Source: an uncultured delta proteobacterium
Lineage (GTDB): Bacteria > Desulfobacterota > Binatia > UBA9968
DNA length: 64,000 bases
Direction of reading: 5' to 3'
NCBI GenBank assembly: GCA_963745835.1
Contig: CAVUZH010000018.1
Span: 352,001-416,000 of the forward strand
Position 1 is the first letter of the stretch; each line of letters starts with the position of its first letter. A program made the position numbers and the translations under genes. This document shows, in pieces, positions 1 to 64,000 of this stretch. Below the pieces are notes generated by a model that was given only the letters and a program-made list of their open reading frames with translations, was not told the origin of the DNA and did no database searches.

Positions 1-23
1 TCTTCGGCGCTAAGAAATCCCAT
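1..23 (-). CDS. 5' end of an unidentified gene running off the window edge (MGFLSAE...)
   Basis: Minus-strand ATG at 23-21 preceded by strong RBS AAGGAGG; only 7 codons visible. Confidence 0.4.
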
Positions 24-378
24 AAGGACCTCCTTGATTCTGTTTGATGTGGTTATTGGAAGACGACGCCCAAACGATAGGCAAGTGCGTCTGAAACGTC
101 AAGGCGGGAAGGAAGGAGGGATGTAAGGATCAGTGTGTGTCGAAAGCCACCGGCCGCGACGTGACGCGATTACTTTACACTGCCAAATGTGAATGGACTC
201 AACCGGGCTTCCGCAGGTGAACGAGACGTCACGAGCAATCGGCAAACCCTTCGCAGCGAAGACTATGCTTTTTGCCCTCTGAGAAAGCGGTAGCTATCTA
301 TATATTTGGCCAAACGCCCGCTTTATGTTTTTTTGTAATAACGTGACGAGGAACAAAAGCTTTTCGAATAGCGAGTAA

Positions 379-789
379 TCACGACGGCATCAAACAGGGA
401 ACCATTTGCCGGCTATGTCGGCGATAGATGCGGAAGTCGGAATCGGTGGTGAGAATGATCGGATCAGGAAGCGTCTCGGTCATGCGCACGAGGCAGGCGT
501 CGGCGAGGCTCATGGGCACGTCCGCGTATTTCTGCAATAGCTTGAGTACTGACTCCACGTCGTTGTCCAGGTCGAAAGCGGCAATTAGAGCCCGGCGGCG
601 AAGCAGCGCGCTGACTACAGGTGTTCCGCGCGACCCGAGGATGTGGAAAGCCTCAGATAGGACGGCTTCGCAGGTGCGCCAGGGTGGAGCATGGCCAGGC
701 GCTTGTGTCAGCGCCCATCGGTGGTGGGCGTCGCGGCGGCTAAGTAAAGCCACTAAAAAACCTGCGTCAACGAGCACGTTTCTGGCCAT
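379..789 (-). CDS. vapC: PIN-domain toxin (VapC family) of type II TA system
   Basis: 136 aa; PIN acidic motifs VLVDAGFL, EAVLSE, SLADACL, TTDSDF; overlaps upstream antitoxin. Confidence 0.88.
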   Translation of the reverse strand: MARNVLVDAGFLVALLSRRDAHHRWALTQAPGHAPPWRTCEAVLSEAFHILGSRGTPVVSALLRRRALIAAFDLDNDVESVLKLLQKYADVPMSLADACLVRMTETLPDPIILTTDSDFRIYRRHSRQMVPCLMPS

Positions 790-1024
790 ACCCCGTTTCT
801 TTCAAATAGCGTTTCTTTCGCGCGCTCAGGTCAGCAGGCAAGCCGTCCACCGAGCCGATCAGATCGGCGATAGTGTCAATCGGCGTGGACCGATGCCCTT
901 TGGGTCGAGCAGCGCGCTGCAAGCGCTCGCGAACGATGTCGGATTTCGAACAATTGCGCCTGCGCGATTCCATCTCGATCTCGGTTACGAGCGGCTCGGG
1001 CAATCGAACGGTTAGAGTTTTCAT
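767..1024 (-). CDS. Ribbon-helix-helix (CopG-like) antitoxin
   Basis: 85 aa; MKTLTVRLPE...SKSDIVRE RHH signature; overlaps the PIN toxin; -10-like TACACT 6 nt before ATG within near-palindrome TGTATTACA (1033-1041). Confidence 0.82.
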   Translation of the reverse strand: MKTLTVRLPEPLVTEIEMESRRRNCSKSDIVRERLQRAARPKGHRSTPIDTIADLIGSVDGLPADLSARKKRYLKETGYGQKRAR

Positions 1025-1140
1025 AGCAACAGTGTATTACATCGCTGCCAGGTATGCAAGACAGAGTTGGAATAGCGAGGGGAAACGGCTCTACTGGCCG
1101 AAAGGAACGACGTTCCTGCTGCGGTGCCATCGACCCCCGC

Positions 1141-1397
1141 GAACTCGCTGGCATACCTATCCCAGAACTCCCAAGATGAACGCCCACCTCGAACGTCTTA
1201 ACCGGACCATTGAGGAGGAGTTCATTGATTACCATCAGGAGCTGCTGATCACTCCCAATGAGTTCAATCGCCAACTGATCCCGTGGCTCATCTGGTACAA
1301 CGCTGAACGACCTCATTGGTCGCTAGAGCTTAAATCTCCGGTCCAATTCCTGTTGAAAGAAAATCCCTCCTTGTGCAAAACATGCTGGCCCTATACA
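1141..1397 (+). pseudogene. IS481-like transposase C-terminal remnant (integrase core) with probable right end
   Basis: HTYPRTPKMNAHLERLNRTIEEEF...WYNAERPHWSL...SP rve-type motif; ends ...CCCTATACA like IS481 termini; no N-terminus. Confidence 0.72.
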
Positions 1398-1840
1398 AAC
1401 CGTTGCAAATCATAGCCAACATGACTAGAGTCAAGGCCGTCGATGTTGCCGGTAGCGGGATATCAGTAAATCCCTGGTGCGGTAGCGATTGCCTTTACTC
1501 GAACAAGAACATTTTGAATAACTTAAGGCCCGACAATGCTGCGAGCTATATGCGTGCGTACACCTGTTCACCGTTCCCGGCATTTTCACATCCAATGTAG
1601 CCCGAAACACTTTCCCGCAGGATGTTTGGATGTAGACCGAATTAGTTTTGGAGTTGAGTCATTATCCTAGCGCAAAGAAATCTTCATTCATTTTTCAACT
1701 GCCCTTAACTCAAATTAGTAGGTGAACAAGATAGTTGTATGTAGGCGAACGGCGAAGAAAGATTTAGCAACGGAGGAACCTTCAGTACACCTCCACGCGC
1801 TTGAACCAGTTGGCGCACAGAGGCGGTTCAGGAGGACAGG

Positions 1841-4800
1841 ATGTATAGTTCGCTAGCAATTCGAAGCAAAGGCGCAGAAGACGTTGATCATGAGATCGAT
1901 CTCCGTATTCAGCTGCTGCTGACCGCTCTTTTAATCGGTGTCGCCTATTACCTAGGCGCTCTGTTTAGCTTCACGCTGAGGGTCCCATCCACGCGCAGTT
2001 CGATCCTATGGATGCCCAATGCGATACTTCTTGCGGCTTTTGTCGTCACACCTGTTAAAAGGTGGTGGCTCTGGACCTTGGCTGCTTTTCCGGCGCATCT
2101 CCTGGCTCAATCGCGGGATGCCGCACCGGTTTTGGTTCTTTGCTGTCCTTTCATTGCCAACGTCGCTCAAGCGGCCCTCGCCGCGATTAGCCTGCGCCTG
2201 TTAACGGAGGCTCCGCACCGGCTCGAATCTCTCCGCAACATGGGTATCTTTATCCTCGTCGCAGTGATTGGGGTGCCGGCGGTGGTTTCTTTCACCGCGG
2301 CCTGGCTCTTCGTGCTCGCTGGCTGGGAGACCGATTATTGGCTGGTTGGAGAGGCGCGCTTGCTTAATAACGTGGTGACCGGGCTTACAGTGGCGCCCCT
2401 ATGCCTCGCGATCGCAGGCGGCGACCTGAACAAACTTCGTTGTCTGAAGATTTGGCGCTACGTAGAGTTCGCTGTCGTTATACTTGGGCTTGTCGTTATA
2501 CTAGCGCTCACTTCCGCGTGGCACGCCGCCGAAACAATCAATTTTCCTGTTCGCCTCTATGCTCCGCTGCCGTTTTTGTTTTGGGCAGCCGTGCGTTTTG
2601 GACCTCCAGGGTTAGCGATATCGCTTTTGGCGGTCGCTTACGACTCCATATCTGATTCGATTGTTGGTCCGGTGCCGGGCGCGAGCTCACCGGCGGTAGA
2701 TATTCTCGCTTTGGAGGCGTCGCTGGCCGTTCTCTCGCTTCCTTTGATGCTGTTGGCAGCGCTGATGCAGGAAAGGCAGCACAAAGACGAGGTCTTGCGT
2801 GAGAGCCAAGAGCGTTTAGCAGGGACGGAAAAATTCTCGCTGGTGATGGTGACAAACACGGACTTGGAGGGCCGTTGGCTCAAGGTCCCTCCGACGTTCT
2901 GCGAGTTGCTCGGTTATACCGAGCAAGAGTTGCTGGGACGCCGCTTTGATGAGCTGACGCATCCGGATGATGTAGAGGTAAATTTAAGCCGGCGCTTGCA
3001 GCTCCTGCGGGACGAGATCAAGTCATTCGACCTCGAAAAACGCTACATTCGAAAAGACGGCGGCATTGTCTGGGTTTATATCAACGTGTCAGTTGTCCAA
3101 GATGCAAACGGAACTCCCGTCCACTTCCTGAGCTACATTCGCGACATTAGCGGTCGCAAGCAGGCTGAACAGGCACTGCGGGACAGCGAAGAACGGTTGC
3201 AGCTCGCGCTCGAGGCCGGCGGAATGGGGGTTTGGGATTGGGATACGAGTAGCAATGCTCTTGAGTGGTCGAGCGAGCATTTCACGATTATGGGCCTGGA
3301 GCCGTTTAGCATCAAACCAACATACCAGACCTGGGCCGAGCGCGTGCATCCGGATGACCGTCCGACTGTCACGGCAGCGATCGCAAGAGCGATCGCTGAA
3401 CGCGGCCACTATCGTGCCGAATACCGCATAGTATTGCCGGATGGTAGCTATCGCTGGGTGATATCGCGCGGGGAGGCGGTGTATAAAACCAGCGGTGAAT
3501 GCGTAAGGCTGACGGGTGTCACGGTAGACATCACGGATCGCAAATGGGCCGAGTCACGATTGCGCGTTCAATACCAGATCACGCGCGTGCTATCGAATTC
3601 CGCTTCGCTTGCCGATGCCGCGCCGGCCTTGATTCAAACGATTTGTCAGTGTTTTGATTGGCATTGCGGAGAGATGTGGCAAGTCAACTCCGAAGCTGAG
3701 GTACTGGAGTATCTTGAAGGTTGGCACTCGCCATCGATGCAGTTGGCGCCATTCGTTTCGCAGAGCCGGCAACTTACCATCTCCGTTGGAGTGGGACTTT
3801 CGGGTCGCGTGTGGAAAAGCGGTACCCCGGAATGGATAATCAACCTTTCCGCCGATGATAACTTTCCGCGCGCCTCCTTAGCGGAAAGATTCGGATTAAA
3901 GAGCGCGTTTAGTTTTCCGATCACTGTGGGCGATCGAACACTCGCGGTGATGGCGTTTTTCAGCGCCAACATGCGACAGCCTGACGAAGAATTGCTCCAG
4001 ACCATCGAGAGTATCGGACGTCAAATCGGCCAGCTCATAGAGCGTAAGCACGCGGAGCATGTCACGTTTCAGCGCGACCAACTGCTTCACACAATGTTTG
4101 AATCGCTTTCCTCTCAGGTTGTGGTCTTAGATCGCGACGGAATGATAAATTATGCAAGCAAGTCCTGGGAGCAATTCGCGACGGAGAATCAAGGCATACT
4201 TAACCGCCTGTCCGTAGGGATCAATTATCTGGACGTTTGCAGACGGGCCGCAAATCTAGGCGGAGACGGCGCCAAAGAGGCTCTCGATGGAATTGGCAAA
4301 GTGCTTGCTGGAAAACTTCAGAATTTTTCTATGGAATACCCTTGCAATGATGTCAAAACGGCACGCTGGTTCTCAATGCAGGTAGACCGGATGCCGCGCG
4401 ACCATGGCGGTGTCGTCATCAGTCATACTGATATTACAGAGCGCAAGGAAGCAGATGAAGCGCTCCGGAATGCGCTAAACGAAGTGCGCCAGCTCAAAGA
4501 ACGCTTAGAGGTCGAGAATACCTACCTGCTTGAGGAAGTATCCGGCGTCCATCAATTCGGCGAAATCGGTGGGCGCAGTGATTCCATAGCGAAGGCGTTG
4601 CGACATGCGGAGTTGGTGGCGCCAACAGATGCGACAGTCCTCATAACCGGAGAGACCGGAACCGGTAAAGAACTACTGGCTCGCGCAGTCCACGCGCGCA
4701 GCAAGAGAAGCCATAGGCCGTTAGTTAAAGTAAACTGCGCGGGTTTGCCGGCTTCGCTCATTGAGAGTGAACTGTTCGGTCATGAAAAAGGCGCCTTTAC

Positions 4801-5584
4801 CGGCGCCTCAACCAAGCGCATTGGCCGCTTTGAGTTGGCCAATGAAGCAACGATCTTTCTCGATGAGGTGGGCGAACTACCCTTGGAACTTCAGGCCAAG
4901 TTGCTGCGGGTGCTGCAAGAGGGTGAATTTGAGCGGCTGGGCAGCTCGAAGACCATCAAAGTAAATCCGCGAGTGATTGCGGCTACTAATCGCGACCTCG
5001 GATTAGCCGTCAAACATGGAGTGTTTCGTGATGATTTGTATTATCGACTGAACGTTTATCCAATAAACCTCCCACCTTTGCGCGACCGGAAAGAGGATAT
5101 ACCGGAGCTTGTCCAGACGTTTCTCAGCGAAGCCAGCCGCAGGCTTGGTCGATCTTTCAATGATGCGTCCCAGCGGGTTATCGAAGGCTTCATGAAATAC
5201 GACTGGCCGGGCAATGTGCGTGAGCTGCAGAACGTCGTCGAGCGAATGGCGGTCACAGCCAAAGGCAGCCAGCTAACCCTTCCCGCTGATTGGTTGAGCG
5301 ATTCGCCGACCGCGGTGCCTTATGAACTATCGAAAAGTCAGCCACTTGAATCTGCTGTGGCATCTCAACACGAAACTACGGTAGAAAGCATCGAGCGCGC
5401 TCATATTCTGAAGGTCCTCGAGCAACAACGCTGGCGAATAGAAGGTCCCCATGGCGCTGCCGTTGTTCTGGGCCTCAAACCCAGTACGTTGCGTTCGCGC
5501 ATGCGGAAATTGCATATTGATCGATTTGCGCTCTTAAACCGTCGCGTTAATCGTATATCGCAGCGATTCCATAACCCCTCCTGA
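1841..5584 (+). CDS. Membrane-anchored sigma54-dependent transcriptional activator (MASE1-PAS-PAS-GAF-PAS-AAA+-HTH, FhlA-like C-terminus)
   Basis: Multi-TM N-terminus, PAS motifs (HPDD, DITDRK), GAF (GLSGRVW), Walker [35 protein letters not shown]-terminal HTH. Confidence 0.92.
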
Positions 5585-5755
5585 TTGCCGGATATCTACC
5601 AGCCCACGATATCCCGCGGTTCCCACATCATTTAGCGGGCGTGCCGGTCTATCGCCGCTCCGTAGTATTTTCTGAACCCTCAAGAAGTCCCTATTTTGTA
5701 AGTAGAATTAAACGCTTATGAACTTGCGCCGAGAGATCAGCGCCCGTTCTTTTAG

Positions 5756-5771
5756 CGGCATTGCTCTTGCG
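5756..5771 (+). promoter_or_regulatory. Sigma54 -24/-12 promoter
   Basis: CGGCATTGCTCTTGCG: GG(5757-58)-N10-GC(5769-70); intergenic, directly downstream of the bEBP gene and upstream of the PAS kinase. Confidence 0.68.
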
Positions 5772-5908
5772 CTAAGGCACTATGTTGACGGTGGGGATGT
5801 GCTGTCCGCCGATGCAGCGGTGGCGAATAAAAATCGCGTTATTTACTATGCGATTATGGCGGAAGCTTATCTTAAAGGCGTTCCGTACCGGAAAGGAGAA
5901 CAAATTAT

Positions 5909-6967
5909 TTGGACCACGATATTAGTGCGGTAGGAGTTGTAGTGGTGGGTGGCAAATACGAACTTGCTTCCATCAATGAGGTGTTTTGCCAGAAACTTGG
6001 ATATGAAAAGGCTGAGCTAGCGGGGAGGAATTTCTTAGATATCGCCTGCCCTGCCGAGCAGGAAAAATGTAAGCGGCTACTCGTCCAAGCTGTTAAAGAT
6101 AAAGATACAGCGTATAAGGCGGACGTGCGTTTTGTCCGCAAAAACGGAGACCCAGTTCGCACCAAGCTCACAGCTACAACGGCTCTCCACGATTACCAAA
6201 CTGCCGGCCATGTCTTGGTGACTGTTGAGGATTTCATCGGCCCACCCGGCCGTAAAACATTGTCCAACGCCAAGCGGTTGGCTCAAGTCCAAGCATCGGC
6301 CCAGATATTGATGCATGAACTCCGGAATCAAATGCATGGTATCTCCCTTATTGGTCGTTTGCTCGAGGAAGAAAGTACTCGGCGCGGTCTGGTCAAGGAC
6401 GATTCTCTGGTGGAGCTTAATCAAGATTTAACAAGCCGGCTTGAGGATCTCCGCGTGCTGCTGCAGGACTTTAATCGCCTTGGCGAAACGGTCAACCTTA
6501 AGCTTCGGGCCACCGATCTCGCTAAATTTGTGACTAGAATGCTTGGCTCGAAGCAGGCCTCTTATGTTGCCGAGCGGATTCAAGTCAAATGTGATCTGGC
6601 CGCGGACCTGCCGCGGGTCCAACTCGACCGGCACAGATTCAAGCAGGCCTGGCTCAATCTTTTCAAGAACGCTGTCGAAGCAATGCCCTCAGGAGGTACG
6701 ATTACGGTGCGGCTCTACAGATCCGACACTGATGTCTGTTTAGAGATCGAGGATACCGGAACTGGAGTTCCTGACGGCATCGACGTCTTCAAGCCATTTG
6801 TGACCACTAAATCGCAAGGAACCGGCTTGGGACTGGGGATCGTGCGTGAAATAGTTTCGGCGCATGGCGGCGTCGTTTCGTACCAGAGCACGCCGCAAGC
6901 AGGTGCGCTTTTTAGAATTTCCCTGCCATTGGACGCCTCTCGCCGATGCAATTGCGAGGAAAGCTAA
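5909..6967 (+). CDS. PAS-domain sensor histidine kinase (cytoplasmic)
   Basis: PAS, H-box MHELRN, N-box NLFKNAVEAM, G boxes DTGTGVP and GTGLGL; TTG start with AAGGAG RBS. Confidence 0.85.
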   Translation: MDHDISAVGVVVVGGKYELASINEVFCQKLGYEKAELAGRNFLDIACPAEQEKCKRLLVQAVKDKDTAYKADVRFVRKNGDPVRTKLTATTALHDYQTAGHVLVTVEDFIGPPGRKTLSNAKRLAQVQASAQILMHELRNQMHGISLIGRLLEEESTRRGLVKDDSLVELNQDLTSRLEDLRVLLQDFNRLGETVNLKLRATDLAKFVTRMLGSKQASYVAERIQVKCDLAADLPRVQLDRHRFKQAWLNLFKNAVEAMPSGGTITVRLYRSDTDVCLEIEDTGTGVPDGIDVFKPFVTTKSQGTGLGLGIVREIVSAHGGVVSYQSTPQAGALFRISLPLDASRRCNCEES

Positions 6968-7300
6968 ACCGCATAGTGTGAAGCTACAGATTCGAATAAG
7001 GTAACCAGATGGGGCGAGTTTACTTCTGTTAAGCCTCGATCTTTTAACCTAATCCTGGTCCTGCCGATATACCGCCATCTTGGTAACTCGATTTCAATTA
7101 TTCAATGACGGCCGCTTGCATGTGATCTTTTGAACCACGCCGGCGCTGTGCCCCTGTTGCCGCGCGGCGCTCGCGACTCTTGGACCAACGCCAAGCATGA
7201 ATGCATTATCTGGTTGACCTAAAAAGTTTCTTACAGTAGTTTCCGCTGCATCGGGAGAGGTCGGCAAACCTAGGTCGTATATAAGAAAGGGAGGCAATCC

Positions 7301-8047
7301 ATGAACAGATATGTAGCCGAATTGCTCGGCACCTTTGTGCTGGTTTTTGCCAGTTGCGGGAGCGCTGTTTTGGCAGGAGACAAAATTGGTTTTCTCGGCG
7401 TTTCGTTGGCTTTCGGCCTGTCTCTGCTGGCAATGATCTATGCCATCGGGCCGATTTCCGGGTGTCACATAAACCCTGCTGTAACCGTTGGACTACTGCT
7501 AACCAAGAAGATGGATGCAAAGTTTGCAGGTGGGTATATCGCGGCCCAGATCGTCGGTGCGATTTTGGCTGCCGGTGTTTTGTTGATCATCGCCCAAGGA
7601 GCGCCCGGCGGCTATGATCCATCCGTTGCGGGTTTCGCCGCCAACGGTTATGGCGAACACTCCCCTGGAAAGTACAATCTCTTATCGGCCTTCCTGGTTG
7701 AAGTTGTCCTGACTTTTTTTCTAGTTTATACCGTTCTCGGCGCCACCGATATCAGAGCGCCCGTCGGCTTTGCCGGCGTCGCTATCGGCCTTGTTCTAGC
7801 GCTGATCCATTTGGTCGGTATTCCCGTTACCAACACTTCGGTCAATCCAGCGCGCAGTATCGGGCCCGCCGTTTTCGTCGGTGGCTGGGCATTAAGCCAG
7901 CTATGGCTATTTATTGTCGCGCCGATTATCGGCGCAGGGATCGCTGCAGCGCTCTATGGGGTATCCCATAAGCCGAGTGAGGTCATCAGCGCGAGAGAAG
8001 CGGAACGTGCGCTCGCAACCGAGCAGGCTGCAAGGAAGTCGGCTTAA
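7301..8047 (+). CDS. aqpZ: Aquaporin Z
   Basis: Two NPA motifs ([14 protein letters not shown]), [17 protein letters not shown] loop typical of AqpZ; RBS GGAGG. Confidence 0.93.
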
Positions 8048-8260
8048 TCCAAGCTCGCTCTCGATAAAACCAGTTCGCTCACAGGATTCGTCTCGAAACA
8101 CACGGAGCGCCATGCAACTCGACCGGAGTGTTGACAGTCAAACGAAAAAACAAAGCGGCCGACATCGCGCAGATTGTCAGTGGCGTCAAAAACGTCGTCG
8201 ACAATCTGCAGATTCAGTCCAGATAGAGCCAAACCGGTAGCCGGTCAGCGTTTCAAACTT

Positions 8261-8905
8261 ATGTATCCAATGATCTCGCGCGAATTGGCGATCGTATTTA
8301 TCCTCTTCGGGCTATGTTCCTGCGCATCGCTGCCGGCGCTGTTTTTACCAACTATCAGCGATGAGAGACTCGAAGCATTCGTTGCCCAAGAGGCGCAGCA
8401 GATTCTCCGAGTATCCGGGAACTCGCACAAGGCGGATCGGTATAAGTTTTACCTGGCTAAGTTCCCGCGCGATGATATTTTAGGCCTCAGTTTTGGCGAG
8501 CATAGGATCTTTATAAGTTACGAACTGACCAGGCTCGCTCGCGAGCACACCGGCTCTCTGTGGCTGTTCAGACATACCCTCGCCCACGAAATAGCTCACG
8601 ATGTGTTGGAACATGCAAAGAACGAACAGATGGCCAGCTTGAATGCTGTGCGCCAGTCTCACGCCCGAATCAAAGGAGCCGATCTCGGCCTGCCTCTGTT
8701 CATTTCTTACCGCAATTATTCGACGGCAGCCGAGTTGGCTGCTGATGAAGCGGCGATGGAATACTGGAAGAAGATCGGCTGGGATTGCAGTATTTGGATC
8801 AAACTCTTTAGAAGCTTTCTTGATCAGGGTTACATAGGCGATCCGGATCACCCATTGAACGAACGTCTGACTCAGGCAATCAGGATTTGCGAGTCAAACA
8901 GCTAA
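8261..8905 (+). CDS. M48-like zinc metallopeptidase, putative lipoprotein
   Basis: HEIAH (HExxH), ELAADE and terminal DHP..ER motifs; lipobox-like LCSC; start uncertain. Confidence 0.7.
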   Translation: MYPMISRELAIVFILFGLCSCASLPALFLPTISDERLEAFVAQEAQQILRVSGNSHKADRYKFYLAKFPRDDILGLSFGEHRIFISYELTRLAREHTGSLWLFRHTLAHEIAHDVLEHAKNEQMASLNAVRQSHARIKGADLGLPLFISYRNYSTAAELAADEAAMEYWKKIGWDCSIWIKLFRSFLDQGYIGDPDHPLNERLTQAIRICESNS

Positions 8906-8926
8906 AGAGCGCACGTAAGCGGCAGC

Positions 8927-9418
8927 ATGCGTAACAACGAACTGATCATGAAATGGTTAGTACAAATAGCGCTGAACTTAGCGCTGGTATTCTGCGCAAT
9001 CACCGTGTGGGCGCAAAAGCCGATCGTCTATCCGGCAAAAGGGCAGAGCGCGCAACAGCAGACGAAAGACGATTCCGCATGTTATGCCTGGGCAAAGCAG
9101 ACGACCGGCATCGATCCGGCAGTTGTGGCATCGACACCGCCACCACAACAGACCGGGCCCGCAGTCGGTGGCGGCGAGCGTGTGAAGGGCGCCGCTCGAG
9201 GAGCCCTCGGCGGCGCGGCTGTTGGCGCAATTGCCGGTGATGCAGGAGACGGCGCCGCTATCGGTGCGGTCGTGGGCACCGCAGTCGGCGGACGCCGGGC
9301 GCGCCAGAATCGCGAAGCGCAAAATCAGCAGGCGGTCAGTCAGCAGCAAAATCTCATGGATACGTATTATCGCGCCTACGGAGCGTGCATGGAGGGACGC
9401 GGTTACACGATCAAGTGA
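8927..9418 (+). CDS. Secreted glycine-zipper protein
   Basis: Signal peptide, YPAKGQS...D...CY.WA, GAxxGAxxG zipper, ACMEGRGYTIK end. Confidence 0.8.
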   Translation: MRNNELIMKWLVQIALNLALVFCAITVWAQKPIVYPAKGQSAQQQTKDDSACYAWAKQTTGIDPAVVASTPPPQQTGPAVGGGERVKGAARGALGGAAVGAIAGDAGDGAAIGAVVGTAVGGRRARQNREAQNQQAVSQQQNLMDTYYRAYGACMEGRGYTIK

Positions 9419-9456
9419 AGGAGTATGACTCGATCGTCGGGCGAGAGATGAGGAAT

Positions 9457-9849
9457 ATGAAACTATTCTCTATTGTTATTTTGTTGATCGCACTCCTCGG
9501 GCCGGGACTAGCCTCAGCAGCCGATTTTGATGGCTCGAAGGTTTTGATTTGCGCCCCCGTTGAAGCCATAGACTGCGCTCCAGGAGAAAGCTGTAGAAAA
9601 GGCATGCCGGCGGATGCCGGCTTGCCGGCGTTCATCCGCGTCGATATCGCGAAGATGGTCATGATCGGGCCCAAACGAACTTCACCGATCGCCTCCATCG
9701 AGAGAAGCGAACAACAGATCCTCTTGCAGGGAACCGAGTTGGGTTCCGCGTGGACAATCGCGCTCGATCAGAATAGCGGAGAAATCTCGGGATCTCTGGT
9801 AAACCGCGAAGAGGTGTTTGTTATCTTCGGGTCGTGCACGCCGTTGTAA
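9457..9849 (+). CDS. Secreted hypothetical protein with 4 Cys
   Basis: Signal peptide MKLFSIV...ASA, RBS GAGGA, coding-like composition. Confidence 0.68.
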   Translation: MKLFSIVILLIALLGPGLASAADFDGSKVLICAPVEAIDCAPGESCRKGMPADAGLPAFIRVDIAKMVMIGPKRTSPIASIERSEQQILLQGTELGSAWTIALDQNSGEISGSLVNREEVFVIFGSCTPL

Positions 9850-10170
9850 TAGCCAAGCCATGCTAAAATCGCTCCAGGATCAAATCTGAACCTAGAGTCG
9901 AAGCGGACGCCACGTGTCAAGATGTCTGAGATTTTGGCCACAGTTCTTTGTCTCAATACAGCTTATATCCGTTGTGCAGTCCGTAAGACGCCTCGACCTG
10001 ACGAGTGGCCGGTGTTCTTCGCACATGAATTTCAAATTTGCCGTCGTAAATCCTCATTCTAGCCTGTTCTTGCGCATCGCCGACCATGCTTTACAACCTG
10101 CCCGCCTTTATGGAGACTCGAAGCGTTCAGAGCATCTTCATGCGAAAGCTAGTGAGCTTACGAGAATACC

Positions 10171-10353
10171 ATGAAAGTTATGGAGGATCGCGAAATAGGC
10201 TCTCTGTGGAAGGGGAACTGGTTTGAGGGTGATGAGCCCCGGGTCATCAAAGAGCTGATCCGCAAGCTGATCGAGGAGAGAACTTTTCAGGTCGGGTATG
10301 AGCGTGCTTTACAAGCGTTCGGCATTTCGAAAGAGGACTACGAAAAGCTGTAA
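10171..10353 (+). CDS. Small hypothetical protein (60 aa)
   Basis: Protein-like composition, ATG with GAGA upstream; no family recognised. Confidence 0.4.
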   Translation: MKVMEDREIGSLWKGNWFEGDEPRVIKELIRKLIEERTFQVGYERALQAFGISKEDYEKL

Positions 10354-10411
10354 ATTGTGGGATGCCAATTTGAAAGCGACTAGCATAAATAAGGGGTGTC
10401 TTAGCCACAGA

Positions 10412-11881
10412 GTGGCTGATACAAGCTTACGGCGCCTTATGTTCATAGTTTTCCTTTTGATGGGCGCGATTGCTGCGGCTGCGCCTCTCACGAAAGACGC
10501 TGCGGCGGCTACCGCGTTGAAGCTTGAAACCCAAGCCATGAAAGGCGACTGGGATAAGATCTTTGAACGCGGAACTATCCGCGTTGTGTTGCCCTATAGC
10601 CGAAGCTTGTTTTTCAACGATCGTGGCACCCAGATGGGACTTGGCGCAGACGGTATCCGTGAGCTCGATGGATGGCTCAAGAAAAAATACCGGACACGCG
10701 CCCGTCCTATCACCGTGCTTGCAATGCCGACTACTCGCGACGAATTACTTGCCAATCTGCGTAACGGCCATGCGGAGATTGCTATCGGCAACCTGACGAT
10801 TACCGCGGAACGACAGAAAAATTTCGACTTTACCTTGCCGGTATGGGACAACGTCTCCGAAATTGTCGTGATGAAGAAGGGGGCGCCGGCACTGGCAAAT
10901 CTCGACGAGCTTGCCGGAGTAGAAGTCCATGTGCGCAAGACCAGCAGCTATTACGAGAGCCTACGCAAGCTAAATGAGCGCTTCCGCCAGGCCGGCAGAC
11001 CGCAGATGAAGTTGACCCTCGTGCCCGACGAGCTCGAAGACGAGGATATGATGGAGATGGTCTCTGCGGGCTTGCTGCGCGTTATCGTCGTTGACGATTG
11101 GAAAGCCAAACTCTGGGCGGGGATCTTGCCCAATATTCAGCTTCGCCCTGAGCTGGCGCTGCGCACGGGCGCGAAGATCGGCTGGGCGATTCGCAAAGAT
11201 ACACCGAAGCTCAAGGCTGTGCTTAACGAGTTTATCACCGAGCACCTCAAAGGCACGAAGATGGCGGCCATCGAACTCGCAACCTATCAACGGCGCTTCA
11301 AAGCGCTGCACAATGCGACAGTCGCTCATGAGTGGAAGAAATTTGAAAATACGATCGCATTTTTTGAAAAGTATGGAGAGCAGTATGGTTTCGATCACCT
11401 GATGCTGGCGGCGCAAGGCTATCAGGAGTCACGGCTCAATCAGTCGGCGCGCAGCCGTACAGGGGCAATTGGTATTATGCAGATAATGCCCAAGACCGGT
11501 AAAGAGCTCGGCGTCGGCGACATTAACAAAGCCGAAGCCAACGTGCACGGCGGTACGAAATATATGCGGATTTTATTCGATCGTCATTTCAAGGACGCCA
11601 ACTTCGACGAGCAAAACCGCACGCTCTTCGCTTTTGCAAGTTACAACGCCGGACCGAGCCGCATTGCAAAGATTCGTACCGAGGCCAAGGATCAAGGACT
11701 GAACCCAAACAAATGGTTCAACAACGTCGAAATCGTCGCTTCAAAACGCATCGGTCAGGAAACCGTGCACTACGTCCGGAATATTTACAAATACTATACG
11801 GCGTACCGTCTGCAGCTCGACGCGGTGGAGGCTCAACGTCTCGCAAAGCAGCGCATCGAGGCTAATACCGCAACAAAGTGA
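10412..11881 (+). CDS. MltF-like lytic transglycosylase (SBP_bac_3 + SLT domains)
   Basis: Periplasmic-binding domain then SLT motifs YQESRL, GAIGIMQIMP, ASYNAG, ETVHYV; start uncertain (ORF open from 10298). Confidence 0.87.
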   Translation: MADTSLRRLMFIVFLLMGAIAAAAPLTKDAAAATALKLETQAMKGDWDKIFERGTIRVVLPYSRSLFFNDRGTQMGLGADGIRELDGWLKKKYRTRARPITVLAMPTTRDELLANLRNGHAEIAIGNLTITAERQKNFDFTLPVWDNVSEIVVMKKGAPALANLDELAGVEVHVRKTSSYYESLRKLNERFRQAGRPQMKLTLVPDELEDEDMMEMVSAGLLRVIVVDDWKAKLWAGILPNIQLRPELALRTGAKIGWAIRKDTPKLKAVLNEFITEHLKGTKMAAIELATYQRRFKALHNATVAHEWKKFENTIAFFEKYGEQYGFDHLMLAAQGYQESRLNQSARSRTGAIGIMQIMPKTGKELGVGDINKAEANVHGGTKYMRILFDRHFKDANFDEQNRTLFAFASYNAGPSRIAKIRTEAKDQGLNPNKWFNNVEIVASKRIGQETVHYVRNIYKYYTAYRLQLDAVEAQRLAKQRIEANTATK

Positions 11882-12450
11882 TTTTACCGACTGGTTTGCA
11901 GTGCCGCGGGGGACCATTGCGGTTCTGAGACAAGCTTACTGCTTCGTTGTGCTTGGCGTGATTGCCGTTGGCTGCACCCGTCACGACAATCGCTGCGGAT
12001 TATTGGGTTAAAGCGTGAAACCCAAAACCTGCGCACAAAGATATGCGAATGTAGCTTGATCGTTCTTTCAAGAGCCGAAGAGAACTCCGGGTCGAAAAGT
12101 CCGGCGTTGGAGCTAGAGAGGTTTGTCTAGAGACCTTAACAAGCTTTTCACAGTGACTCGATTCTTCCGGTACTCTGATGGATGTTTATCGTCGATGTTC
12201 CCGGTGACCACACGCGCGACTCTCTGATGCTGGCTCGCCGACTTCTTTTGCACTTAACCCAAGTTTCTTTGCTTGTTCGAAGCATGAGTGGCATACGATC
12301 ATGTCAAGCAGGGATTGCGCCGGTCGCCAAGTTTAAACACACTGTTAAATTAGCTCGTCCGATGGATTTGGCTTGTCATTTGCCATTTGCCTGGGCTAGC
12401 GTCCACTAGTTACCTTTGTTGAAATCATTGAGATTTAAACCGGAGATACA

Positions 12451-14503
12451 GTGTCTCAATCCGCGCTGGTTTCGCCGTACGCGTTAGACGAAGGCATCCG
12501 GGGAGTTTCCTTCCCGCTGCAGCATGTCTTCTACATGCTTTTGCTCTGTGCCGGATACTACGGCGGCGCCTTAATCGGCCAATCCCTTAGATTTCCTGAT
12601 TCTCATCTGTCGCTGATCTGGCCGCCCACGGCCATCGTACTGGCGGCGTTGCTGCTCGCTCCTTCCAGACGATGGTGGGTAATTTTGCTTGTCGTCGCCC
12701 CGGTGCATATCATCGTACAACTTAACGACGGCGTGCCGCTGCCGGGAATTTTCAGTCAACTCATTGGCAACTTCGGTCAGGCGCTCTTGGCGGCGATCAG
12801 CGTCCGCTACTTCGTCAAGGGTCGGTTACAGCTCGATACGTTTTCGGACGCTTATCATTTTTGTTCTTGGCGCGGTGATTCTCGCGCCTGTTCTTATATC
12901 CAGTATTGCCGCCTATCTTTATGTGTTGAGCGGCTGGGAGCACGAATATTGGTACGTATGGCGCGCGCGGGTTTTATCGAACGCGCTGTCCACCCTAACG
13001 ATTATTCCGCCGATTTTGATGGTTTTCGGCGGAGAATCTGCGAAGCCTTCCTGCCCTTCTAGATGGCGTAATGTCGAGTTGGGTCTGCTCGCCGCCGGTC
13101 TCATACTCGCCGGCTCTACTGCATTTGGTCACCAAGCCGCAGTTCCGGCATTACTCTACGCACCGGTCCCCTTTCTGTTGTTGGCGGCTGTACGTTTTGA
13201 AGTAGGGGTTCTTTCTCTCTCTTTCCTCTTGACCGCTTACCTTGCTTTCTTGAGCACCTCGAACGGTTGGGGTCCGTTCGTAACTCAATCAGCGGCCGAG
13301 AACGCGCTGTCGCTGCAGTTATTCTTGATTACGGTTTTTCTTCCGCTCATGTTCCTCTCGGCCTTGAGCAGCGAGAGGCGAGACAGAGAAGACGCTTTAC
13401 GCGACAGCGAGGCGCGCTACCGGGCGTTGGTGATGGCCAGCGCGAATATGGTCTGGCGCGCAGATACAGAGGGCGAGGGGTTCTTGGTGTGCCCGCGATG
13501 GCAAGAACTCACTGGGCAGAGCGAAGATGACGCGAACAACTTTGGTTGGCTTTCGGCTCTTCATCCGAAGGATCAAGAGCGCAGCGCTCAATTGTGGAAA
13601 CAGGCAATGGCGCATAAACGAATGTACGAGGACGAGTTTCAAATATGCACTCACGATCAGAGCTTTCGGCATCTTCATGTTCAGGCGGTGCCGATCATCG
13701 CGCCCGACGGTGCTGTGCACGAATGGATCGGAGCGGCGGTCGATATTACCCAAGAGAAAGAGATTGCGTCGACGGTTCAGCGACAACGCGACGAACTCGC
13801 GCATGTAGTGCGAATCAATACGATCGGCGAACTGGCGGCGTCTCTGGCGCATGAATTGAACCAACCGCTCACGGCAATTCTTAGTAATGCGCAAGCCGCG
13901 CAGCGTTTCCTTACTGCGGATCCGACTAGCCTAGGAGAAGTCCGCGCCATTCTTCAGGACATCGTCAACGACGATAAGCGGGCGGGCGAAGTAATCCGCC
14001 GAGTGCGAGAGCTGGTGAAAAAAGGGAATTTCGAGATCGCGCCGCTGGATCTTGAAGCGATTCTGCGCGAGGTGGTTATGCTCATGCACAGCGATGCCAT
14101 CCTGCACAATGTCGATATTGTGCTCCAAGTGGATCCACGCGCGCGAAGAATTTATGGTGACAAGGTCCAGTTGCAACAGGTCTTGTTGAACTTGTTTCTC
14201 AACGCCTTTCACGCTATGAAAGTTTGCCCGATGAACGAGCGCCAGGTAACAGTGAGGACCGAACCGAGTAAAGATCATAAGGTGATGATCGCAGTGCGCG
14301 ACTGCGGCGAAGGGCTGAAGAGCGAGCAGCTCGATAAAATTTTTCAGCCATTTTATACGACCAAAGATAATGGTCTCGGCCTCGGACTCGCTATCAGTCA
14401 TTCGATCGTCGAAGCCCACGGCGGCAGACTATGGGCGCAGAACAACCCCGAACGTGGTGCGACGATTTGCTTCACCGTGCCGTTATGCGAGGAAGGAATG
14501 TGA
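12451..14503 (+). CDS. MASE1-PAS sensor histidine kinase (FixL/NodV-like), one frameshift at ~12843
   Basis: Two overlapping ORFs join if one T is removed from TTTT 12841-44; H-box GELAASLAHELNQPL, QVLLNL, GLGLGL. Confidence 0.88.
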
Positions 14504-14505
14504 TC

Positions 14506-15195
14506 ATGAAACCCATCAATTCTTCTATTTTAGCGATCGACAAAAATGCCGTTTCGAGCGCCGCGCTTCCCGCAACACCCGACGTTTTTTTGGTCGACGA
14601 CGACCCTTCTGTGCGACGAGCCTTGGCGCGTCTCATCAAGTCTGCGGGGCACCAGGTACAAACCTTCGCATCGGCGCGGGAGTTCCTCCAGACGGGAGCC
14701 GCCGCTCAAGAAGCAGCCTGCCTGGTGCTCGACGTGCGAATGCCGGGTCTCACCGGCATAGAGCTGCAGCGGCAATTACAGATTTTGAACCGCAATGTTC
14801 CGATTGTTTTTATGACCGGCCACGGCAACATTCCGATGAGCGTGCAAGCCATGAAGGCCGGCGCCGTGGATTTCCTGCCGAAACCGGTGAAGGACACGGA
14901 CCTTTTGCGGGCCATCGAACAGGCTCTCGCCCGCGCGGTTCATGATCGCGCCGAACGGAATGAACTTGAAGATGTCCGAGAGCGGGTGGAAAGATTGACT
15001 CCGCGCGAGCGCGAAGTGATGGTTCTCGTTGTCAGGGGATTGTTGAACAAACAAATCGCTTTCGAACTCGGCACGGTGGAAAAAACCATCAAAGTTCATC
15101 GCGCGAGGGTGATGGAAAAAATGCAGGTGGATTCGCTCGCCGACCTAGTGCGCCTCGCAGAGAAGATTGGGATACGAAGAGATAGGAGTTCCTGA
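14506..15195 (+). CDS. FixJ-family response regulator (REC + LuxR HTH)
   Basis: VDDD, LDVRMPG, FMTGHG, FLPKP, LTPREREV...NKQIA.ELG..EKTIKVHRARVMEKM. Confidence 0.93.
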   Translation: MKPINSSILAIDKNAVSSAALPATPDVFLVDDDPSVRRALARLIKSAGHQVQTFASAREFLQTGAAAQEAACLVLDVRMPGLTGIELQRQLQILNRNVPIVFMTGHGNIPMSVQAMKAGAVDFLPKPVKDTDLLRAIEQALARAVHDRAERNELEDVRERVERLTPREREVMVLVVRGLLNKQIAFELGTVEKTIKVHRARVMEKMQVDSLADLVRLAEKIGIRRDRSS

Positions 15196-15342
15196 ACAGT
15201 GAAGCCTTAGCGCAGCCATCGTAGTCCTCGATCTCCACCTTGCTTCCATCAGTTCACAGGCATTGAGCTCTCCTTCGAGACCGCATAGAACACTCGATCC
15301 TTCACCTCACTACTCTTCCACTCTCCATCCACCCGCCGAGGC

Positions 15343-15360
15343 ATTGGACTAAGGTCCAAT
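15343..15360 (+). promoter_or_regulatory. Palindromic regulator box 1 (ATTGGACTAAGGTCCAAT)
   Basis: One of 8 copies; -10-like TAGAAT at 15383-88. Confidence 0.8.
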
Positions 15361-15401
15361 ATACGGCTCTCTTTACCTTTAATAGAATTCACTCCGTACA
15401 A

Positions 15402-15554
15402 GTAATCCTTATCACCGCTTACGACGAACCGAGCGCATCCTAGCGGGCTCTGGTAAGCGGAGCCATAGCTTTCTTGCGCCCAGCCTTCAACAATGAATTG
15501 CTCATGGAGGCCCGGCGCAGAGCCTTCAACGCGGTGGACAAGAGGGTGAAGTGA
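15402..15554 (+). pseudogene. Decayed single-domain response regulator (C-terminal half)
   Basis: Manual translation VILITAYDEPSAS*RALVSGAIAFLRPAFNNELLMEARRRA aligns with LIFITAHDQVGVREKALAAGAVAFLRKPIGDELLIETLREA of 45384-45812; internal TAG at 15441, 5' half missing. Confidence 0.75.
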
Positions 15555-15776
15555 ATGCCGGATCCTTTCGGTTGATTGAGTGGCGCCTGCACGCCCGTAT
15601 ACAGAAGAAAGAATTCCAACTATCAAAGCCGAAGCTCGAAGTCTTCAATGTAGAGAATCACAACTTCTAAACAGACTTGTATTTAGAAGTTGGCGATGCC
15701 ATGCGAATTTAAACTTCAGAAGTGGTTTCGACTGTCGAGCTTGAAATTCCCGGTTTACATTACGAGGAGCTATTCA

Positions 15777-17459
15777 ATGACAGATTGCATGAATTTGTTT
15801 CAACATCGGGCAGTTAGTCTATCATGGCTGGTATTCGTCCTCGCGATCTTGGTTTTTCAGCCGGTGATCGCGTTGGCCGCTCAGCCCGCCTACGAGCCGC
15901 CCACAACGCTAAGCGCATCGAAGATCCTACCGCCCGATCTTCTAGCTGGTCCGAACCACCGGGTGGAAGAGAAAGTCTCCAACGATGGTTATCTCAATAC
16001 TTACCGAGTGGGGTCGAAATTCGGCACCTTTGCCGTCCTATCAACGCCTATGCTGAGAAAGCGCATCGGCGAAATCAACGCGCTCGTGCGGATGGAGCAG
16101 ATCGAAGGTACCAAGGAATTCACGTCATCGCTCAAAGAAGCCGGGACAGACACCTTAGTGGGTTTCAAGAATCTTGTCACCCAGCCGGTGGATACGGTTA
16201 AAGGCGCGGCTTCGGGAATAGGCGCCGCATTTCAAAGGGCGGGCGACGCGCTTACGGGACCCACGCGCAGCGAGGCGGAGGATAACCGAGTCAAAGATCT
16301 GATCGGTTTCTCCAAAACCAAGCGGGAGTACGCCTATAACCTCGGGGTCGATGCCTATAGCGATAACCAAAAACTCCAAGACCGGCTCGACGAAATTGCT
16401 TGGGCCGGCTACGCCGGCGGGATGACCTGGGCGGCGGCGATGGCCGCGGTGCCGGGGGGCGCCGGCTTGGCGATCACGATCTCGGGAACTAACCACCTGT
16501 TAAACGAGGTTTTTCGCACTACGCCGCCAGTCGAGCTGCGCCGAATGAATGCGGAAAAACTCAAGGCGATGCAGGTGCATCCTGAAGTCGCCGAGGCGTT
16601 CCTAAACAATTCGTTATACTCGCCGCGCCATCAAACGCTCCTAGTCCACGCTTTGGACGAGATGAAGGGCGTAGGCAACCGTGCGACGTTCGTTCGACTC
16701 GCCGCCGCTAGCCCCAACAAAGACCTCGCTTTTTTCCGTGAACGGCAGGCCGAAATGTATGCGGGCTACCACAAGGCGGTCGCGCCAGTGGAAACCTTTG
16801 TCGCGCTGGGCGAATTTGCCGCGGTACGAACCAAGGCCAACGAAATTGTTTTTAATGTGCCGCTGGATCATCTCCTTTGGACTGAAGCGATGGCGAAGTT
16901 GTTGACCGCTGCCGATGCCCGTGTGACTCAATCGAGCCGGCCGGCCAATAAGCAATTATGGGTCACCGGCACCGTCAGCGCCCGGGCCAAGAAGGAAATC
17001 GAAACTCGGGGCTGGCGGATCCAAGAGCGAACTGAGGAGCGGTTGCTCAGCTGGAGCCAAAATTATCCTAAATACGAAAAGTCGGACGATAGAGTGCCGT
17101 CGGGTTTAGTCAAGCTGAACTTAAAGTCTGTCGGAGCTGTCGTTGGCAGCAGTTCCGGCGACGGCGTTCTCAGCTATCAAGGAAAGGATTACCCATTCAC
17201 GATTTCAGGGTATAGCTTGGGCGATGTCGGTGCATCCAACTTCGAAGGTGCCGGCAAGGTTTATGATCTTAAAAGCTTGAATGACTTTTCCGGCAACTAT
17301 GCAGCTGCCCAGGCAGCTTTTGCCGTTGGAGGGGGTCAAAGCGCACTATCCATGAGCAACAGCAAGGGTGTGACGGTCATCGTCCTCGCGAACCAAGGCA
17401 AAGAGTCCGGAACACGCCTGAGTCTCGGTCCGTCCGGCGTCACTTTCAAGCTCAAATAG
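15777..17459 (+). CDS. Secreted hypothetical protein with C-terminal DUF1134/EipA-like beta domain
   Basis: Signal peptide, RBS GAGGAG; C-terminal G.G.L.YQGKDYPF...G.VYDLKSL.DFSG.Y domain paralogous to 50575-51030. Confidence 0.72.
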   Translation: MTDCMNLFQHRAVSLSWLVFVLAILVFQPVIALAAQPAYEPPTTLSASKILPPDLLAGPNHRVEEKVSNDGYLNTYRVGSKFGTFAVLSTPMLRKRIGEINALVRMEQIEGTKEFTSSLKEAGTDTLVGFKNLVTQPVDTVKGAASGIGAAFQRAGDALTGPTRSEAEDNRVKDLIGFSKTKREYAYNLGVDAYSDNQKLQDRLDEIAWAGYAGGMTWAAAMAAVPGGAGLAITISGTNHLLNEVFRTTPPVELRRMNAEKLKAMQVHPEVAEAFLNNSLYSPRHQTLLVHALDEMKGVGNRATFVRLAAASPNKDLAFFRERQAEMYAGYHKAVAPVETFVALGEFAAVRTKANEIVFNVPLDHLLWTEAMAKLLTAADARVTQSSRPANKQLWVTGTVSARAKKEIETRGWRIQERTEERLLSWSQNYPKYEKSDDRVPSGLVKLNLKSVGAVVGSSSGDGVLSYQGKDYPFTISGYSLGDVGASNFEGAGKVYDLKSLNDFSGNYAAAQAAFAVGGGQSALSMSNSKGVTVIVLANQGKESGTRLSLGPSGVTFKLK

Positions 17460-17510
17460 AAGCCAGCGCCCGAAGATAAGCGATCGAAACGCCGTAAGAC
17501 GAGAACGCCG

Positions 17511-18644
17511 ATGGAAACAGAAGGTCAGATTTCTTTTCGGCGCGAAGATGCTACGACATTGCGGGTGCGCTTTTCGGGCACGTGGCGGTTGCGCCGTGGA
17601 TTGCCCACCGCCGCATTACTCGAGCGCGAGCTAAAATCATCCGGCAATGTGCGGGGCATTACTTTTGACGCCGATGAGCTGGCTTTCTGGGACAGCAGTG
17701 TTCTAACTTTTCTGGTTGAGGTCTCGGAACTCTGCCGCCGCCGCGGCGTCCACATGGACCGTACAGGACTGCCTGCCGGTGTGCGGCGGCTCTTGGATTT
17801 GGCCGAGGCGGTGCCGGAGAAAAAAGGCGCGCGCAAGGAGACGGCCGAAACGCCTTTTCTTGAACGGCTCGGCAACACTGCGATCGGCTACGGCACTTCT
17901 CTCGGAGAGATGCTGAGATTTCTCGGCGAGATGACCCTCACCTTTGGTCGGCTGTTCCGCATGAAGGCAAGGTTTCGCGCGATTGATCTTCTTCTGTTAA
18001 TCCAGCAGTGCGGCGCTCAGGCGCTGCCGATCGTTACGCTAATCAGCTTTTTGGTCGGTGTGATTCTGGCGTTTGTCGGCGCGATCCAACTAAAACAATT
18101 CGGCGCGCAGATCTATGTTGCGGATCTAGTTGGTATCGCGATGATTCGCGAGATGGGCGCGATGATGACCGGCATTATCATGGCGGGCCGGACCGGCGCA
18201 GCGTTCGCCGCGCAGCTCGGGACGATGAAAGTCACTCAGGAAATCGACGCCTTTACCACCATGGGCTTTTCGCCGTTGGAGTTTCTCGTGTTGCCGCGCG
18301 TCGTCGCGCTGGTCTTGATGATGCCTTTGTTATGCCTTTACTCCGACTTCGTCGGCATTTTGGGAGGCGCTGCGGTTGGTTTGGGCATGCTCGACCTCTC
18401 CTGGACCACCTATTTTCGGGAAACCGCGAACGCCATCAGATTGACGGACGTTTTCGGCGGCGTTTTCAAAAGTTCGGTATACGGCGTGCTGATCGCCCTA
18501 TCCGGCTGTTTGCGGGGCATTCAATGCGGCAATAGTTCCTCGGCTGTCGGCGATGCGGCAACGTCCGCCGTGGTCACGGGCATCGTTGCGATCGTGGTCG
18601 CTTGCGGGATTTTTGCCGTGGTGTTCTACGTGCTGGGAATCTGA
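17511..18644 (+). CDS. mlaE: MlaE-family ABC permease with N-terminal STAS-like domain
   Basis: REMGAMMTGIIMAGRTGAAFAAQLGTMKVTQEIDA; VGDAATSAVV. Confidence 0.9.
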   Translation: METEGQISFRREDATTLRVRFSGTWRLRRGLPTAALLERELKSSGNVRGITFDADELAFWDSSVLTFLVEVSELCRRRGVHMDRTGLPAGVRRLLDLAEAVPEKKGARKETAETPFLERLGNTAIGYGTSLGEMLRFLGEMTLTFGRLFRMKARFRAIDLLLLIQQCGAQALPIVTLISFLVGVILAFVGAIQLKQFGAQIYVADLVGIAMIREMGAMMTGIIMAGRTGAAFAAQLGTMKVTQEIDAFTTMGFSPLEFLVLPRVVALVLMMPLLCLYSDFVGILGGAAVGLGMLDLSWTTYFRETANAIRLTDVFGGVFKSSVYGVLIALSGCLRGIQCGNSSSAVGDAATSAVVTGIVAIVVACGIFAVVFYVLGI

Positions 18645-18674
18645 GTTGACGCCTAACCAAAAAGGAATAAGGCG

Positions 18675-18818
18675 AAAACTCGAAATTCGAAATCCGAAAT
18701 TCGAGACAAATCAAATGATCAAAAAGCAAAATTCCAAACAAGCTATTTATGGAATCCGGATTTTTGGATTCGAGTGTTTCCGTTTGTTTCGGATTTCGAG
18801 CTTCGGATTTCGGATTTT
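18675..18818. repeat. Imperfect inverted repeat built from CGAAAT(T/C) heptamers
   Basis: Left aaaactcgaaattcgaaatccgaaattcgagacaaa pairs with right tttgtttcggatttcgagcttcggatttcggatttt; AT-rich insert between mlaE and mlaF. Confidence 0.75.
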
Positions 18819-18835
18819 AAATCGAGATTAATGGT

Positions 18836-19621
18836 ATGGCCGCCGGATTTGGGAACGAAAACGGAACCAAGGCGCATATCACCGTGCGCAATCTGACAAT
18901 GGCTTACGGGACTTTTGTTCTGATGCGTGATCTCACCTTCACCATCAATCACGGCGATGTCTTCATCATCATGGGCGGCAGCGGTAGCGGTAAGAGCACG
19001 TTGCTGCGACATATGATCGGCCTTAACGAACCGGCCAAGGGAGAAATTTTCTATGGCAGTGAAAACTTCACTAAAGCCGATCCGGCAAAAAGGCTGGAAA
19101 TGGTCAGACGTATGGGCGTGCTGTTTCAGAGCGGCGGACTGTGGAGCTCGATGACTTTAGCAGAAAACGTCGGTTTGGCGCTCGGCGAGTATACCGACTT
19201 GAGTCCGCAAGAAATCCGCGAGGTCGCCTCACTGAAACTAGCTCTGGTCGGCTTGAAGGGGTTCGAAGACTACTATCCAAGCCAGATCAGCGGCGGTATG
19301 CAGAAGCGCGCCGGCTTGGCCCGCGCAATGGCGATGGATCCGGAAATCCTGTTCTTCGACGAGCCCTCCGCGGGTCTCGATCCGATCAGCTCGCGGTTGC
19401 TCGACGACTTGATTCTGGAGCTGCGCGACAGTTTGGGTGCGACGGTTGTCGTGGTTACCCACGAGCTGGCAAGCATATTTACCATCGGCAACAACAGTGT
19501 ATTCCTCGACACTGAAACCAGGACGATAATCGCGGGCGGTGATCCGAAGGAACTGCTAGCTCATTCGCCAAATCCGACGGTGCATCGCTTCCTCACCCGC
19601 GCAGAAGAGGAAAGAGTATGA
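18836..19621 (+). CDS. mlaF: MlaF-family ABC ATP-binding protein
   Basis: Walker A GGSGSGKS, signature ISGGMQKR, FFDEPSAGLDP, VTHEL. Confidence 0.92.
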   Translation: MAAGFGNENGTKAHITVRNLTMAYGTFVLMRDLTFTINHGDVFIIMGGSGSGKSTLLRHMIGLNEPAKGEIFYGSENFTKADPAKRLEMVRRMGVLFQSGGLWSSMTLAENVGLALGEYTDLSPQEIREVASLKLALVGLKGFEDYYPSQISGGMQKRAGLARAMAMDPEILFFDEPSAGLDPISSRLLDDLILELRDSLGATVVVVTHELASIFTIGNNSVFLDTETRTIIAGGDPKELLAHSPNPTVHRFLTRAEEERV

Positions 19622-20628
19622 AGAAAAAGATCAGCCCGACCCTGATTGGCGGCTTTGTCATTGGCGCGCTGGTTTTATTGGTGATCGCCGTCATCGCCTT
19701 CGGCTCCGGACAGCTTTTTCGCAAGACTCGAGAATTCGTGCTCTATTTCGATAGTTCCGTCAACGGCCTGCGCATCGGGGCGCCGGTAAAGGTGAGGGGC
19801 GTGGAAATCGGCGCCGTGAAAGACATTCGCTTCCAGCTCGACGAGGATACCCAGGTCAACAAAATTCCAGTAATCATCGAGATCGACCTGGAAAAGTTGA
19901 CATCGCGGGGAGCCACCGCGGCTGCCGCAGAGGATCTCGATTCTTTTCGCAAATTCATTGCTGAACGCGGCCTTCGCGGACAGCTCATGACCGAAAGCCT
20001 GTTGACAGGATTGCTCTACGTCGGGCTCGACTTTTTTCCGGAGGCTCCGATCAATCTCGTGCAGAAAACAGACCGCCACCACAAATATCCGGAAATTCCA
20101 ACAATGCCTAGCTACCTTGAGCAGGCTCAGGATACGGCAAGCAAAATACTCTCGAAACTGGAGGAGGTCGATTTCAAGGGAATGATGGATTCCGCGAAGA
20201 ACGCCGTGGACGGAATTTCCCGGCTGGTCAACTCGCCCTCTATTCAATCCTCGCTCAAAAGTTTGGAGCGGACCATGCCGAAGATAGATGAGGCAGTGGT
20301 CGGAATCCACAAACTGACAACCAACCTGGATGGGAATATCACCCAACTCTCAGCAAATCTTCAACAAAGCTCTGACGCGGCCCGCGACGCAATGAAACAA
20401 GCTGCCTTGGCGATGCAGCAAGCAGATGCATCGCTCAAAGAAGCCGAAGCAGCGATGACGAACATTCGCGGTATTACCGATCCGGATTCTGCGCCTTTCT
20501 ATGAGCTAAGCAGAAGCCTGCGAGAAGTTTCGGCCGCTGCCCGTTCTCTGCGTCTACTGTCCAATTATGTTGAACGGAATCCCAGAGCCCTCATCTTCGG
20601 TAAACCGGATCGTGGAGAGGGACGATGA
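19618..20628 (+). CDS. MCE/MlaD (PqiB-like) protein
   Basis: N-terminal TM, SVNGLRIGAPVKVRGVEIGAV MCE motif, helical tail ending ERNPRALIFG. Confidence 0.88.
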   Translation: MKKKISPTLIGGFVIGALVLLVIAVIAFGSGQLFRKTREFVLYFDSSVNGLRIGAPVKVRGVEIGAVKDIRFQLDEDTQVNKIPVIIEIDLEKLTSRGATAAAAEDLDSFRKFIAERGLRGQLMTESLLTGLLYVGLDFFPEAPINLVQKTDRHHKYPEIPTMPSYLEQAQDTASKILSKLEEVDFKGMMDSAKNAVDGISRLVNSPSIQSSLKSLERTMPKIDEAVVGIHKLTTNLDGNITQLSANLQQSSDAARDAMKQAALAMQQADASLKEAEAAMTNIRGITDPDSAPFYELSRSLREVSAAARSLRLLSNYVERNPRALIFGKPDRGEGR

Positions 20629-21257
20629 AGCGATGGATCAAGACGGTCATGAAGGTTGGACTCATCGCTCTGTCACTTGCGGCTTGTGGGACGTTTTCGC
20701 CCAGGCCCGACCCCTCCAGGTTTTTCACGCTTTCGTCGCTGCCTCAGGTGGAACAAGGGTCGCTGAGAAACTCAACCAGACCGGAGAAGATGTTTCTCGG
20801 GATTGGCCCGATCAGATTTCCCGGCTATCTCGATCGACAAGAAATAGTTGTCCGCAGCGCGCAGAATAGATTTGATGTCTCTGAGACCGATCGCTGGGCG
20901 GAACCGCTGCAGGAAAATTTCTCGCGAGTTTTAGCGGAAAATCTTGCGCTGCTCCTGAACACGGATCTGATTATAATTTACCCGTGGTCGCCCACCCAGC
21001 GGCCGCGTTATCAAGTCGAGATCGATGTGCTGCGTCTCGAGACTAACAGCGAACTTAATGGTCAATTATTTGCACGCTGGTCAGTCGTCGCTGGCGCAGA
21101 CAAGAAAGTGGCTGTCGTCAAAGAGTCGCGCATCATCCGGAATGCCAAAGAAAAGTCGACCGATGGTTCCGTCGCCGCTCTGAGCGAGGCTGTCGGAGAT
21201 TTTAGTCGCGAAATTGCCGAGACCGTGAGCGCGATCGACAGAAAGAATGAGCGGTAG
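20625..21257 (+). CDS. PqiC-like ABC auxiliary lipoprotein
   Basis: Lipobox LAAC; PGYLDRQEIV...RWAEPL motif. Confidence 0.85.
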   Translation: MKRWIKTVMKVGLIALSLAACGTFSPRPDPSRFFTLSSLPQVEQGSLRNSTRPEKMFLGIGPIRFPGYLDRQEIVVRSAQNRFDVSETDRWAEPLQENFSRVLAENLALLLNTDLIIIYPWSPTQRPRYQVEIDVLRLETNSELNGQLFARWSVVAGADKKVAVVKESRIIRNAKEKSTDGSVAALSEAVGDFSREIAETVSAIDRKNER

Positions 21258-21328
21258 TGGAACATCACCCTGGCTCTGGTATGCTACGCTTCTCTCGCGG
21301 GCTGCAGCGCCGCTAACTGTCGGGAGGT

Positions 21329-23340
21329 ATGGCAGGACATGCACGGATCTACCGTAACAACAGTATCGTTCATGCTATGGGCGCATTAGCTGAAGTATCG
21401 GCGAGAAGCTTGCGCCGATCATCGAGATGGCTCGTTCTGATAACACTGGCCATCGCGCTCATTGCATCGGGTTGCGCCACGCCGATCGGCGTACGGTACG
21501 TGGAGCCCCGTGTTGCATACCAGTCGCTCACCGCGAATGTGCTTTCCGCTGACCAGCCTAGCTCATTTTCCGCGCGCGAGCTGATGAATCTGAATCTGTA
21601 CGAACGGTTTGATGAGGATCCGGAGAAAGCGCTTGCCGAGATGCATGCGGGGTTGGCGGCCAAGGGTGATGAGGATCGTGTCTTCGCACTCGCTGAGCTG
21701 TCATTTGTCTACGCCAATGACAGCGGCGAGCGATCACACTATCTTGCCGCGGCAGTATACGCATATGCTTTTCTTTTCCCTGGCAAAGACGGTACGCCGC
21801 CGAAAGGGCTGGATCCGCGATTCCGATGGGCGGCGGATATTTACAATCAGGCGCTCACCCGCGCCGCGATGTTAGACGACCGAGAGTATCCGGTTCCCAG
21901 GGGCGGTACGTTCAACCTGCCTTTCGGTGAGATTACGGTCCAATTCGATCAGAACCAACTACTCTGGGCGGGCTTTCGTCTCAAGGATTTTGTTCCTGCG
22001 GCCGACGTTGAGGTGCGTGGGTTGCGCAATCGTTACCGTATCCCCGGTGTCGGGGCGCCTCTTTCGGCAAAGATAGAACCTGTTGAGGGGGCCGCGAGCA
22101 AACAGTCCGCGCGTATTCCACTAAGAATGAGGATTCCCGCGACCGCTTTTCTTCGCCTCGACGACCCGCGTGGCGCGCTCAAGTCGGGAAAATTGCGTGG
22201 CAAGCTCGAGTTCTATACGCCCGATTCGGCCCGCTCATCAAAATTGAAGGTGTCGATGTGCCGATCGAATACGAAACCACCTCTGCTCTCGCTCTCACTT
22301 TAGAGGGAGCGCCGATTTGGGACTTTGAAATTGCCGGTTTTCGGTCCGGAGACTTCACCCTCAGTGTTCCAGGGGCGTTGCGCGAGGGGCTTTTCATGAT
22401 CCGGCCGCATCGAACCGGACGGATACCGGTCGTGCTCGTCCATGGCACCGCGTCGAGCCCGGCTCGCTGGGCGGAACTGGTTAACGAACTAGAGAATGAT
22501 CCGCGGTTTTTGGAAAATTACGAGATCTGGCTGTTCATGTACAACACAGGGAACCCCATCGCTGATTCGGCGGCACGAATGCGGGCAGCGCTACTAAAGG
22601 TTGTCGCGGATCTCGACCCGGAGAAAAAGGATCCGGGGCTTCAGCAGATGGTTGTTATCGGCCACAGCCAGGGCGGACTGCTAACTAAGATGATGGTTAT
22701 CGATCCCGGTACCCGCTTCTGGGATGGAGTGTTTACAGTACCACCCGACGAGCTTGACGTTAGAGCGGAGACTCGTGATTTTTTAAGAAATGCCCTCATT
22801 TTCAAGCCGCTGACTTTTGTGCGACGTGTAGTTTTCGTCGCGACGCCGCATCGCGGCAGCTATCAAGCGCTCGGGTTCTTAGGAGGCTTTACCTCGTGGT
22901 TGATCCGGCTTCCCGGTAATTTGACCCGTCTTGGTGTTGAGGCGGCGACCTTGCAAAGCCGAGGACTGCTCAGGGGACCGTTCACGGGCGTTCCGACCGC
23001 CATAACCAACATGAATCCTTCGAACCGCTTTATTCAAGAGCTAGCAGCGATGCCTATCATTAAAGGTGTTACCGCTCACTCCATCATCGCTGTGCAGGGC
23101 GATGGCCCAAAAGAGAAAGGCGCCGATGGCATCGTCATGTATGAGAGCGCTCATATCGACGGCGTGGCTTCGGAAAAGGTAGTCCGCTCGAGCCACTCGA
23201 CTCAAGGACATCCCGAGACTATTCAGGAGATCAAACGTATTTTGTTGGAGCATGCTGAGGGATTGCGTGGTCCGGAGCAAGTTGTTTCACAGCCGGCAGC
23301 GGCCGGCAATAGCGGGCCGGCGGCTAGCGATCTTTATTAG
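21329..23340 (+). CDS. Alpha/beta-hydrolase lipoprotein, one frameshift at ~22235
   Basis: Lipobox ASGC; PVVLVHG, nucleophile elbow GHSQGG, ATPHRGS, DGIV...SAH; ORFs 21329-22303 and 22258-23340 join with one added base; true start may be later. Confidence 0.8.
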
Positions 23341-23440
23341 CAGCGAGATACCATGTATGAGAATTGTTGTAACCCACGCGCTTGGTGAAAAGTTGCAAGC
23401 CTGTTTTGATCAAAGCACTTTTACTTGAAAGGAGATTGCC

Positions 23441-23686
23441 ATGTTTGTTTCAAGATTTCTCAGATTCTGCGCGGTGTTGGTTGTTTTGTTAGCTTCCGGG
23501 TGCACCTCATATTATCGCATAACCGATCAGTCGACGCGCAGAACTTATTTCGCCACGGGATATGACACAACCAGCAGCGGCGCGGTGCAATTCTACGATG
23601 AGAAGAGCCGTGTCGCCGTGACGTTACAATCATCCGAGGTCGTAGAGATCAGCCGAGATGAGTTTGACTCCGGTCTCAAACAGTAG
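23441..23686 (+). CDS. Small lipoprotein
   Basis: RBS AGGAG, lipobox LASGC, 81 aa. Confidence 0.72.
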   Translation: MFVSRFLRFCAVLVVLLASGCTSYYRITDQSTRRTYFATGYDTTSSGAVQFYDEKSRVAVTLQSSEVVEISRDEFDSGLKQ

Positions 23687-23854
23687 CTGGGCTTTGCACA
23701 TGCCGGTTACGCGGATCCACCGGCTATGCAGCGGGCACGTATCTACATAATTAATCAGCTCGAAAATGTTAATCAGCCCGAAAAACGCGTCTTGGAAGGG
23801 GGAGTGGAAGCGGCCCGAGAACTCGATTGCAATCCAATTGCGCCAGGAGGTCTC

Positions 23855-24208
23855 ATGGCAACTCCTAACCAGAATAGAACGGGTAATCCATCTTTATTTG
23901 TGGCCTATGCGCTAATCGCGTTATCACTGTGGATGGTAGATAGGGAAGTTAGCGGTCGGTCCTCACAGGCAATTTCGCTAGCCTCCAATCCCGACACAGC
24001 AAGCAGCGATTCACCGCATGGCGAGATAGTCGCCAGCTTCATACTTCCTCAGAACGACAAGCTTTATCGTCCCGCCAGTTCAGTTTTAGACCAGCTTGCG
24101 AGCGACGAATCAAGTTCAGCTGAGGACAATGAAAAAGGCGACGATAAGCGCCACAGAGCGGCGTTAGCTTTGATGGTTTACCTCTCCGCAGACGGTATTA
24201 AAAGATAA
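23855..24208 (+). CDS. Hypothetical protein with one TM segment
   Basis: RBS AGGAGG before ATG 23855. Confidence 0.5.
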   Translation: MATPNQNRTGNPSLFVAYALIALSLWMVDREVSGRSSQAISLASNPDTASSDSPHGEIVASFILPQNDKLYRPASSVLDQLASDESSSAEDNEKGDDKRHRAALALMVYLSADGIKR

Positions 24209-24394
24209 ATGGTCGCGCGGCTGTATCTGGATCTTCCAATGAGCGATCATTTTCCGCGTACCGACTTTTAGCCTTTCCATCGCCTTGCGGCGACGACGTC
24301 CTCTAACTTTTCACCATCCGCTGTGGCCGGTCATTTTGCTGGTCACAGCATTAAACCCGCACAGTTCTGCTCTCGATCCCCATAGGAGAACTAT

Positions 24395-24907
24395 ATGGCT
24401 ACATTGACAGCGTTCCGGTTTGATACCGTGGACGGCGCAGATAGTGCGCTTGGAGTGGTTCCCATGCTGCAAGAGCAGCAGTTGCTCGCCATCCTGGATG
24501 CTGCGCTAGTGAGTTGGCCTAAAGGCAAAAACCGACCCAGTACTCGCCAGGTGATTTTGCCAACCGGGCCCCAACTGTTAGATGGCACCTTTTGGGGGAT
24601 GCTCTTCGGCCTAATATTTTTCGTTCCGGTTCTTGACACCGGCCGCCGAGAGGAAATGGAGCGGCTGACGTCCGCGCTTTCTGATGTGGGCATCGATGAA
24701 GATTTCATCTACCAGCTGCGAAGCAAACTTACCGAAGGCACATCGGCGCTGTTCATACTTTCACGGGATGCTTTGATGGATAAGATCAACGACGTATCCA
24801 AGGGCAAAAAGCCTGATCTGATTGCGATCAACCTGCGGCGCGATGAGGAGATGAAACTGCGAAATCTGTTCGGGCCGGCGAGCAGTACGCCGACTGTGCG
24901 CCCATAG
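24395..24907 (+). CDS. DUF1269 family membrane protein
   Basis: MATLTAFRF, DAALVSWP.GK..P.T.Q, FWGMLFGLIFFVP, DVGIDEDF, GTSALF. Confidence 0.85.
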   Translation: MATLTAFRFDTVDGADSALGVVPMLQEQQLLAILDAALVSWPKGKNRPSTRQVILPTGPQLLDGTFWGMLFGLIFFVPVLDTGRREEMERLTSALSDVGIDEDFIYQLRSKLTEGTSALFILSRDALMDKINDVSKGKKPDLIAINLRRDEEMKLRNLFGPASSTPTVRP

Positions 24908-25015
24908 TAAAATTTCTAATTGAGGCGAATGCGCAGTGACGTAATCGAAATTGGGCTTCGAATAAGCATTTCCGCAAAATCGTTGGTGAACAAATTCGCA
25001 ACGCGGTGTTACCTG

Positions 25016-25033
25016 TATTGGACTAAAGTCCAA
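25016..25033 (+). promoter_or_regulatory. Palindromic regulator box 2 (TATTGGACTAAAGTCCAA)
   Basis: Motif copy ~117 bp upstream of the alkylsulfatase. Confidence 0.8.
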
Positions 25034-25149
25034 CATCTATCTGTCCTATTCTTTGGCAAAACATCACGTTTAAACGATTTGAGCGCGCCTACCACTGTCC
25101 TTCGATACACGGGCAAATCTCGAAAAAGCCAAACAGAGAAAGGGAAATA

Positions 25150-27135
25150 ATGAAAGCTTCCGGCATACAAAAACTCATCGCCGCCGTACTGCTCGGTGCC
25201 CTCGCACTTACAACCACCCAAGGCCAGGCACAGCCGGTGCAACCGAAACCTGCGACGTCAGCAACGAAGGAAGTTAACGCTGCGGTCGAGAAGGCGCTGC
25301 CGTTCGGCGACAAGTCGGATTTCGAGGACGCGCAGCGCGGTTTCATCGGCAAGCCCGATACGCTGACTATCAAGAACGCCAAAGGCGAAGTGGTGTGGGA
25401 TCTCGAGGCCTATAAGCAGTACATCGGCCTCGACAAGCCCGCGCCCGACACGGTGAATCCGAGTCTGTGGCGCAACGCCCAGCTCAACATGCAGTACGGC
25501 CTGTTCCGCGTCCATCCGCGCATCTTTCAGGTGCGCGGCTACGACCTGTCGAACATCAGCTTCGTGCAGGGCGAGACCGGCTGGATCGTGTTCGATCCGC
25601 TGATCTCGGAGGAAACCGCGAAAGCCGCGTACGAGCTCGTCATCAAGCACCTCGGGAAAAAGCCGGTCGTCGCGGTGGTGTACAGCCACTCGCACGTCGA
25701 TCACTACGGCGGGGTGCGCGGGATCGTCGACGAGAAGGACGTGAGGGCCGGCAAGGTGCAGATCATCGCGCCCGAGCACTTCACCGAGCATTCCATCAGC
25801 GAGAACGTGATCGCCGGCAACGTCATGAGCCGCCGCGCGATCTACATGTACGGGGCGATGCTGCCGCGCAATGCGCAGGGCGGCGTCAACGGCGGCCTCG
25901 GCCAGTCCACCTCGTTCGGGACGCCGGGGCTGATCTTGCCGAACAAAACGATCCGCAGGACCGGCGAAACGCTCAGCGTCGACGGCGTGCAGATGGTGTT
26001 CCAGATGACGCCGGGCACCGAGGCGCCGGCGGAGATGAACACGCACTTCCCGCAGCTGAAGGCGATGTGGATGGCGGAGAACTCGACCAACACGATGCAC
26101 AACATTCTCACGTTGCGCGGCGCGCAGGTGCGCGACCCGCTGAAGTGGGCCGGCTTCCTCGACGAGACCATCGACAAGTACGGCAAGGACACCGAGGTCA
26201 AGTTCCAGAGCCACCACTGGCCGATGTGGGGCAGCGAGAAGATCGTAGACTACTGGAAGAAGCACCGCGACATGTACAAGTACATCCACGACCAGTCGGT
26301 GAACCTGATGAACAAGGGCTACACCGGCATCGAGATCTCGAACATGGTCAAGCTGCCGCCCGAACTGGACAAGCAGTGGTACAACCGCGGCTACTACGGC
26401 ACGGTGAAGCACAACACCCGCGCGGTCTACCAGCGCTACATGGGTTTTTACGACGCCAACCCGTCGACGCTCGACCAGCTGCCGCCGGAGGAGGCGGCGA
26501 AGAAGTACGTCGAGTACATGGGTGGCGCCGCGGCCGTGCTGCAGAAGGCGAAGACCGACTTCGACAAAGGTGAGTACCGCTGGGTGGCCGAGGCGCTCAA
26601 GCACGTCGTCTTCGCCGACCCAAACAACAGGGAGGGCAAGGAGCTGCTGGCGGACACCTACGAGCAGATGGGCTACCAGGCCGAGTCCGGACCATGGCGC
26701 TCCGTGTACCTGCAGGGAGCGTTTGAGCTGAGGAACGGCGTGCCGCAGGCCGGCGGCATCAATACCGCGAGCCCCGACACGATCAAGGCTATGCCGCCGG
26801 AGATGACGTTCGATTACTTCGCCGTGCGCCTCAATGGCGAGAAGGCGGCTGGCAAGAAGATCGTGCTCAATATCGTCTTCACCGACCTGAAGCGGAACTA
26901 CTCGCTGGTAGTCGAGAACGGCGTGCTGAACCATGCGCGCCGGCACGTCGCGAACGCAGACGCCATCCTGACACTGTCGAAGGGGACGCTCGACCGCATC
27001 CAGCTCGGCGAGATGAAGCCCGAGCAGGCCGTCGCTTCGGGCGACCTGAAGCTCACCGGCAAGCGCGAGGCGCTCACCGAGTTCGTTGGCATGCTCGACA
27101 CGTTCCCGTTCTGGTTCAATATCGTCACGCCATAA
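25150..27135 (+). CDS. Alkyl/aryl sulfatase (SdsA1/BDS1 family; MBL fold, dimerisation and SCP2-like domains)
   Basis: Signal peptide; HSHVDHYGG, TPGTEAPAEM, RGYYG, C-terminal FWFNIVTP. Confidence 0.93.
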   Translation: MKASGIQKLIAAVLLGALALTTTQGQAQPVQPKPATSATKEVNAAVEKALPFGDKSDFEDAQRGFIGKPDTLTIKNAKGEVVWDLEAYKQYIGLDKPAPDTVNPSLWRNAQLNMQYGLFRVHPRIFQVRGYDLSNISFVQGETGWIVFDPLISEETAKAAYELVIKHLGKKPVVAVVYSHSHVDHYGGVRGIVDEKDVRAGKVQIIAPEHFTEHSISENVIAGNVMSRRAIYMYGAMLPRNAQGGVNGGLGQSTSFGTPGLILPNKTIRRTGETLSVDGVQMVFQMTPGTEAPAEMNTHFPQLKAMWMAENSTNTMHNILTLRGAQVRDPLKWAGFLDETIDKYGKDTEVKFQSHHWPMWGSEKIVDYWKKHRDMYKYIHDQSVNLMNKGYTGIEISNMVKLPPELDKQWYNRGYYGTVKHNTRAVYQRYMGFYDANPSTLDQLPPEEAAKKYVEYMGGAAAVLQKAKTDFDKGEYRWVAEALKHVVFADPNNREGKELLADTYEQMGYQAESGPWRSVYLQGAFELRNGVPQAGGINTASPDTIKAMPPEMTFDYFAVRLNGEKAAGKKIVLNIVFTDLKRNYSLVVENGVLNHARRHVANADAILTLSKGTLDRIQLGEMKPEQAVASGDLKLTGKREALTEFVGMLDTFPFWFNIVTP

Positions 27136-27675
27136 GGAAGCGCAAACAAAAAAGCTGTAACGATGAAACCTGCAAACAGTACCTCGTGGGCCGCCGCGCT
27201 GGGGCGGATGGGGTGTGGTTGCCTCGGTGCACGCGGCGCGTAGACAAACGCTGAACATTCTCTTCATTCCTACGGACAATCTCGGCTATTCCGAGATTGT
27301 CGTATACGGCGTCGGCATCACGCGCGGCGCAGCGACAAGCTGACAAGCGAGTCACCCCGATGCTGAAAAATATTTGGCGCGTTCCCGGGGTCTACGAAAG
27401 AGCGTCCGCTCATGCCGATGGGCAGGCCTTATCCGTACGGCCTCTCAAAGGAGTGAACGTAAACAGATACAACACGACGAGGCGCTCGACGAACCTAGGC
27501 AAAAGATTGGAGGGTGATCGTGATGAAGCGATCGGAGGCGGATTTGCGTCCGACAAATCTTGACCCGTCAAATAATTACACGAAAGGACGGACAACAAAG
27601 AGAAGGAAGAGGCAAGTGAGCGCGTCGTTACTTTCGGTACTCGCGAGCCGAATAAGTTCGTAGGAGACCCTTGTT

Positions 27676-29391
27676 ATGCACCGACGTATTTCAATGATTG
27701 CGCTGGTTCTCGCAACGATTCTGGGGACGCTCACGATGTCGTGCGGCCAACACGCCGCGGCGGCAACCGCTCCTGCACGTGGCGTTATTGCGGCGACTGA
27801 TCCATCCGGGATCGATGCAGCGGAGTATGAGCGCGCGCCGGTCACGTTGGACGGTGAGGTGCTGTTTGAAGTGCGGGGGTTTTCGGCTTACCCGGCCGAA
27901 GAACGCGCAAAGACGATCAAACAGCGAATTGAAGAAATCGCGGCCGATCGCTCCGCGGCCATCGAGTCACTGCGCGTGGGCGAAATGGCAGACAGGACCA
28001 GAATCATGGCGGGCGATCGTCTCCTGGTGGCCTTTGTCGATGCCGATGCCGCGGCGGCGGAAGGTGTAACTCGACAGTTACTCGCGGAAAGAGCGCTAAT
28101 AAAAATCAAGACGGCGATCGCCTCTTACCGCAATGCTCGCAGTCCACGTGTCTTGCTGATCAACACTCTGTACGCGCTCGGCGCAACGGTGCTACTGGCG
28201 CTAGTGCTGCTCGTCCTACGCCGCATATTTACCAAGCTGGATGCTATCGCCGAGCGGCGCTTAAGGTCCCGGATCGAAGCATTTGAAGCCCAATCGCACA
28301 AGATCGTTCAGGCGCGCCAACTGAGTAATGCGCTGTTCGGTATTCTCAAAGGGCTGTATCTATCCACGCTCTTGGTGCTCGGCTATTTCTATCTCGAGTT
28401 TGTGCTGTTCCTTTATCCGTGGACAAGGCCGCTCGCGGCGCGGCTCTTTGGAATTCTTTTGGATCCGCTGCAGGCCCTGGGCTTGGGATTGATCGATAGC
28501 CTGCCGGGGATTGCGTTTGTCGCAGTCGTGGTGATCGTGACGCGTTATGTTCTTAGGCTGATGCGGCTGTACTTCGAGAGCGTCGATCGCGGTACCGTTA
28601 CACTTGCCCGCTTTGAGCGTGAGTGGGCCTTGCCGACATACAAAATCGCGCGCCTGCTCATTATCGCCTTTGCGCTAGTGGTGGCCTATCCCTATATCCC
28701 CGGTTCGAGCTCGGAAGCGTTCAAGGGCATTTCGATCTTTCTCGGCGTGGTGGTTTCGTTGGGCTCCTCATCGGTCATCGCCAACCTCATGGCCGGCTAT
28801 ACAATGATCTATCGGCGCGCCTTCAAGGTCGGCGACCGCATCAATATCGACAATGTCACCGGTGATGTGACCGAGCAACGGCTCATGGTGACGCACCTGC
28901 GCACGATCAAAAACGAGGAGATCGTCGTGCCGAATTCGGCGATTATTAACAGCAGTATCATCAACTACAGCACTTTGGCCGCGAGCCGCGGGCTGATTCT
29001 GCATACCACCGTCGGAATTGGTTACGAGACGCCCTGGCGGCAGGTCGAAGCGATGCTGCGGCTTGCCGCCGAGCGCACCCCGGGCCTGCTCAAGGAGCCG
29101 GCGCCATTCGTGCTGCACAAGTCCCTGGACGACTTCGCTGTGACTTACGAACTCAACGCATACTGCGACAACCCACAGGCTATGGCCCGTCTCTACACGG
29201 CGATGCACCAGAATATACTGGATGTTTTTAACGAGCACGGCGTGCAGATCATGACCCCGGCTTACGAAGGCGATCCGGAAACGCCAAAGGTGGTTCCCAA
29301 GGATCAATGGTACCAGGCGCCGGCTAAACCGGGCGATGCGCCGGCTAACGATGGGCGAAACGGTGAGAGTGACAGGGCTAGTGGCGAGTGA
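27676..29391 (+). CDS. MscS-family mechanosensitive channel with periplasmic N-terminal domain
   Basis: TM helices, FKVGDRI, IVVPNS, VGIGYETPW, GVQIMTPAY. Confidence 0.9.
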   Translation: MHRRISMIALVLATILGTLTMSCGQHAAAATAPARGVIAATDPSGIDAAEYERAPVTLDGEVLFEVRGFSAYPAEERAKTIKQRIEEIAADRSAAIESLRVGEMADRTRIMAGDRLLVAFVDADAAAAEGVTRQLLAERALIKIKTAIASYRNARSPRVLLINTLYALGATVLLALVLLVLRRIFTKLDAIAERRLRSRIEAFEAQSHKIVQARQLSNALFGILKGLYLSTLLVLGYFYLEFVLFLYPWTRPLAARLFGILLDPLQALGLGLIDSLPGIAFVAVVVIVTRYVLRLMRLYFESVDRGTVTLARFEREWALPTYKIARLLIIAFALVVAYPYIPGSSSEAFKGISIFLGVVVSLGSSSVIANLMAGYTMIYRRAFKVGDRINIDNVTGDVTEQRLMVTHLRTIKNEEIVVPNSAIINSSIINYSTLAASRGLILHTTVGIGYETPWRQVEAMLRLAAERTPGLLKEPAPFVLHKSLDDFAVTYELNAYCDNPQAMARLYTAMHQNILDVFNEHGVQIMTPAYEGDPETPKVVPKDQWYQAPAKPGDAPANDGRNGESDRASGE

Positions 29392-29495
29392 CCTGGCGAA
29401 GACTTTACAAAGGAGTTTCAGGTTTCGGATTTCGGGGAAGCTATCTTCCATTACTCCAATATTGCAGGTTTCGGTCTTTCGTAACTCCATCCCTT

Positions 29496-29515
29496 TATTG
29501 GACTAAAGTCCAATA
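29496..29515 (+). promoter_or_regulatory. Palindromic regulator box 3 (TATTGGACTAAAGTCCAATA)
   Basis: Perfect 8-bp arms; TGCTAGAC -10-like element at 29535-42. Confidence 0.82.
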
Positions 29516-29668
29516 TACAGCGGCGGCGCCGCGGTGCTAGACAGGGTCACGGTCGAGGGTGAATTGAACGGATAAGCGTTGATGGCCCTCGGTATCCATT
29601 TCGGTAGGCGAGCTGCAGGCATATTGTTGAGTTTGACCTGATAGAACTATTTTAAGAGGAGGAGACAG

Positions 29669-30229
29669 ATGAACAACAATATTTTAGCCGTATTGGTGGC
29701 AATGATGCTGGTCGGCGGGATCAGTTGCGCTCAAGAAACCGCTTCGAAGCCGGGCGCTACGAGTGTCGAAGTCGTTAAATTGAGCGGCATCGTGAAAGCG
29801 ATCGATCGAGAAAAAAAGATGGTGACGGTCGAGGGGTCGGGTGGCAGAACGGTTGTGATCGATGCCACGAACGCGAGAAATCTCGATCAGCTGAAGGTCG
29901 GCGATAAAGTCAATTTGACGTACACCGAAGAAGTAGCGCTTTTCGTAAGAAAGGCAAACGAGCCCCCGAGCCTGACCGAATCGCAAAACGTGGAACTGGC
30001 TCCGAAGGGTGAAAAGCCGGGAGGTGTCATCACCAAGACAATCGAAGTGAGCGGCAATGTCGAATCCATCGACACGACTAATCGGACCATCGCATTGAAG
30101 GGGCCGGCCGGAAATGTCCGGACATATAAGGTGGGTCCGGAGGCAAAGAGGTTTAACGAGATTAAAAGGGGCGATCAAGTCGTGCTGCGGGTTACCCAAG
30201 CCGTGGCGCTGTCGGTGGGGAATCCCTGA
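29669..30229 (+). CDS. Exported protein with two tandem OB-fold-like repeats
   Basis: RBS GAGGAG, signal peptide; repeats G.V.AID...VT..G..G...LK.GD.V. Confidence 0.78.
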   Translation: MNNNILAVLVAMMLVGGISCAQETASKPGATSVEVVKLSGIVKAIDREKKMVTVEGSGGRTVVIDATNARNLDQLKVGDKVNLTYTEEVALFVRKANEPPSLTESQNVELAPKGEKPGGVITKTIEVSGNVESIDTTNRTIALKGPAGNVRTYKVGPEAKRFNEIKRGDQVVLRVTQAVALSVGNP

Positions 30230-30277
30230 AAAGAGCTAGAGCAAGAAAAATAGAAATACTCGCCAGGCAAAGTTGAC

Positions 30278-30321
30278 AACAAACCCGGGGAGCGAGGGAC
30301 TCCTCACTCCCCGGGTTTGTT
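30278..30321. terminator. Strong hairpin, probable intrinsic (possibly bidirectional) terminator
   Basis: aacaaacccggggagcgagg / cctcactccccgggtttgtt 20-bp stem with 1 mismatch, after gene end. Confidence 0.7.
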
Positions 30322-30836
30322 CTGGCGCACTGATCGTCGCCCTTCACTGGGAATTTGGCTGTCGAATCGCGGCTCCGTTCGTTAAAGTATCGCCGACGAT
30401 GCCGGTTATGCTGCGATCGTCCGCCTGGCCAGTCGAGAATTCGGTTTTCTTGCCGTTGCTGGTGATGCTGAGTTGTTGACCCACCGTGGTTTTCATCAGT
30501 TTCGGTCTCTTCGCTCCTTTTGATGCGACCGTTCTTAGCAGCTTACCTGTCGCCGCGCTGTTTCGGGAGCGATCTTTTAATTGTGTAGATGTGCAGGCCT
30601 TACATTTTGCTTGCCCTCGTGCATCTCGATCAATAGACCGCAGAACCCGAACGCACGTGGCCACTGATCCAGCGAGCATTGCCGCCGACTAGCGTTTAGG
30701 AGTGTCCGGCTCGAGGCGGAGATCGGTTGACGGTGTACGGTAAACAGCCAGTTTATCAATTATTGGCGTGGACCGGAGAGAATTCGCCGGAGTCCGTCTA
30801 TCACAGGAATCTACAAAGAGGAGAGAGGAAACCTTT

Positions 30837-31541
30837 ATGATTCAGACAAAGATTCTTTCGGGGGGGATTCGCCTGTTGGCGATTTCTTCACTGTTGTTCA
30901 CATCCGGCTGCATCGCGACTCAGGATTGGGTCAAGGAGCAGCTTTCCCCGGTAAACAAACACGTCTCCGACAACGAGGCGAGCATCAATCAAGTGGGCGG
31001 GCGGGTGACCGGTGTCGAAGCTCAGGTGAGCAAAATGGCGACGCAGATCACCGAGCTGCAAAACCAGCTGAGCCAGACCAATGTTAAAGCTGACCGTGCT
31101 CTCGAAAGCCTGCAGCGGCTCAAGCCGGAAAGAAAAATGGTGTTGAATTTTACCGGCGGAGCCCAGTTCGCGAGCAATTCGATCGACTTCAGCGGCCAGG
31201 CGAAAAAAGAGATCGACGGTTTTCTGAGCGATGCGAAAGGTGAGTCGGCCGACGGGAGCAGCCTGCTTTATGTAGTCGCCGGTCACACCGACAACACGGG
31301 CTCGGATAGCCTCAATTACAACCTTTCCAAGCGCCGGGCCGAGAACATCGCCGCTTACCTGATGACGGAAAGAAAAATCGATCCGTCGCGCATTCTTACC
31401 GTCGGCTACGGCGAGCGCTCGCCAGTCGCCGATAATCAGACGGAAGTGGGCCGTGCCAAAAACCGGCGCGTCGAGATTCTCGTTTATAAAGACAACATCG
31501 TTGTCGACGGCGCCGCCGGTGCGCCGCGCGCCGCACGCTGA
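30837..31541 (+). CDS. OmpA-family peptidoglycan-binding lipoprotein with coiled coil
   Basis: Lipobox TSGC; GHTDNTGS..N..LS.RRA, GYGE..P.A.N....GRAKNRRVEI. Confidence 0.9.
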   Translation: MIQTKILSGGIRLLAISSLLFTSGCIATQDWVKEQLSPVNKHVSDNEASINQVGGRVTGVEAQVSKMATQITELQNQLSQTNVKADRALESLQRLKPERKMVLNFTGGAQFASNSIDFSGQAKKEIDGFLSDAKGESADGSSLLYVVAGHTDNTGSDSLNYNLSKRRAENIAAYLMTERKIDPSRILTVGYGERSPVADNQTEVGRAKNRRVEILVYKDNIVVDGAAGAPRAAR

Positions 31542-31945
31542 AGTCGGCATGGAGAGGCCCGAAGCTCATAACGCCGGAGGGCCTGTGCGAATGTCAGAGT
31601 CGGCTGGCAAGCCGGCACCGATTATTGGCAGCGAGAAGCGAATGGCAGCGCTGCTTTTATCTTGCTCTCTGTAATTGAGTGGTGTTGGCCTGGCGCTTCG
31701 TCTTTGGCCGTGTGCGTTTGCTGCAGATGCGTGGAGCACCATTGCGAGCCGTGGGCCCCGGCGGATTGAAAATGTCTGGTCCGGGCGGTGCGCTACTTGA
31801 GCTATCCGGGTCTATAGCATCCGACCTGGGGATTCGTGGAATCTATGCTCACCGCAAACATTGAACGCGGTACCTCTTCCATATCGATCGTCAGTACTCT
31901 GGAATTTTTCCCATCGTTTTCGTCGCTAATCTGCTGTCGCGTTCT

Positions 31946-32943
31946 TTACGGCAGCGGCGCCGGCTTCGGCAGCCCTTGCCGGAGGCATTGCGAGAAGGAG
32001 GCAGCTTTGTCGGCCGCGTGCGCGCGTTCGTTCACGCGGGAGAGCTTTTCCAAGTCGGCAAACGGTTTCGCCGTATCGATGCGGCCGAGTTCGTAGAGAT
32101 AATCGGGTACATAGCCGCTCAGCAAAACTTTCCATGACATCGGCGGCGAGTCGGGATTAATCCGCGTGTGCATGAGAATGCTCGTCGTGCAGTTGGTAGT
32201 CAGTGTATTGTAAAAGCGCGGCTGCTCGCACAGGTCGTTCATCGCCTGAATGTAATCGAGAAAGCTCCGCCGGATGTTTCTCTGCGGCGTGCGCGTGCGA
32301 TAGATGTAAACATCTTCCTGCGGCTGGCGATATGTCGTCCGTACCCGGATCACGTCACGCTCGTCGGCGACGACGTAGTAAAGCTCGTATCGGCGAAAAA
32401 AACCCGCGAGGGTCGAATAACTTTCGCCCTTTTCCTTGCGCGTCTCGATAGACACCGCCAAGTAGTCCTGATCTTGGAACCCGAAGCTGACCATGATGTG
32501 GGCGACTGCTTTGCCTGTCCAGTAGACGGCGATGATATCGACGGAATCGAGCTTGCGCAGGTCGTAGGTGCGATCCTCCCAGCGCGGCGTAAAATCGCTT
32601 TCGCTCCGGTATTCGAAGTTCCTCACGCCGCGGATCGTCACCAGATCACCGTTTACGGTTGCATGCGGCGTAACCGACACGTCAGGCTGCCAGTCGCGAT
32701 TGTTAGACGCGGGTATGCGGAGGAACAAGATCACCAAGACTGCGAAGATAGCGAGCGCGGCAACGGCCGTTCTGCCCGGAGAGGGAAGCAGTGCAAAGGC
32801 TAAAATCTTGCCGTGCCGTAGCTCGCGGCGGCAAAAGCGCGCCACCGCGCCGGCAACAGCGGCGAGAAATACAACGCGCCAACTCCCCACAGCGTTATCG
32901 CGGTCATCGTGATCCCAAGTAAAATGTTAATAAAAACTCTCAC
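31946..32943 (-). CDS. DUF4105 (Lnb N-terminal-like) membrane protein, frameshift at ~32808
   Basis: GTG start 32943 gives MRVFINILLG...LWGVGALYFSPLLP, matching paralogue 39880; AHIMVSFGF and YNTLTTNCTT motifs. Confidence 0.82.
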
Positions 32944-33064
32944 GCTCGCCTGACTCTCCTGCCGGATTCTCGCCAAGATTGCACCTTTTATTCTTCCATT
33001 TAATCAGGCAAGTCTTTTTCTCATCGCGGCGGGTTGGCCGCGAATCGGCGGGGCGCCTCTTTTG

Positions 33065-34952
33065 CTATGCTGATTCCAATTCGGAAACCGTCTTGAAGAC
33101 TGTTGGCGACATCACTGGCCGAGCCGAAATAAGCACCGGATCGAGCCGGGCCAGCAATTGTTGGATTTTCGGGATCTGAGCGAGCGCGGCCTGTTCGCCA
33201 ACTGCAAAAAGTTCCCTTGCGCGCATGAACTCCGACAGGTCGAAATCGACGACTTCGGGCTCGATCACCACCTCCGCCGGTTGGACGCCGATCGCGTTGA
33301 GGCTGACATTCTGCACTTCCAGGGTGCGGAGCAACGTTTGCAGGCTTGACGGAATTCGCATGCTGTAGCGTGGGTGTATCCGGCGTGTTGGCACCAAACT
33401 GCCTTGCGATCTTGGCTGTAACGCTCACGGCAATCACGAAGTTACAGCCCTGAGACGTAAGCACATCCGCGGGAATATTATTTATTATCCCGCCATCGAT
33501 CAGCGCCTGTCCGTTCCGGCAGATGGGGGCTGAGAGCATAGGCAAATTGATGCTTTCGAGAATCGCCTGCACGGCGTCTCCCCGGTCTCTGACTACCGCT
33601 TGCCCACTCACCAGATCGGCGGTAACGGTGAAACACGGCACCGCCAGTTGCTCCAACTTCCAGTCGTGCAGGTACTTTCGCAGCTTGGTATCGAACTGGC
33701 CGCTGCGGTAGTTGTACAAGAGGTACCAGTAGCCGCCGTTGGGAAGATGACGGAAGATCCACGGGGGTTTCAGATCGGCCCCGAAACGGCTGGTTAGATA
33801 GTCGCAATCCAGACCGGCGGAATACAGGACCCCGGTCATGGCCCCGACGCTCGTGCCCGCGATCATATCGGCGACGATGCCATTCTGATCGAGGGCGTTG
33901 AGCACACCGAGGTGCGCCATGCCGCGGGCAGCCCCGCCGCCCAGGGCGACGCCGATCCTGACGCCCCGCAGGAAATGGACTAGGCGCTCCATGCCAACGG
34001 AATGCACCTTGCCCCAGGGATGCGGAAGCGGCGATTCGCAGATTTTGAATTCCCGGCTCGCGAAGTCCTGGAATTCCGGCACCACGGGCGCCACGCTGCT
34101 GCCCTCTTCCAGCACCCATACGAGCGCGATCTTGTCGCGCCAGCCTTGTGACGCCAAGTCCAACGGGCGCAACCGCTCTATGGCTGAGCTGATCTCACGC
34201 GGCCGAATGAACCCCAAGACGCAATCGGCTGGCCTCAAGAGCACGTCCCAGTTCAGGTTCTGAGCAGCAGTGACATCGAGCACGATACGGCTGGCCTGGT
34301 TCCACTCAGCAATTTGTCCGCGAATCTCCTCCACCTTCATGAGCCGGTTGCCGTCCAACAGCGAACGGAACCTTACATTGGGTATCGACCGCCAGGAATC
34401 CGCGTCGCTGAGAACGGAGACCGCTTCGCCCAAACCTTGCAGGCGCCCGATGATCTGCTGAGCGAGGTTTCGCGTCGCCGGCGATTCGTGGAGCATCGCG
34501 AGCAACTTCGGCGCCCGCGCGGAAGCGGGCTCGAAGAACCGCCGCCGCAGGCTGCGGGCGTAGGTCTGTAACCACTGCCGGCGTAGTTCGGGGTTCAGGA
34601 GCATCAGCTCCATCGCCTTTTCGTAATCCAGGCTCAGGATCGTCGAGGGCTCCAGCGCGAAAATTCTGACGGGGATGGATTCGCCGAGGCCGCCGAACAT
34701 CATGCCGTACTGGTCGCCGCGCTCGAATATCTGAAAGAGATGCTCATCGCCGCGCGAGTCCACGCGCACGGCTTTTAGCCGACCGCGGAGTATGAAGCAG
34801 ATTGCCGTGAGCGGATCGTTGAGCTGGTGGATGACCGCAGCAGGTTCGTAGTTCGTAACGTCCGCCAAGCTGGCAATTTCCCCGAGTACAGCACCGCTGA
34901 TGCCGCGAAAGTAATCATGTGCCTTGAGCAGGTCAATGACATCCTCGTACAT
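33065..34952 (-). CDS. cNMP-binding domain + patatin-like phospholipase (NTE-like), frameshift at ~33365
   Basis: N-terminal cNMP domain; GGGAARG, GTSVG, DGG; C-terminus continues in ORF 33065-33397. Confidence 0.86.
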
Positions 34953-35187
34953 AGTGTTTGCTCTGTGCTGTTCTTGCGAACGAGATCCGAACCCTCCTGG
35001 CCGCCGTCGCGGCGGTCTTCACCCCTTTACAGCCTCAATGTTCTGAGCCAACCCCTCGACCAGGTTCACTGTCCCATTCCAAGCCGTATAAACTTACTTC
35101 TGGCGGAAGGCTTTGGTACATCAAGGCGATGCGATCAAGAACTCTGCGAGAGGAAGAACTATATCGCGGAAAGTATTTCCCTCATTA

Positions 35188-35386
35188 TCCTTCGAAAATT
35201 GCGGCTGAGGTGAAGAGATGCGACTCCCCAAGATCGTCACCCCCGAATGTTTTAATCGGGGGTCTAGTCCGAATTCCGCCTGGACATTCCCGCTAGAAGC
35301 ATGCGGGAATGACAGACTCGTCCAAGAATTAGCGGCTTGAAGGACGTACTCCATTTCATTCTCTGTAGGCGAGCGTAAGCTCATGA
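35188..35386. repeat. ~200-bp dispersed repeat copy A, containing a REP-like doublet
   Basis: Highly similar to 42022-42375; contains gtcacccccgaatgttttaatcgggggtc and attcccgctagaagcatgcgggaatgac hairpins. Confidence 0.85.
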
Positions 35387-35434
35387 ATCACTTCGTGGTC
35401 CAGTTCCTTGTAGCAAAAGAAGAGCTCCCCTGTG

Positions 35435-35454
35435 TATTGGACCAAAGACCAATA
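35435..35454 (+). promoter_or_regulatory. Palindromic regulator box 4 (TATTGGACCAAAGACCAATA)
   Basis: One mismatch to consensus; upstream of the porin-carbonic anhydrase genes. Confidence 0.74.
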
Positions 35455-35730
35455 TACAACCCGCTAGGCGTTGCGGGATAAGGCAATGATGGAAACTGCA
35501 AAATTCTGAAGATGGTCGTGACTTTGCCGTAGAGGAATCATGTTCACGAAGGAGGATTAACCCGCAATCGAGGAATCTGTGTTTCAGAAATAAAGACAAA
35601 ACGCAAAGGATTACACAGGAGCAAGCCCGAGATAAGAGACGGATTTGAAAACGGAACTCCGTTTCCTCTGTATTTCTGCTATCGGAAAGCGCCTGTATCT
35701 TCTAAAAAGCATCTGAGTTGAGCGCTCGAC

Positions 35731-37212
35731 GTGGAACAAAGTGGAGAGACACAAAGCGGCGGAATCAAAAAAATTCTGAAGCTTAAAGCCACGCTACTCA
35801 CGACCAGCCTTGTTTGTGTGCTGGTCATGCCTTTCAAAGGCGTGGCACAGAAAACCACCACGAGGGATGCTGCCGATGTCACGGCTGCCGATACCAAGAA
35901 GGACGAGTCACCGGCGCCGTCACCCAACTACTCGGGCGACTTCTGGAGCCGGTCGACCCTCAGCGGCGACTGGGGTGGACTGCGCAACGAGTTAGCGGCG
36001 CGAGGGGTGACCCTTGACATAAGCCTGACTCAGTCCGCGCAAGGGATCGTTCACGGCGGCAAAGACACCGGTTGGCAGTATAGCGGCGGGCGCGGCGATA
36101 TCATCCTCAATCTGGACACGCAGAAACTCGGCCTGTGGCCCGGCGGTTTTTTTAACCTCGAAGCCGAAGGCAATTTCATCCCGGCAGATAATTTACGAAA
36201 GTCGATCAACGGCAGAACCGGCGCGCTGATGTACGTCAACAACAGCCAGATATATCCGACAACCGCGGGCGACAACTTCAACCTACCTGCGATCAATTTT
36301 ACTCAAAACGTTTCACCCTACTTCGGTTTGACGATCGGCAAGTACGCCACCATCACCTCCACCTCTGGAGATATGAACGAGTTTGCTCATGGCAAAGGCG
36401 ACACTCAGTTCATGAATATGGCATTCAACGTAAATCCGGTTACCGCTTTGACCGTGCCCTATTCCACCTTGGGAATCGGCGTGATCGCGTGGCCGACGAA
36501 AGATCCTAAGCACTCGATATTGAGTTTTTATTTAATGTCATCGACCGGCAAAGCCAGCACCAGCGGCTTCGATGATCTGGACGACGATAATTTGACTTTT
36601 GCCGGTGAGGGGCAAGTGAGGACGGACTTTTTCGGTCTGACCGGACATCAGCTTTTCGGCGCGATCTTCTCGAACAGGAAATTTTCGTCGCTCGATCAAA
36701 ACGCGCGCTTCATCTTCGAGAACGGAGCTCTCGAGGGTAAGAAAGGCTCGTGGAACGTCTACTATAACTTCGATCAGTACGTCTATGAGCCTAAGAAAGG
36801 GTCCGGAGAAGGCATCGGAGTTTTTGGCCGCTTCGGCGCGTCGGACGGCAATCCCAACTTCATGCATTTTTTCTACAGCTTGGGGATCGGCGGCAAAGGG
36901 GTGATTCCCAACCGCGTAAGCGACCAGTACGGTTTTGGTTTTTACTACATCGATGTCAATAGCCCGACATTGGAAGGTTTGTTTCAGAGTATCAAATTGC
37001 TGCGCGACGAGTACGGGTTCGAGGCGTTTTACAATTTCGCCATAACCCCGTGGCTACAATTCACGCCTGACATTCAAGTTGTCCGAGGCGCGCAGAAGGA
37101 AAAGGTCACCATCGGCACCGGTCCCGGCCCCTTGGGAGTACCTTTCATCGCCAGCCGGAAAAGCATCGGTACCGCGACGGTCCTTGGACTGAGACTGAAA
37201 ATGGTGTTCTGA
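35731..37212 (+). CDS. OprB-family carbohydrate-selective porin
   Basis: L.GDWGG.R..LA..G, EAFYNF.ITPW...TPDIQ, C-terminal Phe; start uncertain. Confidence 0.86.
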   Translation: MEQSGETQSGGIKKILKLKATLLTTSLVCVLVMPFKGVAQKTTTRDAADVTAADTKKDESPAPSPNYSGDFWSRSTLSGDWGGLRNELAARGVTLDISLTQSAQGIVHGGKDTGWQYSGGRGDIILNLDTQKLGLWPGGFFNLEAEGNFIPADNLRKSINGRTGALMYVNNSQIYPTTAGDNFNLPAINFTQNVSPYFGLTIGKYATITSTSGDMNEFAHGKGDTQFMNMAFNVNPVTALTVPYSTLGIGVIAWPTKDPKHSILSFYLMSSTGKASTSGFDDLDDDNLTFAGEGQVRTDFFGLTGHQLFGAIFSNRKFSSLDQNARFIFENGALEGKKGSWNVYYNFDQYVYEPKKGSGEGIGVFGRFGASDGNPNFMHFFYSLGIGGKGVIPNRVSDQYGFGFYYIDVNSPTLEGLFQSIKLLRDEYGFEAFYNFAITPWLQFTPDIQVVRGAQKEKVTIGTGPGPLGVPFIASRKSIGTATVLGLRLKMVF

Positions 37213-37300
37213 AGAGGCGGAGGGCAGAGTAACGAGGCACGGGTAGCCAAAATACTTTCCTATCCCAAACCCAATGCGGAGAATTAAGGAGGATAGCGCA

Positions 37301-38041
37301 ATGACGATTTTAAGATTGGCAGTCGCTATGATCACGGTATTGGCCACTGGGCCTACAGGCACGATCCTGGCGCAACACTGGGGGTACGAGGGCGAAGCGG
37401 GCCCGCAGAACTGGGGCAAGCTCGACGTGAAATTTGCAGCATGTACGAGCGGCAGGAATCAATCGCCGATCGATCTCAAGGGATTTGTTCAAGCCGATAT
37501 GAAGCCGCTCAAGCTCGATTATAAAGCCAATGCCGCTGATATCGTCAATAATGGGCACACGGTGCAGATCAACTACACTTCAGGAAGCATCCTTTCCGTG
37601 GACGGCATTTCATTTGAACTCAAGCAGTTCCATTTTCATTCGCCGAGTGAAAACAAGATCAATGGTAAGCAGTTTCCGCTGGAAAGCCACCTAGTCCACG
37701 CCGACAAGGACGGCAATCTCGCCGTGGTAGCAGTGATGTTTCAGGAAGGCGCTGCGAACACACTGCTCGGAAAACTCTGGGAGAAAATGCCGAACAAAGT
37801 CGGCGAGAAGAGCGAGCTTCCAACTGGGCTGAGTGTGTCCCAACTGCTACCCAAGGAACGCGATTATTATCGCTTCAACGGATCGCTCACTACGCCGCCG
37901 TGCAGTGAAGGCGTACGCTGGTTCGTCATAAAGAAGCCAGTTACGGCGTCCAACGCGCAGATCCAGCAGTTTTCCAAGGCGATCGGGTTCGCCAACAATC
38001 GCCCGATTCAGTCGACAAACGCGCGCTTTGTCCTACAATAG
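37301..38041 (+). CDS. cah: Periplasmic alpha-class carbonic anhydrase
   Basis: HWGYEG, QSPID, NNGHTVQ, QFHFHSPSE, ESHLVH, GSLTTPPCSEGV.W, NNRPIQ. Confidence 0.93.
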   Translation: MTILRLAVAMITVLATGPTGTILAQHWGYEGEAGPQNWGKLDVKFAACTSGRNQSPIDLKGFVQADMKPLKLDYKANAADIVNNGHTVQINYTSGSILSVDGISFELKQFHFHSPSENKINGKQFPLESHLVHADKDGNLAVVAVMFQEGAANTLLGKLWEKMPNKVGEKSELPTGLSVSQLLPKERDYYRFNGSLTTPPCSEGVRWFVIKKPVTASNAQIQQFSKAIGFANNRPIQSTNARFVLQ

Positions 38042-38264
38042 AGGAGCGCGCGATGCGCTCTGAGCACTGCGATTGCGCAGAGAAGAAGGGGAAAAAAGTG
38101 TGATCAAGACGATGACTAAGCTTCTCGTTCGCATCTTGCTTGGGATCATCATAGCCGGGATGACGGCTTGGGCGGCCTGGGCGATTTATCAATCGCCGCT
38201 GTAGCGTAAGAAATTTCGATTATCGACAATATCATCGCCCATGGGGACGAAGGGGGTGATCGAA

Positions 38265-39831
38265 ATGGCAAAACGACTAAGAATCTGTCTCATCAATCCC
38301 AAGTTTGAACCGTCCTATTGGGGATTTGAATATGCGTTACCGCTTTACCCCGGCAAAAAAAAATCTTCGATGATCACCGGAGCGCTGCCCTATCTCGCCG
38401 GGCTGATTCCGGATCACGATGTGCGGTTGCTTGACGAAAATGTCGAAGAGATTCGGTGGCAGGAGCTTGGGAATTTCGACATTGTCGGCGTGACCGGTAT
38501 GAACGTGCAAAAGGAACGGATGCGGCAGATTCTCGAAAAGCTACGGCCCATGAACGTTCTCACCGTCGTTGGCGGGGCCTACGCATCGGTGGATGAACTC
38601 TTTTTCGACGGCTGGTGCAACGTTCTTTTCTCCGGCGAGGCCGATGAGACTTGGCCCGAATTTGTCCGTTGCGTCGCTGCAGGAAAGCCGTACGATGCGA
38701 TGTACAAACAACAGCATCCAACCGACATGACCCGTGTCGCCAAGCCGCGCTTCGATCTGCTCAAGGTCGAGCGTTACGCTTCAGGCGCGCTTCAGTTTTC
38801 GCGCGGCTGTCCGTTTCAGTGTGAATTTTGCGACATCATCGTTACGTTTGGGCGCCGCCCCAGAACCAAAAATCCACAGCAAGTTTTGGAAGAACTGGAC
38901 GAGATGCGCCGGGTCGGTTTTTTCTCCTGCTTTATTGTCGACGACAATTTCATCGGCAATAAGAAAGCCGCCAAAGAGCTGCTTCGACTGATCGTCCCTT
39001 GGCAAAAGAAACATGGCTATCCGTTGCGTCTGACCACCGAAGCGAGCATCAACCTGGCGGACGATGCCGAGCTGCTGGAACTTCTGTACCAGGCCAATTT
39101 TCGCTCGGTATTTATCGGGATCGAGACTCCCAGGGCGGCGTCCCTCAAGGAGACCAAGAAATTTCAGAACATCCGTGGGCGACTCCCTCGAAGCAAAGCT
39201 CGCCAGGATCCGCAACGCGGGGTTGGAGGTTAACGCGGGGTTTATCGTTGGCTTTGACAACGACGACAAGACGATCTTCGCGGATCAGTATCGGTTCATT
39301 CAGGACAACGGCATTCTTCTAGCCATGGTTGGAATGCTCACAGCGGTGCCGAAGACTCCCCTTTATGAACGGCTGAAACAGGACGGTCGTCTTAGGTTGG
39401 ACGACCTCAACTGTAACATCGTGCCGAAGCAGATGACCCCGTCTGAGCTGCAGCAAGGATATTGGGAACTACTCAAACGGTTATACGATCCTCAAGCCTT
39501 CTTTGACCGGTATTTCAAAATTAATGATTACCCTGGTTTCAAGCAGCGGCGTGCGGAGATCAGTGAGCGGGCCAATGAAGGCAAGGCGCTGCCGACGCTC
39601 GTATATGGCCTGCTGCTGCTTCGGAGTTTGGCGCTAGCTCTGTTTAGAGATGGCAGCTTGATGACGATCGGGGCTGTCTACCTGAAAAATTTTTTCCAGC
39701 GAAGTCTTCGGACGCGAGCCGATATTGTTGGCTTTGCGCAGTTTATGAACCGTTGCGTGACCCATTGGCATTTCTACAAGTTTACTGCCGAGGGAACCGC
39801 CGGCAAGCTGCGGCTGTTCAACTCGGGCTGA
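38265..39831 (+). CDS. B12-binding radical SAM protein (DUF4070/HpnP-related class B methyltransferase-like), frameshift at ~39178
   Basis: CPFQCEFC cluster motif, DDNFIGN, FIGIETP, GFIVGFDND; extra G in GGG 39177-79. Confidence 0.85.
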
Positions 39832-39879
39832 CAAGCTGTTTGCCCAGCGTACGCAATCCCCAAGAGTTGGACCATCACG

Positions 39880-40878
39880 ATGAGAATCGCATTAAGGTTA
39901 TTCGTTGGCGTAGTGATTGGCGCGATAACTTTATGGGGCATCGGCGCGTTATATTTCTCACCGCTTTTGCCTAATGAATGGCGAGCAATCGGAGCGGGCG
40001 TGTACGCGCTGCTGACGATTCTGCTTTTTCTCTTTCTGCCCCGCCGCGGAAGAACCGCCGCCATGGCCATATTTGTCTTCGCGATTCTGGTTGTTTTGTT
40101 CTTGCGGATCCCCGCGTCGAATGATCGCGACTGGCAGCCGGACGTGGCCGTGACGCCTTATGCTAACATCAACGGTGATCTCGTTACGATTCACGGCGTG
40201 CGAAATTTCGACTATCGCAGCGAGACCGATTTTACGCCGCGTTGGGAAACGCGAACGTACGATCTTCGCAAACTCGACTCAGCGAATATCATCGCGGTTT
40301 ACTGGGCAGGTAAGGCAATTGCGCACATCATGGTCAGCTTCGGATTTGAAGGTAAGGACTACCTCGCCGTGTCCATCGAGACGCGCAAAGAGAAAGGCGA
40401 GAGTTATTCGACCCTCGCCGGTTTTTTTCGACAGTACGAGCTGTACTATGTGGTTGCCGATGAACGCGACGTGATTGGCGTGCGCACGACTTATCGCCAG
40501 CCGCAAGAGGACGTGTATGTTTACGGCGTCAACGGCAACCTTGAAAACATGCGACGGTTCTTTCTCGATTACGTAAAGGCGATTAACGATTTGCACCACA
40601 ATCCGACCTACTACAATACGTTGACGACCAACTGCACGACCAGCATTCTCATGCACGCGCGGATCAACCCGGAATCGCCACCCATGTCCTGGAAGATCCT
40701 GCTCAGCGGCTACGTTCCCGACTATCTTTACGAGCTGGGCCGGCTCGACACGACGAAAACCTTCCCAGAGTTAGAAAAGCTGTCGCACGTCAACGCGCGC
40801 GCTCACGCCGCCGACAAAGACCCGGCGTTTTCGCAGCGCATCAGGGAAGGGCTGCCAAAGCCAGCGCGATTGCGATGA
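39880..40878 (+). CDS. DUF4105 (Lnb N-terminal-like) membrane protein
   Basis: 3 TM, SNDRDWQPD, AHIMVSFGF, YNTLTTNCTT. Confidence 0.86.
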   Translation: MRIALRLFVGVVIGAITLWGIGALYFSPLLPNEWRAIGAGVYALLTILLFLFLPRRGRTAAMAIFVFAILVVLFLRIPASNDRDWQPDVAVTPYANINGDLVTIHGVRNFDYRSETDFTPRWETRTYDLRKLDSANIIAVYWAGKAIAHIMVSFGFEGKDYLAVSIETRKEKGESYSTLAGFFRQYELYYVVADERDVIGVRTTYRQPQEDVYVYGVNGNLENMRRFFLDYVKAINDLHHNPTYYNTLTTNCTTSILMHARINPESPPMSWKILLSGYVPDYLYELGRLDTTKTFPELEKLSHVNARAHAADKDPAFSQRIREGLPKPARLR

Positions 40879-41051
40879 AGAGTTCACTCTCGTTATTCAG
40901 AGATCGCGTTCTGAACAGCGGCGGATTCTTCGTGAGCATCTAGAGTTGAAATAGGTTCCAGTCTTGTCAATTCCGCGCTCTGGGCCAAGGCTCCCGAACT
41001 AAAGTACAACGTGCGGAACTGATTGCAGGACACATAAAGCTGGAGAATGTT

Positions 41052-41930
41052 ATGGTGAGCCTAACGTCTACGATTGAGAAACAACTGAATCGAAATTTTG
41101 TCATTTTCCACCCGTCGGATTTTTCTTCGACTAGCGAAGTTGCCTTTGGTCATGCGCTAAAAATCGCAATGCAGTCAAAGGCGAAGCTCGACATCATGCA
41201 TGTGGAGCCACGCGTTGGCCCGGAGAAGCGCTATGGGCTCGATTTCCCAGCTGTGCGAGCTACCCTGACTCGATGGGGTATCTTGCCTGAGGGTGTTCGG
41301 CCGTCAGAGGTCGCTAAGGCAGGGGTCCGAATACGAAAGATTCTAGCCTCTAGCACCGATCCGGTCGAAACCATGCTGCGGCATTTTGCCAAATTTCCAC
41401 CGGATTTAATCGTTCTGGCTACCCACCAGAGGGCAGGCATTGAACGCTGGTTGCACAAAGCAGTTGCAGAACCGCTCGCACGCCGGTCAGGAGCGATGAC
41501 GCTTTTTGTTCCGCGCAAAGGCAGAGGCTTTGTTTCGCTCAAAGACGGTTCGCTTGCACTGAAAAAAATTCTTATCCCTGTAGATCACGATCCCGATCCC
41601 CAAGTGGCTCTTGACAAGGCTTTGCTTCTGGTCCGAGGGCTTGATTGTCTCGTGGGAAAATTTTTATTGATTCATGTGGGATCGCGCTCCCGCAGAGCCG
41701 CACCCCAGGTTCATCTGCCCCCTGGGTCCGGATGGTTATTTGAGATCGCGGTCAGACACGGTCATGTTGTAGACGAAATCCTAACGACCGAGCGTGCGTG
41801 GCATCCCGATCTCATGGTACTCGCGACACAGGGACATCGGGACTTTGTCGATGCGCTGCGCGGAAGCACAACAGAACAAGTCCTGCGCGGCGCCCAATGT
41901 CCAGTACTCGCGGTTCCGGCTGCGAAGTAA
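41052..41930 (+). CDS. Tandem-domain universal stress protein
   Basis: FHPSDFS, DLIVLATHQR, ILIPVD, DLMVLATQG...GSTTEQVLR.A.CPVL.VP. Confidence 0.88.
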   Translation: MVSLTSTIEKQLNRNFVIFHPSDFSSTSEVAFGHALKIAMQSKAKLDIMHVEPRVGPEKRYGLDFPAVRATLTRWGILPEGVRPSEVAKAGVRIRKILASSTDPVETMLRHFAKFPPDLIVLATHQRAGIERWLHKAVAEPLARRSGAMTLFVPRKGRGFVSLKDGSLALKKILIPVDHDPDPQVALDKALLLVRGLDCLVGKFLLIHVGSRSRRAAPQVHLPPGSGWLFEIAVRHGHVVDEILTTERAWHPDLMVLATQGHRDFVDALRGSTTEQVLRGAQCPVLAVPAAK

Positions 41931-42021
41931 TCCCGGTAGTTAGATAACGTGATGAAACGAACGATCAATAAAGCTGGCAGTTGCAATGTATGACCGAAAA
42001 CCGTAGCTAGGGCGGTGATAC

Positions 42022-42375
42022 TCCTTCGAAAAACGCGGGCTGAGGTGAAGACATGCGACTCCCCAAGATCGTCACCCGGGAATGTTTTAAATCGGGGGTC
42101 CAATCCGAATTCCCCCTGGATTCCCGCTAGAGGCATGTGGGAATGACCGACTCGGCCGAGAATTAGCGGCTTGAAGGACGTACTCCATTTTGATTCTCTG
42201 TGGGCGAGTGTTAGCAGGCTGTTGAAAAAGGCCCATCTGCTTCGTTGCGCTTCGATCGCCTCGCTCCAACGTATCAGTAAATACGCCTCCGCTCGTTGAT
42301 TTCTCGCGCGCCTCGCATCTGGACCTTTTTGAACAGCCTGGGATCAGGGTTTTTCAACAGCCTGTTAGCTCATGA
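42022..42375. repeat. ~200-bp dispersed repeat copy B, interrupted by a MITE
   Basis: Colinear with 35188-35386 except for the insertion 42215-42368. Confidence 0.85.
42215..42364. mobile_element. 150-bp MITE with 15-bp TIRs CAGGCTGTTGAAAAA and TTAG target duplication
   Basis: TTAG(42211-14) CAGGCTGTTGAAAAA...TTTTTCAACAGCCTG TTAG(42365-68); empty site in copy A. Confidence 0.88.
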
Positions 42376-42556
42376 CATACTCCGTGGCAAACTCCATCTC
42401 ATACTCGCCGAAGGTTCGCCAATCTGAGAAAAGTGAAAGACTCTCAAGATTGACAAAAACCCCATCTTGCGAAGTGCGAAGTAGACGGATACCATTTTGT
42501 CCGCTCCTAACCGCGGGTATGCATTCTGTGGCCGTTTGGTATCAGTATAGCTTCGA

Positions 42557-45263
42557 ATGAGCACCACTGTTCGCGTCGCGTTCCAAGGAACAAAAACACG
42601 GCGATCAAATTTATTGGTTGTACCGGCGCTGTGCGCGCTGCTTATTTTCGCGGCCGCAACCCTGGCGAGCGGCGCGGATAGCGACCGGCCCAAGAGAGTC
42701 TTGATCATTTCCACCGGAAGCCGGCTGGCGCCGGGTTTCATGCTCGTGGACCAGCAATTGACCCAAGCGTTGGCGAAAGTCCCGACGCCTATCGAAACCT
42801 ATGCGGAGAATCTCGATATCGGTCGATTTCCCACGGAACGGTTTGGGCGAATTTTTAGCGACTATCTAACAGAAAAATACGCCGAGCAGCCTCCCGACCT
42901 GATCATATTAGTGTACGTCGGCAACTTGGGGATTGCCGGGAAGTTGTTGCAGCAACGATTTCCAGGAACGCCTGTGGTCGTTGCGGGGTTCACAGAAGAA
43001 GAAGTTGGCAGGGATCAGTTTGGTCCGCTTGTCAGTGGCGTAGCGCAACGGGTCGATCCCCGCGCGACCCTGGATCTCATCGTCCGTCTACAACCCGAGA
43101 CCCGCCGCATCGTCGTCATTGCTGGCACGGCGGAGGTCGACCGTCACGTCCTTGACCGTGTGAAAGAGGCTGCGCGCTCGTTTGAGGGGCGGATCGAGTT
43201 CGATTTCTGGGACAATCGCCCATTGGCTGAATTGCGTCAGGCCGTAGCAGTTTTGCCAGCACAAACTGCCATTCTCTTTGCCAGGATGTTTCGTGACGGC
43301 TCAGGTCGGCCGGTTATTTCCGCGGAGATGGGCCGGTCGATTGCTCAGTGGGCCAACGTTCCCGTGTATGTCATGACGGAGACGACTTTAGGCACAGGCG
43401 CCGTGGGTGGATCGGTGGCGAGTCTCGAGGCTTTCGGCAAACGGGCGGGCGAGCTGGCGCGCCTCATTTTAACCAGCAAGTCGCCAGCGTCTTTGCCGTT
43501 CGAAATCCGCACAGAGAGTGTGCCGATGTTCGATTGGCGCGCGCTCAAACGCTGGGGCATCAGTGAAAACCGTCTGCCTGCCGGGCAGCGTCGTACGAGT
43601 TCAAACCGCAGTCATGTGGGAACAATATCATTGGTACATTATCGCTGCGCTATCATCATTCTTGTGCTGCAGGCGGCGATGATCGCCGAATTGCTGCTGC
43701 AGCCTCGCGCCGGCGCCGGGTGCGAAGCGGAGCTGCGAGAGAGTCAGCAATTGATGGAACTTGCTGCCAGTGCCGGCGAAGTTGGGACTGTGGTCGCGTA
43801 ATTTGACCGATGGTAAGTTTCTGGGCCAATGCACCATGCCGGTCTCTGTATGGCTTCGGCGCGCATGATGCACTCCGGTTCGATGACATGCGTGTCGCGT
43901 GTGCATCCCGATGATCGAGCCCGTATGATCTCTGAGGTCGAGCGTGCGCACAAGCGGCCGGGCTGCCATTTCAAGGAGAGTTTCGCACTGTCCTTCGCCG
44001 AACGGTGATGAACGGTGGGTGTTAGCGAAGGGCCGCATGACAACTGATCGAGCCGGCGGCGACGGGATGGGCGGAGGACTCGGTGTCCATTGGATATCAC
44101 CGAGCGCAAGCGCGCGGAGGAAGCACTGGAAGAGGAGCGGTCATTTCTCCGCCAGGTCATCGACATCGAGCCGAACTTTATCTTTGCTAAAGACCGTGAA
44201 GGGCGATTCACACTGGCGAATCGAGCGGTGGCCGATGCCTACGGCACCACAGTTGAAAACTTGATCGGTAAAACCGACGCGGATTTCAATCGCAATGCCG
44301 AGCAAGTCGAGTCCTTCAAGCGCGAAGGATCTAGAGGTGATCGACACATTGCAGGAGCGCTTCATAGCGGAAGAGCAAATCACGGATTCCCGAGGGAGAG
44401 TGCGCTGGCTCCAAACAGTGAAGCGCCCGATCATTCAAAGCGACGGTTCGGCGAAGCAAGTCCTGGGCGCATCCACCGATATAACCCGGCGCAAAGAAAC
44501 CGAATTAGAACTGCAGGAACAGCGTGCGGAGCTGGCTCACGTAGCGCGCGTCTCAATGATGGGCGAGCTTGCGGCATCGCTTGCCCACGAGTTGAACCAG
44601 CCGCTCACCGCGATTCTCAGTAACGCCCAAGCCGCTCTCCGTTTTATGTCGAGCAAACCGGCCGACCTGGAAGAGGTGCGCGAGATTCTCCAGGACATTG
44701 TCAGTGATAATAGCCGTGCCGGCGAGGTTATCCGCCGTATGCGGGCGCTGGTAAAGAAGGAAGAACTCGAGTTCGCAACGCTGGATATCGCGAGCCTCGT
44801 TCGCGATGTCATGGCCTTGGTGCACAGCGATGCGATTCTCCAAAACGTTCGAATCTCACTCGAACTTGAAGACAACCTGCCGCCGGTGCGGGGCGATCGA
44901 GTGCAGCTGCAGCAGGTCGTGCTCAATATCATGTTGAATGCGTTTGATGCGATGAAGCAATGTCCGGCGAGCGAGCGCAAGGTCAAATTGCAGGCGGGGG
45001 CTCATGGCCTCGAGTCAATCAAGGTAGCTGTGACGGACTGCGGAACTGGTCTGAGCGGCGACAATCTGGACAAAATTTTTCAACCCTTTTACACGAGCAA
45101 AAAAGATGGCCTCGGTATCGGGCTGTCGATCTGTCGATCGATTGTCGAAGCCCACGGCGGACGTCTCTGGGCGGAGAACAACAACGGTGCGGGTGCAACC
45201 TTTTACTTCACCCTACCCGTGGGAGGAGGCGGCAAGCAGCCATCAGTGAACGATCATCAGTAA
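42557..45263 (+). pseudogene. Sensor histidine kinase (periplasmic SBP-like sensor, TM, PAS x2, HisKA/HATPase), multiply frameshifted 43580-44330
   Basis: Fragments 42557-43801, 44090-44330 and 44295-45263; H-box GELAASLAHELNQPLTAILSNAQAA identical to the kinase at 12451; may be intact in vivo if indels are errors. Confidence 0.78.
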
Positions 45264-45315
45264 ACAGTAGACACACAGCGCGACAAAACCTCCCCTTCCC
45301 CCCTTCTCCCCCGCC

Positions 45316-45333
45316 ATTGGACCAAAGTCCAAT
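45316..45333 (+). promoter_or_regulatory. Palindromic regulator box 5 (ATTGGACCAAAGTCCAAT)
   Basis: Followed by ATAC; TAGAGT -10-like at 45356-61; upstream of single-domain REC gene. Confidence 0.82.
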
Positions 45334-45383
45334 ATACACGCTTTCCTGCCGTCGCTAGAGTCGGTTTTCAGCACGATTACACG

Positions 45384-45812
45384 ATGTATTTTATTAATGC
45401 TGGCGACAACTGCGGACAGGTCAATGCCTTGACAGAATCCAAGCCCCTGATCGCTATCGTAGATGATGATGAATCTGTTTGCCGCGCGCTGAGACGGCTG
45501 CTGCGGTCGTTGACTATGGACGCAGAAACCTTCAGCTCGGGGCAAGAACTTCTCGATTCACTTGATGCGACGCCTTCATTTCAGCCCGACTGTTTGGTTG
45601 TCGATGTGCAAATGCCGGGAATGAACGGCTTTGACGTGCAGGATCGGCTCACCACGGCCGGCAGCACGATCCCATTGATTTTTATCACGGCGCACGACCA
45701 GGTCGGAGTCCGTGAGAAGGCACTGGCCGCCGGGGCGGTGGCCTTCTTGCGTAAGCCCATCGGCGATGAATTGCTCATAGAGACGTTGCGTGAAGCCCTG
45801 AAAAGCAAGTGA
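45384..45812 (+). CDS. Single-domain response regulator (receiver only)
   Basis: IVDDDES, VDVQMPGMNG, FITAH, FLRKP; start may be ~45420. Confidence 0.9.
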   Translation: MYFINAGDNCGQVNALTESKPLIAIVDDDESVCRALRRLLRSLTMDAETFSSGQELLDSLDATPSFQPDCLVVDVQMPGMNGFDVQDRLTTAGSTIPLIFITAHDQVGVREKALAAGAVAFLRKPIGDELLIETLREALKSK

Positions 45813-46215
45813 TCCGGCAGCATCAAATCGATCCGGACGTCTCGAAAACAGGAAACCCGAATACTGGAACAACATTTTTTATCGAATTACGAGCTTGCTG
45901 GGGGCGGATAAGGTTTACGTTCAAGGGCCTGAACGATTGTTCCGGAAACCGGCTGCCCAAGCTGGGTTTGGTGGTGCGTGGAGGACGGGCGCGGTGAATA
46001 CGGTGCGGTGTCAACATAGTCGTTTTGCCCAGTGGGACCAATGAAGCCGGAACTCGATAACCTGGGGCCCGCGCGGGTTAAATCAAGATGAAGAAACCCG
46101 GCCATCGAAACGGATGTAAGACTTAGAAAGCCATGAAGCGGAGATACGAAAATCCTCCTGATCAGTCCGTTGGATGGGTTGCGTCTATAACCACGGCGGA
46201 AGAAGAAGGTTCACG

Positions 46216-47543
46216 ATGAAGGCGAAAGTTGGTACACGGCTGTTGGCCTGGCTTATGGTCGCGCTTCTCACGGTCCCGTCGGGTTCTCTGGGCCAGGAGC
46301 CGCAGGCTGGAGCAGTCTTCAGGCCGGAAGAATTGGAGCAGGTTTTGGCGCCGATCGCGCTGTATCCGGATCCACTGGTTTCGCAAATCTTGATGGCATC
46401 GACCTATCCGCTGGAGGTCGCGATCGCCGACCGCTGGACAAAACAAAACAGCAGCCTTAAGGGCGACGCGTTAACCAAGGCACTTGAAGCGCAAGACTGG
46501 GATGCGAGTGTAAAGTCGCTGGTGAACTTTCCTCAGGTGCTCACAATGATGAGCGACAAGCTCGACTGGACGCAAAAAATGGGGGATGCCTTTTTGCAGG
46601 ATCAAAAAAAGGTCTTGGATACGATCCAGAGCCTGCGCGCCAAAGCACAGGCGTCCGGGAATCTCCAGACGACCAAAGAACAAACCGTAATCGTCGAAGA
46701 GAAGATTATAAAGATCGAACCGGCTAGTCCTCAAGTCGTTTACGTACCGACATATAACCCTACGGTCGTGTATGGCGCGTGGCCCTACCCGGCTTATCCG
46801 CCGTATTCCTACTATCCGCCCGGATACGTAGCTACGACCGCTGCGTTTTCCTTTGCAGCGGGCGTGGCCATGGGCGCGGCGTGGGGCTACGCCTGGGGTG
46901 GCTGCAACTGGAACGGGGGCGATGTCGATGTCGACGTCAACCGCAACACGACTATTAATAACAATATCAACCGAGACCAAGCCAAGCAGAAGCTCCAGGA
47001 AAGGGGACAGGCTAATCAAGCAGGACAGGGAAAATGGCAGCACAATCCGGAAAATCGCAAAGGCGTTTCCTATAGGGACCAGGGAACGGCAGAAAAATAC
47101 AACAGAGCAAGTAGCAATGATGCGGTCAAGTCAAGGGAGGAGTTTCGCGGACGGTCGGACCAGGGGAGACAAGACCTTGCCCGCGATGGAGGCGGAGATC
47201 GCGGCGGGGTTGGAGACCGAGGTGGGGTTGGAGATCGCGGCGGAGCGGGCGGTCAAGGAGGAGTTGGCGATCGCGGAGGTGCCGGAGATCGCGGTGGCGC
47301 CGGCGATCGTGGAGGGCCGGGTGATCGAAGTGGCCCGAGTCAAGTCGCCAGCAGTGGTGGGGCCAGTAGAGGCGGCGCCGGAAGCGGGGCCGGCGCCTTT
47401 GAAGGCGTCGATCGCGGTGGTAGCGCAGCGCGTAGCGCCAGCGAGCGCGGCAGCGCCAGCCGCGGAAGCTCTGGCGGCGGTGGGGCAAGGGCGGTGGGGG
47501 CGGCGGCGCGAGAGGTGGAGGCGGCGGGGGACGACGAAGATAG
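46216..47543 (+). CDS. DUF3300 family exported protein with Gly/Arg-rich tail (probable frameshift ~47489)
   Basis: LAPIALYPDPL..QILMASTYPLE, WDASVKSL..FP.VL, YVP.YNP.VVYG.W; adding one G restores GARGGGGGGARGGGGGGRRR* ending at 47543. Confidence 0.86.
47188..47335 (+). repeat. Degenerate 18-bp coding tandem repeat (GDRGGx)n
   Basis: GGDRGGVGDRGGVGDRGGAGGQGGVGDRGGAGDRGGAGDRGGPGDR. Confidence 0.8.
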
Positions 47544-47703
47544 ATTATTTCCGTGGCCGGGCTGTCAGGTTTCGGGTTGGAAAAATGGAACACTGGAAGG
47601 ATGGAACGTGGAAGGATGAATTAAATGAAATACCGGTGTTCCGGTGTTAGCGTCGGCCTTAGGAAGCTGCGATGCTTGCGCTCATTTTCAGATGGGGGAA
47701 AAG

Positions 47704-48669
47704 ATGGAATTTTCGAAGTTGCGCGCAAATAAGAAGAAATCGATCCGACAGCGCGTTCGTCTGACACTTTACACTGCGGTGATCCTGACGTTCGTATGCG
47801 CCGCAACGTCCTTTGTGGCGCTCGCCCAGCAAAAGAGTTTCTCCTCGGCCGAAGAGGCTGTCGAAGCCGCGGTGACGGCGGCGCGAAATAACAACGAGAA
47901 GGAGATGCTGGCGATTTTTGGCGCTCAAGCGAAAGGACTATTGTTTTCGGCCGATCCCGTTGCCGACAAACATAGGCGCGAGGAGTTTCTTGATGCCTAT
48001 GCCGAAAGTCACCGGCTCGTCAGCGAAGGGCAACACACGATTTTGCTCGTGGGCAAGCAGGATTGGCCCTTACCGATCCCCCTCGTGAAAAGAGGTAACG
48101 CCTGGATTTTCGATACCGAGGAAGGCAAGGAGGAGATTCTAAACCGGAGGATCGGCGAGAACGAGCTGTACACGATCAAAACATTGCTGGCGGTTGTCGA
48201 TGCCCAGCGCGAGTACGCGATGGAAGACCGCGACCGCGATGGCCTTTTGGAGTATGCGCAGAAATTCGTAAGCGACCCCGGCAAAAAAAATGGCTTGTAC
48301 TGGGAGGCGAAGCCCGGGGAACGACAGAGTCCTCTGGGACCAATCATGGCGCGGGCGCGAAGCGAGGGCTATAAAGGACAGGCGTCAACCACGGCGCCTC
48401 CCTATCACGGCTACTATTACAGAATCTTAACAACGCAGGGTAAGAACGCGCCCGGCGGCGCTTACAGCTATCTTGTGAAAGGCAAAATGATTGGCGGCTT
48501 TGCCGTGGTTGCCTATCCGGCGGAGTACGGGAACTCCGGTGTGATGACCTTCGTCGTCAACCACGATGGCAATGTCTTTCAGAAGAACCTGGGTAAAAAC
48601 ACCGTCGCAACCGGCAAGAGCATGAAAGAATACAATGTCGATCCAACATGGAGCGAAGTTAAGGAGTGA
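47704..48669 (+). CDS. DUF2950 family protein
   Basis: W.LPIPLVK....W.FD...G.EEI..RRIG.NE, GLYW, PYHGYYYRIL, YG.SGVMTF.V; typical partner of DUF3300. Confidence 0.88.
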   Translation: MEFSKLRANKKKSIRQRVRLTLYTAVILTFVCAATSFVALAQQKSFSSAEEAVEAAVTAARNNNEKEMLAIFGAQAKGLLFSADPVADKHRREEFLDAYAESHRLVSEGQHTILLVGKQDWPLPIPLVKRGNAWIFDTEEGKEEILNRRIGENELYTIKTLLAVVDAQREYAMEDRDRDGLLEYAQKFVSDPGKKNGLYWEAKPGERQSPLGPIMARARSEGYKGQASTTAPPYHGYYYRILTTQGKNAPGGAYSYLVKGKMIGGFAVVAYPAEYGNSGVMTFVVNHDGNVFQKNLGKNTVATGKSMKEYNVDPTWSEVKE

Positions 48670-48699
48670 CGGGAAATAAAAGCCAGGTGCCGTGGGTCA

Positions 48700-49233
48700 G
48701 TGTTACTACCCGAGAGTCTTACCAGTGCAAATATCCGGGAAGAATCCCGGCGAAAGGGTGCAAGATTGTCAACGCAGTCGATCGGATCGAAGAAACAGAC
48801 TGGGCAAAGCTTCAGACGCAAACCGTTGCTTGTATGCGGTTTATTGAAAGCGCAGCGAGCTATACAATTTCACTCGGTCTGCGGATGGTTCCAGCGAGTC
48901 GGCGCGTCGCTTGCGGTGATCATGGTCAGCGGCTGGGTGCTCGCAGGGTGCGTTGTTTACGAGCCGCCGCCGGCTCCGCCGCCTAGCCCGTTTGATCGTG
49001 CCTGGAACGCAGCACTAGGCGCAACGCAAGATGAAGGTGTGCGGGTGACCTCTGCAGACCGAGGAAGCGGAGTGATCAGAGGTTCTCGAGACCAGCAAGA
49101 GGTAACAATCAACATGCAGACTCAGGCCGATGGCAGCGTGCGCGTCGAGATGAGCGCACGCGGTCCGAAGGGAGCTGACCCGGGACTCGCCGATAGGATA
49201 TCGCGCGCCTACGACAGGCGCATGGGCCGGTGA
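48700..49233 (+). CDS. Putative lipoprotein
   Basis: Lipobox LAGC then FDRAWNAALGA.QDEGV; true start probably later than ORF start. Confidence 0.62.
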   Translation: MLLPESLTSANIREESRRKGARLSTQSIGSKKQTGQSFRRKPLLVCGLLKAQRAIQFHSVCGWFQRVGASLAVIMVSGWVLAGCVVYEPPPAPPPSPFDRAWNAALGATQDEGVRVTSADRGSGVIRGSRDQQEVTINMQTQADGSVRVEMSARGPKGADPGLADRISRAYDRRMGR

Positions 49234-49242
49234 TAAACGAGG

Positions 49243-49275
49243 TTAACGGAGCGACTCTCGGAGTTGCTCCGTTAA
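49243..49275. terminator. Hairpin, probable terminator
   Basis: ttaacggagcgactc-tcg-gagttgctccgttaa 15-bp stem just after stop. Confidence 0.62.
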
Positions 49276-49339
49276 GCACCTTTCGAGCTTTTTCAGGCCT
49301 CGAACGCTTCACGAATACTCGAAGTACCTGCCCCTCTTA

Positions 49340-49356
49340 ATTGGACCAAGGTCCAA
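49340..49356 (+). promoter_or_regulatory. Palindromic regulator box 6 (ATTGGACCAAGGTCCAA)
   Basis: GCTACAAAT -10-like at 49377-85; ~109 bp upstream of ATG 49465. Confidence 0.8.
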
Positions 49357-49464
49357 CAGGCGGCCATTTAACTCCCGCTACAAATCCTTCTCAAGCAAAA
49401 TCGGTATTCCAGCGCGGATTAGTGATGATGCTCAGTTCGGCAGCTTTAATGGAGGTGAATAGAA

Positions 49465-49908
49465 ATGAATAACTATCTCTTTAGATCAGCACGCGTCGTG
49501 TTGGTACTTGCCGTGATGCTCGCCGTTCCGGCTCCGCAGCTTTACGCGATCGACAGCAGCAACCGTTACTTCGCCTATGGGTTAGGGCAACGAAGCTGCG
49601 AGGACTACGTCAAGTTCAGAGAGAAAAAGCTCGAGACCCTGGCGCGAAAACACGAGCGTTACACACAGGAGGAGCTGTACGAGATCGTCGATAAGATCGT
49701 CGAGCACTGGATCGCTGGATTTCTCACCGCCCACAATCTCTACGTCAGCGATACTTATGATGTCGTGGGAAACTCCAATATGGATGATCTAAAAGCCCGG
49801 TTGGAGAAGAGTTGCCGGGCAAACAGCAAGCAATATTTCGCCGAGGCTGTGATAACCCTCGTGCAATCGCTACATCCCCAACGAGTCAAGGTGGATAGCG
49901 GAAAATGA
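49465..49908 (+). CDS. Secreted helical hypothetical protein with two Cys
   Basis: RBS GGAGG, signal peptide, G.GQRSC...WIAGFLTA.N...C. Confidence 0.72.
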   Translation: MNNYLFRSARVVLVLAVMLAVPAPQLYAIDSSNRYFAYGLGQRSCEDYVKFREKKLETLARKHERYTQEELYEIVDKIVEHWIAGFLTAHNLYVSDTYDVVGNSNMDDLKARLEKSCRANSKQYFAEAVITLVQSLHPQRVKVDSGK

Positions 49909-49974
49909 GTGTCAGATTTTCGGGTCTCAGGATTCTGAGTTGACGAAGATTTATCGAACGGTAAGGAGCGAGAG

Positions 49975-50310
49975 ATGAAGAAAACTGCCACGCCCATCGG
50001 CGCGATCTTATTAATCATGTTTTTTTCCGGTTGCTCCGAGCCGCTGACGACTCGCGAAAAGGGCGCTGCCATCGGCACTGTCGGAGGCGCCGGTCTGGGT
50101 GCGATCATCGGTAGCGCTACTGGCAATGCGGGCGCCGGCGCGGGAATTGGCGCGGCCGTGGGACTACTCGGCGGAGCCGTGATCGGTGACCAGATGCAAT
50201 CCCGGCAGAAGCAGGACGAAGAACTGCAACGGCGTATAGCGGCGCAGCAAGCTGAAATCGACAGGCAAGAACGGGAGCTGAACCAACTCAAAGCGCAGCA
50301 GGCCCGGTAA
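49975..50310 (+). CDS. Glycine-zipper lipoprotein with coiled-coil tail
   Basis: Lipobox FSGC, GAAIG..GGAGLGAIIG..GAGIGAAVG. Confidence 0.82.
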   Translation: MKKTATPIGAILLIMFFSGCSEPLTTREKGAAIGTVGGAGLGAIIGSATGNAGAGAGIGAAVGLLGGAVIGDQMQSRQKQDEELQRRIAAQQAEIDRQERELNQLKAQQAR

Positions 50311-50412
50311 CATGAAGACACTCCTACTCGAGCAATTCGGATCTTGGATCTCGGCCCCCTTCATGATCCTCGCCACGGTCAAGAAGACCGATCTCATTGC
50401 AACGTTGGCTCT

Positions 50413-50432
50413 TATTGGACCAAGGTCCAATA
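50413..50432 (+). promoter_or_regulatory. Palindromic regulator box 7 (TATTGGACCAAGGTCCAATA)
   Basis: Perfect arms; GCTAGAAG -10-like at 50452-59. Confidence 0.82.
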
Positions 50433-50574
50433 TAAACCCTCTTCAAAGTTCGCTAGAAGCATCTCGTGTATTGTGGCGTGGCGTCACTCGAAGTGTCGCA
50501 CAACGTGGCTGCGAAAGTTTTTATGTGGCTTGTGCGGAAGCTATGCTCGTGACTTTTCGGGCTGGGAGAAAACA

Positions 50575-51030
50575 GTGGATCGCACGGTAATCGGGTCCTT
50601 ATTCGTGGCGAGTCTTTTGCTGCTCTTAAATGTTTCATCTGCTCCTGCGCAGGTGCCGGATGGCACACTAAAGATAACTGCCAGATCGGTCGCGCCGGGG
50701 GTCGGGCTCTCATGGGGCGAAGGCGTGTTGACCTATAAAGATCAGGATTATCCTTTCACATTCGAGGCGAAAGGGCTTTTTCGAGATGTCGATGACAAGA
50801 TTACAGCTGCAGAGCTCTCCGGTGAGGTTTTCAATTTGAAAAGTCTGGCAGTCTTTAGCGGCACGTACCACAAGGATGAAGCGGATACTTCAGATCTGGC
50901 TGGCGGCAGTCGAGCCATAATGAAGAATCTCAATGGTGTGGTTGTAAACCTGGTGTCGACGGTTGAAGGCCGCAAGTTCATTCTTGGCCGTGATGGCATC
51001 ACTATAAAACTCAAAGAGCACAAACCCTGA
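50575..51030 (+). CDS. Secreted DUF1134/EipA-like beta-domain protein
   Basis: GTG start with GGGAG RBS, signal peptide; GVGLSWGEGVLTYKDQDYPF...G.VFNLKSL..FSGTY. Confidence 0.72.
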   Translation: MDRTVIGSLFVASLLLLLNVSSAPAQVPDGTLKITARSVAPGVGLSWGEGVLTYKDQDYPFTFEAKGLFRDVDDKITAAELSGEVFNLKSLAVFSGTYHKDEADTSDLAGGSRAIMKNLNGVVVNLVSTVEGRKFILGRDGITIKLKEHKP

Positions 51031-51140
51031 GAAGGGCGCCGATCGGAGAAATATCGATTCGGTTGCAACTCTCCTTGCGCAACTCACCGATGAGACGAGT
51101 TTGATTTGCAAAGATACACGACCATGCGGAGGCAGCAACC

Positions 51141-52844
51141 ATGGATCCGCTTGTTAAAGCGTTGCAGCAAAATCCGGAACTGGCCATCTTTCTCACACTC
51201 GCCATCGGTTTTTCGCTCGGCCGCGTTAAGATCGGCAGCTTCAGCTTGGGAACTGTCGTTGGCACTCTTTTCGCCGGTGTATTGGTCGGACAGCTCGATA
51301 TCAAAGTTCCATCACTGGTAAAGACCGTCTTTTTTGATCTCTTTCTCTTTACGACCGGCTACAAAGTCGGACCGCAATTTTTTCGCGGCCTCAAGGGCGA
51401 CGCACTGCCTCAGATGGCGCTCACGTTAGTCCTCTGCACAACCTGTCTTGCGACGGCTTTCTTCGCGGCCAAGCTCCTTGGCTACGACATCGGTACGACA
51501 GCCGGCTTGCTGGCGGGAGCTTTTACCGAATCGACTGTGATCGGTACGGCGGGAGATGCGATCAATCGGCTGGCGATTTCAGCGGAAGAGAAAAGCCGCC
51601 TTTTAAATAATATTCCCGTTGCTTATGCGGTTACTTACCTCGTCGGAACCACGGCGGTTGTCTGGTTCCTTCCGAAAATTGGACCGAAGTTAATGGGGGT
51701 AAACCTCAAGGATGAGGCCAAGAAGATGCAGGCCCAAGTGTCGGGTGGAGTGGAGGCACAGCCTGGTATCATATCTGCCTCCCGCTCCTTCGATGTACGC
51801 GCCTATCGCGTAACCAACGAAAAACTTTTTAACAAAACCATCGCCGAGCTCGAGGCGATGCCTCAGGAGGTCAGAGTTTTCATTCAGCGCATCCGCCGCG
51901 AGGGCGCAATCATTGAACCCGAACCCCAGACGGTTATTCGCCAAGGCGATGTCATCGCAGTGATGGCGAGGCCTGAGGTTCTGGTCGAGCGCAGCAGCGT
52001 CGTGGGACCTGAGATCGACGACAAAGGGCTGCTCGATTTCCCCATTGAGGTGCTCGATGTTGTAATGACAAATAAAACTCTCGTCGATAAGACCCTCGAC
52101 AAACTATCGAAATCGGAGCCGTGGCGAACGCATTTTCGCGGGGTCTTTTTGCGTAAGCTCACACGCGCGGGACAAGAGATGCCGATTACTCGCACGACGC
52201 AAGTCGAACGCGGCGACGTGTTGAGTCTGGTGGGTGCCAAAGGCGATGTCGATCGTGCCGTCGCCGTCCTGGGTTATGCCGACTGGCCAACCAGCGCCAC
52301 GGACATGATCTTCGTCGGCACCGGTATCTTTGTCGGCGGGCTCGTCGGTCTTCTTACTGTCACCGTCGCCGGCCTCCCAATTACGCTTACGGCCAGCGGC
52401 GGCGCCCTCATCATGGGGCTGGTCTTCGGCTGGCTACGATCCATGTTCCCCGTGTTCGGCCGCATACCCGAAGCTGCTATGTGGGTTTTCGACATGGTCG
52501 GGTTGAGCGTTTTCATCGGCGTAGTCGGCCTGAGCGCAGGGCCGAGCTTTATTGCCGGGCTTCAGGAGTCCGGCATTAGCCTTGTCTTCGTAGGTTTTGT
52601 CGCGGCGTTGCTCCCTCACGCCGTGGCCATTCTCTTCGGTCGATATGTCTTGAAGATGAATCCGGTGATCCTATTGGGTGCCTGCTCGGGGGCCGGCACG
52701 ATGACGGCTGCATTGCGCGCGATCCAAGACGAGGCGCAGAGCAAGTTGCCCGCTTTGGGCTATACGGTGCCTTACGCTGTCGGCAACATTATTCTCACTG
52801 CTTGGGGACCGGTCATCGTCGCTTTGATGTCGGTTGGGAAGTGA
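51141..52844 (+). CDS. aspT: Aspartate:alanine antiporter (AAE family, two TrkA-C domains)
   Basis: PELAIFLTLAIG, FLFTTGYKVGPQFF, AYAVTYL.G, PALGYTVPYAVGN. Confidence 0.88.
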   Translation: MDPLVKALQQNPELAIFLTLAIGFSLGRVKIGSFSLGTVVGTLFAGVLVGQLDIKVPSLVKTVFFDLFLFTTGYKVGPQFFRGLKGDALPQMALTLVLCTTCLATAFFAAKLLGYDIGTTAGLLAGAFTESTVIGTAGDAINRLAISAEEKSRLLNNIPVAYAVTYLVGTTAVVWFLPKIGPKLMGVNLKDEAKKMQAQVSGGVEAQPGIISASRSFDVRAYRVTNEKLFNKTIAELEAMPQEVRVFIQRIRREGAIIEPEPQTVIRQGDVIAVMARPEVLVERSSVVGPEIDDKGLLDFPIEVLDVVMTNKTLVDKTLDKLSKSEPWRTHFRGVFLRKLTRAGQEMPITRTTQVERGDVLSLVGAKGDVDRAVAVLGYADWPTSATDMIFVGTGIFVGGLVGLLTVTVAGLPITLTASGGALIMGLVFGWLRSMFPVFGRIPEAAMWVFDMVGLSVFIGVVGLSAGPSFIAGLQESGISLVFVGFVAALLPHAVAILFGRYVLKMNPVILLGACSGAGTMTAALRAIQDEAQSKLPALGYTVPYAVGNIILTAWGPVIVALMSVGK

Positions 52845-53027
52845 ACATTCAATCAGACGCGCGGGAGCAAGGTTATACATAAAGCAAGTCCGTCCATGAG
52901 CGCGATCAATTACTACTCGGCGCGCTGTACGCTATAGCAGGGTCGAAGCAGCATCAAGCCCCAAAGACATCAAGACGATAATAGGTTCATTATCAACTAC
53001 GATTTCCCTTTGATGTGAGGAGGCGCT

Positions 53028-53399
53028 ATGCCATTTACGATCGTTGACGCGGCGGGACCGATTATCAGCGCAAAGATCAGCGGCGAACTCGGCAAGTCCG
53101 AGGTCAGTCAATTGCAGGCTGCAGCGCTTGGCGCAATCAAGCGTCATGGCAAGATCAGCGCGCTATTCATTCTTGAAAACTTTGAAGGATGGAAACAAAC
53201 GGGGGACTGGGGCGACATCACATTCATGACCGAGCACGACGAGCAAATCGTCAAAATCGCCGTGGTCGGAGCGGAAGGCTGGCGTGATATGATTTACGCC
53301 TTCCTCGCGAAAGGCTTTCGAAACGCGCAAGTCGAATACTTCCTGCCGTCCGAGCTCGCGAAAGCGCGCTCCTGGCTCGAGGAGAACAAGCGCTCCTAG
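53028..53399 (+). CDS. STAS/SEC14 (SpoIIAA-like) domain protein
   Basis: ISAKISG.L, FEGW, KIAVVG...W, YF...EL..A..WL; RBS GAGGAGG. Confidence 0.82.
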   Translation: MPFTIVDAAGPIISAKISGELGKSEVSQLQAAALGAIKRHGKISALFILENFEGWKQTGDWGDITFMTEHDEQIVKIAVVGAEGWRDMIYAFLAKGFRNAQVEYFLPSELAKARSWLEENKRS

Positions 53400-53721
53400 C
53401 AGCCAGGAATGCCGTGCCAAACGTCAGGGCAATATTGCGATCGTTGGTCAGATGAGATTGTCCTGTTTTTCTTCTCTTGTGCGATACAGCCGCAAATTCC
53501 CAGGTCGCCGACCATCAGGTCGAAAGCATGCTCCGCAGCGAAGCGCGCGTTTGCTGACAGCCAGTGAGGATCGCGAGAATTCGTCCAAGTATCTTTCTTC
53601 CTTTCCGAGTTCCCGCGGCGCCGGATTGAGTTAAGCGACTGATCGCGGGTCCTTGGCTGCTTGAGCGCACGCTCACAGCAGGACTCAGCCGCGCAAAACA
53701 AGGATTCGGCATTGCGGTCCC

Positions 53722-55884
53722 GTGAGCTCTTCCAACAAGATTCTAATCGGACTCTGCGCCGGTGCCTTCGTCGGGATTTTCCTCGGCGAGCATGCCGGTG
53801 TGTTCAAATTCGCCGCGGATGGTTTTGTCAAGTTGCTGCAGATGAGTGTGCTGCCGTACATCACTCTCTCAATCGTCACGAGTCTGGGAAGCTTGAATTT
53901 TGCGCAGTTGAAGATTATTGGTCTTCGCGGTGGAGCGGTGCTCGTCGGCCTGTGGTGTCTCGCACTGGTTTTTACCTTCCTGATCGCGTTCACGTTTCCG
54001 GTCCTCGAGACTGCGTCATTTTTCAGCTCGACCCTGATCGAAGAGCGCCCGCCCTTCAACTTTGTCGATCTATTTATTCCGTCCAATCCGTTCCACGCGC
54101 TGTCGAACAACATCGTCCCGGCGGTCGTTCTTTTCTTTATCTTTTTCGGTGTTGCGCTTATCGGCGTCGAGCGCAAGCAAGTCGCGCTCGACGTTTTTAA
54201 TGTCGCCAAAGATGCCTTAGCCAAAGTGACCAAAGCCGTCGTGACTTTGATGCCCTATGGGGTTTTCGCCATTGCCGCAAACACGGCGGGCACGTTGAAC
54301 CTCGACCAAATCGCCCGAATTCAGGTCTACCTGATCACTTACGTGATCGTTGCTCTCCTCGTGGCTCTCTGGGTATTGCCCGGTCTGGTCGCGGCGCTCA
54401 CTCCCTTCAGCTATCGCGAGGTGCTCGGGCCGACGCGAGACGGGCTGATCACTGCATTTGTCGCGGCAGATTTGTTCATCGTCCTGCCGATCCTGATCCA
54501 GGCATGCAAGGATCTGCTAGAGCGTCGCCGGCTCGTCGACGAGCGGACAAGGGCGCTGCCGGAAGTGATCATCCCGACGTCCTTCAATTTTCCCCATACC
54601 GGCAAGCTCCTGTCCATCAGCTTCATCTTGTTCGCCGGATGGTTCGCCGATGCGGCGGTGCCGTTGTCGGAATATCCGCGTCTGGCGCTGGCCGGTCTGC
54701 TTACGTTCTTCGGCAGTCTCAATGTCGCAGTGCCGTTCCTGCTCGACCTGTTCCGGATCCCGGCCGATACGTTTCAGCTGTTCCTTGCCACCGGCGTTAT
54801 CAACTCGAGATTCGGCGCGCTGCTCGCGGCGGTCCACACGGTGGCGGTGGCACTGCTCGGAAGTGCGGCGATCGTCGGTGCGCTGCGCTTCAGCCCGGCG
54901 CGCATTGGCCGCTATGTTGTGGTCACGGCCGGGGTAACGGCTGTGACAATTGGTGGCTTGCGAGTAGCTTTCGACACCGCTCTAGCGGGAAGCTTTGCCG
55001 GTGAGGAGCTAGTCTACGGAATGCGTCCGCTCATGACCGCTGGCGATGCGCGACTGTTGAAATCGTCCGAGCTCAGCGAGGTTGGAAAAGCGGCTGCGCC
55101 GGCGGGACCGCTGCTCGACACGATCACGCGACGTGGTACGCTCCGCGTCGGCGTGTTTGCTGATCGCCTGCCGTTCGTTTTCATCGATCGAGAAGGTCAT
55201 CTGGTCGGGTTCGACGTCGAAATGGCCCAGCTCCTTGCCCGTGATCTTGGCGTCAAGGTTGAATTCGTCGAGATGGAAGCGGTCGGTCCGGAGGTGCCCC
55301 GTTTGTTGGCGACCGACACGGTCGATGTGGCGATGACGGGATTTCCAGTGACAGCGGGGCGCGCCAGCCAAATCCTTCACTCCGAGCCTTACCTGGACGA
55401 GACCCTTGCGTTCGTGGTGAAAGATCGACTGCGGGAGAGTTTTTCCAGCTGGGCTAACATACGGGAGCTCGGTAGCTTCTCTGTGCTGATTCCTGCCTTG
55501 CCGTACTTTAGCGATGTGGTAAGAACTCGCGCGCCAGCGCTCCAGCTCACACTGGCAGCCTCCATGACGCAAATCGAGCAGGCGCTTAAAAATGGTACAT
55601 CCGATGCGGTCGTGCTCCCCGCCGAGCGCGGCTCGGTTCTGAGCCTGCTCTATCCAAAGTACACCGTGGTTGTGCCGGAACCGGGGATCGTCAAGATACC
55701 GCTGGCCTATCCTGTGGCCCGCCGCGATCACGAACTTGCAGCGTTTCTCAATACATGGATCGAGCTCAAGCGGCGCGACGGTACCATCGACGCGCTTTAC
55801 GGCCACTGGATTCTCGGCAAGCAGGCCGTCAAACGCGAGCCACGCTGGTCGATCATGCGCAACGTGCTGCACTGGGTCAACTGA
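53722..55884 (+). CDS. Dicarboxylate/amino acid:cation symporter fused to C-terminal SBP_bac_3 domain
   Basis: F.KLLQM.VLPY, FIPSNPF.AL, PYGVFA; then RGTLRVG, GFDVEMA..LA.DLG, Y..WILG. Confidence 0.86.
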   Translation: MSSSNKILIGLCAGAFVGIFLGEHAGVFKFAADGFVKLLQMSVLPYITLSIVTSLGSLNFAQLKIIGLRGGAVLVGLWCLALVFTFLIAFTFPVLETASFFSSTLIEERPPFNFVDLFIPSNPFHALSNNIVPAVVLFFIFFGVALIGVERKQVALDVFNVAKDALAKVTKAVVTLMPYGVFAIAANTAGTLNLDQIARIQVYLITYVIVALLVALWVLPGLVAALTPFSYREVLGPTRDGLITAFVAADLFIVLPILIQACKDLLERRRLVDERTRALPEVIIPTSFNFPHTGKLLSISFILFAGWFADAAVPLSEYPRLALAGLLTFFGSLNVAVPFLLDLFRIPADTFQLFLATGVINSRFGALLAAVHTVAVALLGSAAIVGALRFSPARIGRYVVVTAGVTAVTIGGLRVAFDTALAGSFAGEELVYGMRPLMTAGDARLLKSSELSEVGKAAAPAGPLLDTITRRGTLRVGVFADRLPFVFIDREGHLVGFDVEMAQLLARDLGVKVEFVEMEAVGPEVPRLLATDTVDVAMTGFPVTAGRASQILHSEPYLDETLAFVVKDRLRESFSSWANIRELGSFSVLIPALPYFSDVVRTRAPALQLTLAASMTQIEQALKNGTSDAVVLPAERGSVLSLLYPKYTVVVPEPGIVKIPLAYPVARRDHELAAFLNTWIELKRRDGTIDALYGHWILGKQAVKREPRWSIMRNVLHWVN

Positions 55885-55938
55885 TCTCGTCGCAGATTAG
55901 CCCGCATTCTCAGAGGGCAAGTTTTCCTCTGTGCCGCC

Positions 55939-55956
55939 ATTGGACTAAGGTCCAAT
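55939..55956 (+). promoter_or_regulatory. Palindromic regulator box 8 (ATTGGACTAAGGTCCAAT)
   Basis: Followed by ATAC; TATAAC at 55977-82 (tandemly duplicated); upstream of RND operon. Confidence 0.82.
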
Positions 55957-56124
55957 ATACCGAATCGCGACATTTCTATAACTATTCTATAACTATGGAC
56001 TTGCACCAGAAGTTGCCGGAGCAGGAGTTTGACTCTCACCTAATGACTTGCTAGGGCTCGAAGGCTCTAAGCGACGTCGGCAAATAATCGTGGAATCGGT
56101 GCATTCAAACCATAGGGAGATAAC

Positions 56125-57336
56125 GTGAACATTGAAAGTGTTCGCTTGAGGCTCGGGCGATTGATGCGCACTTCACCCACTCTCATTTATTTTCTCATTT
56201 TAGCGGCTCCCGTTGCCTGCTCAAAAACAGAGGCTCCGCCGCCGCCTGCGCCGCCCGAGGTGCAAGTAGCCGAAGTCACACAAAACGATGTGCCCATTTC
56301 CATCGAGCTAGTTGGAGCGACCTTAGGATCGGAAGATGTCGAGATTCGAGCGCGCGTGGAAGGCTATCTGGTTTCCATGAACTTCACCGAGGGTTCGTTC
56401 GTCAAAAAAGGCCAGCTCTTGTATCGGATCGATCCCCAGCCCTTTGAGGCTGCGCTCGCGGAGGCCTCGGCCAATCTTTCCACGGCGCGCGCGCGAGTCG
56501 ACAAAACCAATAATGACGTAGCGCGTCTAACGCCGCTTGCAAAACAGCAGGCTGTCAGTCAACAGGAGGTCGATAACGCGGTCTCGGCGCAGGAGGCCGC
56601 CCAGGCTCAGGTCGCCGCATACGACGCAAAAGTCGCTAAGGCTAAGCTCGACTTGGCCTACACGACAATCACTTCGCCCATCGATGGGCTGATCGGCACG
56701 ACACAGAAAAAAGTCGGCAGCTTGGTGGCGGGCGGGGAGACACTGCTTAATACTGTTTCGCAAATCAATCCGATTCTGTTTCGCTGCGCCATCGCCGAAG
56801 CGGAGTATTTAAGACTCGCGCGGCGCGGTGCGATTCGCGATAAATCTGAGAACAAGAAATTCGGCGTCGAGTTACTTCTTGCCGATGGCAGCGTTCACCC
56901 TCACAAAGGACGCCTGGACTCGGTCGAGCGCGCCGTCGATCCAACGACGGGCACTCTCAGCGGCCAATTTAGCTTTCCCAATCCTGAGCGGATTCTGCGT
57001 CCGAACCAGTATGGACGCGCGCGTATTGTCACCGATGTTAAGCAAGGGGCCGTGCTGGTTCCGCAGCGGGCGGTGCAGGAAATTCAAGGCCTCTACAGCG
57101 TTATGGTTGTGAAACCGGATGAGACGGTGGAGCAGCGTATGATTAAGGCAGGCGAACGGGTCGGCAACTTGTGGATTATCGATTCGGGAGCCAAGCCCGG
57201 AGAAAAGGTGATCGTCGAAGGCATTCAAAAGGTTCGCCCCGGCGTGAAAGTCAACGCGAAGCCGGAGAAGAGCGAAGCGGGCGCTGCGCTCAGTCATAAA
57301 GCCCCAACGGATAGCAATCTCAAGACAGGGAAATAG
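56125..57336 (+). CDS. RND efflux periplasmic adaptor (MFP)
   Basis: VEIRARVEGYL, GQLLY.IDP.PF, ITSPIDG, VD.TTGT, VPQRAV. Confidence 0.92.
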   Translation: MNIESVRLRLGRLMRTSPTLIYFLILAAPVACSKTEAPPPPAPPEVQVAEVTQNDVPISIELVGATLGSEDVEIRARVEGYLVSMNFTEGSFVKKGQLLYRIDPQPFEAALAEASANLSTARARVDKTNNDVARLTPLAKQQAVSQQEVDNAVSAQEAAQAQVAAYDAKVAKAKLDLAYTTITSPIDGLIGTTQKKVGSLVAGGETLLNTVSQINPILFRCAIAEAEYLRLARRGAIRDKSENKKFGVELLLADGSVHPHKGRLDSVERAVDPTTGTLSGQFSFPNPERILRPNQYGRARIVTDVKQGAVLVPQRAVQEIQGLYSVMVVKPDETVEQRMIKAGERVGNLWIIDSGAKPGEKVIVEGIQKVRPGVKVNAKPEKSEAGAALSHKAPTDSNLKTGK

Positions 57337-57339
57337 CTC

Positions 57340-60300
57340 ATGGCAAATTTTTTCATCCGCAGGCCCATCGTTGCCATAGTGATCTCGATCATCATGGTCC
57401 TGATGGGACTTTTTACGTTGAAGGGACTCAGTATCGAGCAGTATCCGTTTCTCGCGCCGCCTTCGATCCGTGTCACGGCGACCTATCCGGGCGCTTCCGC
57501 GGTGGCGGTCGAGCAATCGGTGGCGACACCCATCGAGCAGGAAGTCAATGGCGTCGACAAGATGATTTATATGAAATCGTCGAACACCAGCGACGGCCGC
57601 ATGCAGCTCGATGTCAATTTCGAGGTCGGCGTCGATCAGGACACGGCGAACGTGTTGACTCAAAACCGAGTCTCGTCGGCTCAGGCCCGGCTGCCGCAGG
57701 AGGTTGTCCAACAGGGAGTCACGGTCAAGAAGCAAAGCCCGAGCATCCTGATGCTGATCTCGCTCTACTCGCCTGAGGGAAGCTACGACGCTAACTTTTT
57801 GATCAATTATTCCGGCATCAACCTGCGCGATCAGATCCTGCGCATCCCAGGCGTTGCCCAGGTCGATCTCTTCGGCGGTGCTGACTACGGCATGCGCATT
57901 TGGCTGCGGCCGGACAGGCTCGCCAGACTCGCTCTCACGCCCGCGGATGTTATCTCGGCGATTAAAGAACAGAACCTCCAGGCGCCGGCGGGACGCGTCG
58001 GCATGGCCCCATCGCCAAAGGACCAGGAGTTTACCTACACCGTGAGTGCCCCCGGCCGACTGGTTAACCCGGAGGAGTTCGAGAACATCATCCTGCGCCA
58101 AACCGAAACCGGCGCGCAGATTCGCGTGAAGGACGTCGGCCGCGCCGAGTTGGGGTCGCAGGACTACAACTCGTTCGGACGGCTTGACGGTAAAGCGTCG
58201 GGTACTATGGCCGTCTACCTACTGCCGGGGGCAAACCAACTCCAGGCGTCCGAGGCGATTTATGAGACGATGCGGCTTGCGAAAGGGCTCTTTCCGCCGG
58301 ACATAGACTACAAGATCGTGTATGACACAACGCCGGCGGTCAATGCCTCCATCGAAGGCATCGTCCATACGTTTGTCGAGGCGATCATCTTGGTCACGCT
58401 GGTGGTTTTCATCTTTCTGCAAAACCTGCGCGCGACCATCATCCCGCTCATCACCGTGCCGGTATCGCTAATCGGCACCTTCATCTTTTTTCCGCTGCTG
58501 GGCTTCTCGGTGAACACTCTCTCGATGTTCGGCCTCGTCCTCGCCATCGGCATCGTCGTCGACGACGCCATCGTCGTGGTCGAAGCCGTGATGCACCACA
58601 TCGAGCATGGGATGAACCCGAAGGAAGCGACCATCCAAGCGATGAAGGAAGTCTCAGGCCCGGTCGTCGGCATCGCGCTTATTCTCTCGGCCGTGTTCGT
58701 CCCGGTGGCTTTCCTGGGCGGCCTGACCGGACAGATGTACAAGCAATTCGCCTTGACCATTGCCATATCGGTGCTGCTCTCAGCTTTCGCCGCACTGTCG
58801 CTCGCGCCAGCTCTCTGTGCCATGTTTTTGAAGCCGCCAAAGCCGGCGCGCGGCCCGCTGGGAAAATTCTTCGGCTGGTTCAACCGCGTCTTTGACCGCA
58901 CGACCAGCGCGTACATCAGCACCTCACGGCTCCTGGTGCGACGTTCGATACTTACCATCGTCATCGTCGCCGCGGTGGCTGTCGGCGCCGGCCTTTTCGG
59001 CGGCGCGCTGCCCGCAGGCTTCATCCCCGAGGAGGACCAGGGAATCTTCGGTGTCAACGTGACGCTCCCGCCCGCTGCCTCTCTCGAGCGCACGGGTAGA
59101 GTGCTAACACAGGTCGAGCAGATCCTGGCCAAAACCGAAGGAGTCGAGTCTTTTACCACCATCGGCGGCTACGGCGTGGTGACGAGCACCTATCAACCTA
59201 ACTTCGGCACTATCTTTGTTCGTCTCAAACCGTGGGATGATCGTCATTCCGAAGCGCTTCATGTGCGCGGCATCATGGCGGGCTTGCAGCCGCAGCTGGC
59301 GAAGATTTCCGAGGCACTGATCTTTCCTTTCAATATTCCGACGATCTCCGGCTTCGGTGCCTCGGCCGGCTTTAACTTCCTCTTGCAGGATCGCAGCGGC
59401 TCGCTCAGCGTGCAGCAACTAGGCGACTTCTCCCGCCAGTTCCTCGATGCGGCGCGCAAACGGCCGGAACTGGCCAACCTCTTTACCTCCTTCGATCCCC
59501 GCTATCCACAAGTGAAGGTGGATCTCGACCGCGAGAAGGCGCGCAAGCTGGGAGTACCGGTCAACGAGGTCTTCCAAGCGCTGTCCGCGGTCATGGGAGG
59601 CAGCTACGTGAACGACTTCAATCGCTTCGGCCGGCTGTTTCGCGTCTATGTCCAGGCGGATGCCGACTACAGGCGCAACCCCACAGACATTGGCGATATT
59701 TACGTCCGTAGCCAAAGCACCAAAAGCATGATCCCGCTCTCTACCTTGGTGAGCATTACCTCTGAAAACGGCACCGAAGTCACCAACCGCTTCAACCTGT
59801 TTCGTTCGGTCGAAATCAATGGCGTCCCTGGTCGCGGCTACACTTCCGGACAGGCTTTGACGGCGCTTGAAGATGTTTTCAAGGAGACCATGCCAAGGGA
59901 ATTGGGCTTTGCTTATTCGAGCCTATCCTATCAGGAAAAAGTGGCGCCGCCGGCGGGACCGACCTTTGCTCTCGCGATCGTTTTCGTGTTTCTGCTCCTG
60001 GCCGCTATGTATGAGAGCTGGCGCCTGCCATGGGCGGTTCTGCTCGGCTCGCCTCTCGTGGCCCTGGGCTCGTTCTTCGGGGTCTGGCTGATGGGTTATG
60101 ACAACAACGTCTACGTTCAAGTCGGTAATATAATGCTGATCGGGCTCGCCGCCAAGAACGCGATTCTGATCGTTGAGTTTGCCAAAGCGAAACACGACGA
60201 GGGCATGTCGCCTGAAGATGCCGCGCTCGAATCGGCGCGGCTGCGCTTCCGCCCGATCCTCATGACCGCATTCGCCTTTATCTTGGGCGTAGTTCCCCTG

Positions 60301-60495
60301 ATGATCGCGAGCGGCGCGGGCGCCGGCGCGCAGAACGTCATGGGCACTGCCGTCTTCTGGGGAATGCTGGTCGCTACCGCTCTCGGGGTTTTTCTCATTC
60401 CTGGGAACTTCGCGTTCGTCGAGGGCTTGGGGAGAAAGAAGAAGTTGGCGCCAAGAGCAGTCCCTGTCGTGCCGTCGCATGAGGGGGCTCACTAA
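57340..60495 (+). CDS. RND efflux permease (HAE1, AcrB/MexF-like)
   Basis: FFIRRPI, IGIVVDDAIVVVE, GLAAKNAILIVEFA, RLRFRPILMT; 1051 aa. Confidence 0.95.
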   Translation: MANFFIRRPIVAIVISIIMVLMGLFTLKGLSIEQYPFLAPPSIRVTATYPGASAVAVEQSVATPIEQEVNGVDKMIYMKSSNTSDGRMQLDVNFEVGVDQDTANVLTQNRVSSAQARLPQEVVQQGVTVKKQSPSILMLISLYSPEGSYDANFLINYSGINLRDQILRIPGVAQVDLFGGADYGMRIWLRPDRLARLALTPADVISAIKEQNLQAPAGRVGMAPSPKDQEFTYTVSAPGRLVNPEEFENIILRQTETGAQIRVKDVGRAELGSQDYNSFGRLDGKASGTMAVYLLPGANQLQASEAIYETMRLAKGLFPPDIDYKIVYDTTPAVNASIEGIVHTFVEAIILVTLVVFIFLQNLRATIIPLITVPVSLIGTFIFFPLLGFSVNTLSMFGLVLAIGIVVDDAIVVVEAVMHHIEHGMNPKEATIQAMKEVSGPVVGIALILSAVFVPVAFLGGLTGQMYKQFALTIAISVLLSAFAALSLAPALCAMFLKPPKPARGPLGKFFGWFNRVFDRTTSAYISTSRLLVRRSILTIVIVAAVAVGAGLFGGALPAGFIPEEDQGIFGVNVTLPPAASLERTGRVLTQVEQILAKTEGVESFTTIGGYGVVTSTYQPNFGTIFVRLKPWDDRHSEALHVRGIMAGLQPQLAKISEALIFPFNIPTISGFGASAGFNFLLQDRSGSLSVQQLGDFSRQFLDAARKRPELANLFTSFDPRYPQVKVDLDREKARKLGVPVNEVFQALSAVMGGSYVNDFNRFGRLFRVYVQADADYRRNPTDIGDIYVRSQSTKSMIPLSTLVSITSENGTEVTNRFNLFRSVEINGVPGRGYTSGQALTALEDVFKETMPRELGFAYSSLSYQEKVAPPAGPTFALAIVFVFLLLAAMYESWRLPWAVLLGSPLVALGSFFGVWLMGYDNNVYVQVGNIMLIGLAAKNAILIVEFAKAKHDEGMSPEDAALESARLRFRPILMTAFAFILGVVPLMIASGAGAGAQNVMGTAVFWGMLVATALGVFLIPGNFAFVEGLGRKKKLAPRAVPVVPSHEGAH

Positions 60496-61890
60496 ATGAA
60501 GGCAGCCGCGCTTGTTTCTCTCCTCGCGTTTGTCATCGGCGGGTGCACGGTGGGTCCAAACTATAGTCGGCCCACAATATTAACTCCGGATAACCACCGC
60601 GATGCCCTGGAGCCGCCCAAAGCTGAATCGCTCGCCGACATTCCCTGGTGGGAGCTTTTCAACGATCCGGTGCTCCAAGAGCTGACCCGAGACGCCTTGC
60701 GCAACAACTATGATTTGCGCACCGCGGCCGCGCGAGTGGAGGAAGCGCGGGCCCAGATCGGTGTCTCACGGTCTTTCTTTTATCCCCAACTCACGCTTAA
60801 CGGCGGCGGTAGCGCTGAACAGGTTTCTCGGTCGAGCGATCCATCGCAGTCATTTGGCGCCAGCCGGAGTTTCCAAAATTGGTTCGGCAATTTCGCCATG
60901 ACTTGGGAATTCGATGTATTCGGCCGGATCCGGCGTGAAACGGAAGCGGCCGGCGCCAGGTATGTCGCCACTGAGATGGATCGGCGCGCCGTGTATATCA
61001 CCTTGGTTGCCGATGTTGCGCAGTCTTACTTTATTCTAAGAGAGCTGGATCTGGAGCTCGAAATCGCCCGGCGCACACTTCAGCTCAACGACGAGACCAT
61101 CCAGTTTTACCAAAGGCGGCTTGCCGGCGGCGTCTCCAACCGGCTCGAAGTTGATCAGTCAGTCGCCAATCGCTCGCGCACCGCGGCCGTGATTCCCGAT
61201 TTGGAACGTCGGATCGCCATTCAAGAAAATCTCATCAACTTTCTTCTGGCGCGCAATCCTGCAACGATTCCACGCGGCACAGTTCTCGTCGACCAATATC
61301 ATCCACCCGCAATTCCGGCGGGCTTGCCTTCAGCGTTGCTGGAGCGCCGTCCCGACGTGCAGAGCGCCGAACAGTTGCTGGTTGCGGCGAACGCCGATGT
61401 CGGGGCCGCCAAGGCGCTCTTCTTTCCTACTTTCTCGCTCGACGCGGCAGTCGGCGGCCTCACTCACAATATCTCCAACATCGACAAACGCGCGGCGGTC
61501 TGGGCGGTTTCCGGCGGTTTCTTGCAACCGATTTTTCAGGGCTGGCGACTGTTCTGGAACTATGACGCGACCATCGCGCGCTTTGACCAGTCGCTTGCGC
61601 AATATGAGAAGGCGGCGCAAAACGGTTTTCGGGAAGTGGCGGACGCGCTGGTAACGATTGAAAAACTCAGAGATGTGCGCGTCGAGCAGGAAGCGCAGGT
61701 TGGGGCGCTGCAAGACGCCTCGCGCCTCTCGCGTCTGCGCTACGATACCGGGTTGGCCAACTATATTGAAGTTTTGATCGCTGACCAGGACCTGTTTGAT
61801 GCCGAATTGGACCTTGCGCGCACACGCGGAGCTCAGCTCAACGCCGTCGTCCAGCTTTACCGCGCCCTCGGCGGTGGATGGCAGCCATGA
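60496..61890 (+). CDS. RND outer-membrane factor lipoprotein (NodT/OprM family)
   Basis: Lipobox GGC.VGPNY, WW..F.DP.L, LLERRPDV, LYRALGGGW. Confidence 0.93.
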   Translation: MKAAALVSLLAFVIGGCTVGPNYSRPTILTPDNHRDALEPPKAESLADIPWWELFNDPVLQELTRDALRNNYDLRTAAARVEEARAQIGVSRSFFYPQLTLNGGGSAEQVSRSSDPSQSFGASRSFQNWFGNFAMTWEFDVFGRIRRETEAAGARYVATEMDRRAVYITLVADVAQSYFILRELDLELEIARRTLQLNDETIQFYQRRLAGGVSNRLEVDQSVANRSRTAAVIPDLERRIAIQENLINFLLARNPATIPRGTVLVDQYHPPAIPAGLPSALLERRPDVQSAEQLLVAANADVGAAKALFFPTFSLDAAVGGLTHNISNIDKRAAVWAVSGGFLQPIFQGWRLFWNYDATIARFDQSLAQYEKAAQNGFREVADALVTIEKLRDVRVEQEAQVGALQDASRLSRLRYDTGLANYIEVLIADQDLFDAELDLARTRGAQLNAVVQLYRALGGGWQP

Positions 61891-62133
61891 TGTAAGTTCA
61901 AAGCGTTTAAGTCGTTCAACAAGTTCAAACCGTTTCGGATGAGAACGTGGTGGATAAAATTTTTCTACGTAATCAACTGACTTCTGGTCGTCGTCCTGGT
62001 CGCCAGCCGATTTGAGCAGCGGCAATATGTAGTCTCACTCGGGGCGCTTGAAGTGGCGGAAATCGAGGTTGGTAGGGAATCCGCCGAAACGCGCGTACGA
62101 ATCAGTTAGCGAAAACAACAAAAGGAGGTTGTG

Positions 62134-62577
62134 ATGCGGAAAGTCATGCAGTGTTTGCAGATCAGCGGGTTGGTCATCTCGCTCCAAGCAGCGCTCGCTT
62201 GCGCTGTATTCGACACCAGTGAAAAGGCCCAGTGGTCGCCGACGAAGATCAGCGATTTTAAAAGTATCGCCGGAAAATGGGAAGGTCTTTTGATTCGAAC
62301 GCCGACAGCCAAAGACGAAGATTGGGTGAACGTCAGCATCCAAGATAATGGAGATTACGAGTTTGTCAGTTATCGTACGATCGGCGTGTTCAGCGGCAAA
62401 GGCAAATTGGCCGTGAAAGACGGCATAGCTGTGACACAAAATGAGAAGGGCAGCTTAGCGATGCAACTCTTTACCGATAAGACCAAGGGTCAATCCATGC
62501 TGAAAGCGGAGAGCAAGGGCAAAGACGGTATCGATTATCGGGCCGAGCTGACCAAGGCGTCAGCCAAACAAAAATAA
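62134..62577 (+). CDS. Hypothetical exported protein/lipoprotein
   Basis: RBS AGGAGG, hydrophobic N-terminus with LAC. Confidence 0.6.
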   Translation: MRKVMQCLQISGLVISLQAALACAVFDTSEKAQWSPTKISDFKSIAGKWEGLLIRTPTAKDEDWVNVSIQDNGDYEFVSYRTIGVFSGKGKLAVKDGIAVTQNEKGSLAMQLFTDKTKGQSMLKAESKGKDGIDYRAELTKASAKQK

Positions 62578-62652
62578 GACAAGTTGCCGCGCTCCAACAA
62601 TCTATTTCTTCCTAGGCGAGAGCCGCTCGATAGTGAGAGACCGAAAACCTAG

Positions 62653-63111
62653 ATGAATCTTCGCACCATTCAAGGCATCCTGCTTGGGGTAATCATCGGT
62701 ATCGCCGTCGGCATCGGCGCATATACTTTCGCTTATGCCAAGGGCTGGTCCTATTTGACCGACGATGCGGCGGCGTGCGCCAACTGCCACGTGATGCGTG
62801 AGCAATTCGACGGCTGGCTCAAGTCGTCACATCGCGCGGTTGCGACCTGCAATAGCTGCCACACGCCGGCGAACCTCTTCGGCAAATACCTAACGAAAGC
62901 TTCGAACGGCTTCTGGCATTCATTTTTCTTCACGACGGGTGGCTATGAGGACGTTATTCAAATCAAGCCGCACAGCCGGGAGATCACCGAGCAGGCCTGT
63001 CGTGGCTGCCATGGGGAAATTGTCGACGCAATTGAAGCATCGCACTCGGCAGAGAGCGGCGGACAAGTCGTCTGTCTGAGCTGCCATAACTCGGTCGGGC
63101 ACTTGCAGTGA
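62653..63111 (+). CDS. nrfH: Cytochrome c nitrite reductase small subunit (tetraheme)
   Basis: N-terminal TM; CANCHVM, CNSCH, CRGCH, CLSCH..VGH. Confidence 0.92.
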   Translation: MNLRTIQGILLGVIIGIAVGIGAYTFAYAKGWSYLTDDAAACANCHVMREQFDGWLKSSHRAVATCNSCHTPANLFGKYLTKASNGFWHSFFFTTGGYEDVIQIKPHSREITEQACRGCHGEIVDAIEASHSAESGGQVVCLSCHNSVGHLQ

Positions 63112-63147
63112 TGAGACGAATCCAAGCTTAGCTGTTTAGGAGAAACT

Positions 63148-64000
63148 ATGGCTGAAATCATTGCCAACGATGCTTCTGTTCGACGGCGCCGCCGTTTATT
63201 CTTCGTCATTGTCGGGGCCGCTGTGCTCGCAACCATCGTCGGCGTCGCCCTACTGATGAATATCTTTGAGCGCAAGCAGGAGGCGCGCAATCCGTTTTAT
63301 CGCGTCGTGGAGTTGACTGACGATACCGAAGATCCCGCAGTATGGGGCAAGAACTTCCCGCTGCAATATGACGACTACAAACGGACGGTCGACCAGGTGC
63401 GCACCCGCTTCGGCGGCAGCGAGGCCGAGCCGCGTACGCCGACCAAGGCCGATCCGCGCTCGGTGGTCTCTCAGTCGAAGATCGAGGAAGATCCGCGTTT
63501 GAAGACGATGTGGGCCGGCTACGCCTTTGCCAAAGATTTTCGCGAGGAGCGCGGTCACGCTTATATGCTCGACGACCAGACACTTACCGAACGCCAGCAA
63601 GTGGTCAAACAGCCAGGCACCTGCATTCAATGCCACGGGTCGGTCTACGTACCCTACAAGAAGGCGGGTGACGGCGATCTCATCAAAGGCTTCGAGAAAT
63701 TGAATCAAATGCCTTTCTTCGAAGCGCGCAAGCTGGTCTCGCACCCGGTGGCCTGCATCGATTGCCACGATGCGAGCACCATGCAGCTGCGGGTTACGCG
63801 CCCCGGTTTTATCGAAGGGATGCGCGAGTTAAAAGCCACACAAGGCGTTGAGAACTACGATGTCAACAAGCAGGCGACGCGCCAGGAGATGCGCGCTTAT
63901 GTCTGCGGCCAGTGCCACGTCGAATATTATTTCAAGGGACCGGAAAAGCGGCTGGTCTATCCCTGGGCCAAGGGGCTCAAGGTCGACAGAGATCCAGGCT
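63148..64000 (+). CDS. nrfA: Ammonia-forming cytochrome c nitrite reductase, partial (runs off window)
   Basis: Manual translation: WGKNFPLQY, MWAGYAFAKDFREERGHAY, CIQCH, CIDCHD, RAYVCGQCHVEYYF, YPWAKGL; absent from ORF track (no stop). Confidence 0.92.
   Translation, partial: MAEIIANDASVRRRRRLFFVIVGAAVLATIVGVALLMNIFERKQEARNPFYRVVELTDDTEDPAVWGKNFPLQYDDYKRTVDQVRTRFGGSEAEPRTPTKADPRSVVSQSKIEEDPRLKTMWAGYAFAKDFREERGHAYMLDDQTLTERQQVVKQPGTCIQCHGSVYVPYKKAGDGDLIKGFEKLNQMPFFEARKLVSHPVACIDCHDASTMQLRVTRPGFIEGMRELKATQGVENYDVNKQATRQEMRAYVCGQCHVEYYFKGPEKRLVYPWAKGLKVDRDPG

Follow-up and report, generated by a model that had tools for sequence, protein, structure and literature searches.

Related regulators and their sites

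The closest described systems are EL222, StyR/TodT/TmoT, DosR/DevR, NarL and FixJ. EL222 of Erythrobacter litoralis, a light-gated one-component LOV-HTH protein, activates when its site abuts the -35 hexamer and represses when the site lies between the hexamers (PMC5001607). The StyR/TodT-type box is ATAAAC-N4-GTTTAT (PMC5874301), the StyR-type activating site lies near -40 (PMC2442086), and the targets of StyR, TodT and TmoT belong to aromatic catabolism. For DosR/DevR of Mycobacterium tuberculosis, a requirement for at least two boxes per promoter is reported (PMC3177182). At yeaR, the NarL dimer is centred at -43.5, just upstream of the -35, and the alphaCTD sits between its two monomers on the minor groove (PMC10853779).

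The locus compared here with these systems lies in a window of 64,000 nt, that is, positions 352,001-416,000 (forward strand) of contig CAVUZH010000018.1 (GCA_963745835.1) from an uncultured Binatia (UBA9968) bacterium. It contains copies of a palindromic box with the consensus TATTGGAC-YAAR-GTCCAATA, together with the following regulatory genes.

12689..14503 (+): MASE1-PAS histidine kinase, whose gene immediately precedes that of the regulator; first candidate cognate sensor
14506..15195 (+): FixJ/StyR-type response regulator, REC + GerE HTH with the helix EKTIKVHR; proposed binder of the box
15394..15533 (+): remnant of a decayed receiver gene, located after box 1 and interrupted by an in-frame stop
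42557..45263 (+): periplasmic binding-protein-PAS-PAS histidine kinase; second candidate cognate sensor
45384..45812 (+): single-domain receiver under box 5; conserved first target

The first-pass annotation did not recognise the box as a characterised FixJ, NarL, StyR or TodT site, a statement that has to be qualified for its core. The EL222 consensus RGNCYWWRGNCY is fitted by all eight window boxes and by 15 of the 17 sites on the contig, and the EL222 helix, EKTVKMHR, is near-identical to that of the regulator. However, the box is longer and stricter than the EL222 site (TATT...AATA flanks), and the regulator has a REC domain and kinases, with no LOV domain. Among structures, StyR matches the regulator best over its full length (E 6e-60), and the StyR/TodT/TmoT boxes show the same 6-4-6 palindrome and AC-N4-GT core. 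The locus departs from the StyR/TodT consensus and helix, in that the outer box bases differ and the helix is EKTIKVHRA instead of EVTVKVHRH, and its targets are not those of aromatic catabolism. An EVTVK regulator adjoining toluene monooxygenase was without a box.

The 12-bp core GGACTAAAGTCC of the DosR EMSA probe is common to the box. The positions of DosR K179 and K182 are kept in the regulator, whereas N183 is replaced by V, and the half-site is TGGAC, not the GGGACT of DosR. Both regulons include Usp and respiratory genes among their targets, but the kinases differ, and the boxes are single at all 17 contig sites, unlike the multiple boxes per promoter of DevR. The predicted position of the box is the same as that of the NarL site at yeaR, whereas the site sequence, helix and kinase differ. 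FixJ is the best NCBIfam match of the regulator; with 221 bits, below the cut-off of 255, the regulator falls outside the FixJ equivalog, and the FixJ helix is of the PRTVEVHR type. No description of the regulon was found in a text search of mostly open-access papers. The core sequence led there to one relevant paper, that on DosR, and the paired half-sites to an unrelated PpsR table.

Boxes in the window

Box 1, 15343..15360 (+): directly 3' of the regulator gene; -35 slot TATACG, -10 TAGAAT at 15383-15388; downstream, the decayed receiver gene, ORF 15777 and Mla/Pqi genes
Box 2, 25017..25034 (+): upstream of alkylsulfatase (25150); no clear -35/-10 at the canonical places
Box 3, 29497..29514 (+): -35 slot TATACA, -10 TAGACA at 29538; downstream, two-repeat periplasmic protein (29669) and OmpA
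Box 4, 35436..35453 (+): one mismatch; -35 slot TATACA, no clear -10; downstream, OprB porin and carbonic anhydrase
Box 5, 45316..45333 (+): -35 slot TATACA, -10 TAGAGT at 45356; downstream, the single receiver gene and DUF3300-DUF2950
Box 6, 49340..49357 (+): -10-like TACAAA at 49379; downstream, secreted protein (49465) and glycine-zipper protein
Box 7, 50414..50431 (+): -10 TAGAAG at 50454; downstream, ORF 50575 and aspT
Box 8, 55939..55956 (+): -35 slot TATACC, -10-like TATAAC at 55977; downstream, RND pump (MFP, transporter, OEP) and nrfH

All eight boxes reported by the first-pass annotation are present. TTGGAC-N4-GTCCAA is exact in seven of them, and the copy at 35436 has one mismatch (GACCAA). 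No further window site was gained with two mismatches allowed; this means that the set is sharply bounded. When the window was simulated 150 times with a first-order Markov model, sites with at most one mismatch numbered 0.14 on average and 2 at most. The intergenic placement upstream of + strand genes holds for every box: each lies 53-484 bp past the preceding gene and 50-416 bp ahead of the next + strand start, where flanking genes were accepted if family-supported or RBS-led. The box at 50414 falls within ORF 50344 only if its TTG-initiated 5' extension is counted; the start led by an RBS is 50575. The asymmetric centre was likewise seen in all eight (YAAR on the + strand). The TATAC tail was found after five boxes only; it is TATAA at 50414 and is absent at 25017 and 49340.

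The set is not confined to the window. Nine more sites lie on the contig outside it, so that the contig carries 17 over approximately 100 kb, out to a window-equivalent position of about 115,500. A few more occur on three other contigs of the same genome, with one tandem pair on C14. Neither the window nor 100 kb of its flank contains a tRNA gene, and the GC content is just 56.4% versus 54-55%. The term "island" therefore reflects a patchy distribution; base composition and an integration site give it no support.

Promoter geometry

The six -10-like hexamers listed earlier were found 21-24 bp past the box; the boxes at 25017 and 35436 (two of eight) have no -10 hexamer at the canonical place. 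Across genomes, TAnnnT occurs exactly 23 bp downstream of the box in 66 of 145 sites, against a background of 0.67%, and in 56 of 129 after removal of near-duplicates. TA occupies that position in 94 of the 145 sites, compared with 8 on the mirror side of the box. With start sites predicted from the -10, this fixed spacing puts the box centre at about -43.5, and the "TATAC" occupies the -35 slot. A look-up of RNA runs for a Paraburkholderia target locus listed none. An inverted repeat that keeps a constant position immediately before a sigma70-type -35 is the arrangement of a NarL/FixJ-family activator site. The class II geometry proposed in the first-pass annotation (centre -42 to -45) is retained as an activator geometry and sharpened, but the likeness is to the NarL-yeaR arrangement and not to FNR/CRP.

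The mechanism itself would be conventional activation. By homology, a dimer of the regulator would bind the two TGGAC half-sites through the helix residues E-K-T-I-K-V-H, and would use for this the two lysines matching DosR K179 and K182. Centred near -43.5, the dimer would abut a weak -35 (TATACA) 17 bp from the TAnnnT -10, as judged from the spacing statistics and the predicted start sites, and might recruit sigma70 RNA polymerase in the NarL-yeaR manner. The oriented central AA is a likely minor-groove contact of the alphaCTD, which would explain the asymmetry of the box. About 20 promoters are predicted to be switched on in this way in the source genome.

Regulator, kinases and receivers

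In the regulator, the acidic pocket, phospho-Asp and Lys are intact, which places it in the NarL/FixJ family by its domains. One or both of the kinases may phosphorylate it. The periplasmic binding-protein kinase is in pieces here, whereas it is a single ORF of 937-1102 aa in relatives; several genes of the stretch are split by frameshifts. Its second PAS is closest to the BvgS PAS (E 1.7e-12, full alignment), and FixL aligns no further than PAS-A and the first part of PAS-B. The PAS of the MASE1 kinase gave no FixL match. Evidence for the heme PAS of FixL was found in neither kinase by these alignments.

The layout of kinase, regulator and single receiver presumably parallels that of FixL-FixJ-FixT. 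The single receiver, itself a box target, may give negative feedback, possibly as a phosphate sink. The receiver remnant after box 1 is a relic of a kinase-regulator-box-receiver module.

Co-occurrence of box and regulator

The box recurs at no fewer than 118 GTDB loci in many phyla. In Paraburkholderia, two or more boxes were found in 30 of 41 genomes positive for the helix EKT[IV]K[VA]HR but in 1 of 80 helix-negative genomes; five of the 41 had no exact box. Among 200 other genomes of the source organism's own class, the five with at least two boxes were all helix-positive, and of the eight helix-positive genomes three lacked an exact box, two of these having variant boxes. Fisher values for such counts are too strong because kin genomes are not independent. 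When regulators were sampled independently of the box, 12 of 15 with the helix had a box within 800 bp downstream, compared with none of five with other helices, and in five of five genomes reached via the box the helix pattern was single-copy and 116-756 bp from it. A site that tracks its regulator in this manner is what is expected for a NarL/FixJ-family activator, and the same site and regulator go together in several phyla. In the tree, the box-bearing regulators form no supported single clade, with ETTVK, EVTVK and ERTIK paralogues among them under open branches.

The box is thus, in our judgement, very likely the operator of the regulator at 14506-15195. The first-pass annotation had named this protein as the most plausible binder, and co-occurrence in two genome samples, the conserved kinase-regulator-box-receiver module and the likeness to the EL222 helix, with boxes fitting the EL222 consensus, all support it. 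That another protein binds the box seems improbable, although a few genomes carry boxes without a detected FixJ-type gene (G001 with four, G012 with two and G021 with one; 84-96% complete, in 600-640 contigs). The conserved NarL-type protein on contig C13 (helix EKTVKTHL) has the same two lysines and the sole other GerE domain above the cut-off in the genome; it was rejected, since homologues occur in 9 of 24 box-free relatives and none was found in G008, which has seven boxes. The AraC protein of the island lies near the box in only 3 pattern-scan loci. The sigma54 activator (1841-5584) does so in 10, mostly through generic PAS/AAA matches, and the fixed sigma70-type -10 is unfit for sigma54.

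The uniformity of the box and its position abutting the -35 slot could also be taken to indicate that it serves for repression, or that it is an element of promoters read by an alternative sigma factor. However, the box lies upstream of, and not between, the -35 and -10, and EL222 represses from between the hexamers and activates when abutting the -35 (PMC5001607). These points make repression an improbable function for the box. Equally slight is the chance of a sigma element: a 20-bp palindrome tied to the helix of a response regulator is no such element. The patchy island distribution and the frameshifts might suggest that the boxes were left behind by a mobile repeat or arose as an error of assembly. 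The flanks of the boxes are unrelated (25-29% identity), which means that the boxes are not a dispersed repeat, and the box is also present in cultured genomes of other phyla. This origin, whose probability is close to nil, is refuted by the fixed -10 spacing and the co-occurrence.

Targets and possible signal

15777..23340 (+): unknown secreted protein, MlaE/F/D, PqiC-like lipoprotein, alpha/beta hydrolase pair
46174..48669 (+): DUF3300 and DUF2950, targets conserved across phyla
51141..52844 (+): AspT aspartate:alanine antiporter (TIGR03802 above cut-off)
56125..61890 (+): RND efflux operon, preceded by box 8

The earlier designation "envelope regulon" is too narrow. Besides genes for lipid and outer-membrane remodelling, the targets include cation/H+ and aspartate antiporters, carbonic anhydrase, MscS, BON, enzymes of storage carbohydrates and many DUFs. 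Fumarate, formate and nitrite respiration is also represented; fdh, frdCA, nrfHA, fumC, aspA and Usp are among the target genes, and the respiratory targets are found mainly at Binatia-like loci. Dicarboxylate antiporters are among the targets, with decarboxylases in relatives. No aspartate 4-decarboxylase (AspD) was found above the cut-off in the source genome, which weakens the classic decarboxylase acid-resistance reading for this organism.

Our best guess is that the regulon serves survival under acid and low-energy stress. Acid or weak acid with envelope stress is given somewhat less than an even chance of being the signal; low oxygen, osmotic or general stress, and some other signal are each considered unlikely. 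The same regulator and site might instead control mainly a DosR-like hypoxia/dormancy regulon that senses oxygen or redox. The core in common with the DosR site and the respiratory and Usp targets agree with this, as does the induction of DUF2950/DUF3300 reported in a rhizobial nodule RNA-seq study (PMC4653623). It is nevertheless an improbable reading, in view of the kinase PAS domains, where the FixL alignment stops early in the second PAS and that of BvgS is complete, and of the largely Binatia-like occurrence of the respiratory targets. In addition, Bphy_5883-5885 of P. phymatum STM815, putatively equated with box-led genes on the basis of gene order, were unchanged in bacteroids or under nitrogen starvation (PMC5748707 supplement).

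We suggest, only tentatively and as a rather doubtful proposal, a stress-survival regulon that is portable across phyla and corresponds in Gram-negative bacteria to the DosR regulon. Its operator and helix would be kept near letter-for-letter in lineages ranging from Binatia and Desulfobacterota through to Burkholderiaceae, Verrucomicrobia and Planctomycetes, and it would be moved horizontally in islands, with an acid/envelope signal received via a BvgS/EvgS-like periplasmic kinase. Such a regulon would unite DUF3300, DUF2950, DUF2092, DUF3313 and other unknowns in one physiological role.

With its regulator, exact operator, promoter geometry and target list, the regulon is testable as it is, and the presence of the regulator in about a third of sampled Paraburkholderia species (41 of 121) provides culturable hosts. 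Once found, the signal would give many conserved proteins of unknown function a shared role. For the code that links helix to site in FixJ/NarL regulators, the system would be a further clean case, with EKTxK reading GGAC. It is predicted that optogenetic EL222 can drive natural box promoters, and that hosts with the regulator may cross-react with EL222 circuits.

Two target proteins had been labelled "DUF1134-like". This label was not borne out, with no Pfam match even at E 5, no PDB match and a single-sequence model with an unusable pLDDT of 32, although both proteins have a C-terminal domain in common (38% identity, E 6e-18).

Occurrence of the box in the genome

The regulon defined by the palindrome TTGGAC-N4-GTCCAA is real, well defined and unusually widespread. 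All eight boxes reported by the first-pass annotation were found at their positions (15343, 25017, 29497, 35436, 45316, 49340, 50414 and 55939): seven are exact, and that at 35436 has one mismatch. A two-mismatch search of the window gave no extra box; the chance count in 150 Markov simulations had a mean of 0.14 and a maximum of 2. The proposed intergenic placement also holds, 0/8 boxes overlapping a supported gene. Random scatter over the 7.28-Mb genome is not observed: 13 of the 16 exact palindromes lie at 367-466 kb of the window's contig. Four variant sites bring this cluster to 17 sites, and it continues about 50 kb beyond the window end. The sequences on either side of the boxes are not related to one another, with a mean identity of 0.25 upstream and 0.29 downstream, which means that the box is a motif and not a repeat element.

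Outside this contig, a tandem pair lies on contig C14, C25 has three sites and C13 a single weak site. The pair (G000:C14:105254-105285, locus L006), the only one in the genome, consists of two boxes abutting with a 16-bp period before an OmpA-lipoprotein operon. A search of the text of openly accessible papers found no description of the box or regulon.

The regulator as predicted binder

The ORF at 14506-15195 has REC and GerE domains. It is FixJ-like, with a score under the FixJ cut-off, and its closest structure is StyR; its nearest named homologues and tree neighbours are from Candidatus Binatia. Orthologues (at least 69% identity) are present in 5/40 relatives, in each with a box just downstream. 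The module kinase-regulator-box-single receiver is repeated in Binatia, Desulfobacterota, Caballeronia, Achromobacter and Undibacterium; in the window, the receiver after box 1 is decayed, whereas that after box 5 is intact.

The recognition helix EKT[IV]K[VA]HR is common to the box-linked regulators and was searched as a DNA pattern, independently of the box. It occurs in 41/121 Paraburkholderia genomes. At least one box is present in 36/41 helix-positive versus 8/80 helix-negative genomes, and at least two in 30/41 versus 1/80, kin not being independent. Of 200 further genomes from the own class, 8 are helix-positive, and these include all five that have at least two boxes (again with kin not independent); single boxes in four helix-negative genomes are comparable to three control matches. 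This co-occurrence supports the link between regulator and box suggested earlier. Furthermore, five genomes reached via the box have the helix once each, 116-756 bp from it, and among regulators fetched without the box, a box lies within 800 bp downstream in 12/15 with the helix versus 0/5 without. The ORF is thus a well-supported predicted binder. It should be mentioned that three genomes (G001, G012 and G021), all fragmented assemblies, have boxes with no regulator found, and that the box-bearing regulators are not set apart as a supported clade in the tree. The one other strong GerE protein in the genome also carries EKTVK; it was rejected as binder, being found in 9/24 relatives without boxes.

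The box had been considered unlike characterised sites, but it resembles some of them. The StyR-type site, ATAAAC-N4-GTTTAT (PMC5874301), has the same 6-4-6 layout and different outer bases. The EL222 consensus RGNCYWWRGNCY (PMC10521638) is fitted by 8/8 window boxes and 15/17 contig sites, and the EL222 helix is EKTVKMHR. Since this consensus is loose, the fit supports but does not prove the box reading. Likewise, the DosR EMSA probe shares GGACTAAAGTCC with the box; the DosR contact residues K179 and K182 correspond to the regulator's two lysines, with N183 unmatched (PMC5999986).

Promoter architecture

From the GTDB loci among the matches listed, 145 sites were aligned on the YAAR centre, giving the 20-bp palindrome TATTGGAC-YAAR-GTCCAATA. 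A second sharp peak (T68 A76 ... T61 %) starts exactly 23 bp past GTCCAA. TAnnnT is present there in 66/145 sites versus 59/8845 background positions (56/129 with near-duplicates removed), and TA in 94/145 versus 8/145 on the mirror side. The three bases that directly follow the box were set by the scan pattern; the -10 peak is free of that constraint. With this hexamer taken as -12 to -7, the box centre would lie at -43.5. The six bases after GTCCAA, mostly TATACA, would fill the -35 slot, 17 bp from the -10; the TATAC formerly attached to the operator is therefore best read as a weak -35.

The class II geometry proposed earlier stands in that the box is just upstream of the -35 with a fixed -10, but not as an FNR/CRP-type arrangement: the predicted centre matches that of NarL at yeaR. 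There, NarL binds at -43.5, and αCTD sits between its two monomers on the minor groove of positions -44 to -42, an arrangement that its authors call distinct from canonical class II (PMC10853779). The oriented central AA of the box would fall at these αCTD positions, which might explain the asymmetry of the centre. StyR-type regulators activate from about -40 (PMC2442086). The activation mechanism predicted from sequence is textbook NarL/FixJ. After box 8, a 10-bp tandem repeat (55973-55993) creates two TATAAC hexamers with a spacing of one helical turn.

Candidate sensor kinases

A MASE1-PAS kinase lies directly 5' of the regulator. The second kinase is as follows.

42557-45263: periplasmic binding-protein fold, PAS domains and HisKA; split ORF here

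In relatives it is a single ORF of 937-1102 aa, often immediately 5' of the regulator or the MASE1 kinase. Its second PAS aligns fully to the BvgS PAS; the alignment to FixL covers the first PAS but stops near the beginning of the second. Frameshift-split or truncated genes (radical SAM/DUF4070, periplasmic kinase, Fdh, AspA and MGH1-like hydrolase) occur at 38241-39831 and 42557-45263 of the window and in loci L001 (3624-5945) and L002 (2973-3743, 10526-13304). Assembly indels are more likely than decay, because relatives have whole ORFs.

Just upstream of the regulon's kinase, a large MASE1-PAS-GAF-PAS sigma54 activator (1841-5584) lies beside a PAS kinase (5909-6967). No box occurs in window positions 1-15000.

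Predicted targets and possible physiological role

Annotation covered ORF sets of 58+11, 88, and 87/150; genes past the first after each box are putative operon members. Predicted targets in this genome are Mla/Pqi, alkylsulfatase, MscS, OmpA, OprB, carbonic anhydrase, Usp, DUF3300/2950, AspT, RND, NrfHA, Fdh, FrdCA, FumC, a DASS carrier, AspA, a Ca/H antiporter, Zwf, MGH1-like and amylase-like hydrolases, patatins, GltI and a cardiolipin-synthase-like protein. Elsewhere, they include Na/H exchangers, Orn/Lys/Arg and acetoacetate decarboxylases, DUF308, BON, TerC and bestrophin-like proteins, sulfatases, DUF2092, DUF3313, GlgX and phosphoketolase. The description as an envelope regulon is too narrow for the ion antiporters and the respiratory and carbohydrate enzymes.

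This list points to pH/ion balance, envelope repair and low-energy metabolism. AspD was not found in this genome, which disfavours a simple acid-decarboxylase reading. The evidence for oxygen as the signal is split. DUF2950/3300 are reported as induced in nodules (PMC4653623), but Bphy_5883-5885, the box-led STM815 genes as assigned by gene order, show no change in bacteroids (PMC5748707).

Two secreted proteins (15777-17459 and 50575-51030), first genes after their boxes and also present in relatives, share a 125-aa β-rich C-terminal domain (38% identity), for which no Pfam or PDB match was found. A sodium:dicarboxylate symporter-SBP_bac_3 (periplasmic) fusion (53722-55884) is also conserved immediately ahead of this box, that of the RND pump, in several relatives. 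In other genomes, boxes precede a 915-aa Orn/Lys/Arg decarboxylase gene adjoining two aspT-like genes (L102, 5017-7764) and Undibacterium chemoreceptor genes (L105, 6148-10191).

Distribution among genomes

In 40 relatives, the exact box is almost always either multicopy or absent (4-12 copies in 5, 1-2 in 3, none in 32); the reversed-sequence control gave 0 matches in the same genomes. A 20-mer scan of GTDB genomes found at least 118 stretches versus about 4 expected by our own arithmetic for the whole collection, and some isolated matches may be chance events. The matches listed include Binatia, several Desulfobacterota groups, Paraburkholderia, Caballeronia, Achromobacter, Undibacterium, alpha- and gammaproteobacteria, Verrucomicrobia, Gemmataceae, Nitrospira and Methylomirabilis. 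Of the long-flank loci, 75/80 have a tblastn match to a protein of the window's island, some being generic paralogues.

Four loci labelled Verrucomicrobiia, Nitrospira, Chloroflexota and Bacteroidetes (L080, L084, L045 and L069) carry island genes 65-97% identical to the window's, L080 and L084 showing 85-97% identity to Binatia genes; these may be mis-binned contigs or recent transfer. The symbiosis plasmid of Paraburkholderia phenoliruptrix (L190, NC_018696.1) carries the regulator, three boxes, aspT, DUF3300/2950 and glycogen genes; therefore, the regulon occurs on a conjugative plasmid.
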